Part shown: piece by piece, positions 1 through 64,000 of the stretch
How the letters are laid out: the number at the start of each line of letters is the position of its first letter
Numbering within the stretch: the stretch's first letter is position 1
IMG/VR virus record: IMGVR_UViG_3300046665_000548
Span: 310,001-374,000 of that record
DNA: 64,000 nt
Strand: one strand, 5' to 3'
Notes under the pieces: model-generated
The model's database searches: none
What the model saw: only the letters and a program-made list of their open reading frames with translations
Told to the model about the DNA's origin: nothing
Translations under genes and position numbers: made by a program

Positions 1-1263
1 TATAGAATTGCCAAACCCGCCACCGGTAGGAGTAACTTGCTGACTCTTAACAACCGCAGTGTTAGCCGCGTGCACATAAGCAAAACGCCATTGATCGACT
101 GTGTACTTTGCAGCGCCCGAACTGACATGAGTGATCTGTGTATTGGTATTCTCTTGGCTTACTTCCATAAAAGGATTGGAAAGCATCTGTAGCGCGTAGG
201 CATTGGCCATTGAAGGAATGCTGTTTGCATTGATGCCGGAGAGCGTCCAGTAAACAATCTCAACCTTTTCGCCACCAATAAGCGCAACGGTAAGTGTGAT
301 TGCGTTGCCGCCCGGAGCAGAAAAATCTACGCCCTTGACTTGCTTTGTGCCATTGATGAACATCATCACAGAATTTGACGTGTAGTTACCTGTGGTGTTC
401 AGTACGGTCTGGCCCGCCGAGCCCGTCAAGATATCTTCATAGATTGTCTGCGAACTAGACGAGATCGGAGCCTGTGTGTTGTACACAACGTCAATCGTTT
501 CGGTGACATTACAAGCGACCGCAAATACAACAGCGGTACCGGTAGTGACGATAACATCACTACCATTGCTTTGGCGTATACCATTGCGATAAACGTCAAT
601 TGCGCCGGGGGTATAGGCGTACGTTGTAGGAAACGTAGTTTGACTAGCCGTTGGCGTAAACGTCTCGCGATACGCAGACGTGCCGGAACCACCTGGAAGG
701 GTTAAAGTCCCTTCAATGTTCACGTTCCCCGCGACGTTCAGATTCCCGCCAACACCGGCACCGCCACCAACTACGAGCGCTCCGGTGCTTGACGATGATG
801 AAGCCGTAGTGGCAGTGATTGACAATGCTGAAGAGAGGGTCGTTACGCCGGACACAAAAAGTTTTTTGGCGATCTCAACACCACCAGCAAACAAGGCAGC
901 GGCAGTTGTGCCAACGCCTGTAGCTTCCGTCGTGTCTTCGAATGCATAGATTTTCTTGGCTTTAGATGCGGGAAGATCACAAAAAAGAGCTTTGATACCT
1001 GCCGTCCATACGACAGCCGCGTTACCGTTACTGCTTTCGAAAATTTGGGTTGGCGTCAGTTCGTTGGCGGCGGTGTACGTGAAGACGCCAGTCTCGAAGT
1101 CATTGCCCATGCGGCGCGTAAGCCACGTCGTATCACCGACAGACATGAACGACGAAAATGTCTTAAAGCCGTTAGGCGATGCGCCCAATACAGTAGAAAG
1201 ACCAGTGCCCGAAGCCGGTGTGGTCGCTGTCTCTTGAATACTGTCTGCTAGTTTGAATGCCAT
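1..1263 (-). CDS. Tail-fibre-like virion protein (3' end outside window)
   Basis: Not in the ORF track because it runs off the window. ATG at 1263 gives MAFKLADSIQETATTP...FETGVFTY...IFESSNGNAAVVWTAGIKALFCDLPA, a typical fibre N-terminal module, then TGALVVGGGAGVGGNLNVAG and two ~65-aa 'F...Y....V..NG' modules. Confidence 0.75.
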   Translation of the reverse strand, partial: MAFKLADSIQETATTPASGTGLSTVLGASPNGFKTFSSFMSVGDTTWLTRRMGNDFETGVFTYTAANELTPTQIFESSNGNAAVVWTAGIKALFCDLPASKAKKIYAFEDTTEATGVGTTAAALFAGGVEIAKKLFVSGVTTLSSALSITATTASSSSSTGALVVGGGAGVGGNLNVAGNVNIEGTLTLPGGSGTSAYRETFTPTASQTTFPTTYAYTPGAIDVYRNGIRQSNGSDVIVTTGTAVVFAVACNVTETIDVVYNTQAPISSSSQTIYEDILTGSAGQTVLNTTGNYTSNSVMMFINGTKQVKGVDFSAPGGNAITLTVALIGGEKVEIVYWTLSGINANSIPSMANAYALQMLSNPFMEVSQENTNTQITHVSSGAAKYTVDQWRFAYVHAANTAVVKSQQVTPTGGGFGNSI

Positions 1264-1272
1264 CCCCAGTAT

Positions 1273-4200
1273 TTAGGATGTCACTGCGATCAAATGCGGC
1301 GACGGGAACACCATTACCGTGTTGTCACGATTTTCCATATTCAGCATGTTGACGTAGTAATCACCCTGCGGAATGCTGATGTTTAGCGGCCCTTCCTGGA
1401 CCTGCATGGTGTCCGGATATACGAACACGGTCATTTCTGGCTGTGGCCGCCATGCGCGATCCTGAATGGGTGTTCCTAGCGGAAGCTTGCTCAGCCATAT
1501 GCGCAGAGAACCATCTTGATAGGTCTGGCCGAACTTTGGCTTCATACGAAGGATACGCAGCTTTACTGGATCGTCCGTCACCTGGAGGATGAAGCACACC
1601 GCCTGACCGGCCGGGATGTCGTACTGGTTCTTGAGCAGGACCGACTGGCCAACTGGCGTAGCCATATGGAACGGATAGCTCGGTGCCTTTACGGTTGCTG
1701 AAACCTTACCGACAATGCGCGGAGCAAAATCAAGGATGATGTTCGACGCCGTTCCATGGATGTATGGACCGGCGAAGCCATCGCTGGTGAATGGCGCGAG
1801 AAGCTGCTCAACAGTGCTGGTGATGCCAACGCTACCAAACGCATCAATCGTGGCGTGGAGTGTGTTCTGGCCACGTGCACGGATCGGTGCGGGAGAGATC
1901 GCGATAGAGGTGAACGGACCAAACGTCGTAGCCTGTGCGCGGCCCTTAACGATAAGATCGAGGTTGGTGTTCTGAGATGCGCCACCGATTGTGCTCTGAC
2001 CGGAACCAGAGACCGAGGTATGTGGGATCGCAAACGAACCAAACTCGGGAACAGTGCTATTCGCGGTGCCTTCGACGGTAGCCTTGGTCCGGCCGACCGA
2101 CGTGACAGGCAAGATTGCGGCGATACTGGTGACGGAGACCAGCGCGCTGCCGGATGCGTTCTGAACAACCGGACCGATCTTCGCAACACTGAATGCACCG
2201 GCTTTGCGTTCGAGCGTACCCGCACTGGTGAACGGCGCAATCGTATTTGCGCCAGATAGCCGAGCAGCACTGTTAGCGGACGCAAATGACGTGACTGCAA
2301 GGGTCGATGAGCCGGTTGCCGTGGCAACCGCATCGGCAATAACCGTGGTATTGAAGTATCCACTGTTTTGTTCGGCAGAGCCAGCAATGACGGCTTTAAC
2401 GGAACCACTCGACAGGGTTGCCGGGATCGTATCGGACGCAGTACCGCGCAGGATACCGGAGACATCCGTTGTGCTCGTAAACGGCCCAACGCGTGAGGTG
2501 TCGTACGCAACAATCCTTGCCTTGGCAGCGCCAGACGAGGATATAGTCGGAAGTATCTGGTTTGCACTGCCGCCGTTGGCCCCGGTAGCTTGTGCAGCCG
2601 ACGTAACCGGACCAATCGTATTATTGGCAGAACCATCTGCGGTAACGCGGGCGATGGATTCGGAGGCAAATGGCGCGACCGTATTTGCACCCGATGCGCT
2701 GGCCCGGACGTAGGTTGTCGAGATAAACGGCGCAATGGTGATTGCACCGGAAGCACTGACTAGATCGACAGAGAGCCCCGCAGAGGCGAATTCGGCAAAT
2801 GCGGTGGCCGATGTCGCCCTAACTTGGACAGCGCCTTCTGTGACGCTCTGTAGGGCTCCGATGGACACTGTAGCGGTGCCGCTGGCGACCAACCCCAGAA
2901 GACCGGTGGAAGTAAATGCACCAACCGTATTGGTGGCTGCCGCTTTCGCGATACTCGACAGATTGCCATTGCTTGAATAGGCAGAGATCGTGGATGCCGA
3001 AGCACCAATGATCGGCGGGTAACCGCCAACAGCGATTTCCGTGAACGCCGAAATGGTCTGGCTGGCCGTACCACTGATGGATTCAAATATCGGAAGCCCG
3101 TGACCATCGGACAACACCGGCTGCACGGTCTGGGCAACATTAACCGAGACCCTGGCAAATCCTTCCGCAACGGATGTGATGGCGTTGATCGAATGTGTGA
3201 CCGAACCACCGATGACGTTACCAATGGTGGTAAAGCTTTCAAACAAACCGATTGAATTGGTTGCCGCAGCAGCCTTAACCAGAAGCTTGAATTGACCACC
3301 ATTGGTGAACGGCGTAATCGTCTGGGAAACATTAGCGGCATTTCCGCTGACGGAACCACGGCCTTGTGACGCGACGATAACGAAGCTTTGCGAAACCGTA
3401 CTATGGATTGGCGTCGTACCGCTTGCGACGTTTGTGAACGGATCGATTTGAAGCGCAGGAGCAACATCGACGCTCTGATCGATACGGACAGTTTGCGTGA
3501 ATGGAGCGATGTTATTCGCGGCCGAACCAACAATGACAATTTGAGCGCTAGCAACGGTCGCGAACGGATCAATGTTTTCGCTTACTATTGCGTTGACTAG
3601 ACCTGACGAGGTAGCGCTATTGACAAACGGTTCAATCTGGTTCGCAGTCGAACCAAGGTTTTGAACCACACCAAGCGTGACGTTCGAGAATGGCGCGATT
3701 TGCGTGCTAGCAGAAACCGTACCAATAGTCTGACCAGCCGCGACCAGAGCTTCTTGTGGAATGCTTTGATCCGCATACGCCCCAACGATGGCACGAGATG
3801 TGGATGTGCCGGTAATTGGCTCGATCAGTACGCTGAGAGAACCAACATCCAGCGCCTGAACGTTTGTACTCTGGGTGAATACGAACGAGGATGCCGCGCT
3901 GCCTAGAATTCCTACCTTGGCGGCGGACGCGGTGGTGAATTCATCAACGACAGATGTGCCACTCGCGTTACGCGTATTGAAGAGGTAGCCGTTCGAGATG
4001 AACTCGCCCAGGTTCGATGTGCCAATACCGTGGATGTTTTCAACAGTGCCCTCGGCATCAATCGAAAACAGACCAATCGAATTAGTACCAGACGCATTGT
4101 TCGTAACCTTGGCCGCACCATTCGACGCGATGTCAAACGTGGCAGTCGAAGTACCGGTGACGGTTTCCACAGCGACCGCAGCCGAGATAACCGGGCTGAT

Positions 4201-5493
4201 CGTGGATGGCCCAAATAGGCTCGCGAGTGCCTTTGCCGAAGCAGTCTGGGTCGCATTGGTGAAGGTTGACGTGCCGCTTAGAGACGCGAGGCCATTAACA
4301 ACACCAACGGACGTGACGGGAGCAATGGTCGATGCGCCTGCGGCGAGATCAGGAACCACTCCGATACCATTACTGGTAACGGAACCGATATTCTGCGCAG
4401 CCGTAACTGTGACGATTTCACTCGAAGTCGCGGCCGAGATGAACGGCGGAACGATTGAGTTGCCGCTGAGCAAATAGACCTGGATTGCATTCGCATCGGA
4501 GGAGAAGTCGCCAATTGTCTGTTCGGCCGAAGCGAAAGCTTTTGTTCGCGAAGTGAAATTGTCGATAGTAGCATCGACTGTCGCATGGATCGGAACGATA
4601 CCAACAGCACCAAGAGCGTATTCCTCGCTCTCGATAACCTCACCATCTTCGTCAAGTAGAAGCTCATCAAATTCGCCCGTTAGCGAATTATTGCGGTTTA
4701 CGAATGGAGCTATCGTCTGGTCAATTGACACAAACAAATCATAGAAAGCGTTCGTACCGACTATTCCAGTAAACCCGACTACTGTCTGATCGGCCTGCGC
4801 TACAATGAGAGTAGCGACGTTGCCTGAAGCAACAACCGCATCGATTGACTGAGCCGCAACACCACCAACGTTCGTTTTAGAACTCGCGGACTGCACGTAG
4901 GCGTCCATCGTCTGGGCCGCTGTAACGGTTACGCTGACGCTGTTAATAGCCGAACTGACTATTGGGTCCAGGGTTTGAGCCACAGTCGTCTTGACGACAG
5001 TCAAACTGTTTGCCGAGCCGACAATCGGGGCCAGGGTTTGGATCGCGAAGCCAGCAACGGTGTTCAAACCAATCGACGTTCCACCAAAGGGGTCAACGAT
5101 CTGATTGGCGTTGGCTTTTGCCGAAATGCTACTACTTGACGTGCTAACAAACTGATCAACCGCCTGGGTAGCGCTCGACTTGATCGAGTTCGCAAGGATT
5201 GCCGTCTGCCCGAATGCGCCAATTGCTTGAGTAGCAATAGCCGTTGTGGTGGCAGTAGCGCTGGCGGTCTCACTGAATGATGCTGGAGTATTGCTTGCCG
5301 TGACCGTAACACGTGCTGAAGAGCTACCGGAACTGCCGAACGCCGCAATATTCTGGCTCGCCGTCTCCGTGACGATGGCCGCAGCCGTACCCGACGTTTG
5401 GACAAGACCAATCGTATTAGCAGCCGTTCCCGCTACATCCGTAGAGGGGAAGCTTGCAAACGGCGCTGAGCCTAAAGATCGGTTACCTAACAC
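1273..5493 (-). CDS. Giant Ser/Thr/Ala-rich 21-aa-repeat fibre/scaffold protein (1406 aa)
   Basis: Phe recurs every 21 aa; globular C-terminal domain shared with 7077..10652 and 14261..22702; late TAAATA upstream (5525-5530, minus). Confidence 0.8.
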   Translation of the reverse strand: MLGNRSLGSAPFASFPSTDVAGTAANTIGLVQTSGTAAAIVTETASQNIAAFGSSGSSSARVTVTASNTPASFSETASATATTTAIATQAIGAFGQTAILANSIKSSATQAVDQFVSTSSSSISAKANANQIVDPFGGTSIGLNTVAGFAIQTLAPIVGSANSLTVVKTTVAQTLDPIVSSAINSVSVTVTAAQTMDAYVQSASSKTNVGGVAAQSIDAVVASGNVATLIVAQADQTVVGFTGIVGTNAFYDLFVSIDQTIAPFVNRNNSLTGEFDELLLDEDGEVIESEEYALGAVGIVPIHATVDATIDNFTSRTKAFASAEQTIGDFSSDANAIQVYLLSGNSIVPPFISAATSSEIVTVTAAQNIGSVTSNGIGVVPDLAAGASTIAPVTSVGVVNGLASLSGTSTFTNATQTASAKALASLFGPSTISPVISAAVAVETVTGTSTATFDIASNGAAKVTNNASGTNSIGLFSIDAEGTVENIHGIGTSNLGEFISNGYLFNTRNASGTSVVDEFTTASAAKVGILGSAASSFVFTQSTNVQALDVGSLSVLIEPITGTSTSRAIVGAYADQSIPQEALVAAGQTIGTVSASTQIAPFSNVTLGVVQNLGSTANQIEPFVNSATSSGLVNAIVSENIDPFATVASAQIVIVGSAANNIAPFTQTVRIDQSVDVAPALQIDPFTNVASGTTPIHSTVSQSFVIVASQGRGSVSGNAANVSQTITPFTNGGQFKLLVKAAAATNSIGLFESFTTIGNVIGGSVTHSINAITSVAEGFARVSVNVAQTVQPVLSDGHGLPIFESISGTASQTISAFTEIAVGGYPPIIGASASTISAYSSNGNLSSIAKAAATNTVGAFTSTGLLGLVASGTATVSIGALQSVTEGAVQVRATSATAFAEFASAGLSVDLVSASGAITIAPFISTTYVRASASGANTVAPFASESIARVTADGSANNTIGPVTSAAQATGANGGSANQILPTISSSGAAKARIVAYDTSRVGPFTSTTDVSGILRGTASDTIPATLSSGSVKAVIAGSAEQNSGYFNTTVIADAVATATGSSTLAVTSFASANSAARLSGANTIAPFTSAGTLERKAGAFSVAKIGPVVQNASGSALVSVTSIAAILPVTSVGRTKATVEGTANSTVPEFGSFAIPHTSVSGSGQSTIGGASQNTNLDLIVKGRAQATTFGPFTSIAISPAPIRARGQNTLHATIDAFGSVGITSTVEQLLAPFTSDGFAGPYIHGTASNIILDFAPRIVGKVSATVKAPSYPFHMATPVGQSVLLKNQYDIPAGQAVCFILQVTDDPVKLRILRMKPKFGQTYQDGSLRIWLSKLPLGTPIQDRAWRPQPEMTVFVYPDTMQVQEGPLNISIPQGDYYVNMLNMENRDNTVMVFPSPHLIAVTS

Positions 5494-5588
5494 TGCACGC
5501 CCCTAAGGGCGGTTGCCCTCTGATTATTTACCGGAAAGGCGGACTTTATAGAACCGGCCTTAGCCGGACTAAGTGTCTAAATATCTAA

Positions 5589-6290
5589 ATGAGATACCAC
5601 GAGATCATCAACGAACGTTCCGACAAGGTTTACGATTGGACCTCACCTATCACCCTTTACCGAGGATCGGGGCGCGGCAACCCCGACGCGTTTGCGGACA
5701 CCAAACTGGGATATCCGACGTTCACGGATGTTCGATACGTCGCCAACAAGTATGCGATTAAGGCTAACGACGGAAATGCACACACCCCGGATGGCAAAAC
5801 ATTCGCGTACAAGGTAAAAGTGAATAAGCCATGCCTGTTGTGGATGGTCGAGAATGGCCCGGAGAACGTGGTCGAGATCAATACGCTGCAACAGCGCTTT
5901 GGACTCACTGACCAGCAAATGGTCGAAATCGTGACTCGCACAGTACAGATTTGGCGAACCAACGGCGGCGACCGGCTACCTACGAACATTCAGCCAGAAC
6001 AGATCATCACTGTCCTACACGGGGATGAAGCATTTCTCCGCGATCACTGCATCTATACGGACTCGTACAGGATTGCAGATGATACGTCCTTCCAGACTCT
6101 GGCCAAACAGAAGGGGTACGATTCCTTTGTCTTGAGGGGACCGTACAATGGCGATCATGTGCATGACGGTCTCGATCATAGCGCGGACGTTGACGGCGCG
6201 CTTGAGTGGAAGGTCATGAACCCGGCATGTGTCAAGCTATTGGGCGAGGTTGTTCGTAAAGACGATATGCCTGCTGCGGGAGGCGAATAA
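5589..6290 (+). CDS. ADP-ribosyltransferase-fold (ART-PolyVal-like) protein, putative internal head protein
   Basis: LYRGS...FTD...A.KYA...YKVKVNKP...KGYDS..L...EW motifs; N-terminal MRYHEIINE leader; TAAATA 5 nt before the ATG. Confidence 0.55.
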   Translation: MRYHEIINERSDKVYDWTSPITLYRGSGRGNPDAFADTKLGYPTFTDVRYVANKYAIKANDGNAHTPDGKTFAYKVKVNKPCLLWMVENGPENVVEINTLQQRFGLTDQQMVEIVTRTVQIWRTNGGDRLPTNIQPEQIITVLHGDEAFLRDHCIYTDSYRIADDTSFQTLAKQKGYDSFVLRGPYNGDHVHDGLDHSADVDGALEWKVMNPACVKLLGEVVRKDDMPAAGGE

Positions 6291-6291
6291 G

Positions 6292-6954
6292 ATGGAGATG
6301 AGAAAGCTTATAGACCTCACCAATGAGTCGGTACTGAACGAACTCCAGGGTTATCGGGACGGCACACTCGATGACGTACAGCAGGCGCTGACTGGAAGCA
6401 CGAAGAACCACGATGTTCTAGCAACGTTTCAGAGCTTTCTTGCCCAGAAGGGTTTCAAGGTTATTCATTCTGGCGGCTTCGGGATCGTCTTCTCTAGGCC
6501 CGACTTGAACTACGTGATCAAAGTCTTCTTGGATGACCCCGCCTATTTGAAGTTTCTGCAATTTTGCTTCAGTAGCTCCGATCCTCATTTGCCCAAGTTT
6601 CGAGGGAAGCTGATCCCTATCCTGAAGGGGCGCATCCATGCAGTTCGCATGGAACGCCTCAATCCGATTAGCTCGGGCTACGGCAATCTGATTTCAAGCC
6701 TGGAAGAATTCGCGGTCTCTCACTTTGACCCCGAAGGTTTCATAAACGACTGTCACCAGTACGGTGATCCCCGAAATATGGGGCTGCTAGAGCAGAATAA
6801 GGGCGTATTGGAAACCCTGGATAGATTACGAGCGCTGGAGACGCCAGACATTCGCTTCGATCTAAAGCCAGACAATTTCATGATGCGCGGTGACGTTCTG
6901 GTCGTAACCGATCCATTCTATTCTCATTCGGCTTGGATGCGCGGAATCGCCTAA
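6292..6954 (+). CDS. T7 gp0.7-like protein kinase
   Basis: Gly loop SGGFGIVF, YVIKV, PHLPKF, catalytic DLKPDN, VVTDP; start moved to ATG 6292 (GGGAGG upstream); paralogue of 34181..34828. Confidence 0.7.
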   Translation: MEMRKLIDLTNESVLNELQGYRDGTLDDVQQALTGSTKNHDVLATFQSFLAQKGFKVIHSGGFGIVFSRPDLNYVIKVFLDDPAYLKFLQFCFSSSDPHLPKFRGKLIPILKGRIHAVRMERLNPISSGYGNLISSLEEFAVSHFDPEGFINDCHQYGDPRNMGLLEQNKGVLETLDRLRALETPDIRFDLKPDNFMMRGDVLVVTDPFYSHSAWMRGIA

Positions 6955-7076
6955 CTGAACTGGGTTACAATAATATCGATTCCTCCATAAATATTTCCAG
7001 GTGGGATCAGATGAAAATTGACGTTCTAGTAAAAGTCGTGACAGTCGGCCCTCGCCGTATGCGAGAGCGGTAACTC

Positions 7077-10000
7077 ATGGCCATTACAGTATCCCGCTTT
7101 GAAAACTTTATATTCAATTCAAAAGACGCTGACGACAGCACTCTTTTGCGTGACGACCAGGGTTTTCTGCTTGTCGATGACGGTAGTAACCCGCTTCTTG
7201 ACGAAGATGGCAGTTCGTATCCCGTAACTCCTCCGATCAATATCCTGGTCGGGATAGACGACAATCAGATCATCGCTAGTTTTACGAGTTCCGACATTGG
7301 TGCGGTTACCGTAACCGCCTCGTCTACCTCCAGCGTTGGTCAATTCACGAACACGGCCAATAATTATGCCCTCGGGTCCGCGAGCCAAACGGTTGGGGCC
7401 TTCTCGACCACCACGGTTATTTCAGCAATCGCTTCGGCCTCGGGCGCGAACGCAATCGAATCGTTCTCGTCTGCGGGAACTTTGCGCGCTGTTCCATCAT
7501 TGTCGGCCAACCAGACGATCACTGGTTTTAGCGATACGGCAAACGGACTCGTAACGGCATCCGGTTCGGCTTCGCCAACAATCGGGACGTTCATAAGCTC
7601 CGCTATTGAATCAACAATCGTTAGCTCCTCGACCGTATGCCAAATTAACCCGTTTGTTAGCGCCTCGATTGGCTTTGTTAGAGCAACTGGTTCGTCGGCC
7701 TTATCAGTCGCTCCCATAACATCGACATCGGTTGTGTCCGCCGTCGCGACGCTTTCTGGATCGCAGGTTATTGGTGCATTCGTTGACGCCGGAACTGGTC
7801 TGGCAGTTGTCAGTAGTTCAACCGTTTCGGTTATCAGTCCGTTCACGGTAACCGCGAACAGTTTCGCCCGAGTATCATCTAGCACGGCTTCCCAGGTTGG
7901 TGCTGCTACAACTAGTTCGGCTGCGGCAGTAACCGTGGCGGGTTCCGCCGCACAGTCAATGGGCGTGCTTACACCGACCACATCCGTGGCCGTCACCGAC
8001 GCCGCTTCGGTAGCACAAACAATCGCGATATTCACCAATACAGCGAGCGCAGAACGTGTTGTATCTGGATTGGCATCGCAGTCGTTTGCGGCGTTCACAA
8101 ACACGTCGAATGCTTCAACTAAAGTTTCGGTTACTGCATCCCTAACTCTGGAGCCATTTACAGAATCTTCGAGCGGTACCGTTCAAGTATCGGGCGTGAT
8201 CGTTAATTCTAGCGGACCGTTCGCGAGTACGTCTAATGCGTCGAGCACGGTTGCGGCATCCGCCGCACAGTCGTTTGATGCGGCAACCACAATTTCACTT
8301 GCCTCGAATAAAGTATCTATAACGGCCAATCAACTTGTTGCTCCAATTGTAGAAGCAGCAACTAGCGCGACGGTAGTTACCGGTTTGGTCGTGCAGACGG
8401 TTGGGGCGTTTTCGGCCTCTTCAAGTGTGTCCGTCATATCAACAGGTTCCGCCTACCTACCGGCTTCTAATCACACAGATGATGAAGATTTCGCGGGAAT
8501 TGGTCCGTTCAAGAACATCGCGGCGGTTGGCGACACTTTTGTTTCCGGCGTCGCAAACCAGTCCTTCGCGGTCTTCGTAAACAATTCATACGATTCGGTG
8601 TTGGCAAGTGCGTCGGCAACATCTGTTATTGACCCGTTCACGAACACATCTGATGGCGATGTTCGAGTATCAGCAACTGTAGCTCAAATCATCTCGAATG
8701 TTTCGTCTGCATCTACCGTCCGAGGCGTGGTGTCTGTCTCGGCGTCTAATCTGATTACGCCGTTCACGACGACAACAGTCATTAGCGTTATCTCGACTGG
8801 CTCCGCAATCCAAACCATCGAAGGCCACACAAGCACGGGTTCTATTTCTGCCGTAGCTGGTATCGTTTCGACAACATCAGTAGCCCCGATTACTTTGGTA
8901 GCGACCGGCGTTAGCATCGTGTCAGCGACGACCTCAAGCCTTGTTGGGCCGGTATCGTCCGTTACGGCTGGCTCCATCATAGTATCGGGCTCAGCGACAC
9001 AGACTTTCGATAACGTTACTTCAATATCGAACAATTTCTCGCCAATGTCTGGCGATGCCGTCCAGCTTATTGGCCCAGCCACGAGCGCATCAATTACGCT
9101 CAACCTAGTACGATCATCAGTTACGCAAACGTTTGGTGCATTTACGGGTACGGCCTCCTCCTCGGCGCAGGTCAGTAGTTCGAACACTACTACACTTACG
9201 CCCATCATATCGTCGGCGGAAGGTAATGCGCGATACATCGGTTCCGTTGATGTCACTATTGAGGAATTTATTAGCACGGCGGATGGATGTGTTCAACGCG
9301 TTGACGGACTTGCAGATAGCGTTGTTGGCGATTTCATATCAACTGCGATCACGCGCTCCATCAATTCAGCAACCGCAACCCAGACGTTTGACGACTTTAC
9401 CCAAGCATCGGGTGGAAGCCAGGAAATTCGGGTCTGGGGCACGTCAGAGATCAATAACGCATCGTCAAATGCGTTTGGCTTCGCGCAGGTTTCCGGTGTA
9501 TCTGCGGCTCTAATTGGTCCCCTTAGTACGAATGGAGCGGCCAACGCGGTTGTATCAGGAACCCCACTCGGGGTCATCGAACCGTTCTCTGACATAGCAT
9601 CCGTGATGGTGACGGTTTCGTACTCAGGAACCGTCACGATTCCCTCACTGATCAGCACGACTGCGGGTACCGCAACCAATGTCACTTACGGTCAGAGCAC
9701 GATTGGAAACTTTACATCTATCGACGTTGCCGGTCCAATTGTAGTCGCACGACCAGCGACCCAGGCGATAGGCATCTTCACGAACGTTGCAAGCTCGAAG
9801 GCTATCGCTGGTTTGACCGCTGCGACCGTGCTGCAAATCACCTGCGCGGCAAGCGGCACGATTACCGTCTCGGCATCGGTAGATCAAACGCTGCAAGATT
9901 TCGATAACGAGACAAACTATATTCCGACCGGCATGCCGGATATGGTTCTGCCAGATGTAATAAGCTCGGGAAGCGCAAAGACCAGAATATTTGGTTACGG

Positions 10001-10652
10001 GCTCAGTGCCGTGCAGCCATTTTCGACGGATAGCATTGGCTACCGTATAGCTTCGGGAACTGCTAACGGAAGCATCGGACTGCCAACGGGCACGATCTCC
10101 GCTAATGTACCCGTGTCGGGATCAATCACCGATCTTGTCGCACCGCTACTGAGCATCAGTACGGTTAAGGTAGCCATTGTTAGCACACCAATCATCTCTG
10201 ATATTGTGATGCCGGGTGACCGTGCATACGGTTTGTTGGGATCGAAGAAGAAGATCACTCCTCCTCTCTATCCGTACAATATATTCGATACGCCGCCGAT
10301 CAAGCGCACGCGCTATGAGGTTCTTGGCATGGAGGCGGCTTGCTTCGTCATCAAGATGAACAATTTGCCGATGCAATTGAGACTATCGCGCCTGCCGAGT
10401 TTGAATGGTTTCCAGGATAACACGCTACGAGTTTGGATCAGTCGTGCCCCTATGAGTGCGTCAGTAAAGAACGGCGCTCTTTGGTATCTCAACAAGCGCG
10501 GATTGATAGTTAAAGTCCTTCCCTTGAACGTACAAGGGGACCATTTCTCGGTCGAGGTCGGACAAGGGGACTACTTTTTGAACGTCCAAAACCTTGAAGG
10601 GAAGGCAACCCAAATCTTCCTAAATCCCGCGACGACGATAATGACCGCATAA
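7077..10652 (+). CDS. Giant 21-aa-repeat fibre/scaffold protein (1191 aa)
   Basis: 21-aa periodicity; acidic LLxDDG motifs near the N-terminus; shared C-terminal domain (QDNTLRVWIS...GDYFLNVQN). Confidence 0.8.
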   Translation: MAITVSRFENFIFNSKDADDSTLLRDDQGFLLVDDGSNPLLDEDGSSYPVTPPINILVGIDDNQIIASFTSSDIGAVTVTASSTSSVGQFTNTANNYALGSASQTVGAFSTTTVISAIASASGANAIESFSSAGTLRAVPSLSANQTITGFSDTANGLVTASGSASPTIGTFISSAIESTIVSSSTVCQINPFVSASIGFVRATGSSALSVAPITSTSVVSAVATLSGSQVIGAFVDAGTGLAVVSSSTVSVISPFTVTANSFARVSSSTASQVGAATTSSAAAVTVAGSAAQSMGVLTPTTSVAVTDAASVAQTIAIFTNTASAERVVSGLASQSFAAFTNTSNASTKVSVTASLTLEPFTESSSGTVQVSGVIVNSSGPFASTSNASSTVAASAAQSFDAATTISLASNKVSITANQLVAPIVEAATSATVVTGLVVQTVGAFSASSSVSVISTGSAYLPASNHTDDEDFAGIGPFKNIAAVGDTFVSGVANQSFAVFVNNSYDSVLASASATSVIDPFTNTSDGDVRVSATVAQIISNVSSASTVRGVVSVSASNLITPFTTTTVISVISTGSAIQTIEGHTSTGSISAVAGIVSTTSVAPITLVATGVSIVSATTSSLVGPVSSVTAGSIIVSGSATQTFDNVTSISNNFSPMSGDAVQLIGPATSASITLNLVRSSVTQTFGAFTGTASSSAQVSSSNTTTLTPIISSAEGNARYIGSVDVTIEEFISTADGCVQRVDGLADSVVGDFISTAITRSINSATATQTFDDFTQASGGSQEIRVWGTSEINNASSNAFGFAQVSGVSAALIGPLSTNGAANAVVSGTPLGVIEPFSDIASVMVTVSYSGTVTIPSLISTTAGTATNVTYGQSTIGNFTSIDVAGPIVVARPATQAIGIFTNVASSKAIAGLTAATVLQITCAASGTITVSASVDQTLQDFDNETNYIPTGMPDMVLPDVISSGSAKTRIFGYGLSAVQPFSTDSIGYRIASGTANGSIGLPTGTISANVPVSGSITDLVAPLLSISTVKVAIVSTPIISDIVMPGDRAYGLLGSKKKITPPLYPYNIFDTPPIKRTRYEVLGMEAACFVIKMNNLPMQLRLSRLPSLNGFQDNTLRVWISRAPMSASVKNGALWYLNKRGLIVKVLPLNVQGDHFSVEVGQGDYFLNVQNLEGKATQIFLNPATTIMTA

Positions 10653-10714
10653 AACCCGGTCATTCTGGGTGCGAGATAAATACTCCCACAGACCCTTTGT
10701 GAGGAGTTTTTACA

Positions 10715-11119
10715 ATGGCACTTCAGTTCGACACTACGCTCCGAAACACGATGCTCGATTCCATCGAGACCTCTATTTCGGCTGGTGGCGCTGGCAAGGT
10801 TCAGATTTGGACCGGTTCAGTTCCCGCCAATTGCGGCGCAGCAAGCACAGGCACGAAGCTTTGGGAGTACACCCTGGCAACCGATTTCATGTCTAGCGCA
10901 TCCGCTGGCTCTAAGGCTTTCAACCCGGTTCCGCTTTCGGCAGCCGCCGTCGCTACCGGTACTGCTGGTTATTTCCGCATCGTGAACAACGGCGGCACTG
11001 CTATTATGCAGGGCACTGTTGCTACCTCGGGCGCTGATCTCAACCTGGACAACACCAGCATCAACTCTGGTCAGACCGTGCAGATCACATCGTGGACCGT
11101 TACCGCTCCTGGCGCGTAA
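10715..11119 (+). CDS. Small virion structural/fibre subunit (134 aa)
   Basis: RN..LD.I...IWTGS.P...ATGTAGYFRI...GTV..SGADLNLDNTSI..GQ.V.ITS pattern common in phage structural proteins; own late promoter (10677), GAGGAG RBS and terminator. Confidence 0.7.
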   Translation: MALQFDTTLRNTMLDSIETSISAGGAGKVQIWTGSVPANCGAASTGTKLWEYTLATDFMSSASAGSKAFNPVPLSAAAVATGTAGYFRIVNNGGTAIMQGTVATSGADLNLDNTSINSGQTVQITSWTVTAPGA

Positions 11120-11146
11120 CGACCTAAACGATCAGATCAAGTAATC

Positions 11147-11171
11147 AGGGAGGGCTTTGCCCTCCCTTTTT
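11147..11171 (+). terminator. Rho-independent terminator
   Basis: AGGGAGGGC-TTT-GCCCTCCCT followed by a T run, between convergent genes. Confidence 0.8.
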
Positions 11172-11173
11172 GT

Positions 11174-11836
11174 TTAAGCAACCTTTGCTTTCTGTCGCTT
11201 CTCGTAGCGTTGCTTTGTCTCGGAATGCTGCTTCTCGGCCTTCGCCATCTCGCGGATGGTTGCGGCCACATCGCTCTCAGCCATATCCGCGAGCGGAAAG
11301 GTCTTTCGAAGAACGATTGCGCCATACTTTTCAGAATCTTCCGACGCTTCCGAAGACCAGTATCGGCCGGGGTTCTTGAATTTTTGGCCTGCGAGATTGA
11401 AGCCGATATAGAACTCCATCGTCTCGTCATCGAGATTGACGATGTAGGCGTATTCGCAGAACAGGCTGTCTTTCAGGAAACCGTTCGATGGACTGTAATA
11501 GCGAGCCTCAAGCATCTTCAACGGATCGCCCTGCGTGCCGCGAAGCAGACAGTACCAGTCGTCGGTACTCTGATTGCCCACGCTGAGATCGACCATGCCA
11601 GCGAGCTTTAAGAACGTCTTGGCGGTGTCATCCGGCTTCTTGTCGGTATCGACCGGGATCAGATGCTGAACCTCCGACCGCATTTTCTGTATGAAATCCG
11701 CGCCATTATTGGCCCGGTATGTTCGGACGAACTCGACCATGGTGACGCCAAGGCTGTCCGGGTACGAGTCGTAGTGGTTGTATGTAACATGATCTGTGCC
11801 ATCGACACGAAAACCCATTGCACCTCGTGTACCCAT
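11174..11836 (-). CDS. Hypothetical protein (early)
   Basis: MGTRG...YNHYDSYP..LG...EYAYIVNLD; GGAGA RBS; early-type promoter upstream. Confidence 0.75.
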   Translation of the reverse strand: MGTRGAMGFRVDGTDHVTYNHYDSYPDSLGVTMVEFVRTYRANNGADFIQKMRSEVQHLIPVDTDKKPDDTAKTFLKLAGMVDLSVGNQSTDDWYCLLRGTQGDPLKMLEARYYSPSNGFLKDSLFCEYAYIVNLDDETMEFYIGFNLAGQKFKNPGRYWSSEASEDSEKYGAIVLRKTFPLADMAESDVAATIREMAKAEKQHSETKQRYEKRQKAKVA

Positions 11837-11871
11837 GATCGTCTCCAATGTAACCTGAATTGCGGGGCACC

Positions 11872-11899
11872 AACTTACCAGATTTTATCCGAACGTCAA
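11872..11899 (-). promoter_or_regulatory. Sigma70-like early promoter
   Basis: TTGACG-N16 (ending TGG)-TAAGTT; same geometry as four other copies. Confidence 0.6.
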
Positions 11900-11921
11900 G
11901 CCATCTTGTGGTAAATACAAG

Positions 11922-12389
11922 ATGAAATTATCCGACATCGCCCCACTTAACGAATTATTTCAGACCCCGGTACCTTACCGATGGGTAGAAAAATCTGAAA
12001 GAAATTGGGAGGGCACGTTCGACGTTAACGGCCTGACGTTCGATTTGTTCTTTTCTTATCAATACAGCTTGAGCCAGAAGGGGAAGCGCGTTTTCACGTT
12101 CGACTTTGTGCAGGATGACGACATGCACAATACGGGTCGGGCTGGTAATTCGTCCGTTAGAGTATTCGCGACCGTCGTCGTTATGTTGGCAGAATTCCTC
12201 TCAAAAATTAAACCGACCGAGGTCATCTTGCATGGCAAGAATGGCGAGAAGGACAGTCTCTATTCGAAAATGGCCAGGGCTCTAAGGGGCACTGCTCAAA
12301 AACTCGGTTATGAGGTCAGCCTGACCTCTGACGCGAGCGAATACAAGACCTTTCACATCCGTCAGATGAAGACCGCTTCTCCAATATAA
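11922..12389 (+). CDS. Hypothetical late protein, putative internal head protein
   Basis: TAAATA 4 nt before the ATG; leader MKLSDIAPLNE. Confidence 0.7.
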   Translation: MKLSDIAPLNELFQTPVPYRWVEKSERNWEGTFDVNGLTFDLFFSYQYSLSQKGKRVFTFDFVQDDDMHNTGRAGNSSVRVFATVVVMLAEFLSKIKPTEVILHGKNGEKDSLYSKMARALRGTAQKLGYEVSLTSDASEYKTFHIRQMKTASPI

Positions 12390-12423
12390 ATACCACCATA
12401 ATTGCTTACGGAGAAGCTTACTC

Positions 12424-12891
12424 ATGCCGGTTAATCACGAGGTTCATATTGCGAACAATGGTGCTCTGCCGCCAGCAACATGGGCGCGCATCACTACAAA
12501 TCGCATCGCTGGCCTGATCGAGATCGGTGAAAACCCCCAGGCGATGATCCAGAAGGCTGTGTTTGAAGCGACGATCCTGGGTATCACGCTGAACCATCAC
12601 ACGGCAGTACAGAGCAGCGAACGCCAGAAGCTACAGGATATTGGCTTTGATCGCCTGATCGAACCATTTGAGCCTTTCGATGAAATCGAGGCTGCTTTGG
12701 TAGAGGTTGTTGCCGCAACTGTAGGAACCCTATTCGAAGCACATTTTGCTAACCCAGAAGTGCAAGATGTAGTTCGCGTTATGCTTGGTTCTGACTTTGC
12801 CACGCAGATGGACATCGAGCGTGGTTGGTATGCCTCCTCCGACAGGTCTAACCCGATAGCTGCTGAATACTTCGCCCGTAAGGGTCAGTGA
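12424..12891 (+). CDS. Hypothetical late protein
   Basis: TATAAATA at 12385-12392 and GGAG RBS. Confidence 0.7.
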   Translation: MPVNHEVHIANNGALPPATWARITTNRIAGLIEIGENPQAMIQKAVFEATILGITLNHHTAVQSSERQKLQDIGFDRLIEPFEPFDEIEAALVEVVAATVGTLFEAHFANPEVQDVVRVMLGSDFATQMDIERGWYASSDRSNPIAAEYFARKGQ

Positions 12892-12933
12892 ACATAAATA
12901 CCAGCAAATAACTCTCTCGGAGGAAACCTTTAG

Positions 12934-13608
12934 ATGGCCACTACAACTGCTATGTGCTCATCGTTCAAGCAGGAGCTTCTACAGGCCGCTCATTGCTTCA
13001 ACGCTGACGTAACTCTCGCTTCTGCTTCCGGCACCTCTGGTGCATTCGCTGTAACCGTTACTTCAACCGCTGGACTTGCTGTCGGGATGGTTTACGCGTC
13101 GGGCGGAGCAGGATTCGCTGCCGGTTCGGTGGTTTCGGAAATCACCAGTGCTACTACCTTTGTTGTCTCTAAGGCATTGACTGCTACTGCATCGGGTTCG
13201 CCAGTTTTCACTGCTGACGTGATCAAGATGGCACTCGTAAAGACCGGCAACGGCGGCACCTACGGCGCAGCCACAACCAACTACTCACAGCTTACGAGCG
13301 GTTCTGACGAAGTGACCGGTACCGGCTACTCGGCTGGTGGTACCACCCTCGCCAAGTCTACTCCGCAGCTTACGACCACGACTGCATGGCTGACGTTCTC
13401 TCCCGATCCGAACTGGACCTCTGCTACATTCTCGGCAAACGCCGCGCTAATCTACAACACTTCGAGCCGCCTTGGTGCAGCTTCCGGTATCTCCGGTCGC
13501 GCTGTTTCGGTTCATGATTTCGGTGGCACTCAGAACGTGTCGAACGGAACATTCACGGTTGTTATGCCGACCGCGAACTCCACGACCGCTATTCTTCGCA
13601 TCACCTGA
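12934..13608 (+). CDS. Small virion structural/fibre subunit (224 aa)
   Basis: AMCSSFKQELL...KMAL...EVTGTGYSAGG..L...ALIYN...V.DFGG...NGTFTV..P......AILRI; late promoter 12895, GGAGG RBS, terminator. Confidence 0.7.
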   Translation: MATTTAMCSSFKQELLQAAHCFNADVTLASASGTSGAFAVTVTSTAGLAVGMVYASGGAGFAAGSVVSEITSATTFVVSKALTATASGSPVFTADVIKMALVKTGNGGTYGAATTNYSQLTSGSDEVTGTGYSAGGTTLAKSTPQLTTTTAWLTFSPDPNWTSATFSANAALIYNTSSRLGAASGISGRAVSVHDFGGTQNVSNGTFTVVMPTANSTTAILRIT

Positions 13609-13635
13609 TCTACGTAAAAGTAAGATGGCAAAATC

Positions 13636-13666
13636 GGGTGGAGATTTAATCTCCGCCCTTTTTTTT
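13636..13666 (+). terminator. Rho-independent terminator
   Basis: GGGTGGAGAT-TTA-ATCTCCGCCC followed by T8. Confidence 0.8.
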
Positions 13667-13758
13667 GTGAGTATTCGTGGCTCACGTGATCATACCAAAC
13701 CCGGTGTTACTACCAAAACTTGAAGCATAAATAGGTATAAACCGGGAGAATTTAAGAA

Positions 13759-14187
13759 ATGTCCAAGGGTGATACCTTCGAAAATGATCTGCTTAAGCTG
13801 ATCTTCAACGCTACTGCTATCGCTAATATGGCCGATAACGCAGCAACGTCTCCTCTGACGAATCTTTATGTTGCCCTTCACACCGCTGACCCAGGTGAAT
13901 CAGGAACCCAGTCAACCTCAGAAGCCGCATATACCTCGTACGCACGTGTTGCTGTTGCCCGCACGACCGGTGGTTGGACAGTTACCTCTAACTCGGTTTC
14001 ACCAGCAGCAAATATCGATTTTCCGGCGTGTACCGGTGGTACCTCGACCGTGACCTTCTTCTCAGTTGGTATTGCTTCCTCAGGTGCAACCAAAATTCTC
14101 TACTCTGGCGCGGTATCCCCGTCCATCTCAGTTTCGACCGGCGTGACTCCTCGTTTGACCACAGCGACTGCGATTACAGAAGACTAA
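13759..14187 (+). CDS. Small virion structural/fibre subunit (142 aa)
   Basis: FENDLLKLIFN...LYVALHTADPGE.G.....E..YTSYARVAV.R family of phage fibre proteins; late promoter 13728. Confidence 0.7.
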   Translation: MSKGDTFENDLLKLIFNATAIANMADNAATSPLTNLYVALHTADPGESGTQSTSEAAYTSYARVAVARTTGGWTVTSNSVSPAANIDFPACTGGTSTVTFFSVGIASSGATKILYSGAVSPSISVSTGVTPRLTTATAITED

Positions 14188-14215
14188 TCGTGACATCTAC
14201 CAAGTAGATATGCGG

Positions 14216-14245
14216 AAGCCGCTTTAAAATGGCGGCTTTTGTTTT
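14216..14245 (+). terminator. Terminator between small subunit gene and giant fibre gene
   Basis: AAGCCGC...GCGGCTT followed by TTGTTTT. Confidence 0.6.
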
Positions 14246-14260
14246 AGGAGCCACTCGCTC

Positions 14261-17200
14261 GTGACTACATTTGATTCCACCAGGAAAGACTCGGGCATAA
14301 CGCTGTCGAACGGTGATCTCACCGCGTCTAGCGTTACAGATGCTCCTTTGTATGTATTTGGAACAACTGGCAAGAGCACTGGAAAATTCAGCTTCACGGT
14401 ATCTACTCCTAACGGTTTTGATAACAATACATTCAGATTGTATCTTAGTAACCTTCCTTCATCCGGGGCTGCTCCAGCAGCCGGATATCTTGAAATCTAT
14501 CGTTCGGGTTCTGTCTGGGTCATAAACGACACCAATGGTACTAACAATAATTTCGGTGGAAACGCTCCATCATCCAATCCAGACATTCTAACAGTTCACG
14601 TCGATATTACTGCTCGTAAGGTCTACTTCAGTCTTAACGGCGGAGCATATTTCAATAGTGCTGATCCAGTAGCTGGTACTGGAGGATTTTCGATTCCAGG
14701 TACTGGTGATATCTATCCAGCAGCGCGTTTGAGTGCTTCAATATCCGTTAACGTCACTATAAATTTTTTCCCAACGAGTCTTCCATCTGGGTTCAGTTCT
14801 TGGGATGCTCCCAGCATTCAATCAGCCGATGGCACTTCTTCTGGAACTGGTGCTGCCTCTGGTGTAGGCGTAGCTCTAACTGGGACTCGTTTCGATCCAC
14901 TCAAGACAGAAACTGGTCTAACTCTCTCTAATAATGACCTTACTGTTTCGGGAACGGGTGGTGCCGGAAACTACACTTGGAGTACCACTGCCAAAACTAC
15001 TGGAAAATATAGTTTTGAAATTACATCAAGTTATTTCTACACTTCTGATCTTGTCATTTATTTGGATCAGCAATCGGGAGCATCAGCGCAACCGGGTCAG
15101 TTTACTGATGCTGGTGTGCGACTCACTTATCTTGATCCTATCATTCCCGGTTGGGGATGGAACGCTCGTGACACATCTTCAACCAATTTTTTCGATACCT
15201 CGCATCCAATAACAAACGGTTCTACTAATACCGTTCGTGTTCACGTCGATTTTACCGCCAGAAAAATATATTACGAAGTAAACGGTTCGCTTCTATACGG
15301 TGCTGATCCGGTTGCTGGTACCGGTGGTATATCAATGACTACAGTGGGTACACATAAACTGTGTATGGCTGTTAGTATTCAAGCTCATCCATCATCTGCT
15401 ACCGTTAATTTTAATCCAACATCTCTTCCATCTGGTTATACGGGATGGGATTATGTTCACAATTATCAATCAGGTGTCGGCACTGCCGCAGGCGTAGGTA
15501 CGGCAACTGGCAACGGTACAGCAGTCATATTGAGTAGAAGCACTTTCGACTCAGTCAAGACAGATGCTGGTCTTGTTCTCTCAAATGGTAATCGTACCGT
15601 TGCTGGGCCAGGAAATCTTGGCTCTCTCTATACGTGGAGTACAACAAGTAAATCTACCGGCAAATATAGTTTTGCTTTTACATCGAACAATTTTTACAGT
15701 TCTGACGTTCGAATTTGGATAGATGCTCAAGTTGGAACGAACTTACCAAATCAAAATGCGAACGGTGGTGTACGTCTTATTTACATCGATCCTTCGGCTG
15801 GTGGTCAGGGCTGGGGTGTTGTTAGCACGGTTCCTGCGAACACTTACGATGGGTTACATGCCATTTCGGCTAACACGTCATATACTATTCGTGTTCATGC
15901 CGATTTCACGGCTGACCGAGTATATTTCGAATTAAATGGTTCATATCTTTTTGGCGGCGATCCAGTAGCAGGTACTGGTGGCATAGTCATGAGTCCGGCT
16001 GCCGTCCAAAAAATATGTATAATGGTAGACGCGGTTGGCCCAAATCCTACTGGTGGATCAATTGACTTTGCTCCAACATCACTCCCTTCTGGATTTACTG
16101 CATGGGATGAAACACTTGGCACATCTGCTGGTACGTCAACGGCATCCGCTGTTGGTGCCGTAGCACCGCGTGGTGATGCCGCTGGCACGTCAACCGTATC
16201 TGGAGTCGGCGTCGCCTATCGACCCACACTTAAATTCTCTGCTGCGAACTCAGCAACCGCAACGACCGTAAGTATTCCGACTCACGAAGTCGGTGACTTG
16301 ATCGTGATCTACGCGATGCGTGAGAACGCTACGCCGCCAACACTTGCATCTGGCTTCACGAGCATCACGACTAACACTACAACGTTATTTGGCAGCATCT
16401 TAGGCTATCGTATTGCCACGGCCACTAATACAACATCCGGTACATGGACGAACGCACAAGAACTTATAGTCCATGTCTACAAACCACGAACCGGTGGTGC
16501 TATTCGTATCGGCAGCAGCGTTGTTGCGGTCGGTACCAGCACAACCCTGTCATGGTCTGCATTGACTCCACAGCGCACCAATAGCACGTCGTGGATTGCT
16601 GCATTCGGCGGTCATCGTTCCATTAACACGACATTGGAATCGCCACCTACCGGAATGGTCCTGCGAAATAATCTGGTAGATTCGCTCGCAGAAGTAGCCA
16701 GCTTCGATACGAATGGTGCTGTCAATTCGTTTGCCCTGTCAACAAAGACACCGGGCGGTACTGCTTCTGGTTGGGGTACAATCGTTGTTGAAATTCAAGA
16801 CCTTGCACAAATCATGCAAGGCAGTGCTTCTGGCGCAGGTTCAGCAACAGCAGTAGGTAACGCTGTAGGCATCATAACTGGTGTAGGTAATGCAACTGGC
16901 AATTCTACTGTAACTGCTTCTCCTAATATCTCTCGTCGCGTAACCTCATTCCCTGGAACGAACCCTGCATCATTCAATGGAGTAGCAACCAATAGTGATG
17001 GTTCGATCATGTATGCTGCACCATACAATGATTGTATTCTAAAGTCAGTCAATTACGGCGTTACATGGACTCAGCTTGCCGGTACATCGAATTTTTGGCA
17101 GGGCGTTGCTACATCTCATAGTGGCCAAGTTGTTGCAGCAATGGTACCCGGTGGAAGCATCTGGGTATCAACCGATTATGGTGCATCATGGACTGAAGCA

Positions 17201-20200
17201 ACATCTGCTGGCTCACATTACTGGCTTTCAATTGAAGTATCTGGCGATGGATCAACTATCATCGCTGGTGATGCTGATACAGGTGGCCGTGTATATGTAT
17301 CACACAACTCAGGTACGACGTTCACTGCTGTTGCAGGCTCGCATCCATGGCTTGGAGTTGCTTCATCATCTACCGGCTCTGTACTATATGCAGTCGGGGA
17401 TACGGGCAACTACGTTCAGAAATCGACAAATGGTGGTACGAGTTGGTCTTCACTGACAGCAGGACCAACCGGCTGGAATGGCGTCGATTGCTCTAGCGAC
17501 GGTCAGACAGTCGTTATCATCGGGTCAGGTAATGCGGCTAAGGTATCGACAAATGGCGGTACCTCGTGGGCTGATTGCCCAACTAGCGGTTCATTCAATA
17601 ACTGGAGCAACATCAGTGTATCCGACACTGGCCAATATATCGTACTTGCTGATAATACCGACTATATCTGGTTCTCTAGCAATTACGGTACTTCGTTTGT
17701 CAAGCAGAATCAGCCAGGATTCGGTCAACGTATTTGGATATCTGTGGACATCTCTTCAGATGGACAGTGGATCATTGCTGGCGAGTATGATGATGGTAGT
17801 GGCAAGGGCCAGATATATGTAATCAACTACTCTCGTCCCGTCTACGCATCTGGTTCTGGCACATCTAGCGGTATTGGCACAGCGGCTGCCGTTGGTAAAC
17901 CAATGTCGATTGGTCCGGCAGTTGTCTATGGCGCGACACTTGCCACCAACGATACGAACGTTAATATGTCGTTTCGCGTTGTTGCTACAGTTGTTGAAGC
18001 ATCAGATGGGCATCTTCGCATAACTTTTCAGTCTGGTTCAGGAGGTACCCTCGGTATTTCTCATGCCTCATTTGGCAAGTGGGATACTAATACTGGCTCA
18101 GCGGATACAACGGGAACACCTATCAAACTGACGTTTGGCGGGGCTGATACGTTCCAGATGAGCGGAACGGTTACCTCTGATTACGTCAATCACTCAGCAT
18201 CGTTCTCGCTCGTTCCTGGCGAAAAGATCGTCGTCATTTACGATACCACTTCATTTGGCGATGAACGCTATAGTGGTTCACTATCGGGTGTTGAAACGTG
18301 GTTCAAGGTTGGTACTTCATGGAGTACCCCGAACGTAACCGGATTCACAAAGCTTGCAGCGACCAACTATTCCGTTATAGCAATTGAATCAGTTAAGAGC
18401 TTTGAAATTCTACCATACGCTGGACCTACAGTTCGTTCAGTATCTAACACTGCGTATGTTAGTACGAGCAGCTTAGTTCTTAACAAGCCTACGGGAACCG
18501 TAGATGGCGATATTATGATCGCTCATACGTTTTCTGGCGTTGATTTCTATAACGACGGAACGTTCACTGCACCAGCAGGATGGACGTTGCTGACTGGTTT
18601 TCCGACAGCGGTAGACGTAAGTAACTTCTACGGTAAAATGTTTGTGTACTGGAAGCGAGCTTCTAGTGAAGGAAGCTCATACACCTTTACACAGAATAGA
18701 GACTTTTATACTCAGGGTGAAATCATCACGATCCAGGGCGCTGTTGCATCTGGTGATCCGATTGATGTTATCGGAATAGCTACAGGTCTTAGCCAGACAA
18801 GTGTCGTTAGCTCGGTCACCACTTCTGCTGATAACGAACTCGTATTGTATTTGTCGCACGACTGGGAAGGTAATGGAGCATTATCTCCTCCCGCTGGCTT
18901 TACTGAGATTTTAGACGGTCTTATCTATTCAGCATCTCGCCAACTTTCATACGCTTCAGCAACGGGTTCCGTAGCACAAGTTAACGGTAATCTCGGCGCA
19001 GGTGCTCCATTCGCCGCGTCTCTAATCGCGATTGAACCAGCCATCGCCAGTGTATCTGCTAACATCACCGTATCAGGCATCGTTGCCAACAGCGCGGTGG
19101 GCTCTCCGACACAAATCGGAATCAGTTATACCGCTGTCTCTGGAGTTACGGCTGGAACAGCGATTTCGGCACCGACAACGCAAGGCACGGCTAATAAGAG
19201 CATAACTGGCGTCTCTGCTGCCACACAAATTGGCACGGTTTCGACTATCGGCAGCGCTAACAAGGCACTGTCTGGTGTTTCGGCATCGAGCGCTGTCGGC
19301 GTTGCCACTGACAGGACGACAAGCAACGTAGCAGTTTCGGGCGTAGCAGGATCGTCTGTAATAAGCAGCGTGACTACTATTGGCCGCGCAGTTGTCTCTG
19401 CTTCTGGTGTGCAGGCATCAACGGCGGTCGGGATTGTCGCTAAAATTGGCAATGCAAACATCCTTGCGCCATCTACGACCGGTACGGGTCAGGTGGGAGG
19501 AACAGTTAATTCTGGCACGTCAAATGTAGCGCTGTCCGGAGTAAGCGCCGCATCGGCAATTGGCACGACAACAAACATTGGAAATGGAAACGTCCTTGCG
19601 ACCTCGGCGTCCGGCTCCGCTGATGTTGGAGTCGCTACCGGGGTTGGGACGACCACAGCTAGCATTGTAATTTCAGGAGTTTCTGGAACAGCAACTGCAA
19701 ACGCTGCTACAATTGGCTCAACGAACAACATTTCACTGTCGGGTGCTTCCGCAGCGACCTCCGTTGGAAGCACCACTGAGAGTGGTTCTAACAACGTCAA
19801 TATCTCCAGCACGACCGCATCAACCTTCGTCGGTTCTCCAAATGTGGGCGGGCAATCGGCTGCGGTAAGTGGGGGCGTTTCGGCGTCAACGTCATCTGGC
19901 ACGACATCCATCTCCAGCAGCGCTAATGTGCCTATTTCTGGGGCTAACGCGGCCGGTGCGGTTGGATCGCCTACGAAAATCGGATCGGCAAATGTTGCGA
20001 TTACATCAGTATCCGCCAGTGGTCAGGCCCAAACGCTTACCGGTATCGGTTCGGTTCAAATCGCCGCTACTGGTGTTCAAGGCGCAACAAGTAGTGGATC
20101 GCCAACTGTTTCGGGTGAAGCGTTTGTAGCGATTTCCGGTGCCTCGGCTAGCGTTGTTGCACAATCAAATACGGTAACGACGACTGCATCTGCGACGGTG

Positions 20201-22702
20201 ATCGGTGTTGTCGCCGGAACGTCTGCGGGCACAACTAACAAGACGACCACTTCCTTTACATCCGTCAACGGCGTCACGGCATCCATAAACGCAGGACAGC
20301 CTGCCAATATCGGCAACGCTTCGGCGGCAATCGTGGGCGTCTCTGGTAGCAGCGCGGCTTCGCCAGTCATAGTTGCCTCAGCGATCAATACCGGAGCGTC
20401 TGTCGTCGGTGTTAGTGGCACCGGAAGTACGGGCGCGACCACCGTCAGCACACAATCATCTGCTTCTATCGCGGGTATTCAAGGAAATGGTGTAGCTGGG
20501 TCTCCTAATGCGACTGGCTTTGCTATCACGCCTGTCGTCGGCGTATCCTCCAGTGCAGTCAGTGGTACTACTACTGAGAGCGGATCAGCTAACGTTCAAA
20601 TCACGGGAGCCTCGGCTAATGCTCTTTCAGGAGCGCTTACCGAGACAGGTTCTAGCTATGTCAATCTGACTGGTGTTTCGGCATCCGGCGTCAGCAGAAC
20701 AACAAGCGTTACGGGATCATCGAGCATTGGCATCACTGGTGTCCAAACAAGCTCTTCGGTTGGAACCACAACAGAGACATTTTCCGCCAACGTATCGCTC
20801 ACGAGCGCGAGCGCACAGGGTCTTGTTGGAACTACGGAACAAGCCGCAGGAACTGTTTTCAGACTCGAAGATGGCGTTGTAGCAAATGGTCAGGCTGGAT
20901 TGCCATCCGTCATTGGTCACGGAACGATTACTATCAACGGTGCATCTGCTACCGCGTATACCGGCACAACAGGAGAAATTACGGCGTCTTCGGCATCGGT
21001 CGCGGGCGTTGCAACGACTGGTATCGCTGGTTCTGTCGGTATCGTCGGCCGAGCCGTCGTTGATCTTCAGGGCGCAAGCGCAACTGCCCAAACTAGCAAC
21101 GCTCCAGTCAGCGTCACGTCATTCACTTCGATCTCGGGTGAGAGCGCAACTGCCCAGATCGGTATTGTTACTATCGGAAATATCGGAATTACGCTTGTCG
21201 ATCCACAGGGGGTAAACGCCTCGGGTAATGTTGGCGTGACGATTCCTTCCATCACGTCTAGCACGAATATTTCCGGCACAAGTGCTTCGACCCAGGTAGG
21301 AATCACAGATCAAAAGGTTTATGCCAACGTATCTCTATTGGGTACGTCAGCATCGTCGTCCGTTGGAAACGTGATCCCAGCGATACAGACCACTCTAACG
21401 GGCGTTTCATCCTCTGGTCAGGTTGGAACTTCTACTGTATCGAGTTCGTCCGCCGCATCGATCCTTGGTGTTCAGAGCGCTGGCGCGGTTCGTCCAATCA
21501 CTGGGGTTGGTAGCTTCAACACTACGATCTCTGGAGTCGAAGCAAACGGCTCGACAAATGATCTAGTCGTTCTCAGTACGGCGAATAGCACCATTGTCGG
21601 GGCCAGCGCCGCAGGTCTTGTTACTGGCCCGACCGTCACCGGCAACGCAGCTACAAACGTCTCTGGGGTCTCCGCAGCAGCTTCGGCGGGCATTGCAGCG
21701 TCTCGCGCCAACACATCGGTGGTAGCGGATGGCGTCCAGGCCACAGTTATTGCCGGTTCGCCTATAGAAAACGGCGATGCGAACGTACTGGCATTGGGAG
21801 TAGCCGCGAACTCACTCGTTGGTAATTCAGATGTAAATGGCGACACGTGGGTTTCGCTCACAGGTATCTCGGCTTCTGGCCAGATCAATTCAACCTCGGT
21901 TCGGGCCGATGCGGATAGCATCATTTCTGGCGTAAGTGGTTCCGGTCAAGTATCTGACGCGACCATTAATTCCGCAACGTACGCTGATATATTTGGAGTA
22001 TCCGCACAGACTGATACGGAAAACCTCACCGCAAGGCGAGACGCCATCGCGGTTCCCATCCAGGGCGTAGCGGGTGGCGGCACTGTTTCAAACGTATCAC
22101 CGGCTATCGCCAAGCTGGTTTCTGGTGTCGTGGCGACGGGTGTTGCAGATGCCGTCTACGCAGGACGAACCAGCAATAGTTCGATTGGCAACTTTGGCTC
22201 ATCCGCTGCTGGAAAGTCCAATACCCGCCCCGGTATGCACCGGTATGTTCAAAATGCCAGACCATATTATGACCATCTGAAGCCTCGTTTGCCGCGCTAT
22301 CGCATTCCGGCATCGCAGATGGTCGTGATGGAGTTTGTCGTTCCGACAGGCGGAAAAACCAAGCTGTTTCTGGTTCACACCGGCAAGGCACAGGACTATT
22401 CCGCTCAGGCATGGATCAGCGCGGAACCAGACGGGCGGCCGGTAACGTCAACGACCAATATGAGCGAAAAATGGTTTCCTAACCGGCGTGCGATCAATCC
22501 TGTCATAGTTTTTGATCAAGCCATTTCGACCCCTCATGGATTGACTGTCGGACTGCCCCCAGGACGCTATTTTCTCAATATTCTCAACGTCTCCAACGAA
22601 CCAAATGAGGTTGGTTTTTGGTTAGAAACTGGTATTGTGGTTCTTAGCGGGGCATCAGCCGGAACCGCCGTAGGACAGACATTTCAGTTGACCATTTCGT
22701 AA
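14261..22702 (+). CDS. Giant multidomain fibre/adhesin (2813 aa): 3 SPRY/ConA-like domains, BNR-repeat beta-propeller, 22-aa-repeat stalk, shared C-terminal domain
   Basis: Three copies of FD..K..G.TLSN.D.T...TGKYSF...DPVAGTGG...PTSLPSG..W; Asp-box-like S.(D/N).G.(S/T)W repeats; (S/T)GV.A....G every 22 aa from about 19050 to 22190. Confidence 0.85.
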   Translation: MTTFDSTRKDSGITLSNGDLTASSVTDAPLYVFGTTGKSTGKFSFTVSTPNGFDNNTFRLYLSNLPSSGAAPAAGYLEIYRSGSVWVINDTNGTNNNFGGNAPSSNPDILTVHVDITARKVYFSLNGGAYFNSADPVAGTGGFSIPGTGDIYPAARLSASISVNVTINFFPTSLPSGFSSWDAPSIQSADGTSSGTGAASGVGVALTGTRFDPLKTETGLTLSNNDLTVSGTGGAGNYTWSTTAKTTGKYSFEITSSYFYTSDLVIYLDQQSGASAQPGQFTDAGVRLTYLDPIIPGWGWNARDTSSTNFFDTSHPITNGSTNTVRVHVDFTARKIYYEVNGSLLYGADPVAGTGGISMTTVGTHKLCMAVSIQAHPSSATVNFNPTSLPSGYTGWDYVHNYQSGVGTAAGVGTATGNGTAVILSRSTFDSVKTDAGLVLSNGNRTVAGPGNLGSLYTWSTTSKSTGKYSFAFTSNNFYSSDVRIWIDAQVGTNLPNQNANGGVRLIYIDPSAGGQGWGVVSTVPANTYDGLHAISANTSYTIRVHADFTADRVYFELNGSYLFGGDPVAGTGGIVMSPAAVQKICIMVDAVGPNPTGGSIDFAPTSLPSGFTAWDETLGTSAGTSTASAVGAVAPRGDAAGTSTVSGVGVAYRPTLKFSAANSATATTVSIPTHEVGDLIVIYAMRENATPPTLASGFTSITTNTTTLFGSILGYRIATATNTTSGTWTNAQELIVHVYKPRTGGAIRIGSSVVAVGTSTTLSWSALTPQRTNSTSWIAAFGGHRSINTTLESPPTGMVLRNNLVDSLAEVASFDTNGAVNSFALSTKTPGGTASGWGTIVVEIQDLAQIMQGSASGAGSATAVGNAVGIITGVGNATGNSTVTASPNISRRVTSFPGTNPASFNGVATNSDGSIMYAAPYNDCILKSVNYGVTWTQLAGTSNFWQGVATSHSGQVVAAMVPGGSIWVSTDYGASWTEATSAGSHYWLSIEVSGDGSTIIAGDADTGGRVYVSHNSGTTFTAVAGSHPWLGVASSSTGSVLYAVGDTGNYVQKSTNGGTSWSSLTAGPTGWNGVDCSSDGQTVVIIGSGNAAKVSTNGGTSWADCPTSGSFNNWSNISVSDTGQYIVLADNTDYIWFSSNYGTSFVKQNQPGFGQRIWISVDISSDGQWIIAGEYDDGSGKGQIYVINYSRPVYASGSGTSSGIGTAAAVGKPMSIGPAVVYGATLATNDTNVNMSFRVVATVVEASDGHLRITFQSGSGGTLGISHASFGKWDTNTGSADTTGTPIKLTFGGADTFQMSGTVTSDYVNHSASFSLVPGEKIVVIYDTTSFGDERYSGSLSGVETWFKVGTSWSTPNVTGFTKLAATNYSVIAIESVKSFEILPYAGPTVRSVSNTAYVSTSSLVLNKPTGTVDGDIMIAHTFSGVDFYNDGTFTAPAGWTLLTGFPTAVDVSNFYGKMFVYWKRASSEGSSYTFTQNRDFYTQGEIITIQGAVASGDPIDVIGIATGLSQTSVVSSVTTSADNELVLYLSHDWEGNGALSPPAGFTEILDGLIYSASRQLSYASATGSVAQVNGNLGAGAPFAASLIAIEPAIASVSANITVSGIVANSAVGSPTQIGISYTAVSGVTAGTAISAPTTQGTANKSITGVSAATQIGTVSTIGSANKALSGVSASSAVGVATDRTTSNVAVSGVAGSSVISSVTTIGRAVVSASGVQASTAVGIVAKIGNANILAPSTTGTGQVGGTVNSGTSNVALSGVSAASAIGTTTNIGNGNVLATSASGSADVGVATGVGTTTASIVISGVSGTATANAATIGSTNNISLSGASAATSVGSTTESGSNNVNISSTTASTFVGSPNVGGQSAAVSGGVSASTSSGTTSISSSANVPISGANAAGAVGSPTKIGSANVAITSVSASGQAQTLTGIGSVQIAATGVQGATSSGSPTVSGEAFVAISGASASVVAQSNTVTTTASATVIGVVAGTSAGTTNKTTTSFTSVNGVTASINAGQPANIGNASAAIVGVSGSSAASPVIVASAINTGASVVGVSGTGSTGATTVSTQSSASIAGIQGNGVAGSPNATGFAITPVVGVSSSAVSGTTTESGSANVQITGASANALSGALTETGSSYVNLTGVSASGVSRTTSVTGSSSIGITGVQTSSSVGTTTETFSANVSLTSASAQGLVGTTEQAAGTVFRLEDGVVANGQAGLPSVIGHGTITINGASATAYTGTTGEITASSASVAGVATTGIAGSVGIVGRAVVDLQGASATAQTSNAPVSVTSFTSISGESATAQIGIVTIGNIGITLVDPQGVNASGNVGVTIPSITSSTNISGTSASTQVGITDQKVYANVSLLGTSASSSVGNVIPAIQTTLTGVSSSGQVGTSTVSSSSAASILGVQSAGAVRPITGVGSFNTTISGVEANGSTNDLVVLSTANSTIVGASAAGLVTGPTVTGNAATNVSGVSAAASAGIAASRANTSVVADGVQATVIAGSPIENGDANVLALGVAANSLVGNSDVNGDTWVSLTGISASGQINSTSVRADADSIISGVSGSGQVSDATINSATYADIFGVSAQTDTENLTARRDAIAVPIQGVAGGGTVSNVSPAIAKLVSGVVATGVADAVYAGRTSNSSIGNFGSSAAGKSNTRPGMHRYVQNARPYYDHLKPRLPRYRIPASQMVVMEFVVPTGGKTKLFLVHTGKAQDYSAQAWISAEPDGRPVTSTTNMSEKWFPNRRAINPVIVFDQAISTPHGLTVGLPPGRYFLNILNVSNEPNEVGFWLETGIVVLSGASAGTAVGQTFQLTIS

Positions 22703-22741
22703 ATCGGGGTTATTTCTGATTCGCAGTTGGGAGATTTCAGA

Positions 22742-24256
22742 ATGGCAATTTACGCCAAGCGCGACGGAACCAGTTTGATCGTCGGCGCGGCCGATACTTT
22801 GGTCGAAATGGAAGACCTTTTTACCAGGACTTCCGGCGTTGCCGGGGTGCGGTTGGCTCGTCCAAGTTCAACCGACATGATGATGGACGAACGCTTCCAG
22901 AACATGACCACCATTCCAGGTGTGTACGAATTCGACGGACGCTCCGAGCAGGATGCGTTCGCGGAACAGTATTCTATTACCATCGTCGGACCAAACAAGC
23001 TCGCTGACCGTCATTCCGATATGATGGAAAAGCTGGAAGAGGACCCGTACTTTCTCCCGTCCGAAGACGAAGATGATCCGGACCGCGTGAAGCGCACCAT
23101 CGGTGAACTGCATGGCATCAATGCAGAAGACCCGTGGGACAAGCGCAGCGACGAAGACAAGGAAAAGGACGAAGAATACAAGAAGAAATACGAGGCGGCG
23201 AAGAAGGCTGGCAAGCTTTCCGGCGACGATTCGTTCGCGCCTCCCGGTTCTACTACCCGTGTTACCGACATCGAGACGACCCGCAATGCTGATGGGACGA
23301 TTTCCATCGACAAGGTGCTCGCGAGCAAGGGTACTTACGAGGACAATGACAAGGACCGCAAGGACGCTGAAAAGCGCGTTCGCGGCGGTGCTCCGGCTGC
23401 TGGCACCCCGGCTGAGAAGGCATCGGGTCGTAGCATCGAGGATATCATCGGCGGCGTGTTGAACCCGCAGGCGGCACCTGAACCGGAGCCCGATCCGGTA
23501 CACGGCAATATGTCGATCCAGGATTTGATGGAACAGATGGCTAATTCGGCTCCACGTGAGCCGTTGGTCGATGACAATGGGATCGATATGACGATCTCGG
23601 AGTCGGACGATATTGCGATGTTCTACAAGCTTGAGTTCGTCGGCGCACATGTCTCTGATCTCGAAGCCGTGCTTGGCACCAACGAGGTTTGGGAGACCGT
23701 TCACGAGAAGCGCGACACTGGCGACGATTGCTGGTTTGCGTTCGTGCGTCACAAGCAGGGTTTGGCTTTCGAGAACGCTGCGACCGACGCTGGCTTCAAG
23801 ATCGCGGAGCATCCATACGGCGTGAAGCCGGATGGTGATCGGCTGGTCGAGAAAAGCGTCAAGGGCGTCACGGTCGTTGACACGGGCGAGAAGCGCGAAA
23901 TTGGTCCGCGTCCGTGGAATGCCCGTGCGGCCGAACTGGAAGCGATGACGGAAGAGGAACGCGCCGAAGAGTGGAAGAACTGCAAGGGCGACGAGTTCAT
24001 CTTCTCTGGCACGTACGAGGGCGCGGCAGCAGGCACCATCGTCTACATCACGCCAAAGTCCTACTTTGAAGAACACGGCGTCATGTTCGATCAGCCGTTG
24101 AACATCGATCATCTGATCGAGCGCGACTTGAAGGAAATCACTCCGGGAGGCGTCTACCGGACCATGAGCCGCGACTGGAATTCTCTCAGCTTTGCCCTGT
24201 CCAAAAAGGGGATGGTCGAGAATATGTACCTGCAACTCTATCTCAACACGCTGTAA
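22742..24256 (+). CDS. Acidic hypothetical protein
   Basis: Long ORF with strong codon bias; GGGAG RBS before ATG 22742. Confidence 0.8.
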   Translation: MAIYAKRDGTSLIVGAADTLVEMEDLFTRTSGVAGVRLARPSSTDMMMDERFQNMTTIPGVYEFDGRSEQDAFAEQYSITIVGPNKLADRHSDMMEKLEEDPYFLPSEDEDDPDRVKRTIGELHGINAEDPWDKRSDEDKEKDEEYKKKYEAAKKAGKLSGDDSFAPPGSTTRVTDIETTRNADGTISIDKVLASKGTYEDNDKDRKDAEKRVRGGAPAAGTPAEKASGRSIEDIIGGVLNPQAAPEPEPDPVHGNMSIQDLMEQMANSAPREPLVDDNGIDMTISESDDIAMFYKLEFVGAHVSDLEAVLGTNEVWETVHEKRDTGDDCWFAFVRHKQGLAFENAATDAGFKIAEHPYGVKPDGDRLVEKSVKGVTVVDTGEKREIGPRPWNARAAELEAMTEEERAEEWKNCKGDEFIFSGTYEGAAAGTIVYITPKSYFEEHGVMFDQPLNIDHLIERDLKEITPGGVYRTMSRDWNSLSFALSKKGMVENMYLQLYLNTL

Positions 24257-24270
24257 GGAGCGAAGCCCAA

Positions 24271-24486
24271 ATGTCTGTCAATGTTGATCTCGACATGAAC
24301 CTCAATATCGCGCTTGCGCCGACCATCGAGACCTTCGAGGTTGTGGCCAAGAGCGAAGCGCAAATGCCAGATGCCGGTTGGTGGTATCAGGTCAGCTTCG
24401 GTGGTTTCGATCTCGGTGAGCCGGAAGGTCCGTTTCCGACCCAGGAAGTCGCTACCCTGAATGCCCAATCGGGATTCCTCGACTAA
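24271..24486 (+). CDS. Hypothetical protein
   Basis: AAGGAG RBS; followed by a terminator. Confidence 0.65.
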   Translation: MSVNVDLDMNLNIALAPTIETFEVVAKSEAQMPDAGWWYQVSFGGFDLGEPEGPFPTQEVATLNAQSGFLD

Positions 24487-24517
24487 TCTTTCTATCCTTT
24501 TAGGTCCTTAGTTTTTG

Positions 24518-24544
24518 GGCGGGGCTTTGGTCCCGCCTTTTTTT
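24518..24544 (+). terminator. Rho-independent terminator
   Basis: GGCGGGGC-TTTG-GTCCCGCC followed by T7. Confidence 0.75.
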
Positions 24545-24560
24545 CTGGTATTTTACCAAA

Positions 24561-25109
24561 ATGCTGAGTGAATTCCTTGAAGACGCGCTTCCCAAGAAGG
24601 AAGCAGCCAAGAAATCAGTCTGTTGTGACTCCCGCTCAATGATGGTGGTGGGTGGCGGCGTAATTGTGCTCAAAAAGCAGTATGATCCAAACCAGCATTG
24701 GTTCGAGTTCATGCAAGGAGTTATTTTTGAGCCGCTGCATCAACTCCCACGACCAAAGCCCGAGTACGCTCGAAAGCCTAAGGTTACCAAGTTCGCTCGC
24801 CAAATGCCGGGCGATTATAAGCTGTTCCATTATATCAAGGGGCGCAATCAGCTATGTTTGCCATTCCCGGATCGCTTGAAGCTCAGCGCGAACCAAATGC
24901 AATCTGTCGCCAATGCGGAATTTCCGACCTGGGACAAAAATTCCGATAATGATGTCCCAGCCGTAAAATACACAAGGGAACGCAAAACCGACGTGGAAGA
25001 ATGGTGCCTAGCAAACTGCAAAGGTTTCTACGGCATCAAAAACGGTGAGGTTCGTTTCCAGTACAGCCGTGAATACATTCTAGCCAGGATGATGTTCGGT
25101 GATTCTTGA
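24561..25109 (+). CDS. Hypothetical protein, divergent 'FKLRWG' family member
   Basis: C-terminal VEEWCLANCKG...VRFQYSREYILARMMFG. Confidence 0.6.
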   Translation: MLSEFLEDALPKKEAAKKSVCCDSRSMMVVGGGVIVLKKQYDPNQHWFEFMQGVIFEPLHQLPRPKPEYARKPKVTKFARQMPGDYKLFHYIKGRNQLCLPFPDRLKLSANQMQSVANAEFPTWDKNSDNDVPAVKYTRERKTDVEEWCLANCKGFYGIKNGEVRFQYSREYILARMMFGDS

Positions 25110-25431
25110 ACCCAAATTGTCCACAGAAGAAGGACGACAGTTCGAAGCAATTCGTCAGTTGTTCATCGCTCAGGGCGAGAAAGAATTCGTAGAGCAGATC
25201 GCCAGCTACCCATTCGTGGTGGCTGGAAGCTATCCGGAATTCGAGGATGATCAGAAGGGTTGCTTCGCCTATATCGGGAAGGCAGAGGACTGGCTTAAGG
25301 AAAATATAGCGGAAGGTGATTATCTCGCGTTTCCCGGCATGGCTATCGGGCAGTATGCTCGCTGTTGTCGCAACGTGTATTTCAAACACGAGCGCGATGC
25401 TATCCACTTCAAACTCGGATGTAGCTACTGA
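25099..25431 (+). CDS. Hypothetical protein, 'FKLRWG' family
   Basis: WLKENI...YFKHERDAIHFKL. Confidence 0.65.
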   Translation: MILEPKLSTEEGRQFEAIRQLFIAQGEKEFVEQIASYPFVVAGSYPEFEDDQKGCFAYIGKAEDWLKENIAEGDYLAFPGMAIGQYARCCRNVYFKHERDAIHFKLGCSY

Positions 25432-25757
25432 TGTTGATTCAGTCGTACGATACCATGTATGGGCCGGAGCAGCGAGGCAATCGCTGGCTCGTGAATCAAC
25501 GATATTATCGCTATCGCGTCGAGACGGATACGATATTTGAGGACAATGAGCAGTGGCGGAAAGAAATAGACGCCCGTGAAGAATGGGCCGAACAACAATT
25601 GTCTCATACTAGACGCCGAAATAAAGGCAAGCTCATCAACAGCGTGTATGACGAGTCTGATTGGTCCATCTTGGTGGACTACGAAGCCATATGGCACCTC
25701 TGGTGGTATTTCATGAACGAGAATGATGCGCTGCTCTACAAGCTTCGTTGGGGCTAG
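25431..25757 (+). CDS. Hypothetical protein, 'FKLRWG' family
   Basis: Ends YFMNENDALLYKLRWG. Confidence 0.7.
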   Translation: MLIQSYDTMYGPEQRGNRWLVNQRYYRYRVETDTIFEDNEQWRKEIDAREEWAEQQLSHTRRRNKGKLINSVYDESDWSILVDYEAIWHLWWYFMNENDALLYKLRWG

Positions 25758-26398
25758 CTGAGAACGAAGGCGTCGATAGCATCAATGGCCTCTTCAATGC
25801 TTATTTCAAACCATTCTCCCGTTCCTCGCCGGTTGCCAAATTGGAGATGCAGCTTAGCTTCTACTTGTTTTCTCAAAGGAAAAAACTTGTAGTGGTTATA
25901 TTCGAATGAAGCGTGCGGATCACCGGTTTGATAACCTGCCAGTCTAGATTGTAAATCAGTTGTCGATCCGATCTTTACCCATCCAGGAAAAGCTGGATTA
26001 GTCATCACATAGACAAAACCTTTCTCGTTGCGCGTGATACCAAACGCCGGACCTTTATTCTCGACGGCGATTTCCTGCCGTAACCGCAATTGCTTGCTTT
26101 GTTGCTTACGTGAATATGCTTTCTCCCGAGCAGCGGGGCGCTGCTCTCTCTCGATTTGTCGCTGGTTTTTGCGTTCAGCATTTGCGTTCTCTGTTGCAAA
26201 TGCTCTATCGAACTTCCTACTCTGCGCCGCTAACACAAATGCATTGCGCGATCTAAAGTAAATTCCGATATAGGTTCGCAAATCTGCGAACTCGATGAGT
26301 TGTAATCCTCTTGCAACTCTACATTCGTTCAGAACGTCACACGCCGACCTCAAAGAAGCATCGGACGGCTCACGTGACGAAGTTTCTAAAAAATTCAC
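25754..26398 (-). CDS. GIY-YIG superfamily (T5orf172-like) nuclease-domain protein
   Basis: GFVYVMTNPAFPGWVKIGST..L..RL..YQTGDP...E..LH......GEWF. Confidence 0.8.
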   Translation of the reverse strand: MNFLETSSREPSDASLRSACDVLNECRVARGLQLIEFADLRTYIGIYFRSRNAFVLAAQSRKFDRAFATENANAERKNQRQIEREQRPAAREKAYSRKQQSKQLRLRQEIAVENKGPAFGITRNEKGFVYVMTNPAFPGWVKIGSTTDLQSRLAGYQTGDPHASFEYNHYKFFPLRKQVEAKLHLQFGNRRGTGEWFEISIEEAIDAIDAFVLS

Positions 26399-26417
26399 GC
26401 TAGGGCTCGTTTTTTAT

Positions 26418-26446
26418 TTGCATTGGTGCGAACTGGTATGTATGTT
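26418..26446 (+). promoter_or_regulatory. Candidate sigma70 promoter of the large ncRNA
   Basis: TTGCAT-N17-TATGTT at the start of the ~1-kb non-coding region. Confidence 0.4.
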
Positions 26447-26452
26447 GACCAT

Positions 26453-27440
26453 AGTTTGGAACGATAAGCCGGGCAACCGGTGAATTGGGGTAAACCCCAC
26501 ATAACCCCTACCCAGTGTCTAGTATGGTTCGCCCAGCTAGATGATGGACAGCCCAAACAACCCCGCATCTTCACATCTCATGCTGGATGTGAGCTTCTGA
26601 GCCGACCTACACAGGAAGGACAGGAGATGTGGCTGAACGGTAGGATTAGGTCTGGAGGCATCCAGAAGAGAATGCAGCCTCTGCGAAAGCATGGCGGTTC
26701 TAACAATGGCGTCGCAGTCATTGACCTGAATGCGAACCTACAAGAAGCCTATGAGTGAACGGGAAGTCGGGTTTGTTCGAGGCTTAGCGGCTAAGGGCGA
26801 CCGGCAGTTCGATGGGTTGTGTCTCTAGGAATAGAGGCGTGATCCGAGGGTGTTGATGAAAGTCATGCCCGTGAACGCCCAAGTAGTGCTAGCAGCATGA
26901 AAAGGATGAGGCGTGTTGTATTTTGATTCTCGAAAGAGAGTTGAAGCAGCAGGGACAGCACGTCTTGGTGGTTTCGCATAGCTCAGTAGTAGAGCAACAC
27001 CCAATCCAGGTGTCGGTCTCTGGTTGCGATACCAGATACGATAAACAAAAAGCGAAAGTCTGTCCCGGCTGTATGTGAAAGATGTCTAATGCCGAGCCCT
27101 GGCAAGGGAACTCGGTCTCCCGGAGGTCGCAAGCCGAAGGTGAGTTGATAGAGAAGGTTTCATAACGAGGTAGCCCTCGTGAACGGCTCGCAAGGTCGGT
27201 GGAGCAAGAACTGTTGAGTGACATGCAGCGACACGAGAACTGCCTCTCGTGCTGTTGGTCCGATGAAGCCGAACCTCGCAAGGGTTTGGTGGAGTACCAA
27301 CGAGCAAGAATGGCGACATTGGCTGGATACCTGTCGAGGGCGCAAGCTCCGGTGGGTGGATAACCGGGGAAAGCTGGCCGCAAGTCAGTCATAATCCCGA
27401 AAGACCGGTCGTGAAAACGAGTAATCTCATCGTTTCGAAA
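26453..27440 (+). ncRNA. Large ornate ncRNA, GOLLD-like
   Basis: No credible CDS over ~1 kb; many GNRA-capped hairpins (GCAA, GAAA, GTAA); embedded tRNA-like domain; GCGTGTTGTATT and 3' GAGTAATCTCA segments resemble GOLLD RNA from memory; ends at a terminator. Boundaries approximate. Confidence 0.7.
26972..27044 (+). pseudogene. Degenerate tRNA-like domain inside the large ncRNA
   Basis: TA-GCTC-AGTAGTA-GAGC D arm; ACACC/GGTGT stem with loop CAATCCA (no U33); TCTGG/CCAGA stem with 8-nt loop TTGCGATA; two acceptor-stem mismatches; no CCA. Confidence 0.65.
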
Positions 27441-27443
27441 AAA

Positions 27444-27470
27444 CCCTCGCGAAAGCGGGGGATTTTTTTT
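27444..27470 (+). terminator. Terminator of the large ncRNA
   Basis: CCCTCGC-GAAA-GCGGGGG followed by A and T8. Confidence 0.8.
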
Positions 27471-27483
27471 AGGAATTACACCA

Positions 27484-27726
27484 ATGGATGCTTTGGAATT
27501 ATTTTGTCATCGCGTGTGGATCACCGTAGGCAATACTGACGAGCTTCATTCATGGCTCGTGGAGAACATGGGCGAACCGTTTTATCGCGATCAAGATGAA
27601 GACTTGATGGTCGGTAAGAGATGGTCGATCATGACGCCTATCTGGGGTTGCCGGAACATCGCTAACTTGCGAGTGCATTTTGCGGATCAACGAGACGCGA
27701 TGCTGTTCAAGTTGAGATGGGGCTGA
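27484..27726 (+). CDS. 'FKLRWG' family protein (tandem duplicate 1)
   Basis: LHSWLVENMGEPFYR...LRVHFADQRDAMLFKLRWG. Confidence 0.75.
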   Translation: MDALELFCHRVWITVGNTDELHSWLVENMGEPFYRDQDEDLMVGKRWSIMTPIWGCRNIANLRVHFADQRDAMLFKLRWG

Positions 27727-27732
27727 CCCCAA

Positions 27733-27981
27733 ATGGATTACATAAACCATTCAAAACAATTTCCTTACTACGTATGGACGAGAACATACGACATAGACGG
27801 CTTGCATTCTTGGCTGATCGACAACTTAGGCGAGCCGTTCTATCGCGAGAGTGATTCGGTCGCATTGATGGTTGATAAAAGATGGTCAATTCTATCTCCT
27901 ATCGGTCGCAACATTGCAGCACTGCGTGTTCATTTCGCAGATGCTAATGATGCTCTCCTCTTTAAGTTGAGATGGGGCTGA
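27733..27981 (+). CDS. 'FKLRWG' family protein (tandem duplicate 2)
   Basis: LHSWLIDNLGEPFYR...LRVHFADANDALLFKLRWG; 3' end GTTGAGATGGGGCTGAC identical to the previous gene. Confidence 0.75.
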   Translation: MDYINHSKQFPYYVWTRTYDIDGLHSWLIDNLGEPFYRESDSVALMVDKRWSILSPIGRNIAALRVHFADANDALLFKLRWG

Positions 27982-28049
27982 CATCTATAAAAGACCTCGT
28001 ACGAGCGAGGTCTTTATGCTATGCGAGTGGATCATCATCAGAGGCAATC

Positions 28050-28196
28050 ATGTATCGTCGCAAACTTCTTCTTGAAGCCATCGATACCCAGGACGGGCGG
28101 CGGATATACTCCGTTGATGTCGGTGATCTTCCATTTGAAAAAGCCAAACAGTACATCGATCAGATAATCAGGACGAAAAATGTCTCTGACCAATAA
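28050..28196 (+). CDS. 48-aa protein resembling the portal (gp20) stem/clip segment
   Basis: GAGG RBS; MYRRKLLLEAI...RRIYSVDVGDLPFEKAKQYIDQI aligns with the window's portal YKQKELLEDAI...RRIFYIDVGNMPPVRAKAHIQAI. Confidence 0.6.
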   Translation: MYRRKLLLEAIDTQDGRRIYSVDVGDLPFEKAKQYIDQIIRTKNVSDQ

Positions 28197-28386
28197 CCAG
28201 AAGAGCATAGTCGCTCTCATGAAGCGCAGCACCATTCAAGCAGATGGATGGTATCGCGTAAGCGATATGATGTGGCCGGTGATTTCCGGCAAGCTACCCG
28301 ACGAACTAGTTGATGAGCGTAAAAACGATGACGGTGGATTTATTCGATTCACCGCCCAAGGAGAAATCGTAGCAAAGTATCTTTAA
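28180..28386 (+). CDS. Hypothetical protein
   Basis: AGGA RBS; coupled ORF. Confidence 0.6.
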   Translation: MSLTNNQKSIVALMKRSTIQADGWYRVSDMMWPVISGKLPDELVDERKNDDGGFIRFTAQGEIVAKYL

Positions 28387-28393
28387 CGGCGCG

Positions 28394-28690
28394 ATGAAAA
28401 ATGGGAGAGGCTTAATGATCATCAAAAATCGACCCGATTGGTGGAGACTTGCTTCGAAGACTGTTCCTCATCTGAAGAGATTTGGCGCTCAGAATGGAGT
28501 GTATTTCGATGAATCTGCGGCGATTGGATGTTTGAACCCCGCCGCAGATCGCGATCTCCATAAGTTGCTCTGCGATTTCTTGCGAGAGTTGCCCCACAAT
28601 CAGCTAGAGAAGACGTTCCCGTTCGATGATCTCTGTGATCTGTGCTCCGAACATGATCGCGTTTTCCAGACGGAGATGGAGCCGGGTTAA
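28394..28690 (+). CDS. Hypothetical protein
   Basis: ORF in a packed co-directional run; start may be the second Met. Confidence 0.55.
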   Translation: MKNGRGLMIIKNRPDWWRLASKTVPHLKRFGAQNGVYFDESAAIGCLNPAADRDLHKLLCDFLRELPHNQLEKTFPFDDLCDLCSEHDRVFQTEMEPG

Positions 28691-28692
28691 GC

Positions 28693-28887
28693 ATGGCAGG
28701 CGAAGTAATCTACGTTGATTTTTCGAAGAATGGTCTCAGCTTCGAAGATCGGATGTCTATTGCCCTGCACGAGTGGATAGCGTCCCATCCGTACGGGGTT
28801 TCGCCTGAAGACATGAAAGCTGAGATTGCCCGGCTAATGAAAAACCCTGGCTCATCGAGCCGACCAACAGGAGATACGAATGAATAG
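28693..28887 (+). CDS. Hypothetical protein
   Basis: Coupled ORF starting MAGEVIYVDF. Confidence 0.55.
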   Translation: MAGEVIYVDFSKNGLSFEDRMSIALHEWIASHPYGVSPEDMKAEIARLMKNPGSSSRPTGDTNE

Positions 28888-29167
28888 ACGCGAGCTATTA
28901 GGTGCAGCACTGACGACCGGGGCAGCAACAGTAATCGGTGTGAGCGCAGCGAATGCGGCGTCGTCCGTAGAGCCGGATGGCTGGATGATGCGCAGCAAGG
29001 ACTATTGCAAGATCATTCCGGACGGCGAGCTAGAGCGTTGGAAATTCAATTGGAAATATCTACTGTTGGATGGACGAGCAGAGATCGTTCCTTTGTACAA
29101 GGGCGACGCTGTGCCGAGAGAGCAGCTAACATTTGCTTCATTGGAGGAAATGAATAGGATGCTTTAG
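28880..29167 (+). CDS. Small protein with twin-arginine (Tat)-like signal peptide
   Basis: MNRRELLGAALTTGAATVIGVSAANAA; AGGAG RBS. Confidence 0.65.
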   Translation: MNRRELLGAALTTGAATVIGVSAANAASSVEPDGWMMRSKDYCKIIPDGELERWKFNWKYLLLDGRAEIVPLYKGDAVPREQLTFASLEEMNRML

Positions 29168-29276
29168 AATATTGACCAATCTGATTTGGATCAGTATTCT
29201 TCTCATACAACTTGAAAAGCCTCGCTCCGGGATGCCGGTGTCGGGGCTTTTTTGCGTTTTTAAAAGGAGAAATTAG

Positions 29277-29747
29277 TTGTCGCAGAAAGTAAAATGCAAG
29301 GCTCGTGCAAATCATATCGAGTACACACCAAAGAACCAGTACAGCGATGCTCGTCATCAGATTCGAATGAATGCTGTATGGGCGGGATCGAACGAAGCAC
29401 AAGAGGCTTCAGAGAACGGGATTTTCGGAAGAAACACTCCGCAATTCGATCTCAGCATGACCATCCTGAATGAGGCAGCCGCTAAACTGTTCGTCCCGAA
29501 CGCTGAGTATTACGTAACGTTCGAGCTAGCCAATCCGGTCACGGCAGAACAGATCACTCAGGTGGAAGAAACCGTTGCTCGTCTAGAGGAGACGATTTCC
29601 GACAGGCGGGCCAAATTCGAGCAAGCAAAGAAGGATGGCGATGATCGTGCCCTGGCCGATGCTGCGCATGATCTCAAGATTTACTCGAACAACCTGTCTG
29701 ATACGGCCTATGCTCTGACTCAAATGAGAGCACAGTTCAACGGCTAA
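29277..29747 (+). CDS. Hypothetical protein with coiled-coil C-terminus
   Basis: AAGGAG RBS before TTG start. Confidence 0.7.
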   Translation: MSQKVKCKARANHIEYTPKNQYSDARHQIRMNAVWAGSNEAQEASENGIFGRNTPQFDLSMTILNEAAAKLFVPNAEYYVTFELANPVTAEQITQVEETVARLEETISDRRAKFEQAKKDGDDRALADAAHDLKIYSNNLSDTAYALTQMRAQFNG

Positions 29748-29807
29748 CCTTGTTAGGGGGCACGCTTTTATGGTAGAGGTGTGCCCCACAACCAAGGGAG
29801 CAGGGAT

Positions 29808-30068
29808 ATGGCCGAAAAGTTGCTTTTGAAATGGGGCACCATCAAGGGATGGGAAGGCTTGACAGAATCATCTCAAGAAATCGCCAAGCGTTATTTTGAC
29901 GTTAAACAGTCCATGTCGGCCATGGCTGATCGTCCCGATGAAAAGCGAAAAGCAGTTCTCTGTGAACTCATCGATCAGCTTGACGGAGAAATCCAGAACG
30001 ATTGGTCTGGCGAGAAGATGACCAAGGAAGAGGCCAAGAAATACGTCCTCGAATACGACCAGCGATAA
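29808..30068 (+). CDS. Hypothetical protein
   Basis: MAEKLLLKWGTIKGW...IQNDWSGE.MT.EEAKKYV. Confidence 0.7.
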   Translation: MAEKLLLKWGTIKGWEGLTESSQEIAKRYFDVKQSMSAMADRPDEKRKAVLCELIDQLDGEIQNDWSGEKMTKEEAKKYVLEYDQR

Positions 30069-30075
30069 TACTTCC

Positions 30076-30285
30076 ATGTACGTACCGACCCCAGAGCAGT
30101 TGGCAATGCTTCGCAAAATCGGCCAAGATGGTGCCTATGGCAGCGATTTTGACGACGATGATCAGACGAACGAGACGCTGTGCGAAGTCCTTGATGCCGG
30201 TCTGGTCAGAGGAGAAGGTGCGCGCTTTGATGACTATTTCATTCTGACTGAATTCGGCCTCGCCGCCATTAAGGAAGAAAAATGA
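30076..30285 (+). CDS. Hypothetical protein
   Basis: Packed ORF, ATGA overlap with next gene. Confidence 0.55.
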   Translation: MYVPTPEQLAMLRKIGQDGAYGSDFDDDDQTNETLCEVLDAGLVRGEGARFDDYFILTEFGLAAIKEEK

Positions 30286-30506
30286 GCAGACGACAAATCT
30301 GGATCGAAGGCCGCAATGGCGTGTCGGTTGGTGTCTACGAGGGCGATCCGCTGATAGATAGCGAAGGCGTTTGCGTCTGGGAGCCTTTGGGTTACGCTAT
30401 GTTCGCGTTCTGGCCAGTCAGGTGCCGTAACGGCAAATGGCGCTGGTTTTGCGGCGTAGACCGGCATCGAGACGGCACTTATACGAAATCTTCAGGGAGG
30501 TGGTGA
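30282..30506 (+). CDS. Hypothetical protein
   Basis: AAGGAAG RBS; ATGA coupling. Confidence 0.55.
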   Translation: MSRRQIWIEGRNGVSVGVYEGDPLIDSEGVCVWEPLGYAMFAFWPVRCRNGKWRWFCGVDRHRDGTYTKSSGRW

Positions 30507-30508
30507 CA

Positions 30509-30784
30509 ATGCTAGATGCAGAGGAACACCAACAATTCATTGACACCAAGCGCCGCGCGCGAATGGACGCTGTTGACAAATATCCCCCTGAAATTCGACA
30601 GCTAATCCACAGCTATGGGCTGAACGTCGTTAAGTCCCTGTGGGATATAGGGGTAAAGAAACCTAAGCAAATACGGCACGTTGTCGAAACCGTTTTGGAT
30701 GAATTTAGTCCAACGCGTGGGACGTTTGCAAATCAAGGCGTCCGGAACCCCCTTCTCAAAGGGAAAGGAAACAATGAACTATGA
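30509..30784 (+). CDS. Hypothetical protein
   Basis: GGGAGG RBS; start adjusted from track. Confidence 0.6.
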   Translation: MLDAEEHQQFIDTKRRARMDAVDKYPPEIRQLIHSYGLNVVKSLWDIGVKKPKQIRHVVETVLDEFSPTRGTFANQGVRNPLLKGKGNNEL

Positions 30785-30948
30785 GCAAATATTACATCGC
30801 AAAGTGCGATCCTACCGAAGACTACCTCCAACGTAGCGAGGTGGTAATGCTGAAGGGGGTCGATCCGACCGAATATTCCCAGCGCGAAATGGACGCCAAA
30901 GTGCGGGCTCAGATGGACCTGGACCGAGCGAAAAGGTCTATCGATTAA
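30781..30948 (+). CDS. Hypothetical protein (55 aa)
   Basis: ATGA coupling; MSKYYIAKCDPTEDY...; followed by hairpin ATTCGAGAGGAG/CTCCTCTCGAAT. Confidence 0.45.
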   Translation: MSKYYIAKCDPTEDYLQRSEVVMLKGVDPTEYSQREMDAKVRAQMDLDRAKRSID

Positions 30949-30989
30949 ACGATTCGAGAGGAGCCGAAACTCCTCTCGAATTATTCGTC

Positions 30990-31577
30990 TTAGGCCGAGA
31001 ACGGGCTCTTGAACTTAACCGTCTTGACCTGAATCTTCGCATCCTTAGCGGCCTTGGCCGCAATACGTGCAGGACGACTTGCAGCGGCACGCAGTACGCT
31101 GTTTGAATTCACGCGCTTGATGATCGCGCGATTCTCGTCATCGCTGATTCCGGCAAGCAGGGAATCGATGCCAATCTGGGTGATCGAATAGAGGCCAGTG
31201 GCCTTGTCCAGATGCAGGTGGCCGCTGCGGGCCGGGAAGGTCGCGACAGAATCCGACAGATACCACATTGCCCACTCGACGCGGAAAACGAAGAGCGACT
31301 TTTCGCGATTCTTCGGCTGCACGATACGAAGCTGCTGTGCAGTGATTCCGAGATCGTGAATCAGATGAGCGGCAACGATGTGATAGTTGGTCGGGCCAAC
31401 CTTGTTCACGACACGCAGTACGTCCTCAAAGAGGGAGTTGTACGTCGGCAGAACATCGGTACCGCCGATCTTGGCAGCAGACTTCTGGGGAGCCATCAGC
31501 GCCAGCAGCATGCTGGTAGCTTCGGCCATCTGAGTCTGTGCGGAAACAATAAGTTCAGCTACTTTGGAAAGAGACAT
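30990..31577 (-). CDS. Mrr N-terminal-like winged-helix protein lacking a nuclease domain
   Basis: LPTYNSL...VL.V...F.FRVEWA..YL.......GLY.IT..G; basic C-terminal tail. Confidence 0.6.
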   Translation of the reverse strand: MSLSKVAELIVSAQTQMAEATSMLLALMAPQKSAAKIGGTDVLPTYNSLFEDVLRVVNKVGPTNYHIVAAHLIHDLGITAQQLRIVQPKNREKSLFVFRVEWAMWYLSDSVATFPARSGHLHLDKATGLYSITQIGIDSLLAGISDDENRAIIKRVNSNSVLRAAASRPARIAAKAAKDAKIQVKTVKFKSPFSA

Positions 31578-31697
31578 ATGAAAAAATCCATGATGAAAAT
31601 AACTCGGCTCGTCCGAGAGTGATCACAAAGTAGAATCGCAACCATTGCGCGGTCGATATCTTTTTTTTCGGGCGACTTCGTGGGTCCTAAATAGAGC

Positions 31698-32897
31698 ATG
31701 CGTGATTTCATCGACGGCGTTGCTTTGAGCAAAGCTTTTCAAGGTATTCTATTCCATGGTTCTCCCAACCATAAGCTGATCATTGACCACGAGAACGGCT
31801 CGCTATTCACGACGTTCGATGATGCGTGCAACTATGGTCCGAACGTCTTTGAATGCCGTGTAAACCTGCGCCGCCCATACACGCTGACCTCAGCCGATAA
31901 TCCACATGACCTAATGAATAGCCTTGGAAACGAAGGCTACGACGGTTGTATTATGGACCAGGATGGCGTTCGGAAGATTATCGTATTCGACGCCAAGTCG
32001 ATCACGTTCATTAAGCATCATGACGCCGCGTGTGATCTCGATGAAATGGACATTGAACAGAACGTTATCCTGAAAGAGTTTCGTCCAGGAGCCGGACAAC
32101 ACGTCTTGATGATCACCGGCAAGCTCGCCAAAGCCGGACTTGATCGCGTCATGAAGGCCCTAGGTACGGAAGACTTCACTTATGAAATCCGAAACCTAGA
32201 TATTGCAGTTGCAGCCTGGATCACGACGGACCTGATCAAAAATTCAATCGAAGACCTGGAAGGGGTCGATCTGATCCTGATTCCAGGCAAAGCCACGGGC
32301 GACGAAGAGCAGCTTGCGAAAGACCTTGGGGTAAAGGTCATGCGCGGTCCGGTCTGCTACAGCGAGCTTCCTGTGTTCTTCGAACACCACGGTGTTGAGA
32401 TCGATCCTGAAGGCATCATCCGGCCCAAGATCATCGTTCTGGGTGATGAGGCTGAGTACGCCGAAGCACTGAGCAAAACATACGAAGTACCGCACCTCAC
32501 GATTCACGAGATGCTAGACAGCCTCGGGAAGGAAGATGATCTTGTTCTGAAGATCAGCGAATTCATCTCGGATGGTGCGCCCGTCCCGCATTACCTGATG
32601 GCAGAACTCGTACGCAGTCGCCTTGTCATGCAGGATGTTCAGAAAGGCTACGTGCTGGACGGCTATCCCCACACGCCGCGTGACGCTATCTGGATGGATG
32701 ACATTAAACCGCAGCCGGACGTGATTGTTTCAATGGGATCGGCAGACCCTGAGGTGGTTGAGCACTATACGGGGAACCCGGCGCTCGTAGAGGTCGATTC
32801 ATCGGACCCAGAACGCACAATGTCGCTCCTCTACACGGGCGTCGAGATGTTGATGAGACAGTGCGTAAAGCCGGGAATGGCTAATACGAAAAAATAG
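31698..32897 (+). CDS. Fusion: ART-like domain + DUF6513-like domain + degenerate adenylate-kinase-like domain
   Basis: FHGS...YGPNVFECRVNLRRP...GYDG; ITGKLA..GL.RV...VAA.IT...LIPG...GD...LGV.V.RGP....LP.FF; GYVLDGYP with no P-loop. TAAATA 4 nt upstream. Confidence 0.65.
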   Translation: MRDFIDGVALSKAFQGILFHGSPNHKLIIDHENGSLFTTFDDACNYGPNVFECRVNLRRPYTLTSADNPHDLMNSLGNEGYDGCIMDQDGVRKIIVFDAKSITFIKHHDAACDLDEMDIEQNVILKEFRPGAGQHVLMITGKLAKAGLDRVMKALGTEDFTYEIRNLDIAVAAWITTDLIKNSIEDLEGVDLILIPGKATGDEEQLAKDLGVKVMRGPVCYSELPVFFEHHGVEIDPEGIIRPKIIVLGDEAEYAEALSKTYEVPHLTIHEMLDSLGKEDDLVLKISEFISDGAPVPHYLMAELVRSRLVMQDVQKGYVLDGYPHTPRDAIWMDDIKPQPDVIVSMGSADPEVVEHYTGNPALVEVDSSDPERTMSLLYTGVEMLMRQCVKPGMANTKK

Positions 32898-32918
32898 GCC
32901 AGTTTACTAAATATGTTC

Positions 32919-33173
32919 ATGGACATGGATCGCAAATTAGTCAGCAAAGAGCCCCACGAGATTTCTTATCTTGCGGAGAAACTAGGCGTTTCGCCAGAGA
33001 CTATTCGTCAGGCTCACAAGCAGGTAGGTCGTAGTCGCGCAAAGGTCGAGGCTTTTGTGAAGGCTCAGAAGGCAACCGCCGAAGCCGCTTTAGAAACACC
33101 ACCGACCGAACCCACCCGTGGTTTCGATCATCATTGGGTTTCTTCCCTCAACTATTCTGTTGACGTTCGCTAA
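32919..33173 (+). CDS. DUF3606-like small protein
   Basis: DR..V..EPHEI.YLA.KLGVS...I..A...VG.SR.KVE; TAAATA 5 nt upstream. Confidence 0.65.
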   Translation: MDMDRKLVSKEPHEISYLAEKLGVSPETIRQAHKQVGRSRAKVEAFVKAQKATAEAALETPPTEPTRGFDHHWVSSLNYSVDVR

Positions 33174-33182
33174 TACTGCGAG

Positions 33183-33190
33183 TATAAATA
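33183..33190 (+). promoter_or_regulatory. T4-type late promoter TATAAATA for the tRNA-Asn operon
   Basis: Perfect T4 late -10 box, 5 nt before the leader ATG. Confidence 0.75.
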
Positions 33191-33195
33191 AGATC

Positions 33196-33243
33196 ATGAT
33201 GATGAATCGCAACAATTCGAATAATATCGAGGGCCACGCATAA
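33196..33243 (+). CDS. Asn-rich attenuator leader peptide MMMNRNNSNNIEGHA
   Basis: ATG ATG ATG AAT CGC AAC AAT TCG AAT AAT ATC GAG GGC CAC GCA TAA: 5 Asn in a 7-codon stretch, upstream of two tRNA-Asn genes. Confidence 0.8.
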   Translation: MMMNRNNSNNIEGHA

Positions 33244-33297
33244 GCGGGGATTGCGATCTGTTATCAGATGCAAGCCGCCCCGCAGGGCGGCTTTTTT
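33198..33297 (+). promoter_or_regulatory. Transcription attenuator (protector 1:2, antiterminator 2:3, terminator 3:4)
   Basis: 33198-33212 pairs with 33251-33265; 33244-33260 pairs with 33265-33283; terminator AAGCCGCCC-CGCA-GGGCGGCTT plus T tail at 33272-33297. Confidence 0.75.
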
Positions 33298-33309
33298 GTT
33301 GTTAGGTGA

Positions 33310-33393
33310 TGGCCGGTGCCCGGAATGGTATCGGAGCAGATTGTTAATCTGTCGAGGGAAACCTCATTGCAGGTTCGAGTCCTGCCCGGTCAG
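33310..33393 (+). tRNA. Non-canonical tRNA with GTT (Asn) anticodon and long variable arm
   Basis: Acceptor TGGCCGG/CCGGTCA, G73; D stem CCG/CGG; anticodon arm GCAGA-TTGTTAA-TCTGT; variable arm GAGG-GAAA-CCTC; T arm GCAGG-TTCGAGT-CCTGC; followed by CCT, not CCA. Confidence 0.8.
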
Positions 33394-33418
33394 CCTGACG
33401 ATCAAAGCGTAGTAGTAT

Positions 33419-33493
33419 TCCTGGGTAGCTCAGCGGCAGAGCGTTCGACTGTTAATCGAATGGTCGCAGGTTCGATCCCTGCCCCAGGAGCCA
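33419..33493 (+). tRNA. tRNA-Asn(GTT)
   Basis: Canonical cloverleaf TCCTGGG/CCCAGGA, TTCGA-CTGTTAA-TCGAA, U1-A72, G73, encoded CCA. Confidence 0.95.
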
Positions 33494-33508
33494 CATTTTC
33501 AGCGAGTC

Positions 33509-33536
33509 TTGACAATTTGTCGAAACATGGTAGTCT
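33509..33536 (+). promoter_or_regulatory. Sigma70-like early promoter
   Basis: TTGACA-N16 (ending TGG)-TAGTCT. Confidence 0.6.
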
Positions 33537-33557
33537 GCGTGAAATAGGACAGCTTCC

Positions 33558-33920
33558 ATGAAACAGCATCTGTGTATTCACTGCAATAAACCCTTCGGGA
33601 GCGAACAGGCTGTCTATAGCCATATGTCGATGAAGCACTCAGTTGAGCAGGCGCAGGCTTGGCAAAAGCGCTGCAAGCAGATTGAGAGGGCTGCGGTGCG
33701 CCTCAAGCGGATCAAGGATGCTTCCGCTGCCCGCAAGGCGGCAGAACGTGCGGCACGCCTCGTTACGCTGTCCACTGGCGATATTGACGATATCATTAAC
33801 GAGATGCGCGACCTGATCAACATGATGGAGCCCTACTATTCTCAGGGCGACTGCGCTAATGATGCTGAGAAGTTGATCACTCGGCTCGAAGCCCTTGCGG
33901 ACGGGCAGCTTGTAACCTGA
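33558..33920 (+). CDS. Protein with N-terminal C2H2 zinc finger
   Basis: CIHCNKPFGSEQAVYSHMSMKH. Confidence 0.7.
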   Translation: MKQHLCIHCNKPFGSEQAVYSHMSMKHSVEQAQAWQKRCKQIERAAVRLKRIKDASAARKAAERAARLVTLSTGDIDDIINEMRDLINMMEPYYSQGDCANDAEKLITRLEALADGQLVT

Positions 33921-33921
33921 C

Positions 33922-34173
33922 ATGACCGGCCGCATGACATACAAGCTGGGCGACATCGCGTACTACCGTGATGGCGCTACGCAGCAACAAGTTCGCATCT
34001 CGAAGGCTAGTCGCACGTTTGCGATTTGTGTACCCTTGCTGACCCGGCATCGTGAGACAATCGACGGTCGGGAGACTGGCACGTGGGCGCGTTGGACGCC
34101 GGTAAACGGAGCACGAAGCAGGCCGCTCAATGTTCGAGTCGGCCATCTTACCCGCACCGCCGATCCGGCCTAA
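33922..34173 (+). CDS. Hypothetical protein
   Basis: Co-directional ORF filling the gap. Confidence 0.45.
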   Translation: MTGRMTYKLGDIAYYRDGATQQQVRISKASRTFAICVPLLTRHRETIDGRETGTWARWTPVNGARSRPLNVRVGHLTRTADPA

Positions 34174-34180
34174 ATATGAG

Positions 34181-34828
34181 ATGCGCCATTTCATCAACCT
34201 CGTAGAGACTGCTTATACCGACCCGTTGGACGAGTTCTTCACTGAGCTTGAACAGAAGGGTATCAAGCCCATCGAAGAGCTACAGAACATCCAAGCCCAC
34301 AAGGCGAAGAAGTTCGGAAATATGATGGAATTCGAAAAGTACATGGAAGGTCTAGGCTTTCACGTATTGGGAACAGGCTGGTTCTCGGCCGTGTTCTCGC
34401 ATCCTAAACTGAACTACGTTTTGAAGGTAGCCAATCTCGACGGCGCTTATCGCAAGTTCGTTGAGTACGCTTTTGCGAATTCGAACAACCCGCATCTGCC
34501 TCGCTTCAAGGGCCAGTTGATGCAGGTCACGTCTGACGTATTCATGATCCGGATGGAGATGCTGAACGAGATCGATCCGTCAACCTATGACGATTCGGTC
34601 AATCCCTGCTTTGCTGCGGCCCAGGCGATCTGCAACGGCGCGTATGGCGCAGAGCCCGACAATAGTCTAACCAGGACGTTCGTGGATATTATCGGCAAGC
34701 TCAAGGGCGTTCTGGTGAAGGCTGGTAGATGGCCAGCCAAACAGATCAGGCTTGATATGAAGGAAGACAACGTGATGTGCCGGGCAGATGGCACAATCGT
34801 TGTCACCGACCCTGTTGCGGTAAGATAA
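34181..34828 (+). CDS. T7 gp0.7-like protein kinase (paralogue 2)
   Basis: GFHVLGTGWFSAVFSHPKLNYVLKV...PHLPRF...LDMKEDNVM...VVTDPV; TAAATA 4 nt before ATG 34181; leader MRHFINLVE. Confidence 0.75.
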   Translation: MRHFINLVETAYTDPLDEFFTELEQKGIKPIEELQNIQAHKAKKFGNMMEFEKYMEGLGFHVLGTGWFSAVFSHPKLNYVLKVANLDGAYRKFVEYAFANSNNPHLPRFKGQLMQVTSDVFMIRMEMLNEIDPSTYDDSVNPCFAAAQAICNGAYGAEPDNSLTRTFVDIIGKLKGVLVKAGRWPAKQIRLDMKEDNVMCRADGTIVVTDPVAVR

Positions 34829-35344
34829 TCATTCAAGCATCATCTTGATCCAAACGTCGTCCGCTGGAGCAAGTTCCTGGACGCTCAAAATGGCTTCACC
34901 CTGATGTTGGTGATCGTCCCATTCAGGACGACATAGCATCCAGTTGCGCCCCTCTAGGCGGCCGATTATATCGTCGGTGAGTGTCTTCTTAGAATTCTTG
35001 ATGTAGTAGTAATTCTCGCGGGGAGGGATTGCGTCAAGCATCCCTTTAAACCGTTCGTGATCGATATTTTCCATAAACCAGACGCAGATGCCTTCCGCGC
35101 TGAACGAACCCATTGGCGACGGAGCCGCGTTATCGTACGAATCGCTTTGGAGCCAATAGCGATCAATCTCTATTGCTTTGAGAAAGTCGATACATCGTTC
35201 GTTTTCGAACGTGCTCATTGGAGAGACGGTCTCGCCCTTCCATCCTTTAAAATACAGACGTGCAGGCTTGGTGCGCTTCTCTTCGTAATCTCCGAAGGAA
35301 AGCGACCAGTGGGACATTTTTAGTACGCGATTTTCGTCTTTCAT
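34829..35344 (-). CDS. Hypothetical protein
   Basis: ORF; start shifted to avoid overlap with the divergent gene. Confidence 0.6.
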   Translation of the reverse strand: MKDENRVLKMSHWSLSFGDYEEKRTKPARLYFKGWKGETVSPMSTFENERCIDFLKAIEIDRYWLQSDSYDNAAPSPMGSFSAEGICVWFMENIDHERFKGMLDAIPPRENYYYIKNSKKTLTDDIIGRLEGRNWMLCRPEWDDHQHQGEAILSVQELAPADDVWIKMMLE

Positions 35345-35402
35345 TTTGACCCAGAATAGTCTGCTGGAATATGGTGAACCATATTTTATTTGGTTCTTTA
35401 TC

Positions 35403-36293
35403 ATGTTGTTGCAGAAGCTCAAAGAGCACGAACTTATTCATCCACCGAAATGGTTGCCGGATAACACAATTTACCTGACCATTATGGGTTCGGTCGCGTA
35501 TGGAGTCTCGTCGGATACATCCGATATGGACCTTTATGGATTCTGTATGCCGCCAAAGGAACTGGTGTTCCCGCATCTTGCTGGAGAAATCCCAGGTTTC
35601 GGCCGCCAGATTGCGCGGTTCGAGCAGTGGCAGGAGCATCACGTCAAGGCTCCAGATTCCAACCAGGAATACGATTTTTCGGTGTACTCCATCGTGAAAT
35701 ACGTCAGTCTGTGTATGGAAAATAACCCTAACATGATCGACAGCCTGTTCACGCCTCGGCGCTGCGTGATCCATTCTACGGCGATCTCGGAGATGATCCG
35801 AGAACGTCGAAAGGAATTCTTGCACAAGGGCGCATGGCACAAGTTCAAGGGCTACAGCTACGCCCAGATGCACAAGCTGCGTGGCAAGTCGAATGCATCA
35901 AATCCGAAGCGTGCAGCGTCTATCCAAGAGGTTGGGTATGATGTGAAATTCGCCTATCATGTCGTCAGGCTGCTGTCTGAGGTTGAGCAGATTCTGATCG
36001 AGGGTGACCTCGACCTGGAGCGCAACCGCGAGCAGTTGAAGGCTATTCGCCGTGGCGAATGGACCATCGATCAGCTTGAGCAACATTTTGCCGACAAGGA
36101 AGCTGTTTTGGAGAACGTTTATGCGAATAGCACGTTACGTCATTCTCCGGACGAGGCAAAGATCAAGACGCTGCTGATCGACTGTCTGGAGCAACACTAT
36201 GGAAGTCTCGATAAAGCTATCGCGAAGGATAAATCGTCAGGTCAACTGATCAGCGAGCTTGAAGCCGTACTGGATCGTTTCCGAGGTGCGTGA
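35403..36293 (+). CDS. Pol-beta superfamily nucleotidyltransferase (RlaP/YcgL-like)
   Basis: GSVAYG.S...SDMD.YG...NPNMID.LF...GYDVKFAYH..RLL...IRRGE. Confidence 0.85.
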   Translation: MLLQKLKEHELIHPPKWLPDNTIYLTIMGSVAYGVSSDTSDMDLYGFCMPPKELVFPHLAGEIPGFGRQIARFEQWQEHHVKAPDSNQEYDFSVYSIVKYVSLCMENNPNMIDSLFTPRRCVIHSTAISEMIRERRKEFLHKGAWHKFKGYSYAQMHKLRGKSNASNPKRAASIQEVGYDVKFAYHVVRLLSEVEQILIEGDLDLERNREQLKAIRRGEWTIDQLEQHFADKEAVLENVYANSTLRHSPDEAKIKTLLIDCLEQHYGSLDKAIAKDKSSGQLISELEAVLDRFRGA

Positions 36294-36485
36294 TGGAGAA
36301 AGACGGACGAGATAGGCATACTCTCGAACTGCATTATGCTTTTCGTAAGCTCGTCAATGGCGGGCTGCTGGAGAATCGGTTTATCACGTTCACTTGCTGG
36401 GTTGGTCAGTACGGTATTGCTAAGGCTTGGGAGCATTTGGCAGCAGGCACAAAAATCAATTTGAACTAGGCTCTCTAAATAACCG

Positions 36486-36956
36486 ATGCGATACGCGGAT
36501 ATTATCAAAGAGAGCCTAGTTCGGAAAACCGTCTATCACGGTAGCCCTACGTTTGATGGAGCCACCCAAATAAGTTTGGGTCATCCAGGTCTGTTTTATG
36601 TAACGGACGATTTGGAATACGCCAAAGATTATGCTCGAAGAGGTTACATAAGCGTCTTCTCGATGCAGATGCAGAACCCTTTAGACTTGCGTGTCGCTCA
36701 AAACATCGAAGAAGCCTACCAGATTTACTCAGCCAATCCTCCGGACGTAGATGAACCGTACAACATCGAAACCGATGCTGGCGAAGAATGGGCTCTCCTA
36801 GTTTCGGAGGATGTGGTGAATCACTTCAAGCAGAAGGGCTTCGATGGTTTCGTGATAAACGAAAGCTCTAACGGGCTATCCTATGCCATCACAAACCCTG
36901 CTCGCCAACTCAAGCTGATAAGCGTAGAGAAGTCCCAACAGATGATGCCTAAATAG
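36486..36956 (+). CDS. ART-fold (ART-PolyVal-like) protein, putative internal head protein
   Basis: VYHGS...GLFYVTDD.EYA..YA...NPLDL...KGFDG..I; leader MRYADIIKE; TAAATA 4 nt upstream. Confidence 0.65.
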   Translation: MRYADIIKESLVRKTVYHGSPTFDGATQISLGHPGLFYVTDDLEYAKDYARRGYISVFSMQMQNPLDLRVAQNIEEAYQIYSANPPDVDEPYNIETDAGEEWALLVSEDVVNHFKQKGFDGFVINESSNGLSYAITNPARQLKLISVEKSQQMMPK

Positions 36957-37038
36957 GGGAGTGCGACCGCAAGTCGTTCTTGGCCCATCACACTTTATTA
37001 AACAATAACCCTCAAGGTGCGGATTCGTCCGCACCTTT

Positions 37039-38175
37039 TTATTTGAGCTTCTTCTCGACCGTATCTAGCTCGGTGTTCAGAACCTGGACCAAGTTGTCTT
37101 TCTGACTGATCTCGGAATGCAGATTCGTCAGTGCCGTATCCATAGACCTGCCAGCAGTATTGACCTCAATCAAATCAGTTTCGATTGGATACGTCTCAAT
37201 GCCATGAGCAACGGATTGGGCTTTCTTGACCAGTGCATGAAGAGCACCTGAAATGCGGCGGCCAAGAATGGTAGCAAACGTAATGGGCAGAATCACCGAG
37301 AGGAGCAGCATCCAGAGTAGAAAGCGGCCGAACCGCTGTGCGGGCTCAATGTAAACCTCGGGGTAGGCCGAGACTAGGACGTGCCATCCAGACGAAAACC
37401 TCCTGAAGCTGCCAACGACCGGGTTACCATCGAGGGTGCGGATATTATCGCCCCAAACCTCTTCTGTATTATTGGAAGCGCGCATCTGCTCCCAGCTTGA
37501 ATGTGAAACCTGCTGACCGACCCACTTATTGTTGTCGATAGAGCGAGATATGATCATGCCCTTGCTGTCTGCCAGCGCCGTAACCCATCCATTAGGAGTA
37601 TTCGCCAGAGACTTAAAGTACGTTGCTGGCACAGCCACTGAAATAGCGTATTTCACCTCGCCATTGATGACTACTGGCGCGGTTACCGCAACCATATACT
37701 TCTTTGATATGCTCCCCAGAATAAGGTCAGACACGCGAGTCTCGCGATGCGCGAATACCTGATCCAGACCAAGCTTGTCGTTTTGATACGAGACGTTCGG
37801 TAGTGGTTGTCCGTGTGGAACGAGGCTGTTGACCCTTTGCTGGCCGTTGCGGTCGATAAGGACGATCCATCCTCCATCTCCATCTCTAACCCAGCCGCCT
37901 TCTCGGTCCCGGAGCTTTATCTCAAACGTTTCGAGATCGTTTGCTACGAGAGCCTGGGAACCCGAAAGGGTGATCGCGACAGACTTAAGAGATTCGATGT
38001 CACGGCCAACTTCACCATCAATACGGCGGGCTGCGGACATGGCTGTTTCGATGATGCTGTGTTCTTCGTTCTTTATGTACGAATAACCCATGTAGCAAGA
38101 CATCCCAAGTAGAGGGACATAGATAGCTAGAGCAAATACCATTAGATGAGCAAATAAAGAGCGAGGCTTGACCAT
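37039..38175 (-). CDS. Membrane sensor protein (Cache-like domain, 2 TM, HAMP-like) without kinase domain
   Basis: TM, then LIDRNGQQRVNS...VSDL..G.I...VAVTAPV..NGEV.Y, TM, short coiled coil, stop; TAAATA 4 nt before ATG 38175. Confidence 0.7.
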   Translation of the reverse strand: MVKPRSLFAHLMVFALAIYVPLLGMSCYMGYSYIKNEEHSIIETAMSAARRIDGEVGRDIESLKSVAITLSGSQALVANDLETFEIKLRDREGGWVRDGDGGWIVLIDRNGQQRVNSLVPHGQPLPNVSYQNDKLGLDQVFAHRETRVSDLILGSISKKYMVAVTAPVVINGEVKYAISVAVPATYFKSLANTPNGWVTALADSKGMIISRSIDNNKWVGQQVSHSSWEQMRASNNTEEVWGDNIRTLDGNPVVGSFRRFSSGWHVLVSAYPEVYIEPAQRFGRFLLWMLLLSVILPITFATILGRRISGALHALVKKAQSVAHGIETYPIETDLIEVNTAGRSMDTALTNLHSEISQKDNLVQVLNTELDTVEKKLK

Positions 38176-38223
38176 ACTGTATTTATGGACAAAATGATCA
38201 ACTCTGGTGTCTTCTGTATTGCG

Positions 38224-38745
38224 ATGAAGAAGCCATGGAAGCAAGGTAGTTTTGACGGTTTGTGCGGGGCATATAGTGTTGTAAATGCTGTGCACTACTT
38301 GTACGAAGATTTCTCTCAAGAAGATTGCGCCGCTCTTTTTACTTATATGGTCAGAAGCCATCCCGAATTATTCTCTCAGGCGCTGCTCAGTGGTATGAGG
38401 TTTAAACAACTTTGGGGCTTGGCCAACACGGCAAAGAAATGCATAGCGCCTTATCGGACGATGCGCCTCTATAGGCCATTCTATAACCAGAAGGTATCGT
38501 CTGTAGACGACTTCATGGATCGCGTATCCACGATGATAGGCACAAACGCCGTGATGTTGGTCGGATTGGGGCGGCCTTGGAACCACTGGTCGGTAGCAAG
38601 CAAGATCACCCCGAAAACAATTACTTTTCAAGACAGCGGTAGCTGCAACGTTCAGCGGGTGTACAAGAGTTCTCTGTCCCTAGAGGACAGTGACGGCCAC
38701 ATCATGCTTGACTACCATCAGAGCATTGTGATCGAACGCCTCTGA
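38224..38745 (+). CDS. Papain-like (C39-type) peptidase-fold protein
   Basis: KQGSFDGLCGAYSVVNA...HWSV...FQDS suggests a Q-C-H-D catalytic set. Confidence 0.5.
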   Translation: MKKPWKQGSFDGLCGAYSVVNAVHYLYEDFSQEDCAALFTYMVRSHPELFSQALLSGMRFKQLWGLANTAKKCIAPYRTMRLYRPFYNQKVSSVDDFMDRVSTMIGTNAVMLVGLGRPWNHWSVASKITPKTITFQDSGSCNVQRVYKSSLSLEDSDGHIMLDYHQSIVIERL

Positions 38746-38785
38746 GAGCATCGATAAGTAATACAAGATCATCAACAGGTATTTC

Positions 38786-39109
38786 ATGGCTACGATAAAC
38801 ATCGGCGGCGTCAAGGTCACCGGCAACAACATCTCAATTGTGAATAACAAGGTCTACATCGACGGTAATCTCATGGAAGGCGATCCCGCCGTTGCAGGCG
38901 GCATCCTTGAAGTCAGAATACTTGAGGGCACAGTAGAACACGTCTCCGCTGATGGCTCCGTGACGGCAGGCTCGATAAAGGGTAACGTAAGCGCGGGAGG
39001 TTCTGTGACCTGTGATTGCGTCGGCGGCAGCTTGACGGCTGGCGGTTCGGTGAAATGCGGCCGGGTTGGCGGTTCGATCTCGGCTGGCGGCAGTGTAAGA
39101 CACGCCTAA
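38786..39109 (+). CDS. Small protein with 'G.V.AGGSV' repeats (beta-helix-like)
   Basis: Four tandem ~15-aa (S/T)A(D/G)GSV repeats. Confidence 0.7.
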   Translation: MATINIGGVKVTGNNISIVNNKVYIDGNLMEGDPAVAGGILEVRILEGTVEHVSADGSVTAGSIKGNVSAGGSVTCDCVGGSLTAGGSVKCGRVGGSISAGGSVRHA

Positions 39110-39179
39110 ACAATACTCAAACTAGACTTTCAAATAATAGGTTTTTGCGTTACGTTGCATCCTCCGTGAGAGGTTCCAT

Positions 39180-39923
39180 ATGCAGATGTTCCGTGAGACT
39201 GTTCATTGTAATGAGCAATTGCTCGCTCCTTACGAGGGGTTTGAGCAAGTAATATTCCATGAGCATGCGCTGTCGTTAGAGTGGCGGCGCGCTCTGGATA
39301 TGAGAGAATTACGGATCATGGGCGAGATGGGTTCTGCTCGCCATGCCGTTATAGCATTTGAGAATGACTGGCGGATCAGTGCCGTAACGATGATCAGCGA
39401 CCAGTCCTTTGGCGCACTGTTGCATGGTGAAGCGAGGAGGCCGACTTACGAGGTCATGGTTGTTTCTCCATTTTCAGACGAAACGACCGATCCCGCCTAC
39501 CATCTGAATCAGACGATACTGCGCGAGCTTATCGAAGAGGTGCGCACGAAGAGCGGAAAAGCCTACAAGCGTCGTCCAGTTATTTCGGATGAAAGTATAC
39601 TCAGCTATTGCGATGCTTATCCGGCTGATCGCTCAGGTTATAAGCCCGATCTACACGGGTCGTTCGAGTTCCGCGAAGAGCATTGGTATGTTCCGGAATT
39701 CATGAACAATCGAGTTATGATCCCGGACGCAAACTGGAATCAAATCGTGTGGGATACCGCCAGATCGGGCGGCCGAGAGCCCAACATGAATCTACCCTAC
39801 AAGATCATCAACGAATGGTGTCAAAAGAACTGTACGGATGACTTTGCTTGGACAGGTGCCGCCGTCACTTGGACGTTTCGCGACGCCAACGACGCATTGA
39901 TGTTCAAGCTGCGATGGGGGTAA
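39180..39923 (+). CDS. Hypothetical protein with C-terminal 'FKLRWG' domain
   Basis: INEWCQKNC...WTFRDANDALMFKLRWG. Confidence 0.7.
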   Translation: MQMFRETVHCNEQLLAPYEGFEQVIFHEHALSLEWRRALDMRELRIMGEMGSARHAVIAFENDWRISAVTMISDQSFGALLHGEARRPTYEVMVVSPFSDETTDPAYHLNQTILRELIEEVRTKSGKAYKRRPVISDESILSYCDAYPADRSGYKPDLHGSFEFREEHWYVPEFMNNRVMIPDANWNQIVWDTARSGGREPNMNLPYKIINEWCQKNCTDDFAWTGAAVTWTFRDANDALMFKLRWG

Positions 39924-41547
39924 TTCCAGGTTGGGCACCCGTAGCAAATTTGAGCCGGGCGGCCTCGGCCTCTCCTACGTTCAGTTGGAAGGTTAGACAG
40001 AAGCGGCTTTCGCCCGCCTCTGGCCACTCCATCTTTCCGTTAAGCTGCTCGGCAAGCCTGTCAGTCATACGCAGGCCCATCGAACGAGTGTCACGATAAC
40101 CCTCGGTAACGCCTACGCCGTCGTCCGAAACGCAGAGCAATCCGGCTTCGTCCTCGACCTTAATATCAATACTGATTCGGCCAGACGTGCGGCCTCCGAA
40201 GGCGTGCTTGAGAGAGTTCGTGATTAGCTCAACGACAACGAAAGCAAGTGGGCTAGCATTATCGAGCGATACCAAGATATTTGCCTCGGTTTTCACCTCA
40301 GACGTGATCCCACGCGCGCCCGCGCCATATGCGGCCATGATCTCACCCACGATGTCTCGAACGAACTCTCCAGCGTCAACTGTTTTAAGATCATCTGACC
40401 GATAGAGCATAGCGTGAACCTTCGCCATCGCGCCAACCCGAGTGATTGCGTCTTCGAAGGGTTCTCTTTGCTCTTCAGAAAGATTTCGCGAGCTAAGCCT
40501 GAGCATACTCTGGATAACCTGGAGATTATTCTTAACGCGATGATAGATTTCACGAAGCAAAACATTACGCTCTTCCAACGTAGCGCTGGTCTGTTCAAGA
40601 AGGGTGGCTTGAAGTCGTTCCGTCTCAACACGGCGGCGCTGGTTCAGGAATAGACCGAGAGCGGCGAGACTGACTAGAACGCAGAGAACACCACCGGACA
40701 CCACGGACCAATCGCGACTCCTAATCAATGCATTATACACTCCGCGATCACTTGACGTGACAGTTGCCCAATTCGTGAGTTTCGATTTGACGTACGCCAC
40801 GAAAACTTGATTACCGTCGTATAGCGTAGTCGGTCCCGACCCCCGGCCGTTTTCAGTGATAGACTTTTGCAGGTTGCGATCTGCTTCCTTACCAAGCCTG
40901 ATATCGGGCTCCTTGGAACGCCCCACATGAATGTAGTTTTCGTCCAGAATGCCAGTAACGATCACGCCGGGTGGATCAGGCATGCTCATGAGCAGGTTCT
41001 GCATGACGGATCGCTTCATCAGCAGCATGAACACATACTGGATTTCTTGGCGTTTGATCGGCACCGCCAGCATGATAAACGGTTGGCCACGAATCTGCCC
41101 TGGCGTGTTTATAGAGAAAACTTTCGGTTCTCGAAGCCGAGAAAACTCTTCGACCGAAATTTTCGATGGAGGAAGTTCTGTGCCAAAGGGAGCAGCGGTC
41201 GTGAACAATATCTTTGCGTCAGACGCTCGGACCAAGGCGAGCGCATCCCACGTCGGCACGTCACGAACAAGCCTCTCCGCACTGTCATAAAGCAATCGAA
41301 GATTCTTTTCTGGATTATCAAACATCTCTAGGCGGGAGATGGCTTCGACCGCTCGGATATTCTCACGAAAATAGGTATCAAAGTTAGCAGTTACTTCGTC
41401 TGAACGCCTGAAGAGATCGTTCTTCATCTCATCGATGCTAACGGTTATCTGAGATGATACCCAGAACCCTGCAAACAAAAACAGCGGAACGAGAGCGAGG
41501 ACGATGCTCATCACCCCGACGTAGATGCTTTTGGTTGTGTTAACCAT
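39904..41547 (-). CDS. Membrane sensor histidine kinase, HisKA_2 family
   Basis: 2 TM plus Cache-like sensor; H-box LLREIYHRVKNNLQVI; N-box ELITNSLKHAF; G1 SDDGVG; G2 SMGL. Confidence 0.9.
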   Translation of the reverse strand: MVNTTKSIYVGVMSIVLALVPLFLFAGFWVSSQITVSIDEMKNDLFRRSDEVTANFDTYFRENIRAVEAISRLEMFDNPEKNLRLLYDSAERLVRDVPTWDALALVRASDAKILFTTAAPFGTELPPSKISVEEFSRLREPKVFSINTPGQIRGQPFIMLAVPIKRQEIQYVFMLLMKRSVMQNLLMSMPDPPGVIVTGILDENYIHVGRSKEPDIRLGKEADRNLQKSITENGRGSGPTTLYDGNQVFVAYVKSKLTNWATVTSSDRGVYNALIRSRDWSVVSGGVLCVLVSLAALGLFLNQRRRVETERLQATLLEQTSATLEERNVLLREIYHRVKNNLQVIQSMLRLSSRNLSEEQREPFEDAITRVGAMAKVHAMLYRSDDLKTVDAGEFVRDIVGEIMAAYGAGARGITSEVKTEANILVSLDNASPLAFVVVELITNSLKHAFGGRTSGRISIDIKVEDEAGLLCVSDDGVGVTEGYRDTRSMGLRMTDRLAEQLNGKMEWPEAGESRFCLTFQLNVGEAEAARLKFATGAQPGITPIAA

Positions 41548-42280
41548 TGATCGTAACCTTAAGAAGAATACACTAACGAACAGAACGGTTCGACCATTAT
41601 ATCCTCTAAACAGAAACCGTATTTCGGTAGCATCGTCAAGGGTATACTTCGTCACACTTCTCCGGAGATATTGAGTCTCAAGAGCGAGTCCCCATACAGT
41701 CCGATCATACCATTAGGGCAAAAGGAGGCTGGCCCGGCCGAAATCTGCGTCCCAAGCTTTGCTGCGGAGGGACCTTTGAGGTAATTGGACCCACAAGATC
41801 GCTGCTGCTTGGGCTGAGTTGGCACTCACCAAAAAGGCACCAAAAGATAGCTCGCAATGTCTTGACATGACAACGAGCTTATCTGACCCCGGTCGAGTAG
41901 GATTGGCTTGGGCAGATGCCAGCAGTAATGCTGAACCGCTATAGCGCGCTTGCGCGCAGAGAAGGGCGATTAAAGGGAGGGTTTCGGGTAGCCACCTCCT
42001 CCGGGTAGAACCGGTACATCGCCAATCCACTGTAGAACTCACGGAAATAATCTACAATTCTCCCCTGCCTCTTACCGAGATGCTAGACATGACTGTCGGC
42101 TATAAAGCTCTGTGAGTGGCAGGGGGAATAGAAGTATATAAAATCTTCGGAAATGTATTCATCCTCCTAAAGGATGATGATCATGAAGCATAAGTCGAAG
42201 ACGAAATGCTTCATGGAATCAGCAGCACAAGCGTAAGCTTGGGCTCTATAGAATCAGTTAAAACCACAGATAAATACAGC

Positions 42281-43114
42281 ATGACATTCGAACTGAAAGT
42301 ATCGAGAGAATATCTCAAGACTGTATCACTCATGGTTGCTACACCTATGTATGGTGGTAAGTGTGAGGGTTCATTCACACAGTCTATGACTGAGTTATCT
42401 GCCTTATGTAAGTCCGTAGGAGTTCAACTGGAGACGACATTCATATTCAGTGAAAGTCTTGTCCAGAGAGGACGCAATGCTTGCGTTGATATATTCTTGC
42501 GTTCTGCATGCACTCACTTTCTCTTCATTGATGCTGATATTGGTTTTGATCCATTCAGCGTTCTCATGATGCTAAGTCTCCAGACTCCTGGTTCTGGATA
42601 TGACGTGCTTGCTGCTGCATATCCGAAGAAGCACATCGCATGGGACAAGGTTCACGCGGCAGTATTGAGCGGCGTGAGTCCCAGTTCATTGAAAGACTAC
42701 GTGGGGGACTTTGTGTTCTCTCCTCTTCCTGGCGTTGATGTTCACCAAGAAGGACCTGTAGAGGTTTCAGAGACCGGTACCGGTTTCATGATGATCTCTC
42801 GGGAAGTATTCACGGATTACGATGCGGCTCATCCGGAGCTTCTTTACACGCCAGACCACAGCAGAACGGAAGGGTTCGAAGGTTCGCGCCAAATCATGGC
42901 GTACTTTCACTGCATCATCTGCCCAGACACGAACCGGTATCTTTCGGAAGACTATTTCTTCTGTAGAAATGTCAGAAAGATGGGAAGAAAAGTGTGGTTG
43001 TGTCCATGGATGACGCTCATGCACACGGGCAACTACACTTTTTCTGGGTCTCTTGAAGACTTACACGGAATCGGTGTCGCTGCTACCGATCATGTCGCCA
43101 GCCCGCCGCCATAG
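42281..43114 (+). CDS. GT-A fold glycosyltransferase-like protein
   Basis: VATPMYGG...ESLVQRGRN...FIDADIGF (DxD)...GTGFMMI.R...YLSEDYFFC; TAAATA 4 nt before ATG 42281. Confidence 0.75.
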   Translation: MTFELKVSREYLKTVSLMVATPMYGGKCEGSFTQSMTELSALCKSVGVQLETTFIFSESLVQRGRNACVDIFLRSACTHFLFIDADIGFDPFSVLMMLSLQTPGSGYDVLAAAYPKKHIAWDKVHAAVLSGVSPSSLKDYVGDFVFSPLPGVDVHQEGPVEVSETGTGFMMISREVFTDYDAAHPELLYTPDHSRTEGFEGSRQIMAYFHCIICPDTNRYLSEDYFFCRNVRKMGRKVWLCPWMTLMHTGNYTFSGSLEDLHGIGVAATDHVASPPP

Positions 43115-44452
43115 TTTCTCCAGTGGAGGAGCAAATCCCAGTACCATAGTGTTTGGATCGAGCGCCCCGATTAGCCGCTCGAAAACGTTTCGCACCTCTT
43201 TTGATCCCTTGAGGCGAACCGTGGATCGATTTAAGAAGTTGTTGTTGATCGAAAGCAGCGTAGAATCGCCTAGGGAGGCCAGCAGAGGCTCCTGATCTTC
43301 GAGTAGGTCGCAGAGCACGAACTGATGAGTGAGGCCCTGGAAACGCTTCCAGGCGTCGATAAACGCATCTTCCCCGGAGAAGTGTGCGTGGACATCGCTT
43401 ATAAGTTTCTCCAAAGAGCCAATATCGTATCTTTCATCGGTGATATCGATAGACGCCTTTACGAAGGCCGCGAAATCTCGTCCATCCCAATTGGTGATAA
43501 CGTTTTCCCAGAAGGTGAGGGATTCCTGGTTGGAGTCATAGATTACGATCTTGCTTTCCGCTTCGCCCAAATCGTTCCAGAGTGCTAGGGGTTTGAAACC
43601 CGCAGCCGGTGCGGCGACCGTATTGAAACGTTCTTCGCTGGGTGGCGAAGACAGTTCTTCGGTGTTCCGGACAAACACCTTCTTCGGCCGAGGAGGGAGA
43701 ACTTTAGTCACGTACCATTTCTGGCCCGGATAGAGATCAGTCGTTTCTGGGGTCTCACCGGATCGAACAGCAGTGATGGCTTTTCCGAAGCTGACATCCG
43801 ATACGTCTGGGTACACGAAGCCTTTCATCTGACGAATGTTGGGTGGCAAACTCACGATGGATAGTTTCATCCGCAATGCGCATGCGATATAGACCTGACC
43901 GAACCGCTCGCCGGGGATGACATCGATATAGTCGTTGCCCGGCTTGATCCAAAACGGCGTGTAATCGTCGTGAATGTTCTCCTCGGAACGAACGAAGGAA
44001 GGCAACATGCATGATCCTGGCGTCTTGCCATCATCGAACTTGATCGCGATGTATTTCATAACGTCAGGGAATGTCGGCGCTGGTGCACCGGCCCGGCGAT
44101 AGAAATCCATATTGATGATGAAGAATTGATTATGAATCCACGGATAGCTCTCGTGGTCGTGCTGCATCAGGTGCCCGGCGATGGCGAACTCGGTATTCTC
44201 GCAGAATTCAATGATTTCTGCTTCCAGTTTCGCAAAATCACTTATCGTGGTCCCTGATCTGATGACGACCGCATGCGTGGCTTGAGATGCGACGGCCTTC
44301 CTCAAGATGTAGTGACACATCTTTTCCCTGAAATACGGACGTGGGAAGCAATCGGCTTCGACTATGTTCCCGAGATCGACAAGGTGATCGAGCACGACCT
44401 GATCTTTGACCTTCCTGTTGAAATCCCAGATACCGTAGATCAGGTTGACCAT
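43061..44452 (-). CDS. Hypothetical late protein
   Basis: 463-aa ORF, GAGG RBS, TAAATA at 44484-44489 (minus). Confidence 0.75.
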   Translation of the reverse strand: MVNLIYGIWDFNRKVKDQVVLDHLVDLGNIVEADCFPRPYFREKMCHYILRKAVASQATHAVVIRSGTTISDFAKLEAEIIEFCENTEFAIAGHLMQHDHESYPWIHNQFFIINMDFYRRAGAPAPTFPDVMKYIAIKFDDGKTPGSCMLPSFVRSEENIHDDYTPFWIKPGNDYIDVIPGERFGQVYIACALRMKLSIVSLPPNIRQMKGFVYPDVSDVSFGKAITAVRSGETPETTDLYPGQKWYVTKVLPPRPKKVFVRNTEELSSPPSEERFNTVAAPAAGFKPLALWNDLGEAESKIVIYDSNQESLTFWENVITNWDGRDFAAFVKASIDITDERYDIGSLEKLISDVHAHFSGEDAFIDAWKRFQGLTHQFVLCDLLEDQEPLLASLGDSTLLSINNNFLNRSTVRLKGSKEVRNVFERLIGALDPNTMVLGFAPPLEKLWRRAGDMIGSSDTDSV

Positions 44453-44502
44453 TAGAACCGCCTCGAAGAGTTATACATGGTGTTATTTATTGTCGGCAGT
44501 GC

Positions 44503-44530
44503 TTGACGAAATACAAAACTGTGGTAGATT
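44503..44530 (+). promoter_or_regulatory. Sigma70-like early promoter
   Basis: TTGACG-N16 (ending TGG)-TAGATT. Confidence 0.65.
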
Positions 44531-44555
44531 GAAAACTCATTGGAGATGACCCCGT

Positions 44556-45221
44556 ATGCTGACGGTTGACGAGACCCTGGAAAAGCTGATTTCGAATTGG
44601 CCGTCTCTGCACCGCTCGCGCCTGACGGCGTTGGCGAGCATTTTTACCGGTGACTGCGACGACTGGTCGAAGGGCTACCCCAATGCTGACCGGACGAGTG
44701 GCCTCTATTCGCGCGACGAATATGAGACGAAAGAGATCACTCTCGACGCCTCCACTGCCAAGAATCATTACAATACGGAAATGCTATACCACCTTGGCAA
44801 CCGTGCCGAGAAGACGTTCGTGCGCGAGAATGCCGCTCTTATTGCTCGGACCAACCTCGGTGAGTGGAATGAATTTCGCTACGTGCCGTCATTTTCCGAA
44901 TACCAATTGAACCGCATTCCAGTTGAGAAGCTGACGCCGGAGTGGCGTGCGGCGCTGATCGAATTGTGCAAGGAAATTCTTTATCTTAGGGAAGATTTTG
45001 TGCACCGCAATCCTCGCGGCCTCAATGCGGAAAGCATCGAGCGCAAGGTCACCGATCTCAAGGAAGCGCAGAAGACCGCCCAGGAATGCTTGATTCGGCT
45101 CGGGGAAGGCGACAAGGAAGCTGAGAAGGCGCGCAATGCGGCCATCCAGAAGCTCCGCTTCGAGGCCGAAAAGTATGGCTTCGTGCTGGCCAAGATCGAA
45201 ACCGAGAGCGAGGAAGACTGA
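44556..45221 (+). CDS. Hypothetical protein (early)
   Basis: GGAGA RBS after the early promoter. Confidence 0.75.
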   Translation: MLTVDETLEKLISNWPSLHRSRLTALASIFTGDCDDWSKGYPNADRTSGLYSRDEYETKEITLDASTAKNHYNTEMLYHLGNRAEKTFVRENAALIARTNLGEWNEFRYVPSFSEYQLNRIPVEKLTPEWRAALIELCKEILYLREDFVHRNPRGLNAESIERKVTDLKEAQKTAQECLIRLGEGDKEAEKARNAAIQKLRFEAEKYGFVLAKIETESEED

Positions 45222-45970
45222 TGGGTGGAAATGTTGCTTGGACGCTGCGTCTGCCTGACGGCATCGAGCACCGCATGCAGCGGTGGACAAACGTGTTCGG
45301 TGGTATCGACGGGGTGACCTCGACGGACGCCTTCCTCAAGGGTGAGCCGGAAGCGATTCAGCAATCGCTCAAATCGTGGTTGTCTATGAAGGCCGATTGG
45401 GAAGCCAATAGTGGCTCAGGGAAATACCGCGAGCATATGACAAGCGTTTATGCGCCGTATCCGTATGGCCTTCGGCCATCCGAGTACGGGTTCTTCGTCA
45501 CCGACTTTCGCAACTACACGATCATTTCGTGTCAGACCTATACGCGGCTGTTGAGGTTCCAAATCTACGGGCGGTACCTCAATCCAGAAAGCCTCACTCC
45601 AAATGACACCGATACTTACGGTGATCCTCTGTCGGAGAAATACGCGATTCTTCAAGAACTACACCGCCAAGGTCGCATCGAGACCTTCGAAAACGAGGAC
45701 TATGAGGATCAATCGACAAAAGGTTTGTCGCTTCCAGAAATCATCAACTTGGCGATGAAGGAACATCAGTCACACCATCGCAATTCCAAGATTATCGGAT
45801 ACGTCGGCATCAAGCCGGTGGAGCCGTGGCGCATTCTCGACTTCGAAGCATTTTCCGAGGATGGTCGCCGCGCTGCGTTTTCGGCGGTAAAAAACCTGGG
45901 CTTTGGTCTTAGTGAGGCCGAAGAAAAGGATTTCGAACAATGGATCAAGGGTGACGACGATGACGCCTAA
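45221..45970 (+). CDS. Hypothetical protein
   Basis: TGATG coupling; MGG...MQRWTN...P.EYG....DF. Confidence 0.75.
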   Translation: MGGNVAWTLRLPDGIEHRMQRWTNVFGGIDGVTSTDAFLKGEPEAIQQSLKSWLSMKADWEANSGSGKYREHMTSVYAPYPYGLRPSEYGFFVTDFRNYTIISCQTYTRLLRFQIYGRYLNPESLTPNDTDTYGDPLSEKYAILQELHRQGRIETFENEDYEDQSTKGLSLPEIINLAMKEHQSHHRNSKIIGYVGIKPVEPWRILDFEAFSEDGRRAAFSAVKNLGFGLSEAEEKDFEQWIKGDDDDA

Positions 45971-46265
45971 AACTGCGAAAGAAAAACGGCAGTGGGGTGC
46001 GATCCAGCGGCTCATTGCACAAGCTAACGTCGAGCGCCAAAAAGCCGAGGATTGGAGGCTCAAGCCGTGGGATCAGCGCCACGAAAAGGAATATATCGAA
46101 TCGCAAGTCGCCTACTACAACGCCGAGGCGGCGAAGATCATGCAGGAGGTCAACCGACTGACCGTGTTAGTCACGAAGGGTAAACCGAAGCCTATCCGGC
46201 CCTCCGGTAATTACTCGGCCGAGCAATTCCTGAATGACAACGCGGAATTTAACGAGGGGCTGTAA
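45960..46265 (+). CDS. Hypothetical protein
   Basis: Coupled ORF. Confidence 0.6.
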   Translation: MTPKTAKEKRQWGAIQRLIAQANVERQKAEDWRLKPWDQRHEKEYIESQVAYYNAEAAKIMQEVNRLTVLVTKGKPKPIRPSGNYSAEQFLNDNAEFNEGL

Positions 46266-46271
46266 AAACGC

Positions 46272-46299
46272 TTGACGTTTTGTTGATTCGTGGTAGATT
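46272..46299 (+). promoter_or_regulatory. Sigma70-like early promoter
   Basis: TTGACG-N16 (ending TGG)-TAGATT. Confidence 0.65.
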
Positions 46300-46323
46300 G
46301 AGTCTATCAACGGAGACGATCCC

Positions 46324-47418
46324 ATGACCCTCGCTCAGTTCCCGATCTTTGCCGCCGCCCTGACCATCGAAACCAAGTGGAGCAAGCGCGACTATACGAC
46401 CAAGGTCGAGAACGCGATGCGGGTTCTGTCCGACGCCATCGAAGCTGACGGTATCGCGCCGACCATCTACAAGGACGTGGTGAAGGATACGTTCAATCGC
46501 GCCTTTGAGCACGCCTGGGAAGCCATTGTGACCAACGGCTTCGACTATGGCCGCGCTCTGCCCGAAGCCGAGAAGGCCCTCTACTACGACCTGAACCGCC
46601 CCGAGGCCCACACTGTCCAGAGCGGCATCAAGAAGATCGCGAAGGCGAAGCTCGACACCGAGTTCACCCGCACCGTTCTCGCCTTCTTGAACGAGATCGC
46701 CCCGCTCGGCGCGGAAATCGTTTCGCTCCGCAACAAGCTTGTGAAGCGCCAGCCAAAGCCGGTTGAGGACCGCAAGGCCAAGTACGAAGCGCCGCGCGCT
46801 GGTAAGGAAGCCATCTTCGCCGTGAAGGCCACGCTGGTCGAAGTCACCAATGAAGCGCACGCTGAACTGATCGAACGCATCGACGCTGGTCTCAAGAAGC
46901 GCCTCGAAGCGACCCTCAAGCTTGCTGCCGACGTGAAGGCTCTCGCTGGTGACCGTCAGAAGGCTCGTCGCGCCGACGAAGTGCTCCGTCAGTTCGCTGG
47001 TGCGGATTCCTTTGTGTACCAGATCACCGAGCGCAACAATGGTGAATGGTCGGCATCCGCCAACTCGGACAGCCTGATTGCAACTGAGGCGGCAAAGCGC
47101 GCCGACGCCATTCGCGAGCACTTTGTCTACAAGAACCTGGAGAAGATCGATTCGATTCTGGAATCCAAGGGCGATTTCGACGCGATCAAGATCATCGGCC
47201 GCACCGTCTCGTTGGGCGGTCTGGAGGGCTCGTTCCTCCTGACCTTCAAGGATGGCGCACGCTTCGAGATCACCAACTCGGTGGTCTACTCGGTCAGCAA
47301 GCTGGGCAACCCGTTCCTGCGCTTCCCGCTGACCTTCCACAACGTCGTGTTCGGCAACGGCACTCGTATGAAGATGCCGTCCGAAGAGAAGATGAACGCA
47401 GAATTCGTGGGGGCTTGA
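46324..47418 (+). CDS. Hypothetical protein (early, strong codon bias)
   Basis: GGAGA RBS; C-terminal S..G..F..FP..FH.V...G..M..PSE..M. Confidence 0.8.
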   Translation: MTLAQFPIFAAALTIETKWSKRDYTTKVENAMRVLSDAIEADGIAPTIYKDVVKDTFNRAFEHAWEAIVTNGFDYGRALPEAEKALYYDLNRPEAHTVQSGIKKIAKAKLDTEFTRTVLAFLNEIAPLGAEIVSLRNKLVKRQPKPVEDRKAKYEAPRAGKEAIFAVKATLVEVTNEAHAELIERIDAGLKKRLEATLKLAADVKALAGDRQKARRADEVLRQFAGADSFVYQITERNNGEWSASANSDSLIATEAAKRADAIREHFVYKNLEKIDSILESKGDFDAIKIIGRTVSLGGLEGSFLLTFKDGARFEITNSVVYSVSKLGNPFLRFPLTFHNVVFGNGTRMKMPSEEKMNAEFVGA

Positions 47419-47595
47419 ATGTCGGTACTGGCTGAGATTGTTTCAAACTACGACGAAATGCTCGATGATCTCGAAGCACTTCGGGACAGGGTGACCGATC
47501 CCGTTGAACTGGCCATTCTTGATCAAATGATCGTTGACCAGCGGGCGGCGCGCGACCGCTACCACGCCAAGGCAATGCAGAGGATCAATCAATGA
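47419..47595 (+). CDS. Hypothetical protein (58 aa)
   Basis: Fills the gap exactly; ATGA coupling with next gene. Confidence 0.5.
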   Translation: MSVLAEIVSNYDEMLDDLEALRDRVTDPVELAILDQMIVDQRAARDRYHAKAMQRINQ

Positions 47596-47903
47596 GCGTG
47601 GAGAAGATCGAAATTCACGAGTTTGTCGAGGGTCGTCCGAACGGCGACCGGGCCACTCGTATGACGGACTGTTCCACCTTCAAGGTGCAGGTGTTCGGTA
47701 AGGGTAAAGCAAAGCCCTTCACATCGTTCACCTACAATTGCTACGACGGCTTTAGGGTCAGCGTGGAAGATCGCGGTCATGCGCTTAAGGAAGCCGAAGC
47801 TCACGCGAAAGGTCTCGCTGCGGTCGTTGGCTATACCCAGCCGGTGGCGCTCCGCAAGTTCCGTGAGAAGATCGTTAGTCAGAAGAGTTGGGTAGAGGCT
47901 TAA
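47592..47903 (+). CDS. Hypothetical protein
   Basis: Coupled ORF. Confidence 0.65.
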   Translation: MSVEKIEIHEFVEGRPNGDRATRMTDCSTFKVQVFGKGKAKPFTSFTYNCYDGFRVSVEDRGHALKEAEAHAKGLAAVVGYTQPVALRKFREKIVSQKSWVEA

Positions 47904-48075
47904 TGTTCGGGCAGTTTTGGTTCTGGTACAACAATAAATGCTGCCATCTATATGTCGGCGTGACGAAGAACCGTTGGTATCCGTTCACGACTGCCATGCG
48001 CAATGGGTCTTCGAAACCTATCAATTGTGAGTGGTATCGTCGGATTCATTGGGACCCGCCTCGTAGAACCCGAGA

Positions 48076-48786
48076 TTAAATCTTTGACGCGCCTTTACGG
48101 GCAACCATCCCGTTGGCGCGGCAACGCTTGAGGAAGGCGGGCCATGAGTGTTGCCTGCTAATATCCGTGTCCAGTACATCCATTATCAGGTGGACGCGAT
48201 CCTCAGGGCCGTTATTGGCCGCCAGATGCATGACATTGGTGGATACGAAGTAGGCCGAACCATCGGCCGGAAGATGCTTTGAAAACTCTTCGCCGGTTTT
48301 TTCGTCCTTGATCGAAAACACCGCGCCGGGGTTAGTGTAAATCGGTACATGCAGGCGTACCATGTAAATGTCTGCATCGAGATCGCGATGCCATTGCATG
48401 GAGTTGCCAGGGGGCAATTTGGCACATCGAACCCTGCTCTGACGAAGGTTGAGGTCCCAAATGGTCTTCATGACCTCTTCCATATAGCCCTTGCAAAGCT
48501 CTGTGGGGACCCGCTGACCGAATGAGTTCTGGAATCCAGGCTGAGCCTCAAGAATACCAGACTCGGCTTGCTGACGCCTCCCTAGAACGAAACCGTCGCG
48601 CCAATCTCCCGTCGAGGTCCAGACGCCCCATCCTCCCCAGTTTTTTTGGGGTCCGATCATCTTCGGCTCAAGAGGTTTCAGGTATGTGTCGTACCAGTCT
48701 CTCAGTTTGTCGATGTCAAAGCTGAACGGTGCCTTCTCGGCGCAGAGGTCATCTAGCGGGTTATTCATATTGTTCTCTTCTTGCAT
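48076..48786 (-). CDS. 2OG-Fe(II) oxygenase, Asp/Asn beta-hydroxylase-like
   Basis: WHRD...RLHVPIYTNP...H.A.N.G..DRVHLI; TATAAATA upstream. Confidence 0.75.
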   Translation of the reverse strand: MQEENNMNNPLDDLCAEKAPFSFDIDKLRDWYDTYLKPLEPKMIGPQKNWGGWGVWTSTGDWRDGFVLGRRQQAESGILEAQPGFQNSFGQRVPTELCKGYMEEVMKTIWDLNLRQSRVRCAKLPPGNSMQWHRDLDADIYMVRLHVPIYTNPGAVFSIKDEKTGEEFSKHLPADGSAYFVSTNVMHLAANNGPEDRVHLIMDVLDTDISRQHSWPAFLKRCRANGMVARKGASKI

Positions 48787-48808
48787 CGTCCGTATTTATA
48801 TCGGGTGT

Positions 48809-49228
48809 TTAGTCCCAATATCTCTCTGCTGAAACGCCATAAGCGATTTCGAACAGCTTGGCTTTTTCTGGTTTGAGCTTGACGATGTTGGCCATGAAGC
48901 GAAGTTCTTTGGCCTTTTGGTCTGCATCTTTCTGATCGTAAGGCACAAGCTTGGCAGGAAGATCGGGAGCTTGTTCTTGAAGCTTCTTGCATTCCGGACA
49001 CCACTGATGTGGTTCTCGCATTAACTTGCGAGCGCGGCGTTGATTGCTCTCATTCGCAAACGTTCCGTGATCGGTGCAAAAGATTGTCCATTTGCCTTCT
49101 GTGATATCGAAACCGGCTTCCTCTCCGGAATAGAGAACCACGCTTCTATTTGTATTGGGGTTTGTTCGTGCCACGACGAATCCTTGTTCGTCGGCGCGCG
49201 AGACAGATGTACGGCTTTTCTTCGCCAC
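48809..49228 (-). CDS. Hypothetical protein (possible Zn-binding)
   Basis: CTDHG...WCPEC; GAGGAG RBS. Confidence 0.65.
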   Translation of the reverse strand: MAKKSRTSVSRADEQGFVVARTNPNTNRSVVLYSGEEAGFDITEGKWTIFCTDHGTFANESNQRRARKLMREPHQWCPECKKLQEQAPDLPAKLVPYDQKDADQKAKELRFMANIVKLKPEKAKLFEIAYGVSAERYWD

Positions 49229-49340
49229 TATCCTCTCCTCTGCTAGCGCAATATTTATCGCCTAAATCACAGTAGAAAGCCGGTTATTATGGCGTCTAAA
49301 AGTACGCAGATAAATACTGAACGCTCACAAGGAGAATAAG

Positions 49341-49655
49341 ATGCGCGGAAGATCAATGCGTGGTGTGGAAGTAGACTTCGCCCAACATCTCGCTGAAAAC
49401 GGAAATATGGTTGCGGTAGGAAACGCACGCATGAATGCGCGCGGCGACCTCCTCGGTCCAGGCGGTAAGGTCATCAAGACCCGTGCCGATATTGCTGCTG
49501 AATATCACAACAAGAGTAAGCAGGCAGTCAAGCACGTGGCTATTTCGAAGCTGGAAGATGAAGTATTCCAGACACCGGCTGAGGCGATGAAGCAGCTTGC
49601 TGATCAGAAGAAAGCTCCGCCGACGAAGCGCAAGATTAGTGACGACGAAGAGTAA
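49341..49655 (+). CDS. Hypothetical late protein
   Basis: RSMRG..VD...AVGNARMNARGD.LGPGG.VIK; TAAATA 49311, AAGGAG RBS. Confidence 0.75.
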   Translation: MRGRSMRGVEVDFAQHLAENGNMVAVGNARMNARGDLLGPGGKVIKTRADIAAEYHNKSKQAVKHVAISKLEDEVFQTPAEAMKQLADQKKAPPTKRKISDDEE

Positions 49656-49898
49656 TTCTTCTACCTATATGTTTGCTTGGGCCGTTATTGTCGTGAGGTC
49701 CGGCAAATTGAGTTAAGCGTCTAGGGATACTCCGGATATGTGGTCGTTTCGAGGACCAGTAGCGGACAACCCTGGAGTCTAAGCTAAAACCTAGATGCTC
49801 GCTCTGACCCACTGGTTTCGACCGGTGGGTTTTTCTTTGGAATATTGAACTGTCTGCATCCGAGAATGTACAGTCCGGTATTACTTTGGAGATTATTA

Positions 49899-50243
49899 AT
49901 GGCTATTAACGCAGCTACTTTCCGTCCACTTCGTGATCAAGTTTTCGTTTCAGACCTCGAAAATGGCATCTCGGTCACCCTTGGTGGTCTCATCATTCCT
50001 GACGACAATCGCACCAATCGCGGCATTCATGCTCGTTGGGGCCGCGTCTACGCTAAAGGACCAGATGCAGAAGGCGTCGATATTGGCGAGTGGGTCCTGA
50101 TCGAACACGGTCGTTGGACCAATGGCATCGATTTCGAAGAGAACGGCGAGCCGATGAAGCTTTGGAGGATCGATTGGCCGGATGCGGTGATGATGGCTTG
50201 CGATCAGAACCCCAGCGGACGAGTTGCCCTGAAGTTCGACTGA
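49899..50243 (+). CDS. groES: GroES-like co-chaperonin
   Basis: FRPLRDQVFV...TLGGLIIPD...GRVYAKGP....V.IGEWVL. Confidence 0.8.
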   Translation: MAINAATFRPLRDQVFVSDLENGISVTLGGLIIPDDNRTNRGIHARWGRVYAKGPDAEGVDIGEWVLIEHGRWTNGIDFEENGEPMKLWRIDWPDAVMMACDQNPSGRVALKFD

Positions 50244-50310
50244 CGAATCTTATGGAGGCAATTGCCTCCGTTTGTTACGTTCGATCATTGCATTTTGACG
50301 GATTGGTTTG

Positions 50311-51249
50311 ATGGCTGTTTCTTTGTGGACTGAAAAATATCGTCCGAAAACTTTGGATGAGTATGTTTGGCGCGACGCCCAACAGCGCAAGAAAGTGGAA
50401 GAGTGGATCGCAGATGGCGCTCTACCTCATCTAATGCTTTCTGGAGGCCCTGGCACGGGAAAGACCAGCCTTGCATGGCTGATGCTCTTGATGCTGGGTA
50501 TCCCGAAGGGAGACATCCTTTTCATTCCTGCTTCTCGTGAACGCAAGATCGAAGACATTCAGTCGAAGATCATCAACTTCGTAGGTACATGGGCTCTTGG
50601 TCCAACCGGGATCAAGTACGTCCTGCTTGACGAGGCCGACGCGATCTCACCGCTGGCGCAGAAGATGCTTCGCACTGAAATGGAGACTTACTCGGATGTA
50701 TGTAGGTTCGTTATGACCTGCAACTATCCGGAGAAGATCATTCCTGCTGTCAAGAGCCGCTGTCAGGGTTTCCATTTCGAAGCTCTGGATCAAGAGCAGT
50801 TCCTGTCTAGGCTAATGCACGTTCTCACAAACGAGGGCGTTCAGTTTGACGACGACGGGCTGATGAAGCTGTTTAGCGCTACTTTCCCTGATATGCGCAA
50901 ATGTCTTGGATTGGCGCAGGAACGCACTGTGGGTGGTGTATTGAGCGCTCCGGACATGGACGCACTTACTGGCACGCAAGACTATCTGATTGAGATGGCC
51001 AATCTGTTCAAGACGGGACGTTATCTTGACGCTCGGAAGCTGATTACCTCTCAGGCTCAAGTTGAAGAGTACGTGGACATCTATCGATATTTCTATCGCA
51101 ACCTTGATCTGTGGGGCGATACGGAAGATCAGAAAGATCAGGCATTGCTCACCATTCGTAAGAGCCTCGTGAACCATTCATTGGTAGCTGACCCAGAGAT
51201 CAATCTCGCGGCTTGCTGCGTTGAATTGGCTCATATCGCTAAGATTTAA
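50311..51249 (+). CDS. Clamp loader AAA+ subunit (T4 gp44/RFC-small-like)
   Basis: LWTEKYRPKTL, Walker A GGPGTGKT, Walker B LLDEAD, KSRC. Confidence 0.9.
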   Translation: MAVSLWTEKYRPKTLDEYVWRDAQQRKKVEEWIADGALPHLMLSGGPGTGKTSLAWLMLLMLGIPKGDILFIPASRERKIEDIQSKIINFVGTWALGPTGIKYVLLDEADAISPLAQKMLRTEMETYSDVCRFVMTCNYPEKIIPAVKSRCQGFHFEALDQEQFLSRLMHVLTNEGVQFDDDGLMKLFSATFPDMRKCLGLAQERTVGGVLSAPDMDALTGTQDYLIEMANLFKTGRYLDARKLITSQAQVEEYVDIYRYFYRNLDLWGDTEDQKDQALLTIRKSLVNHSLVADPEINLAACCVELAHIAKI

Positions 51250-51272
51250 TTTTAATACCATAAGGAAATACT

Positions 51273-51740
51273 ATGAGTGATCGTTTGAGAAATTTGAGGA
51301 ACCGTCCGTTCCTAATCGTCAATACATACTTCCGTCCCGCAACGACCAAGAACTCTTTTGGTAACACCCCGACTCACAAGAAGGGTTGGATGGACGAGAC
51401 CGGTAATACTGCAATGTTCGAGCGCGCATGGGTTGCCGACCGCATTCCCAGCAAGGTCATGCGTGAAGCCACTGTGATCATCGACATCATGCAAAGCGCT
51501 GCCATCAAGAACGGTTACGACAATGGCGACGCTGCCAATTCTGTTAGCGATGAACAGCTTGTTGAGCATTTCCTCGGCAAGTACATGGAAAAGTGCAAGG
51601 AAGGTTTGGACCTTTGGCTTTCGCGTCAGGCAAAGACGTTTGCTCAGTCGAAGGAATACCTCGAACTGAAGGACAAGGCTGACGCTCGGAAGGCAGAAGT
51701 CGAAGCAGAAAAGTCGGCAGCCGAGACCACGGAAGACTAA
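51273..51740 (+). CDS. Hypothetical protein
   Basis: AAGGA RBS. Confidence 0.75.
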   Translation: MSDRLRNLRNRPFLIVNTYFRPATTKNSFGNTPTHKKGWMDETGNTAMFERAWVADRIPSKVMREATVIIDIMQSAAIKNGYDNGDAANSVSDEQLVEHFLGKYMEKCKEGLDLWLSRQAKTFAQSKEYLELKDKADARKAEVEAEKSAAETTED

Positions 51741-51741
51741 G

Positions 51742-52314
51742 TTGAAACTCATCCTTACAGACGTTGACGAGACGGTTCTCAAATACGCTGATCCCTTTCA
51801 GGATTGGTGTGAAATGAAGGGCTATTCCATGAACGGAAGATTGCGTGACATGCATGACATATGCGCTCTCCTCGATGTGGACGCGAAGACGGCGGATGAG
51901 ATCATTCGGGAGTTCTCTGAATCGGGTGCTCTTGATACGCAGCCACCGGAAGATTGTGCCTTGGAGGTCCTTCCGCAGCTTTACCAGAAGGGATTTCGCT
52001 TCGTCGCCATCACGGCGTGCGGCAACGATCCGATCTTTCGGTTGAAGCGCCGTAGGTGTTTGGAGAATACTTTTGGTTTCGCCTGGGAGGATGTGCACAC
52101 CATCGGCCTAGGTGATTCCAAGGGTCCGCTATTATCCATGTATCCGCCATCTGTGTGGGTAGAGGATCATTTCATCCATTCGGTGCGCGGCGCAGAAATA
52201 GGCCACAAAACATTTTTGCTTACGCGTGAATACAATCAAGGGCGTAAACACCCGAAGGTAAACCGCGTCGTTTCATGGTTTGATATTTACGATTCGCTTG
52301 TCGGAGACGATTGA
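51742..52314 (+). CDS. HAD-family 5'(3')-deoxyribonucleotidase-like protein
   Basis: ILTDVDETV, AITA, K, WVED, YN motifs. Confidence 0.75.
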   Translation: MKLILTDVDETVLKYADPFQDWCEMKGYSMNGRLRDMHDICALLDVDAKTADEIIREFSESGALDTQPPEDCALEVLPQLYQKGFRFVAITACGNDPIFRLKRRRCLENTFGFAWEDVHTIGLGDSKGPLLSMYPPSVWVEDHFIHSVRGAEIGHKTFLLTREYNQGRKHPKVNRVVSWFDIYDSLVGDD

Positions 52315-52580
52315 TGTTTATGGAATACATCCCGGAGAAGCACACCCCAGCGCATTGGGTTGTGTGCTTCGCTGTTGAGGATCGACCGCAGCTTTTTGAA
52401 AAAGGAAATGCGGGTATTGAGTTCGTTGTCCCGGTGAGCGTTTGGTTAAAGAACCAAGCCGCTAATTCATCCTTCAAGATTTTTGGGACTGATTGGGCTC
52501 GCAAGGAAACTCAGGTTCAGATCACTTTCTATAAGAAAACTGAAGCCGAGCATTTCTTGGCCCGTTTCTATCATGGCTGA
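52314..52580 (+). CDS. Hypothetical protein
   Basis: Coupled ORF; C-terminus weakly like the 'FKLRWG' family. Confidence 0.55.
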   Translation: MFMEYIPEKHTPAHWVVCFAVEDRPQLFEKGNAGIEFVVPVSVWLKNQAANSSFKIFGTDWARKETQVQITFYKKTEAEHFLARFYHG

Positions 52581-53082
52581 TACGAGCGATAGGTTATTCT
52601 TTGCTCGTGACTTCAGACCAAGGCGAGTCAACGCGGAATGGATTCCGGGCGCTCGTTGTTGGTTCTTGGTTGCACAGAGCTTGGAAGAAGCTGAAGAGGC
52701 TATGGAACTGTTTCGGACTGCCGAGATGGATCGCGAATGCAAGATCAATGGCTGGAATCGTTACGACGAACGCAGATGCATGAGTGACAAGAAGATAGCA
52801 GAGATTCTGAACAAACCGTCTATGCTTGTCGATCCTCATGAATGTGCAGCTTGGGTAAGTCGCGTCGAAGGTCAGCAGATGATCTACGACGAAGAGCACA
52901 ACATCTGGACTTATGTTTTGCCAGATGAGGATGGAAATGCACATCTTATAAACCCGTTGTCCATGGGTTATGGGCACGACGCGATGTTCGTCACAGAAAT
53001 CAGCGTTGAAAATGGATTTCGACAAGAAGAAATTGATATAGGCTGGAAGAGAGCCTTGTATTCGAGGTTGAGTGCTGAATGA
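52573..53082 (+). CDS. Hypothetical protein
   Basis: Overlap-coupled ORF. Confidence 0.65.
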   Translation: MADTSDRLFFARDFRPRRVNAEWIPGARCWFLVAQSLEEAEEAMELFRTAEMDRECKINGWNRYDERRCMSDKKIAEILNKPSMLVDPHECAAWVSRVEGQQMIYDEEHNIWTYVLPDEDGNAHLINPLSMGYGHDAMFVTEISVENGFRQEEIDIGWKRALYSRLSAE

Positions 53083-53738
53083 GTTACGGTAAGTTGACTG
53101 TGGTTTGCGGACCCATGTATGCGGGCAAGACTACGGAGATGTTAAAACGCGTTCTTTGGGCGCGTAATGGCATGAAGCGCCAAGTAGTTGTTCTCAAGCC
53201 TGCTTTCGATAATCGATATGCAGAGACCGAGATTGTTTCCCATGATGGTCTCCGCGCAACGGCCGAGAGTATCACCGAGCTTCCGGATGGTGTTCTTGAT
53301 TCCGGATCGCTAATCGTGCTGGATGAAATACAATTCTTCAATGAGCCGTACGTGTCAGGTGATGTAGTTGCCTGGGTACAAGACCAACTGAGCGAAGGCG
53401 TTGATATCGTCGCTGGTGGACTTGATATGGATTGGAGAGGTGATCCTTTTGAGGTCACTGCGCTGCTGACGGCGATGGCCGATGAGGTCATTAAGGTCAC
53501 TGCCAACTGTACCGTGTGCGGTCGTGCTGCTCGGAAGACCTGGAAGAAGTTTGAACCTCTGGTTGGGAGCGATTATGAGGATATCGACCTGTCTGGCATG
53601 TCAGAAGAAGACATGGCTAGGACCCTGACCGCTGCGACCGAAAGGAAGTTGGCGAACGAGGTTGAGCTTGGAGCCCAAGACAAGTATGAAGCTCGTTGTA
53701 ACGAGCACTGGGTCTTCCTAGAGGCCGATGAAGACTGA
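53079..53738 (+). CDS. tdk: Thymidine kinase (type II)
   Basis: GPMYAGKT, DNRY, SHDG, LDEIQF, GLDMDWRG.PF, C..CG, YEARC. Confidence 0.92.
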   Translation: MSYGKLTVVCGPMYAGKTTEMLKRVLWARNGMKRQVVVLKPAFDNRYAETEIVSHDGLRATAESITELPDGVLDSGSLIVLDEIQFFNEPYVSGDVVAWVQDQLSEGVDIVAGGLDMDWRGDPFEVTALLTAMADEVIKVTANCTVCGRAARKTWKKFEPLVGSDYEDIDLSGMSEEDMARTLTAATERKLANEVELGAQDKYEARCNEHWVFLEADED

Positions 53739-53748
53739 ACATTAGGAC

Positions 53749-53776
53749 TTGACCAATATTAATTCCATGGTAGTTT
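53749..53776 (+). promoter_or_regulatory. Sigma70-like early promoter
   Basis: TTGACC-N16 (ending TGG)-TAGTTT. Confidence 0.55.
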
Positions 53777-54130
53777 TAGTCATTAGACCAGAAACGAAAG
53801 ATTCAATGGTGGGTGACGATATTCCGCTATGGAAACAGGCAAATATTAGGGAGGAGATGGGGCTTAACGAGCCGCCAATCGCGTTGGTGGTCGCAGGGGC
53901 AGTCGTCGTCCTTGGCGTTATGGCCCTTATGTGGTTGTTTGGGCTGTGGTAACACGCCCACGCCCTATACCGTACCTCAAAATCAAGGCGGAGATCGCAC
54001 AACTCGAAAGCCGGTTACGTGAGCTTCGGTCTGGTCCGATGGTCAAGCCAAAACCCCGCAAAGTAGTCAGTCGTTATCGCCGCAGAAGATGGCGTGGTTG
54101 ATATCGCACCGTCGCACTCAGGAGGATAAA

Positions 54131-54307
54131 ATGCCCAAATACGTTCTCGCCGCGCTGACCGTTTTGTGTTTCTCTCCGCTCATTGTTCTGCCCCAGGTTA
54201 CGCGTAAGACCGAAGCGCCACTCGTCTCCCCGATGGGCAAAGTATCGGTCGATACTCTGTACGAAGACATGGCGGACAATCTGCGTCACGCCCGTAGCCG
54301 CCACTAA
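54131..54307 (+). CDS. Small membrane/secreted protein
   Basis: AGGAGG RBS; hydrophobic N-terminus. Confidence 0.55.
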   Translation: MPKYVLAALTVLCFSPLIVLPQVTRKTEAPLVSPMGKVSVDTLYEDMADNLRHARSRH

Positions 54308-54325
54308 GGCAGAATTGGGGTTAAG

Positions 54326-54862
54326 ATGACCGTCGAGCAGAAGCGCATTCTCAGGCGCATACTTACCATTCCGTTTTCCATTATCATCATCTTCATCGTT
54401 CTGCTGGACGATTTTTTCCGTTCGTGGGTCGTGCCGTTTGCGCGTTGGATCGGCGGCCTTAGCCCGTTCCTCTGGCTACAAGGGAAGATTGCGAACTGGA
54501 ACCCTTACGCGATCCTGATCTTGTTTCTTGTTCCATTCTTGGTTCTGGAGCCGCTAAAGCTCTTCGCGCTTTATCTCATGTCGATGCATTTCGTGACGGG
54601 CGTACTGTTGTTCGCGAGTGCGAAGATTCTCGGGATCATTATCGCGGATCGCATCTTCGCGGTCAGCAAAGACAAGCTGATGACCATCGGTTGGTTCAAG
54701 TCGGGATATGATCGATGGGTGGGAATGAAGGAATGGGTCTACGCGTACCTCAGAGGCACGCCAGTGTATCCGCTGGCCAAAGCCATAGCTTCTCGTGTCA
54801 AGGCCGCCTACGGGGCTGCTAAAGGGCTTGTACGGGCTTTCTGGAGCCGGGCCGGGGCTTGA
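54326..54862 (+). CDS. Membrane protein
   Basis: Several TM segments; PY..L.LF.VP...LEPLK...K.KL.TI.WF. Confidence 0.75.
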   Translation: MTVEQKRILRRILTIPFSIIIIFIVLLDDFFRSWVVPFARWIGGLSPFLWLQGKIANWNPYAILILFLVPFLVLEPLKLFALYLMSMHFVTGVLLFASAKILGIIIADRIFAVSKDKLMTIGWFKSGYDRWVGMKEWVYAYLRGTPVYPLAKAIASRVKAAYGAAKGLVRAFWSRAGA

Positions 54863-54920
54863 CGCGAAACAGCCCCCCCGTTGCGGGAGGGCTGTTCGGT
54901 GCGGCAGCAATGGGGTTAGA

Positions 54921-55688
54921 TTAGTTCTCGCCGTAGATCGACAGAATGTCCTCGATGATTGGATGACGCTCAACGTCACCTGGGTCGAATTCACAAACTG
55001 CGATGCCTTCGCTGCCCCGAGTCTCCAGGCGCTGAACGAAATCTTTCAGACCATTCTCTTCGAAGCCACGATCATGCTGGCGAAGATCGCCCGTGATGAT
55101 CATTCGGCTATTTTCACCTAGACGGGTAAGAACCATTTTCATTTGACTAGGCGTAGCGTTTTGCGCCTCGTCAAAAAGAATGATGGCGTTCTTAAAGGTA
55201 CGACCGCGCATATAGGCGAGTGGCGCGATTTCGATGATTTCGTCTAGCACCATCTTTTCGATCTGCTGGGGGCTGTAGTGTTCTTTGAACACATCCATGA
55301 TCGGCAGAACCCAGGGTGCCATCTTCTCAACAAGGCTACCGGGAAGGAAGCCGTGCTGTTCGTCAACGGAGACTGCTGGGCGGGTAACGATGATCTTTTC
55401 AAATTGACCATTTTGCATGCCATGGATGGCGTACTGGGTGGCAAGTAGTGTTTTGCCGCATCCCGCAGGACCCATCGCAAACACTACGTGCTTACTGACA
55501 TCCATAAGACAATCAACGTATTCTTCCTGAGCTAAGTTACGTGGAAGAAGTTGGACCTTCTTCTTTGTCTTTCTCGGGTGAGAAAGCTCGTCGCTCTCGC
55601 TATCGTACACGAGTGTGAGTTTGCGATCTTGGCGGGGGTTCGGCTTATTTGCACGCTTTGCTGAGCGCTTGTTGATATTTCTAGCCAC
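54921..55688 (-). CDS. phoH: PhoH-family ATPase
   Basis: GPAGCGKT, TRPAV, GFLPG, APLAYMRGRTF, DEAQN, TGD..Q.D, RHP; GTG start with GGGAGG RBS. Confidence 0.95.
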   Translation of the reverse strand: MARNINKRSAKRANKPNPRQDRKLTLVYDSESDELSHPRKTKKKVQLLPRNLAQEEYVDCLMDVSKHVVFAMGPAGCGKTLLATQYAIHGMQNGQFEKIIVTRPAVSVDEQHGFLPGSLVEKMAPWVLPIMDVFKEHYSPQQIEKMVLDEIIEIAPLAYMRGRTFKNAIILFDEAQNATPSQMKMVLTRLGENSRMIITGDLRQHDRGFEENGLKDFVQRLETRGSEGIAVCEFDPGDVERHPIIEDILSIYGEN

Positions 55689-55792
55689 GAGGGCCTCCCT
55701 TCGTAAAGGTGATTGTGTTTGCCGCACGTGATTATTTAGAGAACCTCCCGTTGATATTAGATGTGACTTTAGTCCTAATATTCCTGACTAAA

Positions 55793-56170
55793 ATGTCGTT
55801 TGATAGTGACATCAGTTTGCCGCGCAACATAAAAATCAATGATCGGGAACGCTTCTGGATTGATGGCGTTCTCTCGACATTGGTGGGAAAATTATGCATG
55901 CACTTTCTTGAGACGCGGGACGGTCACAGGTTCCCCATCGAACAACTCACGCATGACTTTGACTCATCGTCAGTCGATGTTCGTCCTGCGAAGAAGTCTG
56001 ATTTTGAGTGGTTTACGTCCCATTCATATCGCTTCGAGATTATGGTGTGGGAAGACGAAGAGCACGCATTCACACTGACGGGATGCCAGACAAAATTCGA
56101 ATTGTCCGAATACGAACAAGGTACGTTCGTGGCTAGGATTGAGTACGAAGAGATAATTCCGAAGCGATAA
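55793..56170 (+). CDS. Hypothetical protein
   Basis: ORF between phoH and the SGNH gene. Confidence 0.5.
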   Translation: MSFDSDISLPRNIKINDRERFWIDGVLSTLVGKLCMHFLETRDGHRFPIEQLTHDFDSSSVDVRPAKKSDFEWFTSHSYRFEIMVWEDEEHAFTLTGCQTKFELSEYEQGTFVARIEYEEIIPKR

Positions 56171-56945
56171 CGTGATGCTTAAAAAACGCATCAGAGAACA
56201 TTGCATTCGTCTTCGGTCCGGGGTGCGAGCCATCTCGGGCAAAATCTATTGTAGCGTTCATCTCAACATATCGAGATGAGTCCGTGTAGTCTCCCATTAT
56301 ACTGAAATCATATTCTTTACTCCAATTACTCCAAACCCACGGAGTATTGGTGAGACCGCAGTAAGCTTCAATAAGCCGATAATGACTCAGAAACTCGAAG
56401 AAATCGTTGTTGTCATTCTGGAGCGCTTGATAATGCGCAATGGCTTGTTTCTCTTCAATCGGCTGTCCAGGCCAATTTGATCCTAGTCGGATGTCGTGTC
56501 GAAGGCCATCGCTAGTGTAATAGCTGCGCCGAGATAACGAGGTGAACATCACCACAACCAACTTTGGCTTAAGAAGAGGAATTGTTTGGCATGCGATCTG
56601 GGCAATTAGTTCGTTAGAGCAGCCACCAACGCCGTAGTTGTGCTGCTCCAGACCAATGCGATGGGCAAGCTGCGATGTCCAAACATCTTGATACGGGAGA
56701 CCGACGCCCATAGTAACCGAATCTCCCAAGAAGAGAACTTTGTTGGAGTCGGATAGTGCGTCGTATTCAATAGAGCGATAGCCGCGTGAATTGAACTGAT
56801 AGAGTATATCGCGGTGACCATAGATTGATGATTCGCGCTTGTAAGTATGGGCTCTGTCCGACCCAAACCAATGAAAGGTTTGGTTTGGAAACTGATTCCC
56901 TAAGGGGATCGCGTCGCGTTTCCAGTATGTGTCGGGGTTACGCAT
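56133..56945 (-). CDS. SGNH/GDSL hydrolase-like protein
   Basis: FNSRGYR, FLGDSVTMG.G, NYGVGG.SN, ARDGSHPG; TAAATA 5 nt upstream. Confidence 0.75.
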   Translation of the reverse strand: MRNPDTYWKRDAIPLGNQFPNQTFHWFGSDRAHTYKRESSIYGHRDILYQFNSRGYRSIEYDALSDSNKVLFLGDSVTMGVGLPYQDVWTSQLAHRIGLEQHNYGVGGCSNELIAQIACQTIPLLKPKLVVVMFTSLSRRSYYTSDGLRHDIRLGSNWPGQPIEEKQAIAHYQALQNDNNDFFEFLSHYRLIEAYCGLTNTPWVWSNWSKEYDFSIMGDYTDSSRYVEMNATIDFARDGSHPGPKTNAMFSDAFFKHHVIASELSLRTQS

Positions 56946-57014
56946 GCGTCTATTTACAGAGCAAAAGAAAAGGCCGCCCGAAGGCGGCCCAATCTATTTG
57001 TTCACGTTTTGTTC

Positions 57015-58232
57015 TTAGATGAACGAAAGCGTGGCAGTGTCGATACCAACGAGACCGAGGTAGTCGGCGGCGTTGCCGAGCGACGAAGCGGTGTTGGTGA
57101 GTTCGACGTAACCATAACGGGTCATGAAGGAAACGACTGGCTCGAAAGTAGCCGGATCGATCAGAACGCCCGAGGAGGTCAGAGGAACGTATGGGCAGTA
57201 GAATGCTGCTGCGTCCATTTCGTTGCCCTTGTAACCGACGAGAACCGGTGTGCTGTCAGCAGCATACTGGTCAACGTACACGCGCATGCTGTTGTTCAGC
57301 GTGCCGACGTACTTGGTGTTGGTCGGAGCCTCGAAGGTGCCTTCCGTCGTGCGTGCGAACGCCGAGGTCGTAGCAGACTGAAGGATCGTGAGAGCGGTCG
57401 GGGAGACCACAACCCAGTTACCAGCGCCGCGACGGGTGCGGGAAGCAATGAGGTTTGCCTGACGGTTGATCAGGATGGCGAGAGCGGCGTGCACGTCACC
57501 AACGAAGGTGGGTGTACCGGTCACGGTGTCCTGCTTGAACACGGCAGTAGCAGCACCTGGAAGAGCGCGCAGGGAGACCAAGATTTCCTGATCGATTTCT
57601 GCGGTGATTTCCTGTGCGAGAGCAGCCATGATTTCTGCTTCGATGTCGATGCCCTGCTGAGCCTGTGCGTCCTGAGCAGCTTCGAAGGTCCAGCGAGCGG
57701 AGAGCTTGCGGGTCTTTGCTTCGACAACTTCCTTCAGAATCTGGATGGAGAGACGGTTTCCGCCCTTACCTTCCAGAGCCGTTGTAGCAGCGGCCTTCGG
57801 GTTTGCCGGGGTCTCGTTGCCAGAGTAGTAGCGAGCGATGTCGAAAGGAGACAGAGCTTCGTTACCAGCGTTGGTACCGGTACCGTTCGTGGGAACAGTG
57901 TCGGCATAACGAACGCGCAGAGTGTGAATCTGAGCAACTGGTCCAGTCATCGGCTGCACGCCAATGATTTCGTTCGCGATCACGGTCGGCATAACGCGAC
58001 GGATGACCGGCAGAATTACCTTGTTGAGAGTTGCAACGTTGGCGCTGTTGGTGGCACCGGCTGTTGCAGCTTCGTTCAGGCGGGAGAGTTCCTTGCGGGT
58101 GTTCTCCAGAACGGTTTCCATCATCTTACGCTTGTTAGCGTTCGGTGTACCGTCCATGTTGTGGGTAAGATCGCGACCTTCGCAGAGTGCTGCTTTCGTA
58201 GCCTTCCACTGAGATTCAAATAGCTTATTCAT
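57015..58232 (-). CDS. gp23: Major capsid protein (T4 gp23-like)
   Basis: IRRVMP..IA.EI.GVQPM.GP, VEAKTRKL.ARWT.E.AQD, EI..EID.E, FYCPYVPL, TRYG; likely cleavage after RLNE. Confidence 0.97.
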   Translation of the reverse strand: MNKLFESQWKATKAALCEGRDLTHNMDGTPNANKRKMMETVLENTRKELSRLNEAATAGATNSANVATLNKVILPVIRRVMPTVIANEIIGVQPMTGPVAQIHTLRVRYADTVPTNGTGTNAGNEALSPFDIARYYSGNETPANPKAAATTALEGKGGNRLSIQILKEVVEAKTRKLSARWTFEAAQDAQAQQGIDIEAEIMAALAQEITAEIDQEILVSLRALPGAATAVFKQDTVTGTPTFVGDVHAALAILINRQANLIASRTRRGAGNWVVVSPTALTILQSATTSAFARTTEGTFEAPTNTKYVGTLNNSMRVYVDQYAADSTPVLVGYKGNEMDAAAFYCPYVPLTSSGVLIDPATFEPVVSFMTRYGYVELTNTASSLGNAADYLGLVGIDTATLSFI

Positions 58233-58293
58233 TATTCGCTCCTTAGTTTTGACGAACCGGCCTTAGCCGAAATGAATTTTCAAAAGTTACTTA

Positions 58294-59535
58294 TCAGACA
58301 CGCCCTGCGAGACGCAGAATAGTGCCAATTTCGTGCTCAAACTCGACTTCGACCTCGGCTTGAACGCTCTCTACCAGACGAGTTGCCTTGTCACCGGTCA
58401 CAACAGTGGTCGGAGCACGACGCTCTAGTGGCTTTGATTCGCCCAGAACCTTCTTCTCAGGCTGAGCCTTCCTCTTGCCCTCAGAGAGAACAACTGGAAG
58501 GAGCTTATCGAAAGCAGTACGGAGATTGTCCGTCTTGGTGGTCTCCAGCATGCTTTCCATGATCGAACGCTTGTCACCTGAAAGGTTAGACAGTAGTTCG
58601 CCCATGACTTTCGTACGTACTGCGCGATCTTCGGCAAGACGAGACTTACGGGCCGACAATTCGGCAGCCTTTGAGGTCTCTTCGAGCTTCTGCGTCGTTG
58701 CAGCAAGTTCTTGGTCCTTCGACTCCAGGACGTTCTGAAGCTTACGGATTTCTGTACCTTCAGCGAGGTAGCTCGTCATGAACTCTGCTGCGACTGCCTC
58801 AAAGATGCGGCGTCCGAACATGTTCTGGCGATTACGCTCAAGGTCTTCATGAAGCTGAGACATCTCTCGCTTCAGGGTATGATTGATTGCGCCTTCGACT
58901 TTCTTCGCAGCCTCGGACACGAAGCGCTTCTGCGTTTCCGCAAGCTTCTTCTTGCCTTCGGTCACGAGCTTTACGCGCGACTCAACAAGCTGACGGTGAT
59001 CATCGTTGAACTCTTTGAGTTCACGAGATACCTGATTGACAACGAACTCATCGATCTTCTTGATACGGGCAGACTGCTGCTCGATGACTTCGGCCTTGAG
59101 GGATTCGAAGGTTTCATCCAGCTTCTTCTGCTTAACAATGGTCGATGTCTTAGCTTCGTGAAGCGCCTTGACGCTCTTCATAAGCTGTTCGTTGACGAAC
59201 TTCTTTGTGACACTAAGGTGCTCGCGCAGCTTGTCCTTGTAGTGAGCCTTCGCTTCTGTGATAGCAGAAGAAAGGTTTTCACGTGCTTCGGAAAGCTTAG
59301 CAATTTCGGCTGCCTTAGCCTCTTCTGTCGTCTTCACGACATCAGAAAGCATGCGATCCATGGCCTCAACGAGATTTGCCTTATCGTGCTCATAACGAGC
59401 GGCAAACTCTTCACGAACAGACATTTCTGCCTCTTCGCGTGCTTCGGCCACTTTCTTGTCAAATGCTTCCTGAAGAGTAGCTACAAGCTCCTCCGGGAGA
59501 GTGTTTGATCCAAGAATGTTGGCAATGTTTTCCAT
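58294..59535 (-). CDS. gp22: Prohead core scaffold protein (gp22-like)
   Basis: Coiled-coil protein between protease and MCP; FGRRIFEA; GAGGAG RBS before ATG 59535. Confidence 0.8.
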   Translation of the reverse strand: MENIANILGSNTLPEELVATLQEAFDKKVAEAREEAEMSVREEFAARYEHDKANLVEAMDRMLSDVVKTTEEAKAAEIAKLSEARENLSSAITEAKAHYKDKLREHLSVTKKFVNEQLMKSVKALHEAKTSTIVKQKKLDETFESLKAEVIEQQSARIKKIDEFVVNQVSRELKEFNDDHRQLVESRVKLVTEGKKKLAETQKRFVSEAAKKVEGAINHTLKREMSQLHEDLERNRQNMFGRRIFEAVAAEFMTSYLAEGTEIRKLQNVLESKDQELAATTQKLEETSKAAELSARKSRLAEDRAVRTKVMGELLSNLSGDKRSIMESMLETTKTDNLRTAFDKLLPVVLSEGKRKAQPEKKVLGESKPLERRAPTTVVTGDKATRLVESVQAEVEVEFEHEIGTILRLAGRV

Positions 59536-59554
59536 CAGAAATACTCCTCTGGGG

Positions 59555-60202
59555 TTACGACTTAAGTTTATTGATCCATTCCAGAAGTTCTTTATGTAGA
59601 TACTTCTGGGCTTTTGGATCATTTGATGCTGCACGGGAAAGGTCATCAATGACCGATCCGCGCTTGCCATTTCGGGCCTCGTACACGGGCTTTGGATATG
59701 CGTTCGGCGCAGATGGTCGAGCAACGATATCGACGGTGATGATTTCGAAATCCGAAACCTCGCCTCTCTCGTTCACATTGCCAGAACCACGGCTAGAGAC
59801 GCCGAGTTTGACATTTGCCTCGATCAGAGTGCGGATGATGTTGCCCATCGGTGTCGGCAAGATTTGAAGCTTGCCGTAACCTGCTGCACCATCCATCCAC
59901 ATCTGAGTAATCATGTGCGAAACACGGTCGAGATTAATTGTCAGTTCTTCTGGATGATCGCATTCGCCAAGAACGCTTTCACCCTTTTGAAGAACGGACG
60001 TAACATGATCGACCGCGTTTGAGATTTCGCGAACAGGATAAACCCGCTCGTTGAGATTGCGCACGCCACCCTGGATGAAGATACCCTTCATATAGAGAGG
60101 GCGTTGAGCCCCCTCTTTTGCTGGTTCAGCGGTTTCAACTACGATACCCGCTTGATCAAATGAAAGTCGTTCAGTCAGAAACATGGATGCGCTATTCAAC
60201 AT
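59555..60202 (-). CDS. gp21: Prohead protease (gp21-like)
   Basis: GIFIQ...N.N.RVYP, GECDHP, RVSH.I, GVSSRGSG, DIVA.PSAP.AY. Confidence 0.95.
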   Translation of the reverse strand: MLNSASMFLTERLSFDQAGIVVETAEPAKEGAQRPLYMKGIFIQGGVRNLNERVYPVREISNAVDHVTSVLQKGESVLGECDHPEELTINLDRVSHMITQMWMDGAAGYGKLQILPTPMGNIIRTLIEANVKLGVSSRGSGNVNERGEVSDFEIITVDIVARPSAPNAYPKPVYEARNGKRGSVIDDLSRAASNDPKAQKYLHKELLEWINKLKS

Positions 60203-60204
60203 GA

Positions 60205-61296
60205 TTAGCGCTTCGCCAGTGGTGACTTGGTGTTAGCCTCGCCGCCCTTGCCAAAGTCCTTGTTAATGAGTGCGCCCTTGTCACCTTCCTTGGAAACCGT
60301 CGAACGTCCGTCCTCGGCCTTAGTCTTGGTGTTCTTGCGCTTCTTCATGTCCTTCACGGAAGGAGCGGTTTCGCGCTCGAATCCCTTGTGCTCGGACGCC
60401 TTGATCTGAACCGGCTTGCCGTCAGTCTGAGGGTTCGGCTTCTTCTGAAGACCAACAGAGGTGTTGTTCTGCGTGAAAGACTTACCAGCAGCGATTTCCT
60501 TGCCGTCAGTCATGGTGACAGAAACCTTCTCAAGCTCTGCTACGATGGACTCGGTGATGTCATCAAAGTCTTCCTCTTCGAGGTCTTCTTTGTCGTCATC
60601 TTCTTCTTCCTGGCTCTCGCCAAACGGAGACTTGTTGTCTTCGTCGTCAGAAGCATCCATGGTGTCAGCGTCGGCATCGGAGGCCATGTCGGTCTCAGTG
60701 CCTGCGTCGTCGGTCATGTCGTCGTCCATTGAGCCGCCGCCGAAATCGTCGCCGCCGAGGTCGTCAGACATATCGTCTCCGCCCAGGTCATCGCCGCCCA
60801 TTTCGTCATCGCCGCCCATCAGCTTCTCGAACTCAGCCGTCAGAGACGCGAGTTGATCCTTGATGTCAGCTAGGTCGTCGGCAATATCGCCTTCGCCGCC
60901 CATGTCGTCGCCACCGAGGTCGTCTCCGCCCAGGTCATCGCCGCCAACAGACATATCGTCTGCGCCCATGTCGTCACCGACTGGATCATCAAACTCGCCA
61001 TCGCCACTCGGGATGTTGCCTTCGTCGTCAGCGACAGGAGCATCAAATGCTTCGTCGTCGCCCGGAGCCGAACCTTCAGGAGAATCCTCAAGTCCGCTCA
61101 GATCGTCTTCGGTGTAGTAGCTTTCAGATGTAATATTCTCGTCCCAGCCTTCAGTAAGAACAGCGTCCTCACCGTTGCGCAGGGATTCGTGAATCTGGCG
61201 CGCACGTTCCACCATAAACTTGTGGAACAACGCCTGGGCCTGTTCATGCTCTTCGTTGAGCAGATGAACAATTGCCTTTTCAAGAATAGAACGCAT
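60205..61296 (-). CDS. Highly acidic prohead core protein
   Basis: Position in the head operon; DD(L/M)GG repeats; several (L/I)xE motifs; TAAATA at 61345-61350 (minus). Confidence 0.7.
   Translation of the reverse strand: MRSILEKAIVHLLNEEHEQAQALFHKFMVERARQIHESLRNGEDAVLTEGWDENITSESYYTEDDLSGLEDSPEGSAPGDDEAFDAPVADDEGNIPSGDGEFDDPVGDDMGADDMSVGGDDLGGDDLGGDDMGGEGDIADDLADIKDQLASLTAEFEKLMGGDDEMGGDDLGGDDMSDDLGGDDFGGGSMDDDMTDDAGTETDMASDADADTMDASDDEDNKSPFGESQEEEDDDKEDLEEEDFDDITESIVAELEKVSVTMTDGKEIAAGKSFTQNNTSVGLQKKPNPQTDGKPVQIKASEHKGFERETAPSVKDMKKRKNTKTKAEDGRSTVSKEGDKGALINKDFGKGGEANTKSPLAKR
60773..60945. repeat. Coding direct repeats (GGDDLGGD)
   Basis: 26-nt exact duplicate TCGTCTCCGCCCAGGTCATCGCCGCC at 60773-60798 and 60920-60945. 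Confidence 0.8.
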
Positions 61297-61396
61297 TCAT
61301 TCTCTCCCAATTTCAGGTTGCTCGATGCAAATCGGCATCTGGGGTATTTAGTTGGGTGAGAAAATGCGTAGTGTTTAGGATAGGAAAAGAACGATT

Positions 61397-62257
61397 TTAG
61401 ACGTTAGACATCTTCAATAGCTTGCAAATATCTCCGTCGTGGTACATGTCGAACGGGTGTTTGCCGTAAAACTCGTTCTTGAACCAGTAATCATCGTCAT
61501 TGTTGTATGACCACCAGGGAGAAAATCCGAGCACGATGTGAGTTCGGGTATTTTTTGTCGCTAATGTCTCATACACGCCATGAGCTATGTTGGTATCCCA
61601 ACTGTATAGCTTACCAACCTCAAGATGAATCGGAGCGTGACCCTCAAGCTCAAAGACGAACTCTGGAGCAGAAGTCACTGGGATGTTGATTCGAATGTTC
61701 TCAAAAACACGCTCATCCCTGTGCCATTTCTTGTCGATCTTCTCTGGATTGTGATACTTGGCGTGCACTGTCGAGATGCGAGAGCGGACCATCGTGAGGT
61801 TGAAGGTGTCTAGAATATCCTTGAGATATCCTGTTTCCGCGAATGGTGTTCGATGGCGGAAACCGTACGTATCAAAGTAGCTGTTTTTGAATATCTTGTG
61901 GGTCTCGTGTGAATTCCAGAAGAAATTCTGGGCAGAAATCTTCTGTGTACCGAGGGTCGAACGATGCACGTCCAATCCATCCTGATGGTCGGGATTGTAG
62001 ACGAGCGACACGCCAGTATAAGTGACGCCTTCGCCTTGTTGCCTTAGCCAGCCATATTCCCCGAATTGCTTAAAGCCGTCCGACAGGCAATTTTGCAGCG
62101 CCGGATAATCAATCCAGCCTCCGTCAAATTCGATGATGTCTGGATACTTGCGGCCCGGAACGCACGAATCCATGCGTTCAACGAAATCAGTATTGGCTTT
62201 GAGATAGTCTGCTACGGTGTACTTGTCTGGAATGTCTTTGGTGTAGACCTTGAACAT
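61397..62257 (-). CDS. 2OG-Fe(II) oxygenase-like protein
   Basis: WHRDE....RINIPV...HL..G..Y.WDT..AH.V......RTHIVLG. Confidence 0.65.
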   Translation of the reverse strand: MFKVYTKDIPDKYTVADYLKANTDFVERMDSCVPGRKYPDIIEFDGGWIDYPALQNCLSDGFKQFGEYGWLRQQGEGVTYTGVSLVYNPDHQDGLDVHRSTLGTQKISAQNFFWNSHETHKIFKNSYFDTYGFRHRTPFAETGYLKDILDTFNLTMVRSRISTVHAKYHNPEKIDKKWHRDERVFENIRINIPVTSAPEFVFELEGHAPIHLEVGKLYSWDTNIAHGVYETLATKNTRTHIVLGFSPWWSYNNDDDYWFKNEFYGKHPFDMYHDGDICKLLKMSNV

Positions 62258-62266
62258 TATGGTTCC

Positions 62267-62515
62267 TTAGAAGGGCATGCCGCCAGGAGGAGCCCCGCCC
62301 TCGCCCTCAGGGGCACCGTACATAACGGCAAGTAAATCCTGCCGCTTTAGGTTCTCAAGCGTATCGAGCGCTCGCATCTTTTTAAGACGATTCACTTTGC
62401 GCAGCGTAAGTTTTGGCTTACGGGTGTCGCCAAGCGTGCGAGAGGAGATACGATCCCTGGAGGGATCGTAATAAGCGGTGACGAGATCGTCTTGTGCTAG
62501 CTCGAAGAGTTTCAT
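62267..62515 (-). CDS. Small head-module protein
   Basis: DTRKPKLTL...N.LKKMR...MYG; follows the portal; TAAATA upstream. Confidence 0.75.
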   Translation of the reverse strand: MKLFELAQDDLVTAYYDPSRDRISSRTLGDTRKPKLTLRKVNRLKKMRALDTLENLKRQDLLAVMYGAPEGEGGAPPGGMPF

Positions 62516-62528
62516 GATGAACTATTTA

Positions 62529-64000
62529 TTAGCCCATCGCCGGTCCGCCGCCCGGTGGGGGCGGAGGAGCGGGAGCGCCGCCCGGAGCAGGAGGAGGAGC
62601 ACCACCGGCAGCGGCAGGATCGCCACCCGGATCAGGCATTGCGGTTTCATCCGGCATTCCGAAATCATCCATTCCGCCGCCAGAGCGCATACCAATGGCA
62701 CCCAGATCGGCTGCATTGTCGCTCTCGGCCGGGGTTGTGCCGGACACCTTCTTAAGCTTGGATGCGTTTTCTTCCTTCCATAGCGTTTCGTTCTCAAGCA
62801 ATTCTTCCTCAGTGAGGTTCAAGAAACGCTTGAGTTTGAAGCGCTCGGCCAGCTTCTTGTTCTCCGCGACCATCTGATAAACCGAAGCCTGAGCGGCATC
62901 GAGTTCGATCTGACGATACTTGGTGAAGTTCTGAGGAGGATTGAACTGAAGCTCGTACAGGTTGGAATCAACACTCACGCCGTTTTCACGTACGAAGCGT
63001 TTGAATTCCGCGTCGAATACTGGAGCCAACAGGGACTGCATTCGCATGCAATACTTGTTGAAACGGAACTCCTGGATCAGCGCAGCGCCGAGCTTGCCGT
63101 CGCTATATGCAACGTTGTTGCCGTCATCCTCACCGAGGGACAGATAGCTGGACGGAATACGAAGGCCGCGAGCCATCTTCTTAGTGAAGAAACTCAGATC
63201 GCCAATCTCTCCCAGATTGTCACCGCCAGCAAGCGTCTCAACCTTGGAGCCGCGACCTTCGGCTGATTGCGCGAAGAAATAGTCTTCCATGATGCTGAGC
63301 GGATTGTAGGCCGCGTCGAGAATGGAAGAACCACCACCGGTACGGTTTGGAATGCGGCGCTGATGAATTTCGTTCTTGATCGCCTGGATGTGAGCCTTGG
63401 CGCGAACGGGAGGCATATTTCCGACATCGATGTAGAAAATTCGGCGTTCAGGAGCGCGCTGAACTCGGTAGATGATAATAGCGTCTTCGAGCAATTCTTT
63501 CTGCTTGTACGTCTTGAAGATAGGCTCAAGGATCGAGGCACCGAATGGCCAGTTGATGTCCATGCCGACTGAAAGAGACAAATGCACCATGTGGTCGGCA
63601 TTCACGATCTGAACATCATCGACGCTCTGAGTTTGTCCAGGACGGTTTTGACGCTGATCGATGTGGGCTCCAGCCATCTGGAAGGAACCGCCCGTCACGC
63701 CCGCGCCGGAACGTGAGCCATAGGCATTGCTGCTACCAAGCGGAGTGAGACCGAACTGTGATGTATCGACCTTGTTCGTTGCGAACTTTGCTTGACGGTT
63801 CAGATCGAGACCACGAAGTAGATATTCGTCAGCTACCTTGCCGCGCTCTTCGTCTACTTTCACCATGAGAACAGAGTAGTGATCCACCCATAGCCATTCA
63901 AATGTCTCGGGGTCACGTAAGAAGAAGGCATCTCCGTTCTTGATGCAGGACCTGAACATGTACCAGAGACGTGACTTGAAATCGTTCAAGCGAACCCACT
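62529..64000 (-). CDS. gp20: Portal protein (gp20-like), 5' end outside window
   Basis: LEDAIIIYR..RAPERRIFYIDVG, EDYFF....GRGS.VETL.GG.NLGEI.D, L.IP.S.L, E.RF.K. Confidence 0.95.
   Translation of the reverse strand, partial: WVRLNDFKSRLWYMFRSCIKNGDAFFLRDPETFEWLWVDHYSVLMVKVDEERGKVADEYLLRGLDLNRQAKFATNKVDTSQFGLTPLGSSNAYGSRSGAGVTGGSFQMAGAHIDQRQNRPGQTQSVDDVQIVNADHMVHLSLSVGMDINWPFGASILEPIFKTYKQKELLEDAIIIYRVQRAPERRIFYIDVGNMPPVRAKAHIQAIKNEIHQRRIPNRTGGGSSILDAAYNPLSIMEDYFFAQSAEGRGSKVETLAGGDNLGEIGDLSFFTKKMARGLRIPSSYLSLGEDDGNNVAYSDGKLGAALIQEFRFNKYCMRMQSLLAPVFDAEFKRFVRENGVSVDSNLYELQFNPPQNFTKYRQIELDAAQASVYQMVAENKKLAERFKLKRFLNLTEEELLENETLWKEENASKLKKVSGTTPAESDNAADLGAIGMRSGGGMDDFGMPDETAMPDPGGDPAAAGGAPPPAPGGAPAPPPPPGGGPAMG

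What the first reader, a model, noticed from the sequence alone, without database searches (positions are those of the whole stretch)
1273..22702. Possible ruler-plus-subunit fibre system: three giant periodic proteins and three small subunits
Seen: the 1406-aa and 1191-aa proteins have a strict 21-aa period. The 2813-aa protein has a 22-aa (S/T)GV.A....G stalk plus short G.(S/A).G...A..VG linkers between its N-terminal domains. That makes three repeat types next to three small structural genes (134, 224, 142 aa). Each small gene has its own late promoter, RBS and terminator, while the 2813-aa gene lies behind a terminator, implying many subunits per long chain. Inference: each repeat donates a beta-strand to one cognate subunit, so the long proteins act as tape measures for long fibres displaying lectin and propeller domains.
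Basis: partly seen in the sequence, partly recalled or inferred. Interest (0 to 1): 0.65.

Follow-up and report, generated by a model that had tools for sequence, protein, structure and literature searches.

The report
Giant bead-on-a-rope phage fibres
A 608-kb phage encodes three very long 'rope' proteins made of about 50 short repeats each, next to three small 'bead' proteins related to the beads of solved phage chain-like fibres, so it probably builds fibres of a known kind that are several times longer than any solved so far.

Summary
Proteins of 1406 and 1191 aa have a 21-aa period, and the 2813-aa protein has a 22-aa stalk plus five short Gly/Ser/Thr/Ala linkers. Three small genes with terminators sit beside them.

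There, dimers of a ~140-aa protein are strung on a rope protein by beta-sheet augmentation, about 21 aa per dimer.
- The 142-aa protein is a Pfam Gp80 member.
- The 134-aa protein matches A1002 fibre I (PDB 44NX) by sequence.
- The 224-aa protein has the gp80 fold plus an inserted barrel.

A co-fold of two 134-aa copies with two 21-aa repeats passed (0.80 against 0.02 for the best control). A 61%-identical bead gene lies beside a 1021-aa rope of the same repeat type and end domain in an unrelated contig.

Main caveat: AlphaFold2 folds the 21-aa repeats alone into a beta-solenoid (pLDDT 79), a known artefact class for repeats but also the real rival.

Assigning the 224-aa bead to the stalk and the 142-aa bead to the linkers is tentative. 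Where the fibres attach to the virion is unknown.

This is a new, extreme variant of a known kind.

The parts
1273..5493 (-). Rope A gene, 1406 aa. It has an N-terminal cap motif, about 46-59 repeats of 21 aa (aa 22-1256, nt 1726-5430) and a C-terminal ~140-aa domain (aa 1262-1406, nt 1276-1710).
   Evidence: C-terminal domain shared with the other two ropes. N-terminal cap shared with ropes of loci L006 and L013.
7077..10652 (+). Rope B gene, 1191 aa. It has an acidic N-terminus, about 39-46 repeats of 21 aa (aa 63 to about 1040, nt 7263-10196) and the shared C-terminal domain (aa 1052-1191, nt 10230-10649).
   Evidence: Residues 326-349 dock a 134-aa dimer in the co-fold. The collection holds it as an 897-aa protein, probably a short start call.
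10715..11119 (+). Bead 1, 134 aa. Homologue of A1002 fibre I gp40 and the phage 7-7-1 'structural protein' (garland). Proposed bead of ropes A and B.
   Evidence: phrog_3758, 2e-33. PDB 44nx_B 7e-8 and 9rkv_A 2.6e-5. Co-fold pass. 61% identical homologue beside rope P0009.
11147..11167 (+). Terminator-like hairpin after the 134-aa gene (9-bp stem, T-run).
12934..13608 (+). Bead 2, 224 aa. gp80-like core with a ~70-aa beta-barrel inserted at aa 25-93. Tentatively the bead of the 22-aa stalk of rope C.
   Evidence: phrog_644. AF2 pLDDT 93.3. 8jou_a Z 8.4, rmsd 3.0, 115 of 136 residues aligned. Motif cross-hits.
13636..13658 (+). Terminator-like hairpin after the 224-aa gene (10-bp stem, T8).
13759..14187 (+). 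Bead 3, 142 aa. Pfam Gp80 family (GP4 fibre I). Tentatively the bead of the linkers of rope C.
   Evidence: PF23140 4.3e-16, 59.9 bits against a cut-off of 27. 8jou_a 4e-4. 223 relatives in viral contigs. Motif cross-hits.
14216..14245 (+). Hairpin (7-bp stem, 9-nt loop) plus T-rich tail between the 142-aa gene and rope C. An AGGAG follows at 14246-14250.
   Evidence: Read. The scanner missed it because the loop exceeds 8 nt.
14261..22702 (+). Rope C gene, 2813 aa. The head region (aa 1-1598) has three tandem ~200-aa modules, a six-Asp-box propeller-like stretch and other modules, separated by five linkers. The stalk is about 47 repeats of 22 aa (aa 1599-2650, nt 19055-22210). The shared C-terminal domain is aa 2655-2796 (nt 22223-22648).
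6987..6993 (+). ATAAATA motif upstream of rope B. Further copies at 10676, 12894 and 13727 lie upstream of the 134-, 224- and 142-aa genes, and one at 12386 lies upstream of a 155-aa gene.
   Evidence: 13 found against 4 expected, 0 of 100 shuffles reach 13. Function not shown.

Best explanation
The locus encodes three chain-like ('beads on a rope') virion fibres of the kind solved in podophages GP4, VP1 and A1002, greatly enlarged.

How it is proposed to work:
1. Each giant protein is a rope that is extended when assembled.
2. Each 21- or 22-aa repeat is one docking site.
3. At each site a homodimer of a small gp80-fold bead clamps the rope by adding rope strands to the edge of its beta-sheets.
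4. The rope therefore fixes the number and order of beads, and so the fibre length. At the A1002 rise of about 27 A per dimer this gives roughly 160 nm for rope A, 125 nm for rope B, and 130 nm plus a head region for rope C.

Proposed pairings:
- Ropes A and B carry one repeat type and are coated by the 134-aa bead.
- Rope C probably carries two bead types: the 224-aa bead on its 22-aa stalk and the 142-aa Gp80 bead on the single sites that separate its globular head modules.

Orientation and expression:
- The ~140-aa C-terminal domain shared by all three ropes is inferred to be the common anchor to the virion. The N-termini are inferred to be distal.
- Terminators after each bead gene, and the lack of a promoter-like motif before rope C, fit a need for about 100 beads per rope.

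Shown here: the periodicity, bead homology and fold, synteny, and an in-silico docking pass.
Inferred: dimer stoichiometry on every site, the two rope C pairings, orientation, attachment site and function in adsorption.
For: 1. Beads.
- The 142-aa protein is Pfam Gp80 (4.3e-16, above cut-off) and matches 8JOU chain a.
- The 134-aa protein matches 44NX_B, A1002 fibre I (7e-8), and 9RKV_A.
- The 224-aa model (pLDDT 93) aligns to 8jou_a at Z 8.4 over 115 of 136 residues.

2. Spacing. The main A1002 fibre-dock segment, residues 243-468, carries most of its 11 dimers. That is about 21 aa and 27 A per dimer, the same as the period here.

3. Co-fold of 2 x 134 aa with rope B 316-360.
- ipSAE 0.80 (runs 0.78, 0.81, 0.80); best of 3 controls 0.02.
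- The mark was reached by 51 of 78 solved complexes and 2 of 108 mismatched pairs.
- Runs agree in at least 94% of contacts; partner pLDDT is at least 66.
- One 24-residue stretch (326-349) touches both copies, through the bead's invariant C-terminal Q-T-V-Q-I-T-S-W strand.

4. Synteny.
- A periodic ORF lies directly downstream of the bead gene in 3/9, 18/57 and 18/54 related loci. Upstream the counts are 0/10, 4/45 and 0/51.
- In contig L178, a 133-aa protein 61% identical to the 134-aa bead sits just before a 1021-aa rope. That rope has the same 21-aa motif and the same C-terminal domain.
- The window's 21-mer HMMs hit ORFs only in 134-family loci: 3/12 against 0/160.

5. Rope C pairings. 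Repeat HMMs built from foreign ropes beside 224-family genes hit only the rope C stalk (27 bits; shuffled 0.1). Those from ropes beside 142-family genes hit only the rope C linkers (z = 6).

6. Genome content. The genome has exactly one copy of each bead family, and the C-terminal domain occurs only in the three ropes.

7. Terminators.
Against: - AlphaFold2 folds ten 21-aa repeats of rope B alone, with paralogous segments as the alignment, into a three-stranded-per-coil beta-solenoid (pLDDT 79, pTM 0.75). A period of 21-22 residues is also a typical beta-helix coil length.
- The ropes have no sequence match to any solved chain, including the GP4 and A1002 ropes.
- The three bead families show no profile-profile similarity to each other.
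- The co-fold may score from memory of 8JOU-like complexes, and its calibration was on pairs of single chains.
- The stalk-HMM preference for 224-family loci is weak (4/80 against 1/80). Most genes downstream of 224-family beads carry other repeat types (13-, 17-aa, collagen-like).
- There is no expression, proteomic or imaging data.
- The attachment site is unknown. The C-terminal domain has no Pfam, PHROG or PDB assignment.
Confidence: 0.75

Rival explanations
1. The repeats fold on their own into single-chain beta-solenoid rods (one 21/22-aa coil per repeat, about 4.8 A rise, so 25-30 nm rods). The small gp80-fold proteins then bind elsewhere, for example only at the linkers, at rod ends, or on another virion part.
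For: - AF2 model of rope B 99-308 alone: pLDDT 79, pTM 0.75, three strands per repeat.
- The repeat has hydrophobic or small residues at alternating positions, with conserved Gly and Pro where turns would fall.
- Several periodic proteins beside bead genes in other phages are plainly autonomous fibre repeats (17-aa, collagen-like).
Against: - AF2 is documented to give confident but unrealistic beta-solenoids for repeat sequences (PMC11795689).
- The model matches no solved beta-helix (best TM 0.42, no E <= 0.001).
- Conservation is concentrated in one contiguous stretch (positions 5-12, Q-T-I-x-P-F-T-S), including both faces of the strand. That fits a clamped peptide better than a solenoid wall.
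- The co-fold pass places this stretch at the dimer centre.
- The period equals the A1002 docking spacing.
- On this reading the single-copy, separately terminated 134-aa bead gene would have no rope in the genome.
Confidence: 0.15
2. The bead-on-rope assembly is as described, but the fibres are head (capsid or neck) fibres or a surface coat rather than tail fibres used for adsorption.
For: - PHROG labels the 142- and 134-aa families 'head protein' and 'head and packaging'.
- The GP4 fibre docks onto the capsid.
- In many 224-family loci the bead gene follows a ~356-aa gene that may be a capsid protein (not verified).
- No tail or baseplate gene was recognised next to the locus.
Against: - In all solved cases the rope is rooted in the tail: nozzle in A1002, fibre-tail adaptor in GP4, baseplate garland in 7-7-1.
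- PHROG categories for these families are automatic labels.
Confidence: 0.3
3. The giant ORFs are non-functional low-complexity frames or assembly artefacts.
For: - Ser/Thr/Ala/Gly-rich sequence.
- No Pfam or PHROG hit for the giants.
- The source is a metagenome-derived record.
Against: - The frames stay open for 1191-2813 codons.
- A conserved globular C-terminal domain has 140 relatives at E <= 1e-3.
- Independent homologues have the same architecture (P0009).
- The gene layout is ordered, with RBS and terminators.
Confidence: 0.02

Closest known systems
Chain-like fibre of Pseudomonas podophage A1002: nozzle-rope gp39 plus fibre dimers gp40 and gp41 (PDB 44NX/44NY; PMC13730344)
   Same: - The 134-aa bead matches gp40 by sequence (7e-8).
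- The rope gene lies directly beside the bead genes.
- About 21 aa of rope per dimer.
- Two different bead proteins on one rope, as proposed here for rope C.
- Beta-sheet augmentation between dimer and rope.
   Different: - A1002 has 11 sites on a 620-aa rope that is itself part of the tail nozzle. Here there are about 47-59 sites per rope and three ropes of 1191-2813 aa.
- There is no detectable similarity to the nozzle platform or propeller. A different ~140-aa C-terminal domain takes that position.
- Rope C alternates globular modules with single sites.
- The host virus is a 608-kb phage, not a podophage of ordinary genome size.
Fibre I of Ralstonia podophage GP4: gp80 dimers on a separately encoded rope protein (PDB 8JOU; Pfam PF23140)
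   Same: - The 142-aa protein is a Pfam Gp80 member.
- The 224-aa core has the same fold (Z 8.4).
- The rope is a separate gene next to the bead gene.
   Different: - GP4 strings five dimers.
- The window's 224-aa bead carries an extra inserted beta-barrel.
- There is no sequence similarity between the ropes.
Garland of homodimeric gp014 around the baseplate of Agrobacterium myophage 7-7-1 (PDB 9RKV; PMC12796354)
   Same: The 134-aa bead matches the 141-aa 9RKV chain, taken here to be gp014 (2.6e-5). It is a small all-beta homodimer present in many copies (36 dimers).
   Different: No rope protein is described there, and the garland is a ring at the baseplate rather than a long fibre.
Bead-chain-like neck fibre of Anabaena myophage A-1(L) (PMC10966104)
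   Same: A flexible beaded fibre of about 100 nm built from many copies of a small protein.
   Different: The beads are trimers joined head to tail, without a rope. No homology was found here. It resembles this system in appearance only.

Membership tests
Chain-like (rope plus gp80-fold dimer) phage fibre, GP4/VP1/A1002 type | Small (~130-170 aa) all-beta bead protein of the gp80 / gp40 family or fold | tested here: met
   - 142 aa: PF23140 4.3e-16, 59.9 bits against cut-off 27; 8jou_a 4e-4.
- 134 aa: 44nx_B 7e-8.
- 224 aa: fold match to 8jou_a, Z 8.4, rmsd 3.0, 115 aligned.
Chain-like (rope plus gp80-fold dimer) phage fibre, GP4/VP1/A1002 type | Rope protein with tandem docking sites, about 21-24 residues per dimer | tested here: met
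   Periods of 21, 21 and 22 aa with z of 19-25 over shuffles. A1002 fibre-dock 243-468 for about 11 dimers. No sequence similarity to solved ropes, which is not required among known members.
Chain-like (rope plus gp80-fold dimer) phage fibre, GP4/VP1/A1002 type | Bead dimer clamps the rope by beta-sheet augmentation | tested here: met
   Prediction only. Co-fold score 0.80, best control 0.02. The mark was reached by 51 of 78 solved complexes and 2 of 108 mismatched pairs. At least 94% of contacts agree; partner pLDDT at least 66. Both copies contact rope 326-349 through their C-terminal strands. Tested for the 134-aa bead with rope B only.
Chain-like (rope plus gp80-fold dimer) phage fibre, GP4/VP1/A1002 type | Bead and rope genes adjacent and co-inherited | tested here: met
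   Window layout. Lacusarx and Itty13. Related loci. L178.
Chain-like (rope plus gp80-fold dimer) phage fibre, GP4/VP1/A1002 type | Rope rooted in the tail (nozzle or fibre-tail adaptor) and present in virions | not testable with these tools
   The C-terminal domain has no Pfam, PHROG or PDB assignment. Neighbouring genes are uninformative. There are no virions or proteomics for this metagenomic phage.
Autonomous beta-solenoid fibre | Repeats fold alone into a stable beta-helix | tested here: inconclusive
   AF2 predicts a solenoid at pLDDT 79. AF2 over-predicts this fold for repeats (PMC11795689), and the model matches no solved beta-helix.
Tail tape-measure protein | Long, mostly alpha-helical protein with tape-measure family signatures inside a tail gene module | tested here: not met
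   No Pfam or PHROG tape-measure hit. The repeats are predicted all-beta. No tail module was recognised around them.

The most novel reading that the evidence does not exclude
The repeat sequence may act as an address code that decides which bead sits where, making a programmable heteropolymeric fibre.
- One bead type would coat about 105 sites on two plain ropes.
- The third rope would be a 'charm bracelet'. Single Gp80-type sites would space out lectin-like, propeller-like and other binding modules, and a 47-site stalk would carry a second bead bearing an extra barrel domain.
- The fibres would be over 100 nm long and five times longer than any solved chain-like fibre.
- All three would plug into the virion through a new ~140-aa anchor domain that also exists as a free-standing protein in many phages.
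Probability: 0.35. Interest if true: 0.7.

Novelty: new variant of a known kind. Interest (0 to 1): 0.58.

Why it matters
Chain-like fibres were first solved in 2023-2026, and only in podophages, with 3-11 beads.

This locus suggests three extensions of the principle:
- It scales to about 50-60 beads per rope.
- It can use several bead types on sequence-addressed sites.
- It is used by a megaphage, a group whose virion appendages are almost unknown.

It also offers a simple sequence signature for annotating many 'hypothetical' periodic phage proteins as ropes rather than enzymes or beta-helices. The signature is a gp80-fold bead gene next to a 20-22-aa periodic Ser/Thr/Ala/Gly-rich ORF.

The system is directly testable with recombinant proteins, and it may be of use as a length-programmable protein scaffold.

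Tried and rejected
- Megablast of 12 kb against phage records: no match.
- Pfam and PHROG on the three giants: nothing except a sub-threshold BNR hit.
- PDB sequence searches with ropes A and B, the rope C head region and the Itty13 rope: no real hit.
- Profile-profile comparison among the three bead families: no signal, so their kinship rests on fold and on separate PDB/Pfam hits.
- Foldseek of the 224-aa model: nothing at E <= 0.001. The gp80 match appeared only with the exhaustive aligner.
- 224-family profile against PDB sequences: nothing.
- C-terminal domain:
  - The word search found only itself.
  - The Atlas gave only a sub-0.9 lead to PPC.
  - Pfam, PHROG and PDB profile searches gave nothing solid.
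  - I therefore spent the single large profile search on it. It showed a family of mostly free-standing ~130-aa proteins.
- HMM from 134-family foreign ropes L014/L015: it did not discriminate between ropes.
- Huge phage LR756502: its giant neighbour of the Gp80-like gene is collagen-like, not a rope. Only a short 257-aa rope-like ORF is present, so giant ropes are not a general megaphage trait.
- A-1(L) bead-chain neck fibre: a different principle, trimers without a rope.
- Tape-measure reading: rejected (see membership test).
- Not used: read-mapping tools.
- Only one co-fold job was available, so the 224/stalk and 142/linker pairs were not co-folded.
Full report
**Source and observation.** The window is bases 310001-374000 of a 607,744-bp IMG/VR virus record rated complete. 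It is therefore a very large phage. It has no close DNA relative among deposited phages.

**Periodicity.** Residue-identity autocorrelation peaks at lags 21/42/63 for A and B and at 22/44/66 for C. Against composition-preserving shuffles the periodicity statistic has z = 25, 19 and 20. Two flanking ORFs give z near 0. An iterated repeat HMM gave these counts:
- 46 clear repeats in A, spanning aa 22-1256.
- 39 clear repeats in B, spanning aa 63-931 and continuing by eye to about 1040. 32 of 38 spacings are exactly 21.
- About 46 repeats of 22 aa in C, aa 1599-2627.

A and B share one consensus, G-[ST]-A-x-Q-T-I-x-P-F-T-S, then G..V.V. The C stalk consensus centres on [IVL]-[ST]-G-V-S-A...G.

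**Head region of rope C.** It holds three tandem homologous ~200-aa modules (38-41% identity, E 2e-33 and 5e-29). It also has six Asp-box motifs about 42 aa apart and five short Gly/Ser/Thr/Ala linkers. All three ropes end in a homologous ~140-aa domain.

**What the small proteins are.**
- The 142-aa protein is a member of Pfam PF23140, 'Podophage GP4 fiber I protein gp80' (4.3e-16, 59.9 bits, cut-off 27). It matches chain a of PDB 8JOU.
- The 134-aa protein matches chain B of PDB 44NX (7e-8) and chain A of 9RKV (2.6e-5). 44NX_B is fibre I gp40 of Pseudomonas phage A1002. 9RKV holds the tail-fibre and garland region of Agrobacterium phage 7-7-1.
- The 224-aa protein has no sequence hit in the PDB. 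With a 45-sequence alignment it folds at pLDDT 93.3. An exhaustive structural comparison aligns its core to 8jou_a at Z 8.4, rmsd 3.0 A, over 115 of 136 residues. Residues 25-93 form a separate small beta-barrel of a kind common in phage decoration and tail proteins.

Profile-profile comparison does not link the three families to each other. The A1002 authors report the same for gp40 and gp41: 16% identity but the same fold.

**The known architecture.** In GP4, VP1 and A1002 a 'chain-like fibre' is made of homodimers of such small proteins strung on a rope (PMC13730344). Each dimer forms an augmented beta-sheet with the rope. A1002 has 11 dimers of two protein types, mostly on residues 243-468 of the 620-aa nozzle-rope gp39, over about 300 A. 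That is about 21 residues and 27 A per dimer. GP4 has five dimers on a separately encoded rope. The 21-22-aa period of the window's giants equals this docking spacing.

**Direct test.** The single co-fold job took two copies of the 134-aa protein and residues 316-360 of rope B, just over two repeats.
- It scored 0.80 (runs 0.78, 0.81, 0.80), against 0.02 for the best of three controls.
- The mark was reached by 51 of 78 solved complexes and 2 of 108 mismatched pairs.
- The runs agree in at least 94% of contacts, and the partner's pLDDT is at least 66.
- One stretch of 24 rope residues (326-349) contacts both copies. Copy 1 pairs with 329-333 and copy 2 with 342-346.
- Both copies use residues 108-113 and 120-133, which include the family's invariant Q-T-V-Q-I-T-S-W strand.
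- The conserved Q-x-I/F-x-x-F core of the repeat lies between the two copies.

This supports one dimer per repeat. It is a model's confidence, not a measurement, and it may partly reflect memory of 8JOU-like complexes.

**Co-occurrence.**
- In Sphingobium phage Lacusarx and Pseudomonas phage Itty13, the Gp80-like gene is followed at once by a periodic protein. In Lacusarx that protein has a lectin-like N-terminus.
- Across 172 related viral loci, an ORF with significant 14-30-aa periodicity lies directly downstream of the bead gene in 3/9 (134 family), 18/57 (142 family) and 18/54 (224 family) cases. Upstream the counts are 0/10, 4/45 and 0/51.
- The strongest single case is a 99-kb sediment contig, L178. 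A 133-aa protein 61% identical to the 134-aa bead (5e-52) sits just before a 1021-aa protein. That protein has a 21-aa period (z = 13.8), the same Q-x-I-x-P-F motif and the same C-terminal domain.
- The window's 21-mer HMMs find at least three repeats only in ORFs of 134-family loci: L006, L007 and L013, so 3/12 against 0/160.
- Ropes in L006 and L013 also share rope A's N-terminal L-G-x-R-P-L-G cap.

**Rope C pairings.** The evidence here is thinner.
- Ropes beside 142-family genes carry 20-aa repeats with an A-G-T-S-T-A-x-A-x-G type motif. An HMM built from them hits only the rope C head linkers (z = 6).
- An HMM of the 22-aa repeats beside two 224-family genes (L149, L145) hits only the rope C stalk (27 bits; shuffled 0.1).
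- The reverse scan is weak: 4/80 against 1/80.
- Most genes downstream of 224-family beads carry other repeat types.

I therefore treat '224 on the stalk, 142 on the linkers' as the best guess, at about even odds.

**Gene expression layout.**
- Terminator-like hairpins with T-runs follow the 134-, 224- and 142-aa genes. The last one lies between the 142-aa gene and the AGGAG-GTG start of rope C.
- An ATAAATA motif, which from my own knowledge resembles the T4 late promoter TATAAATA, is three times over-represented in the window.
- It lies 32-90 nt upstream of rope B, the three bead genes and one 155-aa gene.

This fits a need for roughly 100 beads per rope. Promoter function is not shown.

**The main rival.** A period of 21-22 residues is also a typical beta-helix coil. 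AlphaFold2, given ten repeats of rope B with eight paralogous segments as the alignment, returns a three-strand-per-coil solenoid at pLDDT 79 and pTM 0.75. Four points weaken it:
- AF2 is documented to give confident but unrealistic beta-solenoids for repeats (PMC11795689).
- The model resembles no solved beta-helix (best TM 0.42, no E <= 0.001).
- Conservation is concentrated in a contiguous eight-residue stretch covering both strand faces.
- Without ropes A and B, the single-copy 134-aa bead would have no rope in this genome.

I put the rope model at about 0.75 and the autonomous solenoid at about 0.15.

**The C-terminal domain.**
- A profile of the three copies finds 140 relatives at E <= 1e-3 among 1.84 billion representatives. 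Most are free-standing proteins of 120-150 aa.
- A few sit at the C-terminus of long periodic proteins with LamG-type heads: P0009, P0053 and P0127.
- It has no Pfam, PHROG or PDB assignment. There are only faint hints of a PPC-like jelly roll.
- All three ropes share it while their N-termini differ, and in A1002 the rope's N-terminus is distal. I therefore infer it is the common virion anchor. This is inference only.

**Novelty and limits.** The principle is known, while the scale and composition are not.
- Solved fibres have 3-11 beads. These ropes offer about 47-59 sites each.
- The longest rope-like relatives seen here have about 25-40 sites: L026 (779 aa) and P0009 (1021 aa).
- Another huge phage, LR756502, has only a short rope beside its Gp80-like gene.
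- This was not a systematic survey.
- Nothing here shows expression, assembly or a role in adsorption.

Noticed in passing
window 7077-10652: The public protein collection holds rope B as an 897-aa protein starting at an internal Met (P0006). The 21-aa repeats continue in frame for another ~230 residues upstream, and an ATAAATA motif precedes the ATG at 7077. The 1191-aa reading is probably the right one.
   Followed up: partly
window 22630-22699 (rope C aa 2790-2813): After the C-terminal globular domain, rope C ends with one more copy of the 22-mer core (V-L-S-G-A-S-A-G-T...). It may be a last docking site beyond the anchor domain.
   Followed up: no
window 4609-4677 (rope A aa 273-295) and 7077-7260 (rope B aa 1-60); also P0009 N-terminus: Short, strongly acidic L-L-x-D-E-D-G-like segments interrupt or precede the repeats in ropes A and B and in the homologous rope P0009. 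Their function is unknown.
   Followed up: no
L013 11690-14989, L005 9456-11087 (Lacusarx), L006 11306-12037: Ropes beside bead genes in other phages end not in the 140-aa domain but in three or four short E-D-R-containing repeats. This suggests a second, interchangeable type of rope anchor.
   Followed up: no
genome G000:C1:219535-222150 (outside the window): An 871-aa protein with about ten 46-aa tail-fibre repeats and a C-terminal segment that looks, from memory, like an endosialidase-type intramolecular chaperone. It is an ordinary trimeric tail fibre elsewhere in the genome. The genome's largest ORF (3670 aa, 421287-432299, minus strand) was not examined.
   Followed up: partly
window 7364-8104 (-), 1689-2756 (-) and similar: Long ORFs listed in other frames or on the opposite strand inside the rope genes are shadows of the repeats (one scores z = 10.7 for period 21). 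They should not be annotated as genes.
   Followed up: partly
window 11174-11848 (-), 11922-12389 (+), 12424-12891 (+), 5589-6954 (+): Five genes interleaved with the fibre genes have no clear role. One matches phrog_30528 (unknown). A 155-aa protein matches phrog_16075. A second 155-aa protein has no hit but has its own ATAAATA motif. A 233-aa protein has no hit. A 241-aa protein has a weak kinase-like PHROG hit (4.9e-8). Any of them could be assembly factors.
   Followed up: partly
L098-L177 (224-family loci): Most relatives of the 224-aa bead are 145-aa proteins that lack the inserted barrel. In many marine contigs they sit between a ~356-aa gene and a fibre gene with 13-aa T-A-A-E-L-N-I-L-D-G-V-T repeats. 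The window's version is an enlarged form.
   Followed up: partly

What the first reader, a model, noticed from the sequence alone, without database searches (positions are those of the whole stretch)
5589..36956. Dispersed late genes with T4 capsid-targeting-like leaders encode ART-like and kinase effectors
Seen: N-termini MRYHEIINE (5589), MEMRKLIDLTNESVLNE (6292), MKLSDIAPLNE (11922), MRHFINLVE (34181) and MRYADIIKE (36486); four lie directly behind TAAATA and 6292 is co-transcribed with 5589. Established: T4 internal proteins carry a ~10-aa capsid-targeting leader cleaved by gp21 after (L/I)xE, and T4 injects the ADP-ribosyltransferase Alt. The MCP here has a matching RLNE site. Inference: a cocktail of enzymes packaged in the head and injected to modify host or defence proteins.
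Basis: partly seen in the sequence, partly recalled or inferred. Interest (0 to 1): 0.6.

Follow-up and report, generated by a model that had tools for sequence, protein, structure and literature searches.

The report
Capsid-targeting leaders on phage enzyme cargo
A 607-kb uncultured phage puts a short T4-style N-terminal tag on dozens of small enzymes (ADP-ribosyltransferase-like, kinase-like and others), most likely to load them into the capsid and deliver them with the DNA: a known mechanism, used here on an unusually large scale.

Summary
Four sit 4-5 nt behind TAAATA; 6292 abuts the stop of 5589.

The window is part of a 607,744-bp virus record. It has a T4-type head module (Gp20 portal, Peptidase_S77 prohead protease, Gp23 capsid protein) and a T4-type late sigma factor.

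- **Extent:** about 30-40 ORFs genome-wide start with the same leader, R-x4-[L/I]-x-E near residue 9-11. The motif is strongly N-terminal.
- **Cargo:** the mature parts are mostly unrelated. They include ART-PolyVal-like proteins, T7-kinase-like proteins, GNAT, SAM lyase and NUDIX.
- **Modularity:** orthologues in other contigs carry swapped leader types.
- **T4 match:** the short leader type matches T4 IPII/IPIII at the residues known to drive targeting and gp21 processing.
- **Virion link:** in the cultured relative Atu_ph07, 23 of 29 leader-matching ORFs are in the published virion proteome (P about 2e-12). One is an ART-PolyVal-like protein.
- **Transcription:** TAAATA also precedes tail-sheath and adaptor genes and leaves no room for a ribosome-binding site, so these late mRNAs are probably leaderless.

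Packaging is well supported by inference. Cleavage, injection and targets are untested. This is a new variant of a known kind.

The parts
5578..5583 (+). TAAATA late-promoter-like box, 5 nt before the ATG of the 5589 gene
   Evidence: genome-wide enrichment
5589..6290 (+). 233-aa ART-PolyVal-like protein. The 9-residue leader (5589-5615) ends in I-x-E; invariant Y-R-G-S, F-T-D and L-E-W motifs follow.
   Evidence: orthologues carry swapped leaders; Atlas: ART-PolyVal clusters, 0.93 by features, TM about 0.5; no Pfam hit
6292..6954 (+). 220-aa T7 gp0.7-like protein kinase with a 17-residue leader (6292-6342) that has a conserved L-N-E at residues 15-17. It follows the 5589 gene by one base.
   Evidence: phrog_15752, E 5.5e-8; paralogue of 34181; orthologue with its own box
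11912..11917 (+). TAAATA box, 4 nt before the ATG
11922..12389 (+). 155-aa DUF6934-like protein of unknown function with an 11-residue leader (11922-11954) ending L-N-E. It is homologous to the C-terminal part of the Atu_ph07 virion protein gp482.
   Evidence: E 4e-7; gp482: 9 unique peptides
31688..31693 (+). TAAATA box, 4 nt before the ATG
31698..32897 (+). 399-aa DUF6513 plus adenylate-kinase-like protein. Its start is leader-like but has no Glu site, so it is a possible uncleaved member.
34171..34176 (+). TAAATA box, 4 nt before the ATG
34181..34828 (+). 215-aa T7 gp0.7-like protein kinase with a 9-residue leader (34181-34207) ending L-V-E. It has a G-rich loop, a V-x-K lysine, and D-x-K-x-D-N and T-D-P motifs.
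   Evidence: phrog_15752, E 1.2e-14; tblastn to T7-group 0.7 genes; orthologue in L070 with a box and a different leader
36476..36481 (+). TAAATA box, 4 nt before the ATG
36486..36956 (+). 156-aa ART-PolyVal-like protein with a 9-residue leader (36486-36512) ending I-K-E, followed by the Y-H-G-S motif
   Evidence: PF18760, E 2e-6, 29.0 bits, cut-off 31.2; Y-H-G invariant in 7 paralogues
59555..60202 (-). Prohead protease, Peptidase_S77 (T4 gp21 family), with its own L-T-E near the N-terminus. This is the presumed leader-removing enzyme.
   Evidence: 55% identical to Atu_ph07 gp204
58294..59535 (-). gp22-like scaffold, probably starting at the Met at 59535. It has 22 [L/I]-x-E sites against about 8 expected.
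   Evidence: 36% identical to the Atu_ph07 ORF next to the MCP gene
57015..58232 (-). Gp23-type major capsid protein. The R-L-N-E propeptide site is at residues 50-53 (58074-58085).
60205..61296 (-). 363-aa acidic head-module protein whose N-terminus has two [L/I]-x-E sites within 15 residues. It is the positional counterpart of the Atu_ph07 virion protein gp213.
   Evidence: no BLAST similarity to gp213
62267..62515 (-). 82-aa protein next to the portal gene, homologous to the Atu_ph07 virion protein gp199
   Evidence: E 3e-18
62529..63989 (-). T4 Gp20-type portal protein (the gene runs to the window edge)

Best explanation
These genes belong to a genome-wide set of roughly 30-40 late genes whose products carry a T4-type capsid-targeting leader of 8-17 residues. 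The leader has a basic residue, then hydrophobic positions, and ends in [L/I]-x-E. Proposed steps, all inferred unless marked otherwise. (1) A gp55-type late sigma factor directs transcription from the -10-like TAAATA box. The box lies so close to the ATG that the mRNA is leaderless or nearly so. Genes inside tandem arrays are co-transcribed. (2) The leader binds the protein to the gp22-like scaffolding core while the prohead assembles. (3) The gp21-family protease cuts after the Glu, as it does in the capsid protein and scaffold, and frees the mature enzyme inside the head. (4) The enzymes leave with the DNA and act at once on host proteins. The ART-PolyVal-like proteins would ADP-ribosylate them. 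The T7-kinase-like proteins would phosphorylate them. Elsewhere in the genome GNAT, SAM lyase and NUDIX cargo would acetylate proteins, destroy SAM or remove nucleotide signals. Shown here: the sequence features, their statistics, their conservation in relatives, and virion association of leader-bearing proteins in the relative Atu_ph07.
For: The head module and protease are T4-type. A late sigma factor is encoded (phrog_12791, E 9e-79; T4 gp55 query). TAAATA-N4-5-ATG is 10-fold enriched. It has no -35 element and no SD-like word (3/58 against 131/317). It also precedes tail sheath, head-tail adaptor and virion protein genes. T4 IPII/IPIII start with the known 10-residue CTS; its residues 4 and 7 target and 8 and 10 direct processing, and gp21 cuts after L/I-x-E (PMC9026906). 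Leaders at 5589 and 36486 keep the aromatic, hydrophobic, Ile and Glu positions in register. The leader motif is N-terminal (28 against 0 against 8 in 236,658). The conserved residues use several synonymous codons. Of 46 candidates, 32 have mature parts with no BLASTP match to any other candidate, and Pfam gives different enzyme families. Orthologues of the 5589 protein carry either leader type. Metagenomic relatives keep both box and leader. In Atu_ph07, 23 of 29 leader-regex ORFs are MS-detected virion proteins (140 of 714 proteins; P 2e-12). They fall into 11 BLAST families and include the ART-PolyVal-like gp381 and gp205/gp206 beside the protease gene. The 11922 protein is homologous to virion protein gp482.
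Against: There are no proteomic, N-terminal or transcript data for this uncultured phage, and no sequencing run was listed. The Atu_ph07 data show virion association only. They do not show head-interior location, cleavage or injection, and many of the hits are paralogues. The window's ART-like and kinase-like proteins have no BLAST homologue in Atu_ph07. The 36486 protein scores just under the Pfam cut-off and the 5589 protein has no Pfam hit. Both AlphaFold models were poor. The profile comparison of the two ART groups gave only 12.7% probability. The 31698 protein has no Glu site. Atu_ph07 and Phosso lack the TAAATA-ATG arrangement, so promoter and leader are separable features.
Confidence: 0.72

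Rival explanations
1. The leader is a virion-assembly tag, but the proteins are not injected effectors. They could be structural or decoration components, or enzymes that act in the producing cell or inside the virion, for example on virion proteins or DNA.
For: The Atu_ph07 proteome shows only virion association. Its largest leader family (gp53-gp63, gp408, gp482) has no known function and is abundant in the table. The 11922 protein belongs to that family.
Against: The cargo families are typical host-modifying or anti-defence enzymes: ART, protein kinase, GNAT, SAM lyase and NUDIX. The leader ends in the cleavage motif of the head protease. Leader genes sit beside the protease gene in Atu_ph07 and Phosso. 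T4 proteins with this leader are in the head and are injected (PMC3012670, PMC9026906).
Confidence: 0.15
2. The conserved N-terminus is an RNA-level requirement of leaderless late mRNAs (initial transcribed sequence or a downstream box for translation), not a protein signal.
For: Many leader genes start 4-5 nt after the promoter-like box and lack an SD-like word.
Against: Ten genes in the tandem array at 111185-117636 of the genome carry the leader. Eight of them have no box: only the first (spacer 5) and the gene at 115462 (spacer 6) have one. Conserved Arg, Leu and Glu use 4, 5 and 2 different codons. Structural genes behind the same box have no leader. Atu_ph07 has the leaders but not the box arrangement.
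Confidence: 0.04
3. The shared N-terminus is inherited from one ancestral gene family, or is a common structural helix, and has no targeting role.
For: Some leader proteins are paralogues: one BLAST cluster of 8 and three pairs. There are tandem arrays.
Against: Thirty-two of 46 candidates have mature parts with no detectable similarity to any other candidate, and Pfam places them in unrelated folds. Orthologues of one protein carry different leader types on a conserved body. The motif is tied to position 1.
Confidence: 0.05

Closest known systems
T4 internal proteins IPI, IPII, IPIII and Alt (capsid-targeting sequence plus gp21 processing)
   Same: A roughly 10-residue N-terminal leader ends in [L/I]-x-E. 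The short type matches IPII/IPIII at the aromatic, hydrophobic, Ile and Glu positions. The gp21-family protease, gp20/gp22/gp23-type head genes, a TAAATA-core late promoter and a gp55-type sigma factor are all present. The leader is shared by unrelated, fast-changing cargo. An ADP-ribosyltransferase is among the cargo.
   Different: There are about 30-40 candidate cargo genes against a handful in T4, and two leader types. The cargo is mainly small enzymes of the kinds found in polyvalent proteins. The ARTs are ART-PolyVal-like, not tested against the Alt family here. The promoter box abuts the ATG. The phage is a 607-kb relative of Atu_ph07 and Phosso, not a Straboviridae member. Nothing has been shown experimentally.
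Ejection and inner-body proteins of phiKZ, 201phi2-1 and SPN3US giant phages
   Same: Many head-packaged proteins have propeptides removed after Glu by a diverged gp21-like protease (PMC9026906).
   Different: Their cleavage motif is S/A-x-E and no short portable leader has been defined. Those phages carry virion RNA polymerases. Here the protease is a clear Peptidase_S77 member and the motif is [L/I]-x-E.
Polyvalent proteins of phages and conjugative elements (Iyer et al.; ART-PolyVal, PF18760)
   Same: The domain repertoire is the same (ART-PolyVal, GNAT, kinase-like and nucleotide-targeting enzymes), and so is the predicted role as proteins delivered with the DNA (PMC7824862, PMC9503650).
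   Different: Polyvalent proteins fuse the domains into one giant polypeptide. Here each domain is a separate small protein of about 90-500 aa with its own leader.
T7 gp0.7 protein kinase
   Same: PHROG and tblastn similarity and kinase motifs. A recent report credits the T7 kinase with broad anti-defence activity (PMC13645617, listed; not read).
   Different: T7 gp0.7 is an early gene product made after entry. Here the two kinase-like genes have late-promoter boxes and capsid-type leaders, which implies pre-made, delivered kinase.

Membership tests
T4-type CTS-bearing internal head proteins | N-terminal leader of about 10 residues ending in the gp21 site (L/I)-x-E | tested here: met
   In 27 strong leaders, P3 is Leu or Ile in 26 and P1 is Glu in 26. 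The 31698 protein lacks the Glu.
T4-type CTS-bearing internal head proteins | Residues matching T4 CTS positions 4 and 7 (targeting) and 8 and 10 (processing) | tested here: met
   T4 IPII/IPIII were read from AF158101 and the roles taken from PMC9026906. Leaders at 5589 and 36486 keep Tyr, Ile/Phe, Ile and Glu in register, one residue shorter. The longer leader type matches only the P3/P1 part.
T4-type CTS-bearing internal head proteins | gp21-family prohead protease and a T4-type prohead (portal, scaffold, MCP with propeptide) in the same genome | tested here: met
   PF03420 at 95 bits, PF07230 and PF07068. The scaffold is rich in [L/I]-x-E. The MCP has an L-N-E site.
T4-type CTS-bearing internal head proteins | Late expression together with head genes | tested here: met
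   This is by sequence only. The TAAATA box is shared with tail sheath, adaptor and virion protein genes. A late sigma factor is encoded. No transcript data were available.
T4-type CTS-bearing internal head proteins | Leader conserved on unrelated, rapidly exchanged mature proteins | tested here: met
T4-type CTS-bearing internal head proteins | Protein present in the purified virion | not testable with these tools
   The phage is uncultured. In the relative Atu_ph07, 23 of 29 leader-regex ORFs are in the published virion proteome, including a homologue of the 11922 protein.
T4-type CTS-bearing internal head proteins | Leader removed after Glu by the prohead protease; mature protein injected with the DNA | not testable with these tools
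   The complex prediction of protease with the 36486 protein gave no verdict. No peptide-level MS data are held.
ART-PolyVal (PF18760) ADP-ribosyltransferases | Profile match over the curated cut-off | tested here: inconclusive
   36486 scores 29.0 bits against a cut-off of 31.2, and 5589 has no hit. Genome paralogues with the same leader score 53.5 and 45.8 bits. The Atlas places 5589 with ART-PolyVal clusters (0.93, 189 of 256 features; TM about 0.5).
ART-PolyVal (PF18760) ADP-ribosyltransferases | ART fold with the first catalytic motif (aromatic-His/Arg-Gly-Ser/Thr) and a catalytic Glu | tested here: inconclusive
   Y-H-G is invariant in 7 paralogues. Y-R-G-S, F-T-D and L-E-W are invariant in the 5589 family. 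The AlphaFold models were poor (pLDDT 59 and 53). The best Foldseek hit was the anti-CRISPR entry 6kyf at E 0.08, followed by PARP domains at E about 1.
T7 gp0.7-like protein kinases | Family profile match and kinase catalytic motifs | tested here: met
   phrog_15752 at E 1.2e-14 (34181) and 5.5e-8 (6292). tblastn hits T7-group 0.7 genes. The G-rich loop, V-x-K, D-x-K-x-D-N and T-D-P motifs are visible. No solved homologue was found by sequence.
T7 gp0.7-like protein kinases | Early gene, synthesised after entry | tested here: not met
   34181 has a late-type box and a capsid-type leader. 6292 has the leader and follows the boxed 5589 gene.
Polyvalent proteins | Many effector domains fused in one very large virion protein | tested here: not met
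   The cargo proteins are 88-514 aa with one or two domains each.

The most novel reading that the evidence does not exclude
A clade of huge soil and sediment phages (this 607-kb genome, contigs L043, L069 and L070, and in part Atu_ph07) has turned the T4 capsid-targeting sequence into a general address label. With it the phage pre-loads the head with dozens of separate host-takeover and anti-defence enzymes. The set amounts to an unbundled polyvalent protein, including pre-made T7-type kinase and multiple ARTs. In this lineage the genes are expressed from leaderless late mRNAs. The leader would then be a portable tag for loading foreign proteins into very large capsids.
Probability: 0.5. Interest if true: 0.72.

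Novelty: new variant of a known kind. Interest (0 to 1): 0.62.

Why it matters
If true, it explains part of what the extra capsid volume and the many unknown virion proteins of huge phages are for. It would also give a simple sequence rule for predicting injected proteins in metagenomic phage genomes: a leader, a gp21-type protease and a late box. It identifies candidate anti-defence enzymes that act before any phage gene is expressed. It offers a testable packaging tag in a cultured relative, Atu_ph07. The 102 unassigned virion proteins of Atu_ph07 gain a partial explanation. The promoter-abutting starts add a likely case of systematic leaderless late mRNAs in a phage.

Tried and rejected
- **Structure models.** AlphaFold2 of the 5589 protein (5-sequence alignment) and the 36486 protein (7 paralogues) gave poor models (pLDDT 59.1 and 52.6), so I make no fold claim.
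- **Fold search.** The anti-CRISPR entry 6kyf at E 0.08 and PARP domains at E about 1 are only thematically suggestive.
- **Profile comparison.** hhalign of the 5589 family against the Y-H-G paralogues gave 12.7% probability, aligning only the leader and the first two motifs.
- **Complex prediction.** Complex prediction of the protease with the 36486 protein gave no verdict (score 0.00). This is not evidence either way.
- **DNA search.** Megablast of the window against the phage collection found nothing beyond a tRNA.
- **Sequencing runs.** The look-up of sequencing runs listed none, so read laying was not used and transcript starts could not be checked.
- **Solved kinase homologues.** None was found by sequence for the kinase-like protein.
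- **gp numbering.** I first mapped the Atu_ph07 ART-like ORF to gp358 by accession offset, and that gp is not in the proteome table. Mapping by molecular weight and gene order showed it is gp381, which is in the table.
- **gp213 orthology.** The 60205-61296 protein is not similar to Atu_ph07 gp213 by BLAST. Only position and N-terminus agree.
- **False positive.** One leader-matrix hit, a ribonucleotide reductase small subunit at 559053 of the genome, is a likely false positive.
- **Typed seeds.** I took the seeds from the genome by rule instead.
Full report
**Context**

The window is bases 310001-374000 of a single 607,744-bp IMG/VR virus record. Its minus strand carries a T4-type head module at the right end. 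The module holds a Gp20 portal (62529-63989), a Peptidase_S77 prohead protease of the gp21 family (59555-60202), a coiled-coil scaffold and a Gp23 major capsid protein (57015-58232).

The closest cultured relatives by capsid protein are Sinorhizobium phage Phosso (80% identity, 469 kb) and Agrobacterium phage Atu_ph07 (69%, 490 kb). Rak2-like phages follow. Megablast of two stretches of the window against the phage collection found no near match beyond a tRNA.

**Checking the observation**

TAAATA lies 5 nt before the ATG at 5589 and 4 nt before those at 11922, 34181 and 36486. The 6292 ATG follows the stop of the 5589 gene by one base. In a related contig the orthologue of 6292 has its own box, which confirms that start.

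The capsid protein has R-L-N-E at residues 50-53. That is four residues before the stretch that aligns with the N-terminal part of mature T4 gp23. T4's own site is about 15 residues before that stretch, so the position agrees closely but not exactly.

**The pattern is genome-wide and not chance**

- TAAATA occurs 210 times on both strands. Of these, 27 and 44 lie 4 and 5 nt before an ATG. Other spacings give 0-12 each.
- The box has no -35 partner.
- The ORFs behind it almost never have a Shine-Dalgarno-like word: 3 of 58, against 131 of 317 other long ORFs.
- I seeded a position matrix only from box genes, using the rule Arg, four residues, an aliphatic residue, one residue, Glu. It converged on about 30 ORFs.
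- At 14 bits or more it finds 28 ORFs within the first eight offsets, none at offsets 9-16, and 8 among 236,658 internal positions.
- Leader and box are associated (odds ratio 28, P 5e-11).
- The genome also has a tandem array of ten leader genes at 111185-117636. Only the first, and the one at 115462 (spacer 6), have a box.
- The window holds a sixth box gene with a leader-like start but no Glu, at 31698-32897.

**The leader is a protein-level, modular signal**

The conserved Arg, Leu/Ile and Glu are written with four, five and two different codons. Array genes without a box still carry the leader. Of 46 candidates, 32 have mature parts with no BLASTP similarity to any other candidate.

Pfam assigns unrelated families to the cargo:

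- ART-PolyVal, five members, two above the curated cut-off
- GNAT, two members
- S-adenosylmethionine lyase
- NUDIX
- R2K ATP-grasp
- DUF7178
- DUF6513 with an adenylate-kinase-like domain

Four homologues of the 5589 protein from other contigs share 48-80% identity in the body. They carry either the short or the long leader type, some with a second x-x-E site. Contigs L043 (220 kb, syntenic), L070 and the more distant L069 all keep the box and leaders. L043 adds a phospholipase-A2-like cargo.

**What the five proteins are**

- **36486:** matches ART-PolyVal just under the cut-off (29.0 against 31.2 bits). It shares an invariant Y-H-G motif with six leader-bearing paralogues.
- **5589:** has no Pfam or PHROG hit. 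It has invariant Y-R-G-S, F-T-D and L-E-W motifs. The ESM Atlas places it among ART-PolyVal clusters by features (0.93) and by structure (TM about 0.5).
- **6292 and 34181:** paralogues that match the T7 gp0.7 kinase family and T7-group 0.7 genes by tblastn. The kinase motifs are visible in the translations.
- **11922:** a DUF6934-like protein of unknown function.

**Link to T4**

I read T4 IPII and IPIII from AF158101; both begin with the known ten-residue capsid-targeting sequence. According to the review PMC9026906:

- the first ten residues of IPIII suffice for packaging;
- residues 4 and 7 matter for targeting and residues 8 and 10 for processing;
- Asp at position 10 blocks cleavage but not targeting;
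- gp21 cuts after L/I-x-E.

The leaders at 5589 and 36486 keep the aromatic residue, the hydrophobic pair and the Glu in the same register, one residue shorter. The phage's own protease substrates fit the motif. The scaffold has 22 [L/I]-x-E sites against about 8 expected, and the protease and a neighbouring acidic protein have such sites near their N-termini.

**Late expression**

Other genes directly behind TAAATA are a tail sheath, a head-tail adaptor, several virion structural proteins and a peptidase-bearing virion protein. The genome encodes a T4-type late sigma factor at about 390863-391693, minus strand (phrog_12791, E 9e-79). A T4 gp55 query also finds it.

The box is the core of the T4 late promoter, which is established knowledge. 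Its distance to the ATG suggests that transcripts start at or next to the start codon. That is inference; no sequencing run was listed to test it.

**Independent support from a published proteome**

Attai et al. 2018 (PMC6102473) list the virion proteins of Atu_ph07 found by ESI-MS/MS in Supplementary Table S5. I fetched the Atu_ph07 record. I mapped all 140 table entries to ORFs by molecular weight and gene order.

- Two simple leader expressions match 29 ATG-ORFs of 60 aa or more, and 23 of them are table entries.
- For the short type the count is 19 of 20.
- Against 140 virion proteins among 714 annotated, this gives P about 2e-12.
- The 23 fall into 11 BLAST families.
- They include gp205 and gp206, encoded right after the protease gene, and the array gp54-gp62.
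- They also include gp381, a 170-aa protein with a short leader followed by Y-H-G-S that matches ART-PolyVal weakly.
- The 11922 protein is homologous to the C-terminal part of virion protein gp482 (E 4e-7). Three other leader proteins of this genome, at 70828, 116522 and 254114, also have virion homologues, as do two weaker short-type candidates, one of them the 82-aa ORF beside the portal gene.

The main text of that paper does not contain the words 'internal' or 'prohead'. My library searches found no paper linking capsid-targeting leaders to this phage group. Atu_ph07 and Phosso do not show the TAAATA-ATG arrangement, so the leader is older or more widespread than the promoter arrangement.

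**Limits**

- Nothing is measured for this phage itself.
- The proteome of the relative shows virion association only. It does not show head-interior location, cleavage or injection.
- The window's ART-like and kinase-like proteins have no homologue in Atu_ph07.
- Structure predictions were poor, the fold search was not significant and the complex prediction gave no verdict.
- Counts of leader genes depend on my own ORF lists, because no gene caller was available.

**Verdict**

I rate it 0.72.

The kind of system is known. What is new is the scale, the enzyme repertoire (that of polyvalent proteins, split into separately tagged pieces, with late-made T7-type kinases), the likely leaderless late mRNAs, and the occurrence in huge Atu_ph07-like phages.

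Noticed in passing
whole genome G000; in the window at 1263(-), 5589, 11922, 31698, 32919, 34181, 36486, 38175(-), 42281, 48786(-), 56945(-): TAAATA sits 4-6 nt before the ATG of about 60 ORFs that lack any Shine-Dalgarno-like word, which suggests systematic leaderless late mRNAs. The arrangement is kept in metagenomic relatives but absent from the cultured relatives Atu_ph07 and Phosso.
   Followed up: partly
G000:C1:109837-111160 (outside the window): Six tandem paralogues of 70-81 aa all start with the same seven residues ending L-T-E. They lie directly upstream of the ten-gene leader array at 111185-117636.
   Followed up: no
G000:C1:432299, minus strand (outside the window): A 3670-aa ORF starts with a leader-like N-terminus ending L-P-E. 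It may be a giant virion protein that uses the same tag.
   Followed up: no
window 1273-5493(-), 7077-10652(+), 14261-22702(+): Three giant ORFs (1406, 1191 and 2813 aa) have no PHROG match at all. The first is syntenic with a 1586-aa ORF in L043 and a 2077-aa ORF in L070.
   Followed up: no
window 56133-56945(-): A 270-aa protein with a weak GDSL-lipase match lies directly downstream of the capsid gene and directly behind a TAAATA box.
   Followed up: no
window 33310-33395 and 33419-33493: Two adjacent tRNA-Asn(GTT) genes. The first is 86 nt, which is long for this tRNA.
   Followed up: no
window 39904-41655(-): A 583-aa protein has a C-terminal match to a phage kinase family (phrog_10912). 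It would be a third kinase-like gene in the window, with no leader.
   Followed up: no
L043:8655-9035: In the 220-kb relative, a 126-aa phospholipase-A2-like protein has both the TAAATA box and a short leader. It sits where this window has the 1191-aa ORF.
   Followed up: partly
Atu_ph07 MF403008, about 41-51 kb (gp53-gp63), plus gp408 and gp482: An array of virion proteins, mostly 29-32 kDa, nearly all starting with the short leader. The published paper lists them as hypothetical proteins and does not mention the shared N-terminus.
   Followed up: partly
G000:C1:147547-148068 and 15188-15958 (outside the window): A NUDIX hydrolase (box, leader-like start) and an R2K ATP-grasp protein (leader-like start, no box) may belong to the same cargo set. 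Atu_ph07 virions also contain two NUDIX proteins at single-peptide level.
   Followed up: partly

What the first reader, a model, noticed from the sequence alone, without database searches (positions are those of the whole stretch)
26453..27470. ~1-kb GOLLD-like RNA as a stand-alone transcription unit
Seen: an ORF-poor kilobase between a candidate promoter and a strong terminator, with many GNRA hairpins (e.g. CCCTG-GCAA-GGG, GGCTC-GCAA-GGTC, AACCTC-GCAA-GGGTT, CTGGCC-GCAA-GTCAG, TTCTC-GAAA-GAGAG). Established: GOLLD RNAs are phage-associated, tRNA-linked, of unknown function, and some form RNA-only cages. This copy appears long, and its 5' half may contain new domains. The family call is from memory.
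Basis: partly seen in the sequence, partly recalled or inferred. Interest (0 to 1): 0.6.

Follow-up and report, generated by a model that had tools for sequence, protein, structure and literature searches.

The report
GOLLD RNA gene in huge phage
This kilobase is a genuine GOLLD RNA gene, one of the giant phage RNAs known to self-assemble into protein-free cages. It sits as its own transcription unit in a 608-kb phage, so it is a long new member of a known family, not a new kind of element.

Summary
Rfam's GOLLD model (RF02032) matches window 26908-27433 (+) end to end at 188.3 bits (cut-off 150). This conserved 3' domain is preceded by a ~455-nt 5' domain (26453-26907) and followed by a strong intrinsic terminator (27444-27470).

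The 5' half is not a new domain. It is collinear with the 5' domains of at least 30 non-redundant relatives, including Caulobacter phiCbK-type phages, Sinorhizobium phage Phosso and a 578-kb phage. In that alignment, 42 of 49 predicted pairs show compensatory changes. The window copy differs only by local hairpin expansions. At about 1,016 nt it is among the longest of its subclass.

Contigs from four soil and rhizosphere metatranscriptome runs (two studies) lie only inside 26463-27421, with nothing in 2 kb on either side. This fits an abundant stand-alone RNA.

The linker, which faces the cage interior in solved GOLLDs, holds a decayed tRNA-shaped element (26972-27043). Most relatives carry a recognisable tRNA there. 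tRNAs and pseudo-tRNAs inside GOLLD are already published.

Cage assembly and function are inferred by homology only.

Verdict: real, correctly named, a new member of a known kind, of modest interest.

The parts
26418..26446 (+). Promoter-like site: TTGCAT, 17 nt, TATGTT. The predicted start is near 26453.
   Evidence: Read from the sequence. It matches 7-8 of 12 consensus positions and was not listed by the consensus scan. Relatives have sigma-70-like sites at the same relative place: L004 12/12, L029 and L045 11/12, L020 10/12, Phosso 9/12. Inferred, not shown.
26453..27468 (+). Whole predicted GOLLD transcript, about 1,016 nt.
   Evidence: Rfam match, homologous 5' domain, terminator. Metatranscriptome contigs lie only within 26463-27421. 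Exact ends are not determined.
26453..26907 (+). Variable 5' domain, of the type shared by a subclass of GOLLDs.
   Evidence: Aligned with 29 non-redundant relatives at 55-64% identity (A2). RNAalifold gives 49 pairs, 42 of them with compensatory changes. 89.7% of cells are paired, against 66.7% in column shuffles and about 40% when partners are slid. A sequence profile built without the window matches 26695-26906 at 61.5 bits. Fold z-score is -2.16 on the + strand and +0.52 on the minus strand.
26468..26481 (+). Conserved hairpin GCCGG-GCAA-CCGGT.
   Evidence: Covarying helix at A2 columns 121-135. Listed as a GNRA hairpin.
26511..26547 (+). Expanded hairpin. Most relatives have about 10 nt here; L022 and L053 are also enlarged.
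   Evidence: A2 columns 167-225. The single-sequence fold shows an extended hairpin.
26766..26805 (+). Signature hairpin of the subclass. It contains the near-invariant 24-nt motif at 26775-26798.
   Evidence: Invariant columns in A2, with flanking and inner pairs that covary. The motif retrieved 8 viral and 62 metagenome loci. About 35 of the metagenome loci, and all but one of the viral ones, carry a 5' domain followed by a GOLLD 3' domain.
26813..26846 (+). Long GGAA-capped hairpin. It overlaps a window-specific 26-nt insertion (26827-26852).
   Evidence: The profile alignment shows the insertion. The hairpin has a 15-pair stem.
26908..27433 (+). Conserved GOLLD 3' domain.
   Evidence: RF02032, 188.3 bits, cut-off 150, model positions 1-416.
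26908..26966 (+). First hairpin of the 3' domain, with a GAAA loop. It precedes the linker.
   Evidence: Rfam alignment, model positions 1-64.
26972..27043 (+). tRNA-shaped relic in the linker: D arm 26981-26995, anticodon arm 26997-27013 with loop CAATCCA, T arm 27019-27036 with an 8-nt loop.
   Evidence: Aligns with the linker tRNAs of relatives. Pairs kept: D 4/4, anticodon 5/5, T 5/5, acceptor 5/7. U33, purine 37, the D-loop GG and the T-loop TTC are all lost. Not called by ARAGORN. No Rfam tRNA hit at E<=10. It folds alone into three arms.
27066..27076 (+). 5' strand of the long-range helix that Rfam marks as a pseudoknot.
   Evidence: Rfam alignment, model positions about 127-136. Coordinates.
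27221..27230 (+). 3' strand of the same long-range helix.
   Evidence: Rfam alignment, model positions about 289-298. Coordinates.
27250..27308 (+). 59-nt expansion of a variable hairpin in the 3' domain, itself capped by a GCAA loop.
   Evidence: Rfam alignment shows 59 inserted bases where the model has 3. It is the longest among 10 aligned relatives. It is present in RNA-library contigs with no joint.
27444..27470 (+). Intrinsic terminator: 7-pair stem, GAAA loop, T8.
   Evidence: Phosso has an equivalent terminator at the aligned place.
25754..26398 (-). Divergent upstream neighbour, a T5orf172/MUG113-domain protein (context, not part of the RNA).
   Evidence: Pfam PF10544 at 1.6e-15 and PF13455 at 2.1e-11. 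PHROG 5032.
27484..27981 (+). Two tandem paralogous small ORFs downstream (80 and 82 aa, 63% identical). Context only.
   Evidence: No family match.

Best explanation
Window 26453-27468 (+) is the gene for a GOLLD RNA of a 608-kb phage. It is transcribed on its own, from a weak sigma-70-like promoter to an intrinsic terminator, as a stable non-coding RNA of about 1.0 kb.

The RNA has the family's two-part build:
- A variable 5' domain of about 455 nt, of a type shared with Caulobacter phiCbK-type phages, Sinorhizobium phage Phosso and many soil and freshwater viral contigs.
- A conserved 3' domain of 526 nt.
- Inside the 3' domain, a linker after its first hairpin that here carries a decayed tRNA-shaped element.

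By homology with the solved GOLLDs (12-mer and 14-mer cages), the RNA most likely self-assembles without protein into a dihedral nanocage. In that cage the 3' domains form the equatorial rings, the 5' domains form the caps, and the linker with its tRNA-like passenger points into the lumen.

What is shown: family membership, domain homology, covariation, the terminator, and the presence of the RNA in RNA libraries.

What is inferred: the exact 5' end, cage assembly and its stoichiometry, and the timing of expression.

The biological role is unknown for the whole family. My working guess is a tRNA-related role during lytic growth that depends on tRNA shape, not decoding, because the helices are kept here while the loop signatures are lost.

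Sub-claim probabilities: GOLLD member 0.98, own transcription unit 0.85, forms a cage 0.65, tRNA-shape-dependent role 0.3.
For: - Family: RF02032 at 188.3 bits against a cut-off of 150, full model length. It is the only GOLLD in the 607,744-bp virus record.
- Relatives: blastn finds Phosso and 18 phiCbK-type phage records, each with an Rfam GOLLD at the matching place.
- 5' domain: it aligns with relatives. 42 of 49 consensus pairs have compensatory changes. 89.7% of cells are paired against 66.7% in shuffles, with 355 compensatory cells against 112 +/- 9.
- Strand: fold z-score -2.16 on + and +0.52 on minus. GNRA hairpins number 8 on + and 0 on minus.
- Transcription unit: terminator, divergent upstream gene, and strong sigma-70-type promoters in relatives.
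- RNA libraries: in four metatranscriptome runs from two studies, contigs lie only within 26463-27421 of the 5,001 bases laid. Three contigs of one run are identical to the window. Contigs run straight across the tRNA-like element and the 59-nt insertion.
- Published basis for the cage: env-38 is a 14-mer, Sag GOLLD a 12-mer, the linker faces inward, and the 5' domain sets the stoichiometry (PMC12286853, PMC12990946).
Against: - No experiment on this RNA exists.
- Contigs cannot show ends, strand or abundance. Two of the four runs are flagged as possibly DNA.
- The promoter match is weak (7-8 of 12) and the tool's scan did not list it.
- The first ~240 nt of the 5' domain are too diverged for a sequence profile. 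Their placement on the consensus structure rests on collinearity seen by eye in A2.
- The subclass's signature 5' hairpin turned up in only 1 of 34 other GOLLD loci with enough upstream sequence. Its 5' cap may therefore not assemble as in the solved examples.
- I could not map the window's insertions onto the published helix numbering, or onto the intermolecular contacts.
Confidence: 0.85

Rival explanations
1. The transcript is a tRNA carrier or precursor. The linker element would be cut out by RNase P and a 3' nuclease and would serve in translation, with GOLLD as its storage form. This is the 'inhibited storage' idea published for a mycobacterial GOLLD with an embedded tRNA-Phe.
For: ARAGORN calls a tRNA in 27 of 40 linkers of the subclass. 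All seven GOLLD-bearing viral relatives and Phosso have an Rfam tRNA hit inside the linker. The idea is published (PMC12990946, PMC12286853).
Against: In this copy the element fails ARAGORN and has no Rfam tRNA hit at E<=10. It lacks U33, purine 37, the D-loop GG and the T-loop TTC, has an 8-nt T loop and an acceptor stem of 5/7 pairs. RNA-library contigs run uninterrupted across it. Across the subclass only 18 of 33 elements keep both U33 and purine 37.
Confidence: 0.05
2. It is a decaying, no longer functional GOLLD copy that is still transcribed.
For: Degenerate linker tRNA, several insertions, a weak promoter, and a first 240 nt that a sequence profile does not recognise.
Against: The full model length is matched above the curated cut-off. 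The helices that align reliably are kept through compensatory changes. The insertions are themselves well-formed capped hairpins. The identical sequence is assembled from small RNA libraries in which the flanking genes are not.
Confidence: 0.07
3. It is a long structured 5' leader that regulates the downstream small ORFs (27484 onward), not an independent RNA.
For: Same strand as the downstream ORFs. Only 15 nt separate the terminator's T run from the next start codon.
Against: A strong terminator with T8 lies between them. Contigs stop at 27421 and none covers 27422-29500. The flanking genes differ in every relative, so the RNA is not coupled to a particular downstream gene.
Confidence: 0.03
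4. The region encodes a protein, the 167-aa ORF on the minus strand at 26889-27392.
For: The ORF exists.
Against: No Pfam or PHROG match. Open frames at this place range from 71 to 290 codons in relatives. The covariance model, covariation and hairpin asymmetry all favour an RNA on the + strand.
Confidence: 0.01

Closest known systems
GOLLD RNA family (Rfam RF02032; Weinberg et al. 2009; solved env-38 14-mer, PDB 9MEE, and Streptococcus agalactiae 12-mer, PDB 9L0R, as cited in PMC12286853 and PMC12990946)
   Same: The full 3' domain is matched above the curated cut-off. It has the same two-part build with a variable 5' domain and a linker after the first 3'-domain hairpin. It is phage-encoded and rich in GNRA-capped helices.
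   Different: About 1,016 nt against 833 and 700 nt for the solved RNAs. The signature hairpin of its 5'-domain type turned up in only 1 of 34 other viral GOLLD loci sampled. It has a 59-nt expansion in a 3'-domain hairpin. It is not inside a tRNA array. Oligomeric state is untested.
GOLLD genes of Caulobacter phage phiCbK and its relatives, and of Sinorhizobium phage Phosso (unannotated in the GenBank records seen)
   Same: They are the closest sequence relatives among isolated phages (69-72% identity over the start of the 3' domain). They share the 5' domain type, the signature hairpin, the position of the linker element and the terminator. All are jumbo phages. phiCbK also has a permuted tmRNA gene, as does this genome.
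   Different: Both carry an Rfam-recognisable tRNA in the linker: Gly-TCC or Lys in the phiCbK group, and Arg-TCT (read by eye) in Phosso. The window carries only a relic. The flanking genes are unrelated. The window copy is 40-60 nt longer.
Mycobacterial GOLLD with an internal pseudo-tRNA (Behra et al. 2019, PMC6582537; Morgado et al. 2020, cited in PMC12990946)
   Same: A tRNA-like or pseudo-tRNA element lies inside the GOLLD gene. GOLLD RNA was detected by northern blot, while no separate pseudo-tRNA product was seen.
   Different: Those copies lie within large tRNA arrays of bacterial chromosomes or prophages. This one lies in a 608-kb virus record, 5.9 kb from the nearest tRNA gene.
ROOL RNA (phage and prophage RNA that forms 6- or 8-mer cages)
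   Same: A likely functional analogue: a large phage-borne RNA-only cage with a disordered inward-facing linker.
   Different: Unrelated sequence and fold. No ROOL match was reported anywhere in the window.

Membership tests
GOLLD RNA (RF02032) | Match to the curated covariance model of the conserved 3' domain at or above the gathering score | tested here: met
   188.3 bits against 150, E 1.9e-51, window 26908-27433 (+).
GOLLD RNA (RF02032) | All model elements present, including the long-range (pseudoknot-marked) helix and the terminal hairpin with the conserved loop | tested here: met
   Model positions 1-416 aligned without truncation. One non-standard pair in the 10-pair long-range helix.
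GOLLD RNA (RF02032) | Bipartite build: a structured but less conserved 5' domain of about 400 nt upstream of the 3' domain | tested here: met
   455 nt, homologous to the 5' domains of 29 relatives, with covariation above two controls.
GOLLD RNA (RF02032) | Variable linker after the first 3'-domain hairpin, sometimes holding a tRNA | tested here: met
   The linker at 26967-27062 holds a tRNA-shaped relic at 26972-27043.
GOLLD RNA (RF02032) | Encoded by a phage or prophage | tested here: met
   The window is part of a 607,744-bp IMG/VR virus record, rated 100% complete by CheckV.
GOLLD RNA (RF02032) | Located near or within tRNA gene clusters (frequent, not obligatory) | tested here: inconclusive
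   The nearest tRNA genes are two tRNA-Asn 5.9 kb downstream. The genome's 57 tRNA genes mostly cluster elsewhere.
GOLLD RNA (RF02032) | Exists as an RNA product | tested here: met
   Contigs of four metatranscriptome runs (two studies) cover 26463-27421 only, partly at 100% identity. Caveat: contigs do not prove transcription, and two of the runs are flagged as possibly DNA.
GOLLD RNA (RF02032) | Protein-free assembly into a dihedral 10- to 14-mer cage | not testable with these tools
   Known only from cryo-EM of other members (PMC12286853, PMC12990946).
GOLLD RNA (RF02032) | Expression rising during phage-induced lysis | not testable with these tools
   No infection time course exists for this uncultured phage.
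tRNA (for the linker element 26972-27043) | Match to the Rfam tRNA model RF00005 (cut-off 29 bits), or a call by ARAGORN | tested here: not met
   No tRNA match at E<=10 in a 101-nt search. Not called by ARAGORN.
tRNA (for the linker element 26972-27043) | Cloverleaf helices | tested here: met
   D 4/4, anticodon 5/5, T 5/5, acceptor 5/7 pairs. Three arms appear in the minimum-energy fold.
tRNA (for the linker element 26972-27043) | Near-universal loop residues: U33, purine 37, G18-G19, T54-psi55-C56 in a 7-nt T loop | tested here: not met
   Anticodon loop CAATCCA, D loop AGTAGTA, T loop TTGCGATA of 8 nt.

The most novel reading that the evidence does not exclude
This copy and its subclass, found in Caulobacter and Sinorhizobium phages and in uncultured soil and freshwater viral contigs, may build a cage of a different size or symmetry from the solved 12- and 14-mers. 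Three points support this. Its 5' cap domain is of another type. The RNA is 180-300 nt longer. And in solved GOLLDs the 5' domain and hairpin branches set the stoichiometry.

In addition, the linker tRNA may be selected for its shape, not for decoding. Its helices are kept while the anticodon loop drifts or decays. That would point to a role as a caged tRNA mimic, for example a decoy or trap for tRNA-binding host factors.
Probability: 0.2. Interest if true: 0.6.

Novelty: new member of a known kind. Interest (0 to 1): 0.3.

Why it matters
GOLLD is one of very few natural RNAs known to form protein-free cages, and its function is still unknown. This copy adds little to the concept but gives useful material.

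- It is a long variant from a 608-kb soil phage with direct signs of abundance in soil and rhizosphere RNA libraries.
- It belongs to a well-populated subclass (at least 30 diverse sequences here) whose 5' domain structure is supported by covariation.
- That subclass includes cultivable phage-host pairs (phiCbK with Caulobacter, Phosso with Sinorhizobium) in which a knockout could finally test function.
- The subclass is also a natural experiment on the embedded tRNA. Some members keep a canonical tRNA and others, like this one, keep only the shape.

Tried and rejected
1. The consensus promoter scan found nothing upstream. The promoter call rests on a 7-8/12 match and on analogy with relatives.
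2. A sequence profile of the relatives' 5' domains matches only 26695-26906. MAFFT misregisters the window in the central helices of A2, so the window's letters at columns 318-335 and 463-477 do not pair. I did not assign those helices in the window.
3. A tentative 5'-terminal helix, GTTTGG 26454-26459 with CCAAAC 26553-26558, would replace the relatives' long-range helix (A2 columns 92-96 with 231-235). It is not in the minimum-energy fold and stays a guess.
4. Rfam at permissive thresholds found no other family in 26300-27500, only chance-level hits on the terminator, and no tRNA in the linker.
5. Pfam and PHROG searches on the two internal ORFs and on most neighbours gave nothing.
6. There is no synteny between the window's flanks and those of 19 relatives, apart from one 56-aa match of the 509-aa ORF at 22727-24256, well upstream of the RNA.
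7. Of 48 other viral GOLLD loci fetched by a 3'-domain pattern, the 5'-domain profile matched one in full, three in part and five over a short stretch. The signature hairpin turned up in only 1 of the 34 with enough upstream sequence. The 5' domain therefore could not be linked to the family at large by sequence.
8. I could not map the window's insertions onto the published P1-P27 numbering or onto the intermolecular bridges. No tool here holds the sequences of the solved RNAs, and I did not type any in.
The stretch given to read laying was 5,001 bases.

Full report
**What is there.**
An Rfam scan of the whole window gives one strong non-tRNA match. It is GOLLD (RF02032) at 26908-27433 on the + strand: 188.3 bits against a gathering score of 150, E 1.9e-51, all 416 model positions aligned. 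The result was repeated on the sub-region and on the whole genome.

The window is bases 310001-374000 of a 607,744-bp IMG/VR virus record, rated 100% complete by CheckV, and this is its only GOLLD. The Rfam model covers only the family's conserved 3' domain.

**Check of the observation.**
I counted hairpins with at least four contiguous pairs closing a GNRA loop. The + strand of the region has 8. Dinucleotide shuffles give 1.0 +/- 1.0, other tiles of the window give 0.8 on average, and the minus strand has 0.

The 5' part folds better than its shuffles on the + strand only (z -2.16 against +0.52). The region is not strictly free of ORFs: there are 92 aa on + and 167 aa on minus. These have no Pfam or PHROG match, and no frame of constant size is kept in relatives.

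**The 5' half.**
blastn against isolated phages finds Sinorhizobium phage Phosso (469 kb) and 18 records of phiCbK-type Caulobacter phages. Both of the records fetched, Phosso and phiCbK, have an Rfam GOLLD at the matching place. Their upstream ~450 nt align with the window's.

A near-invariant 24-nt motif in this 5' part (window 26775-26798) was used as a search pattern. It retrieved 8 viral and 62 metagenome loci. About 35 of the metagenome loci, and all but one of the viral ones, carry the 5' domain directly followed by a GOLLD 3' domain. One of them is a 578-kb phage with terminal repeats.

Thirty non-redundant 5' domains, 55-64% identical to the window, were aligned (A2).

- RNAalifold predicts 49 pairs, and 42 of them show double compensatory changes.
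- In my own control, 89.7% of cells are paired. The figure is 66.7% (max 68.9%) in 500 column shuffles and about 40% when partners are slid by 1-3 columns.
- There are 355 compensatory cells against 112 +/- 9 in the shuffles.

So the 5' half is a conserved, structured domain.

It is not a new domain. The window is collinear with its relatives and differs by enlarged hairpins: 26511-26547, and a 26-nt insertion at 26827-26852 within a long GGAA-capped stem. The first ~240 nt are too diverged for a sequence-only profile. I placed them by collinearity in A2 only.

This 5'-domain type defines a subclass. I fetched 48 other viral GOLLD loci through a 3'-domain pattern. The 5'-domain profile matched only nine of them, one in full, and the signature hairpin turned up in just 1 of the 34 with enough upstream sequence. 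That agrees with the published statement that GOLLD 5' regions are less conserved (PMC12286853).

**Length.**
The RNA is 981 nt to the end of the Rfam match and about 1,016 nt to the terminator. That puts it at the top of its subclass, which spans 857-988 nt. It exceeds the solved env-38 (833 nt) and S. agalactiae (700 nt) RNAs (PMC12990946). Part of the excess is a 59-nt expansion (27250-27308) of a variable 3'-domain hairpin.

**Transcription unit.**
The upstream gene (25754-26398) is on the minus strand and encodes a T5orf172/MUG113-domain protein. A + strand transcript therefore needs its own promoter within 26399-26452. The best candidate is TTGCAT-17-TATGTT (26418-26446). It is weak by consensus (7-8/12) and the scan missed it.

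Relatives have sigma-70-type sites at the same relative position, up to 12/12 (L004), 11/12 (L029, L045) and 10/12 (L020). Phosso also shares the terminator position. The flanking genes are unrelated in 19 relatives, so the RNA gene behaves as a self-contained module.

**Signs of the RNA itself.**
A word search of public runs listed 20 runs that hold at least part of the stretch, 10 of them on record as RNA libraries, from 13 studies. I laid the four best on window 24500-29500. They are rhizosphere and soil metatranscriptomes from two studies.

All contig pieces fall within 26463-27421, and none falls in the 2 kb on either side. Three contigs of one run are identical to the window (26482-26725, 26858-27214, 27185-27408), and one contig of another run covers 26908-27403 with a single difference. 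Small RNA libraries that assemble this kilobase of a 608-kb phage, but none of its neighbours, fit an abundant stable RNA.

The contigs also run uninterrupted across the linker element and the 59-nt insertion, and no joints were reported.

Caveats stated by the tool:
- Contigs show neither ends, nor strand, nor level.
- Holes prove nothing.
- Two of the runs may contain DNA.

**The linker element.**
In solved GOLLDs the linker after the first 3'-domain hairpin is disordered and faces the cage interior, and tRNAs are sometimes found there (PMC12286853, PMC12990946). In this subclass a tRNA-shaped element is always present at that spot.

- Rfam finds a tRNA inside the linker of all seven GOLLD-bearing viral relatives and of Phosso.
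- ARAGORN calls one in 27 of 40 linkers. Lys is the commonest, and there are several odd anticodons (TCA, ATG, TAT, ATC) and malformed loops.
- Only 18 of 33 elements keep both U33 and a purine at position 37.

The window's element (26972-27043) keeps the D, anticodon and T helices in full and 5 of 7 acceptor pairs. It has lost U33, purine 37, the D-loop GG and the T-loop TTC, and its T loop has 8 nt. It is not called by ARAGORN and has no Rfam tRNA hit even at E<=10 in a 101-nt search. On its own it folds into three arms.

It is therefore a tRNA relic or mimic, not a decoding tRNA. A pseudo-tRNA inside a GOLLD gene has already been reported in Mycobacterium (PMC6582537), so this is not new in kind.

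**How it most likely works.**
*Shown:* a GOLLD-family RNA gene with both domains under structural constraint, with its own terminator, and present in RNA libraries.

*Inferred from homology:* the transcript self-assembles without protein into a dihedral cage. The 3' domains form the rings, the 5' domains form the caps, and the tRNA-like linker sits inside.

*Open:* the stoichiometry. In solved members it depends on the 5' domain and on hairpin branches (10-, 12- and 14-mers; PMC12990946), and this copy has another 5'-domain type and extra arms.

The function of the family is unknown. Because the helices of the linker element are kept while its decoding signatures decay, I favour a role that uses tRNA shape, not tRNA function (probability about 0.3).

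**Comparison and novelty.**
Every testable defining feature of GOLLD is met, apart from the non-obligatory link to tRNA clusters. The nearest tRNA genes are 5.9 kb away, and most of the genome's 57 tRNA genes cluster elsewhere. This is a new, long member of a known family, belonging to a subclass that includes cultivable jumbo phages. It is of modest interest in itself. Its value lies in providing material for structural and genetic tests.

Noticed in passing
window 14261-22702 (+): A 2,813-aa open reading frame with no Pfam family, only a faint BNR repeat hit below the cut-off. It is a giant protein of unknown role in this huge phage.
   Followed up: partly
window 33310-33395 and 33419-33493 (+): Two adjacent tRNA-Asn(GTT) genes. 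The first is 86 nt, unusually long for tRNA-Asn, and scores lower in Rfam (46 against 70 bits).
   Followed up: no
window 25754-26398 (-): A T5orf172/MUG113-domain protein sits directly beside the GOLLD gene, transcribed divergently. Mycobacterial GOLLD clusters are reported next to an HNH endonuclease (PMC6582537).
   Followed up: partly
window 27484-27726 and 27733-27981 (+): Tandem paralogous small ORFs (80 and 82 aa, 63% identical), both ending in RWG. No family match and no copy elsewhere in the window.
   Followed up: partly
window 31698-32897 (+): A 399-aa protein that joins DUF6513 to an adenylate-kinase-like domain.
   Followed up: no
G000:C1 576377-576796 (outside the window): ARAGORN finds a permuted (two-piece) tmRNA gene with tag ANDNVAVSEYALAA. 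phiCbK-type phages carry a permuted tmRNA right beside their GOLLD. As far as I recall, permuted tmRNAs are typical of Alphaproteobacteria, which would hint at the host.
   Followed up: partly
G000:C1 4091-4178 and 4180-4256 (outside the window): Two adjacent tRNA genes with anticodon CTA (amber-reading) among the phage's 57 tRNA genes. I did not examine whether TAG is recoded anywhere in the genome.
   Followed up: no
G000:C1 ends: The first 60 bases recur at position 607598. The record therefore has a terminal overlap of about 147 bp although it is classed as 'linear'.
   Followed up: partly
L013 1501-1991 (-), from a 578-kb phage with terminal repeats: Its GOLLD scores 129.6 bits, below Rfam's cut-off of 150, although both domains are clearly present. 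Routine Rfam annotation would miss it.
   Followed up: partly
L008 3059-3082, and about 27 metagenome loci: These loci have exact matches to the 24-nt 5'-domain motif without a detectable GOLLD 3' domain. They may be chance matches, fragments or another RNA that uses the same hairpin.
   Followed up: no
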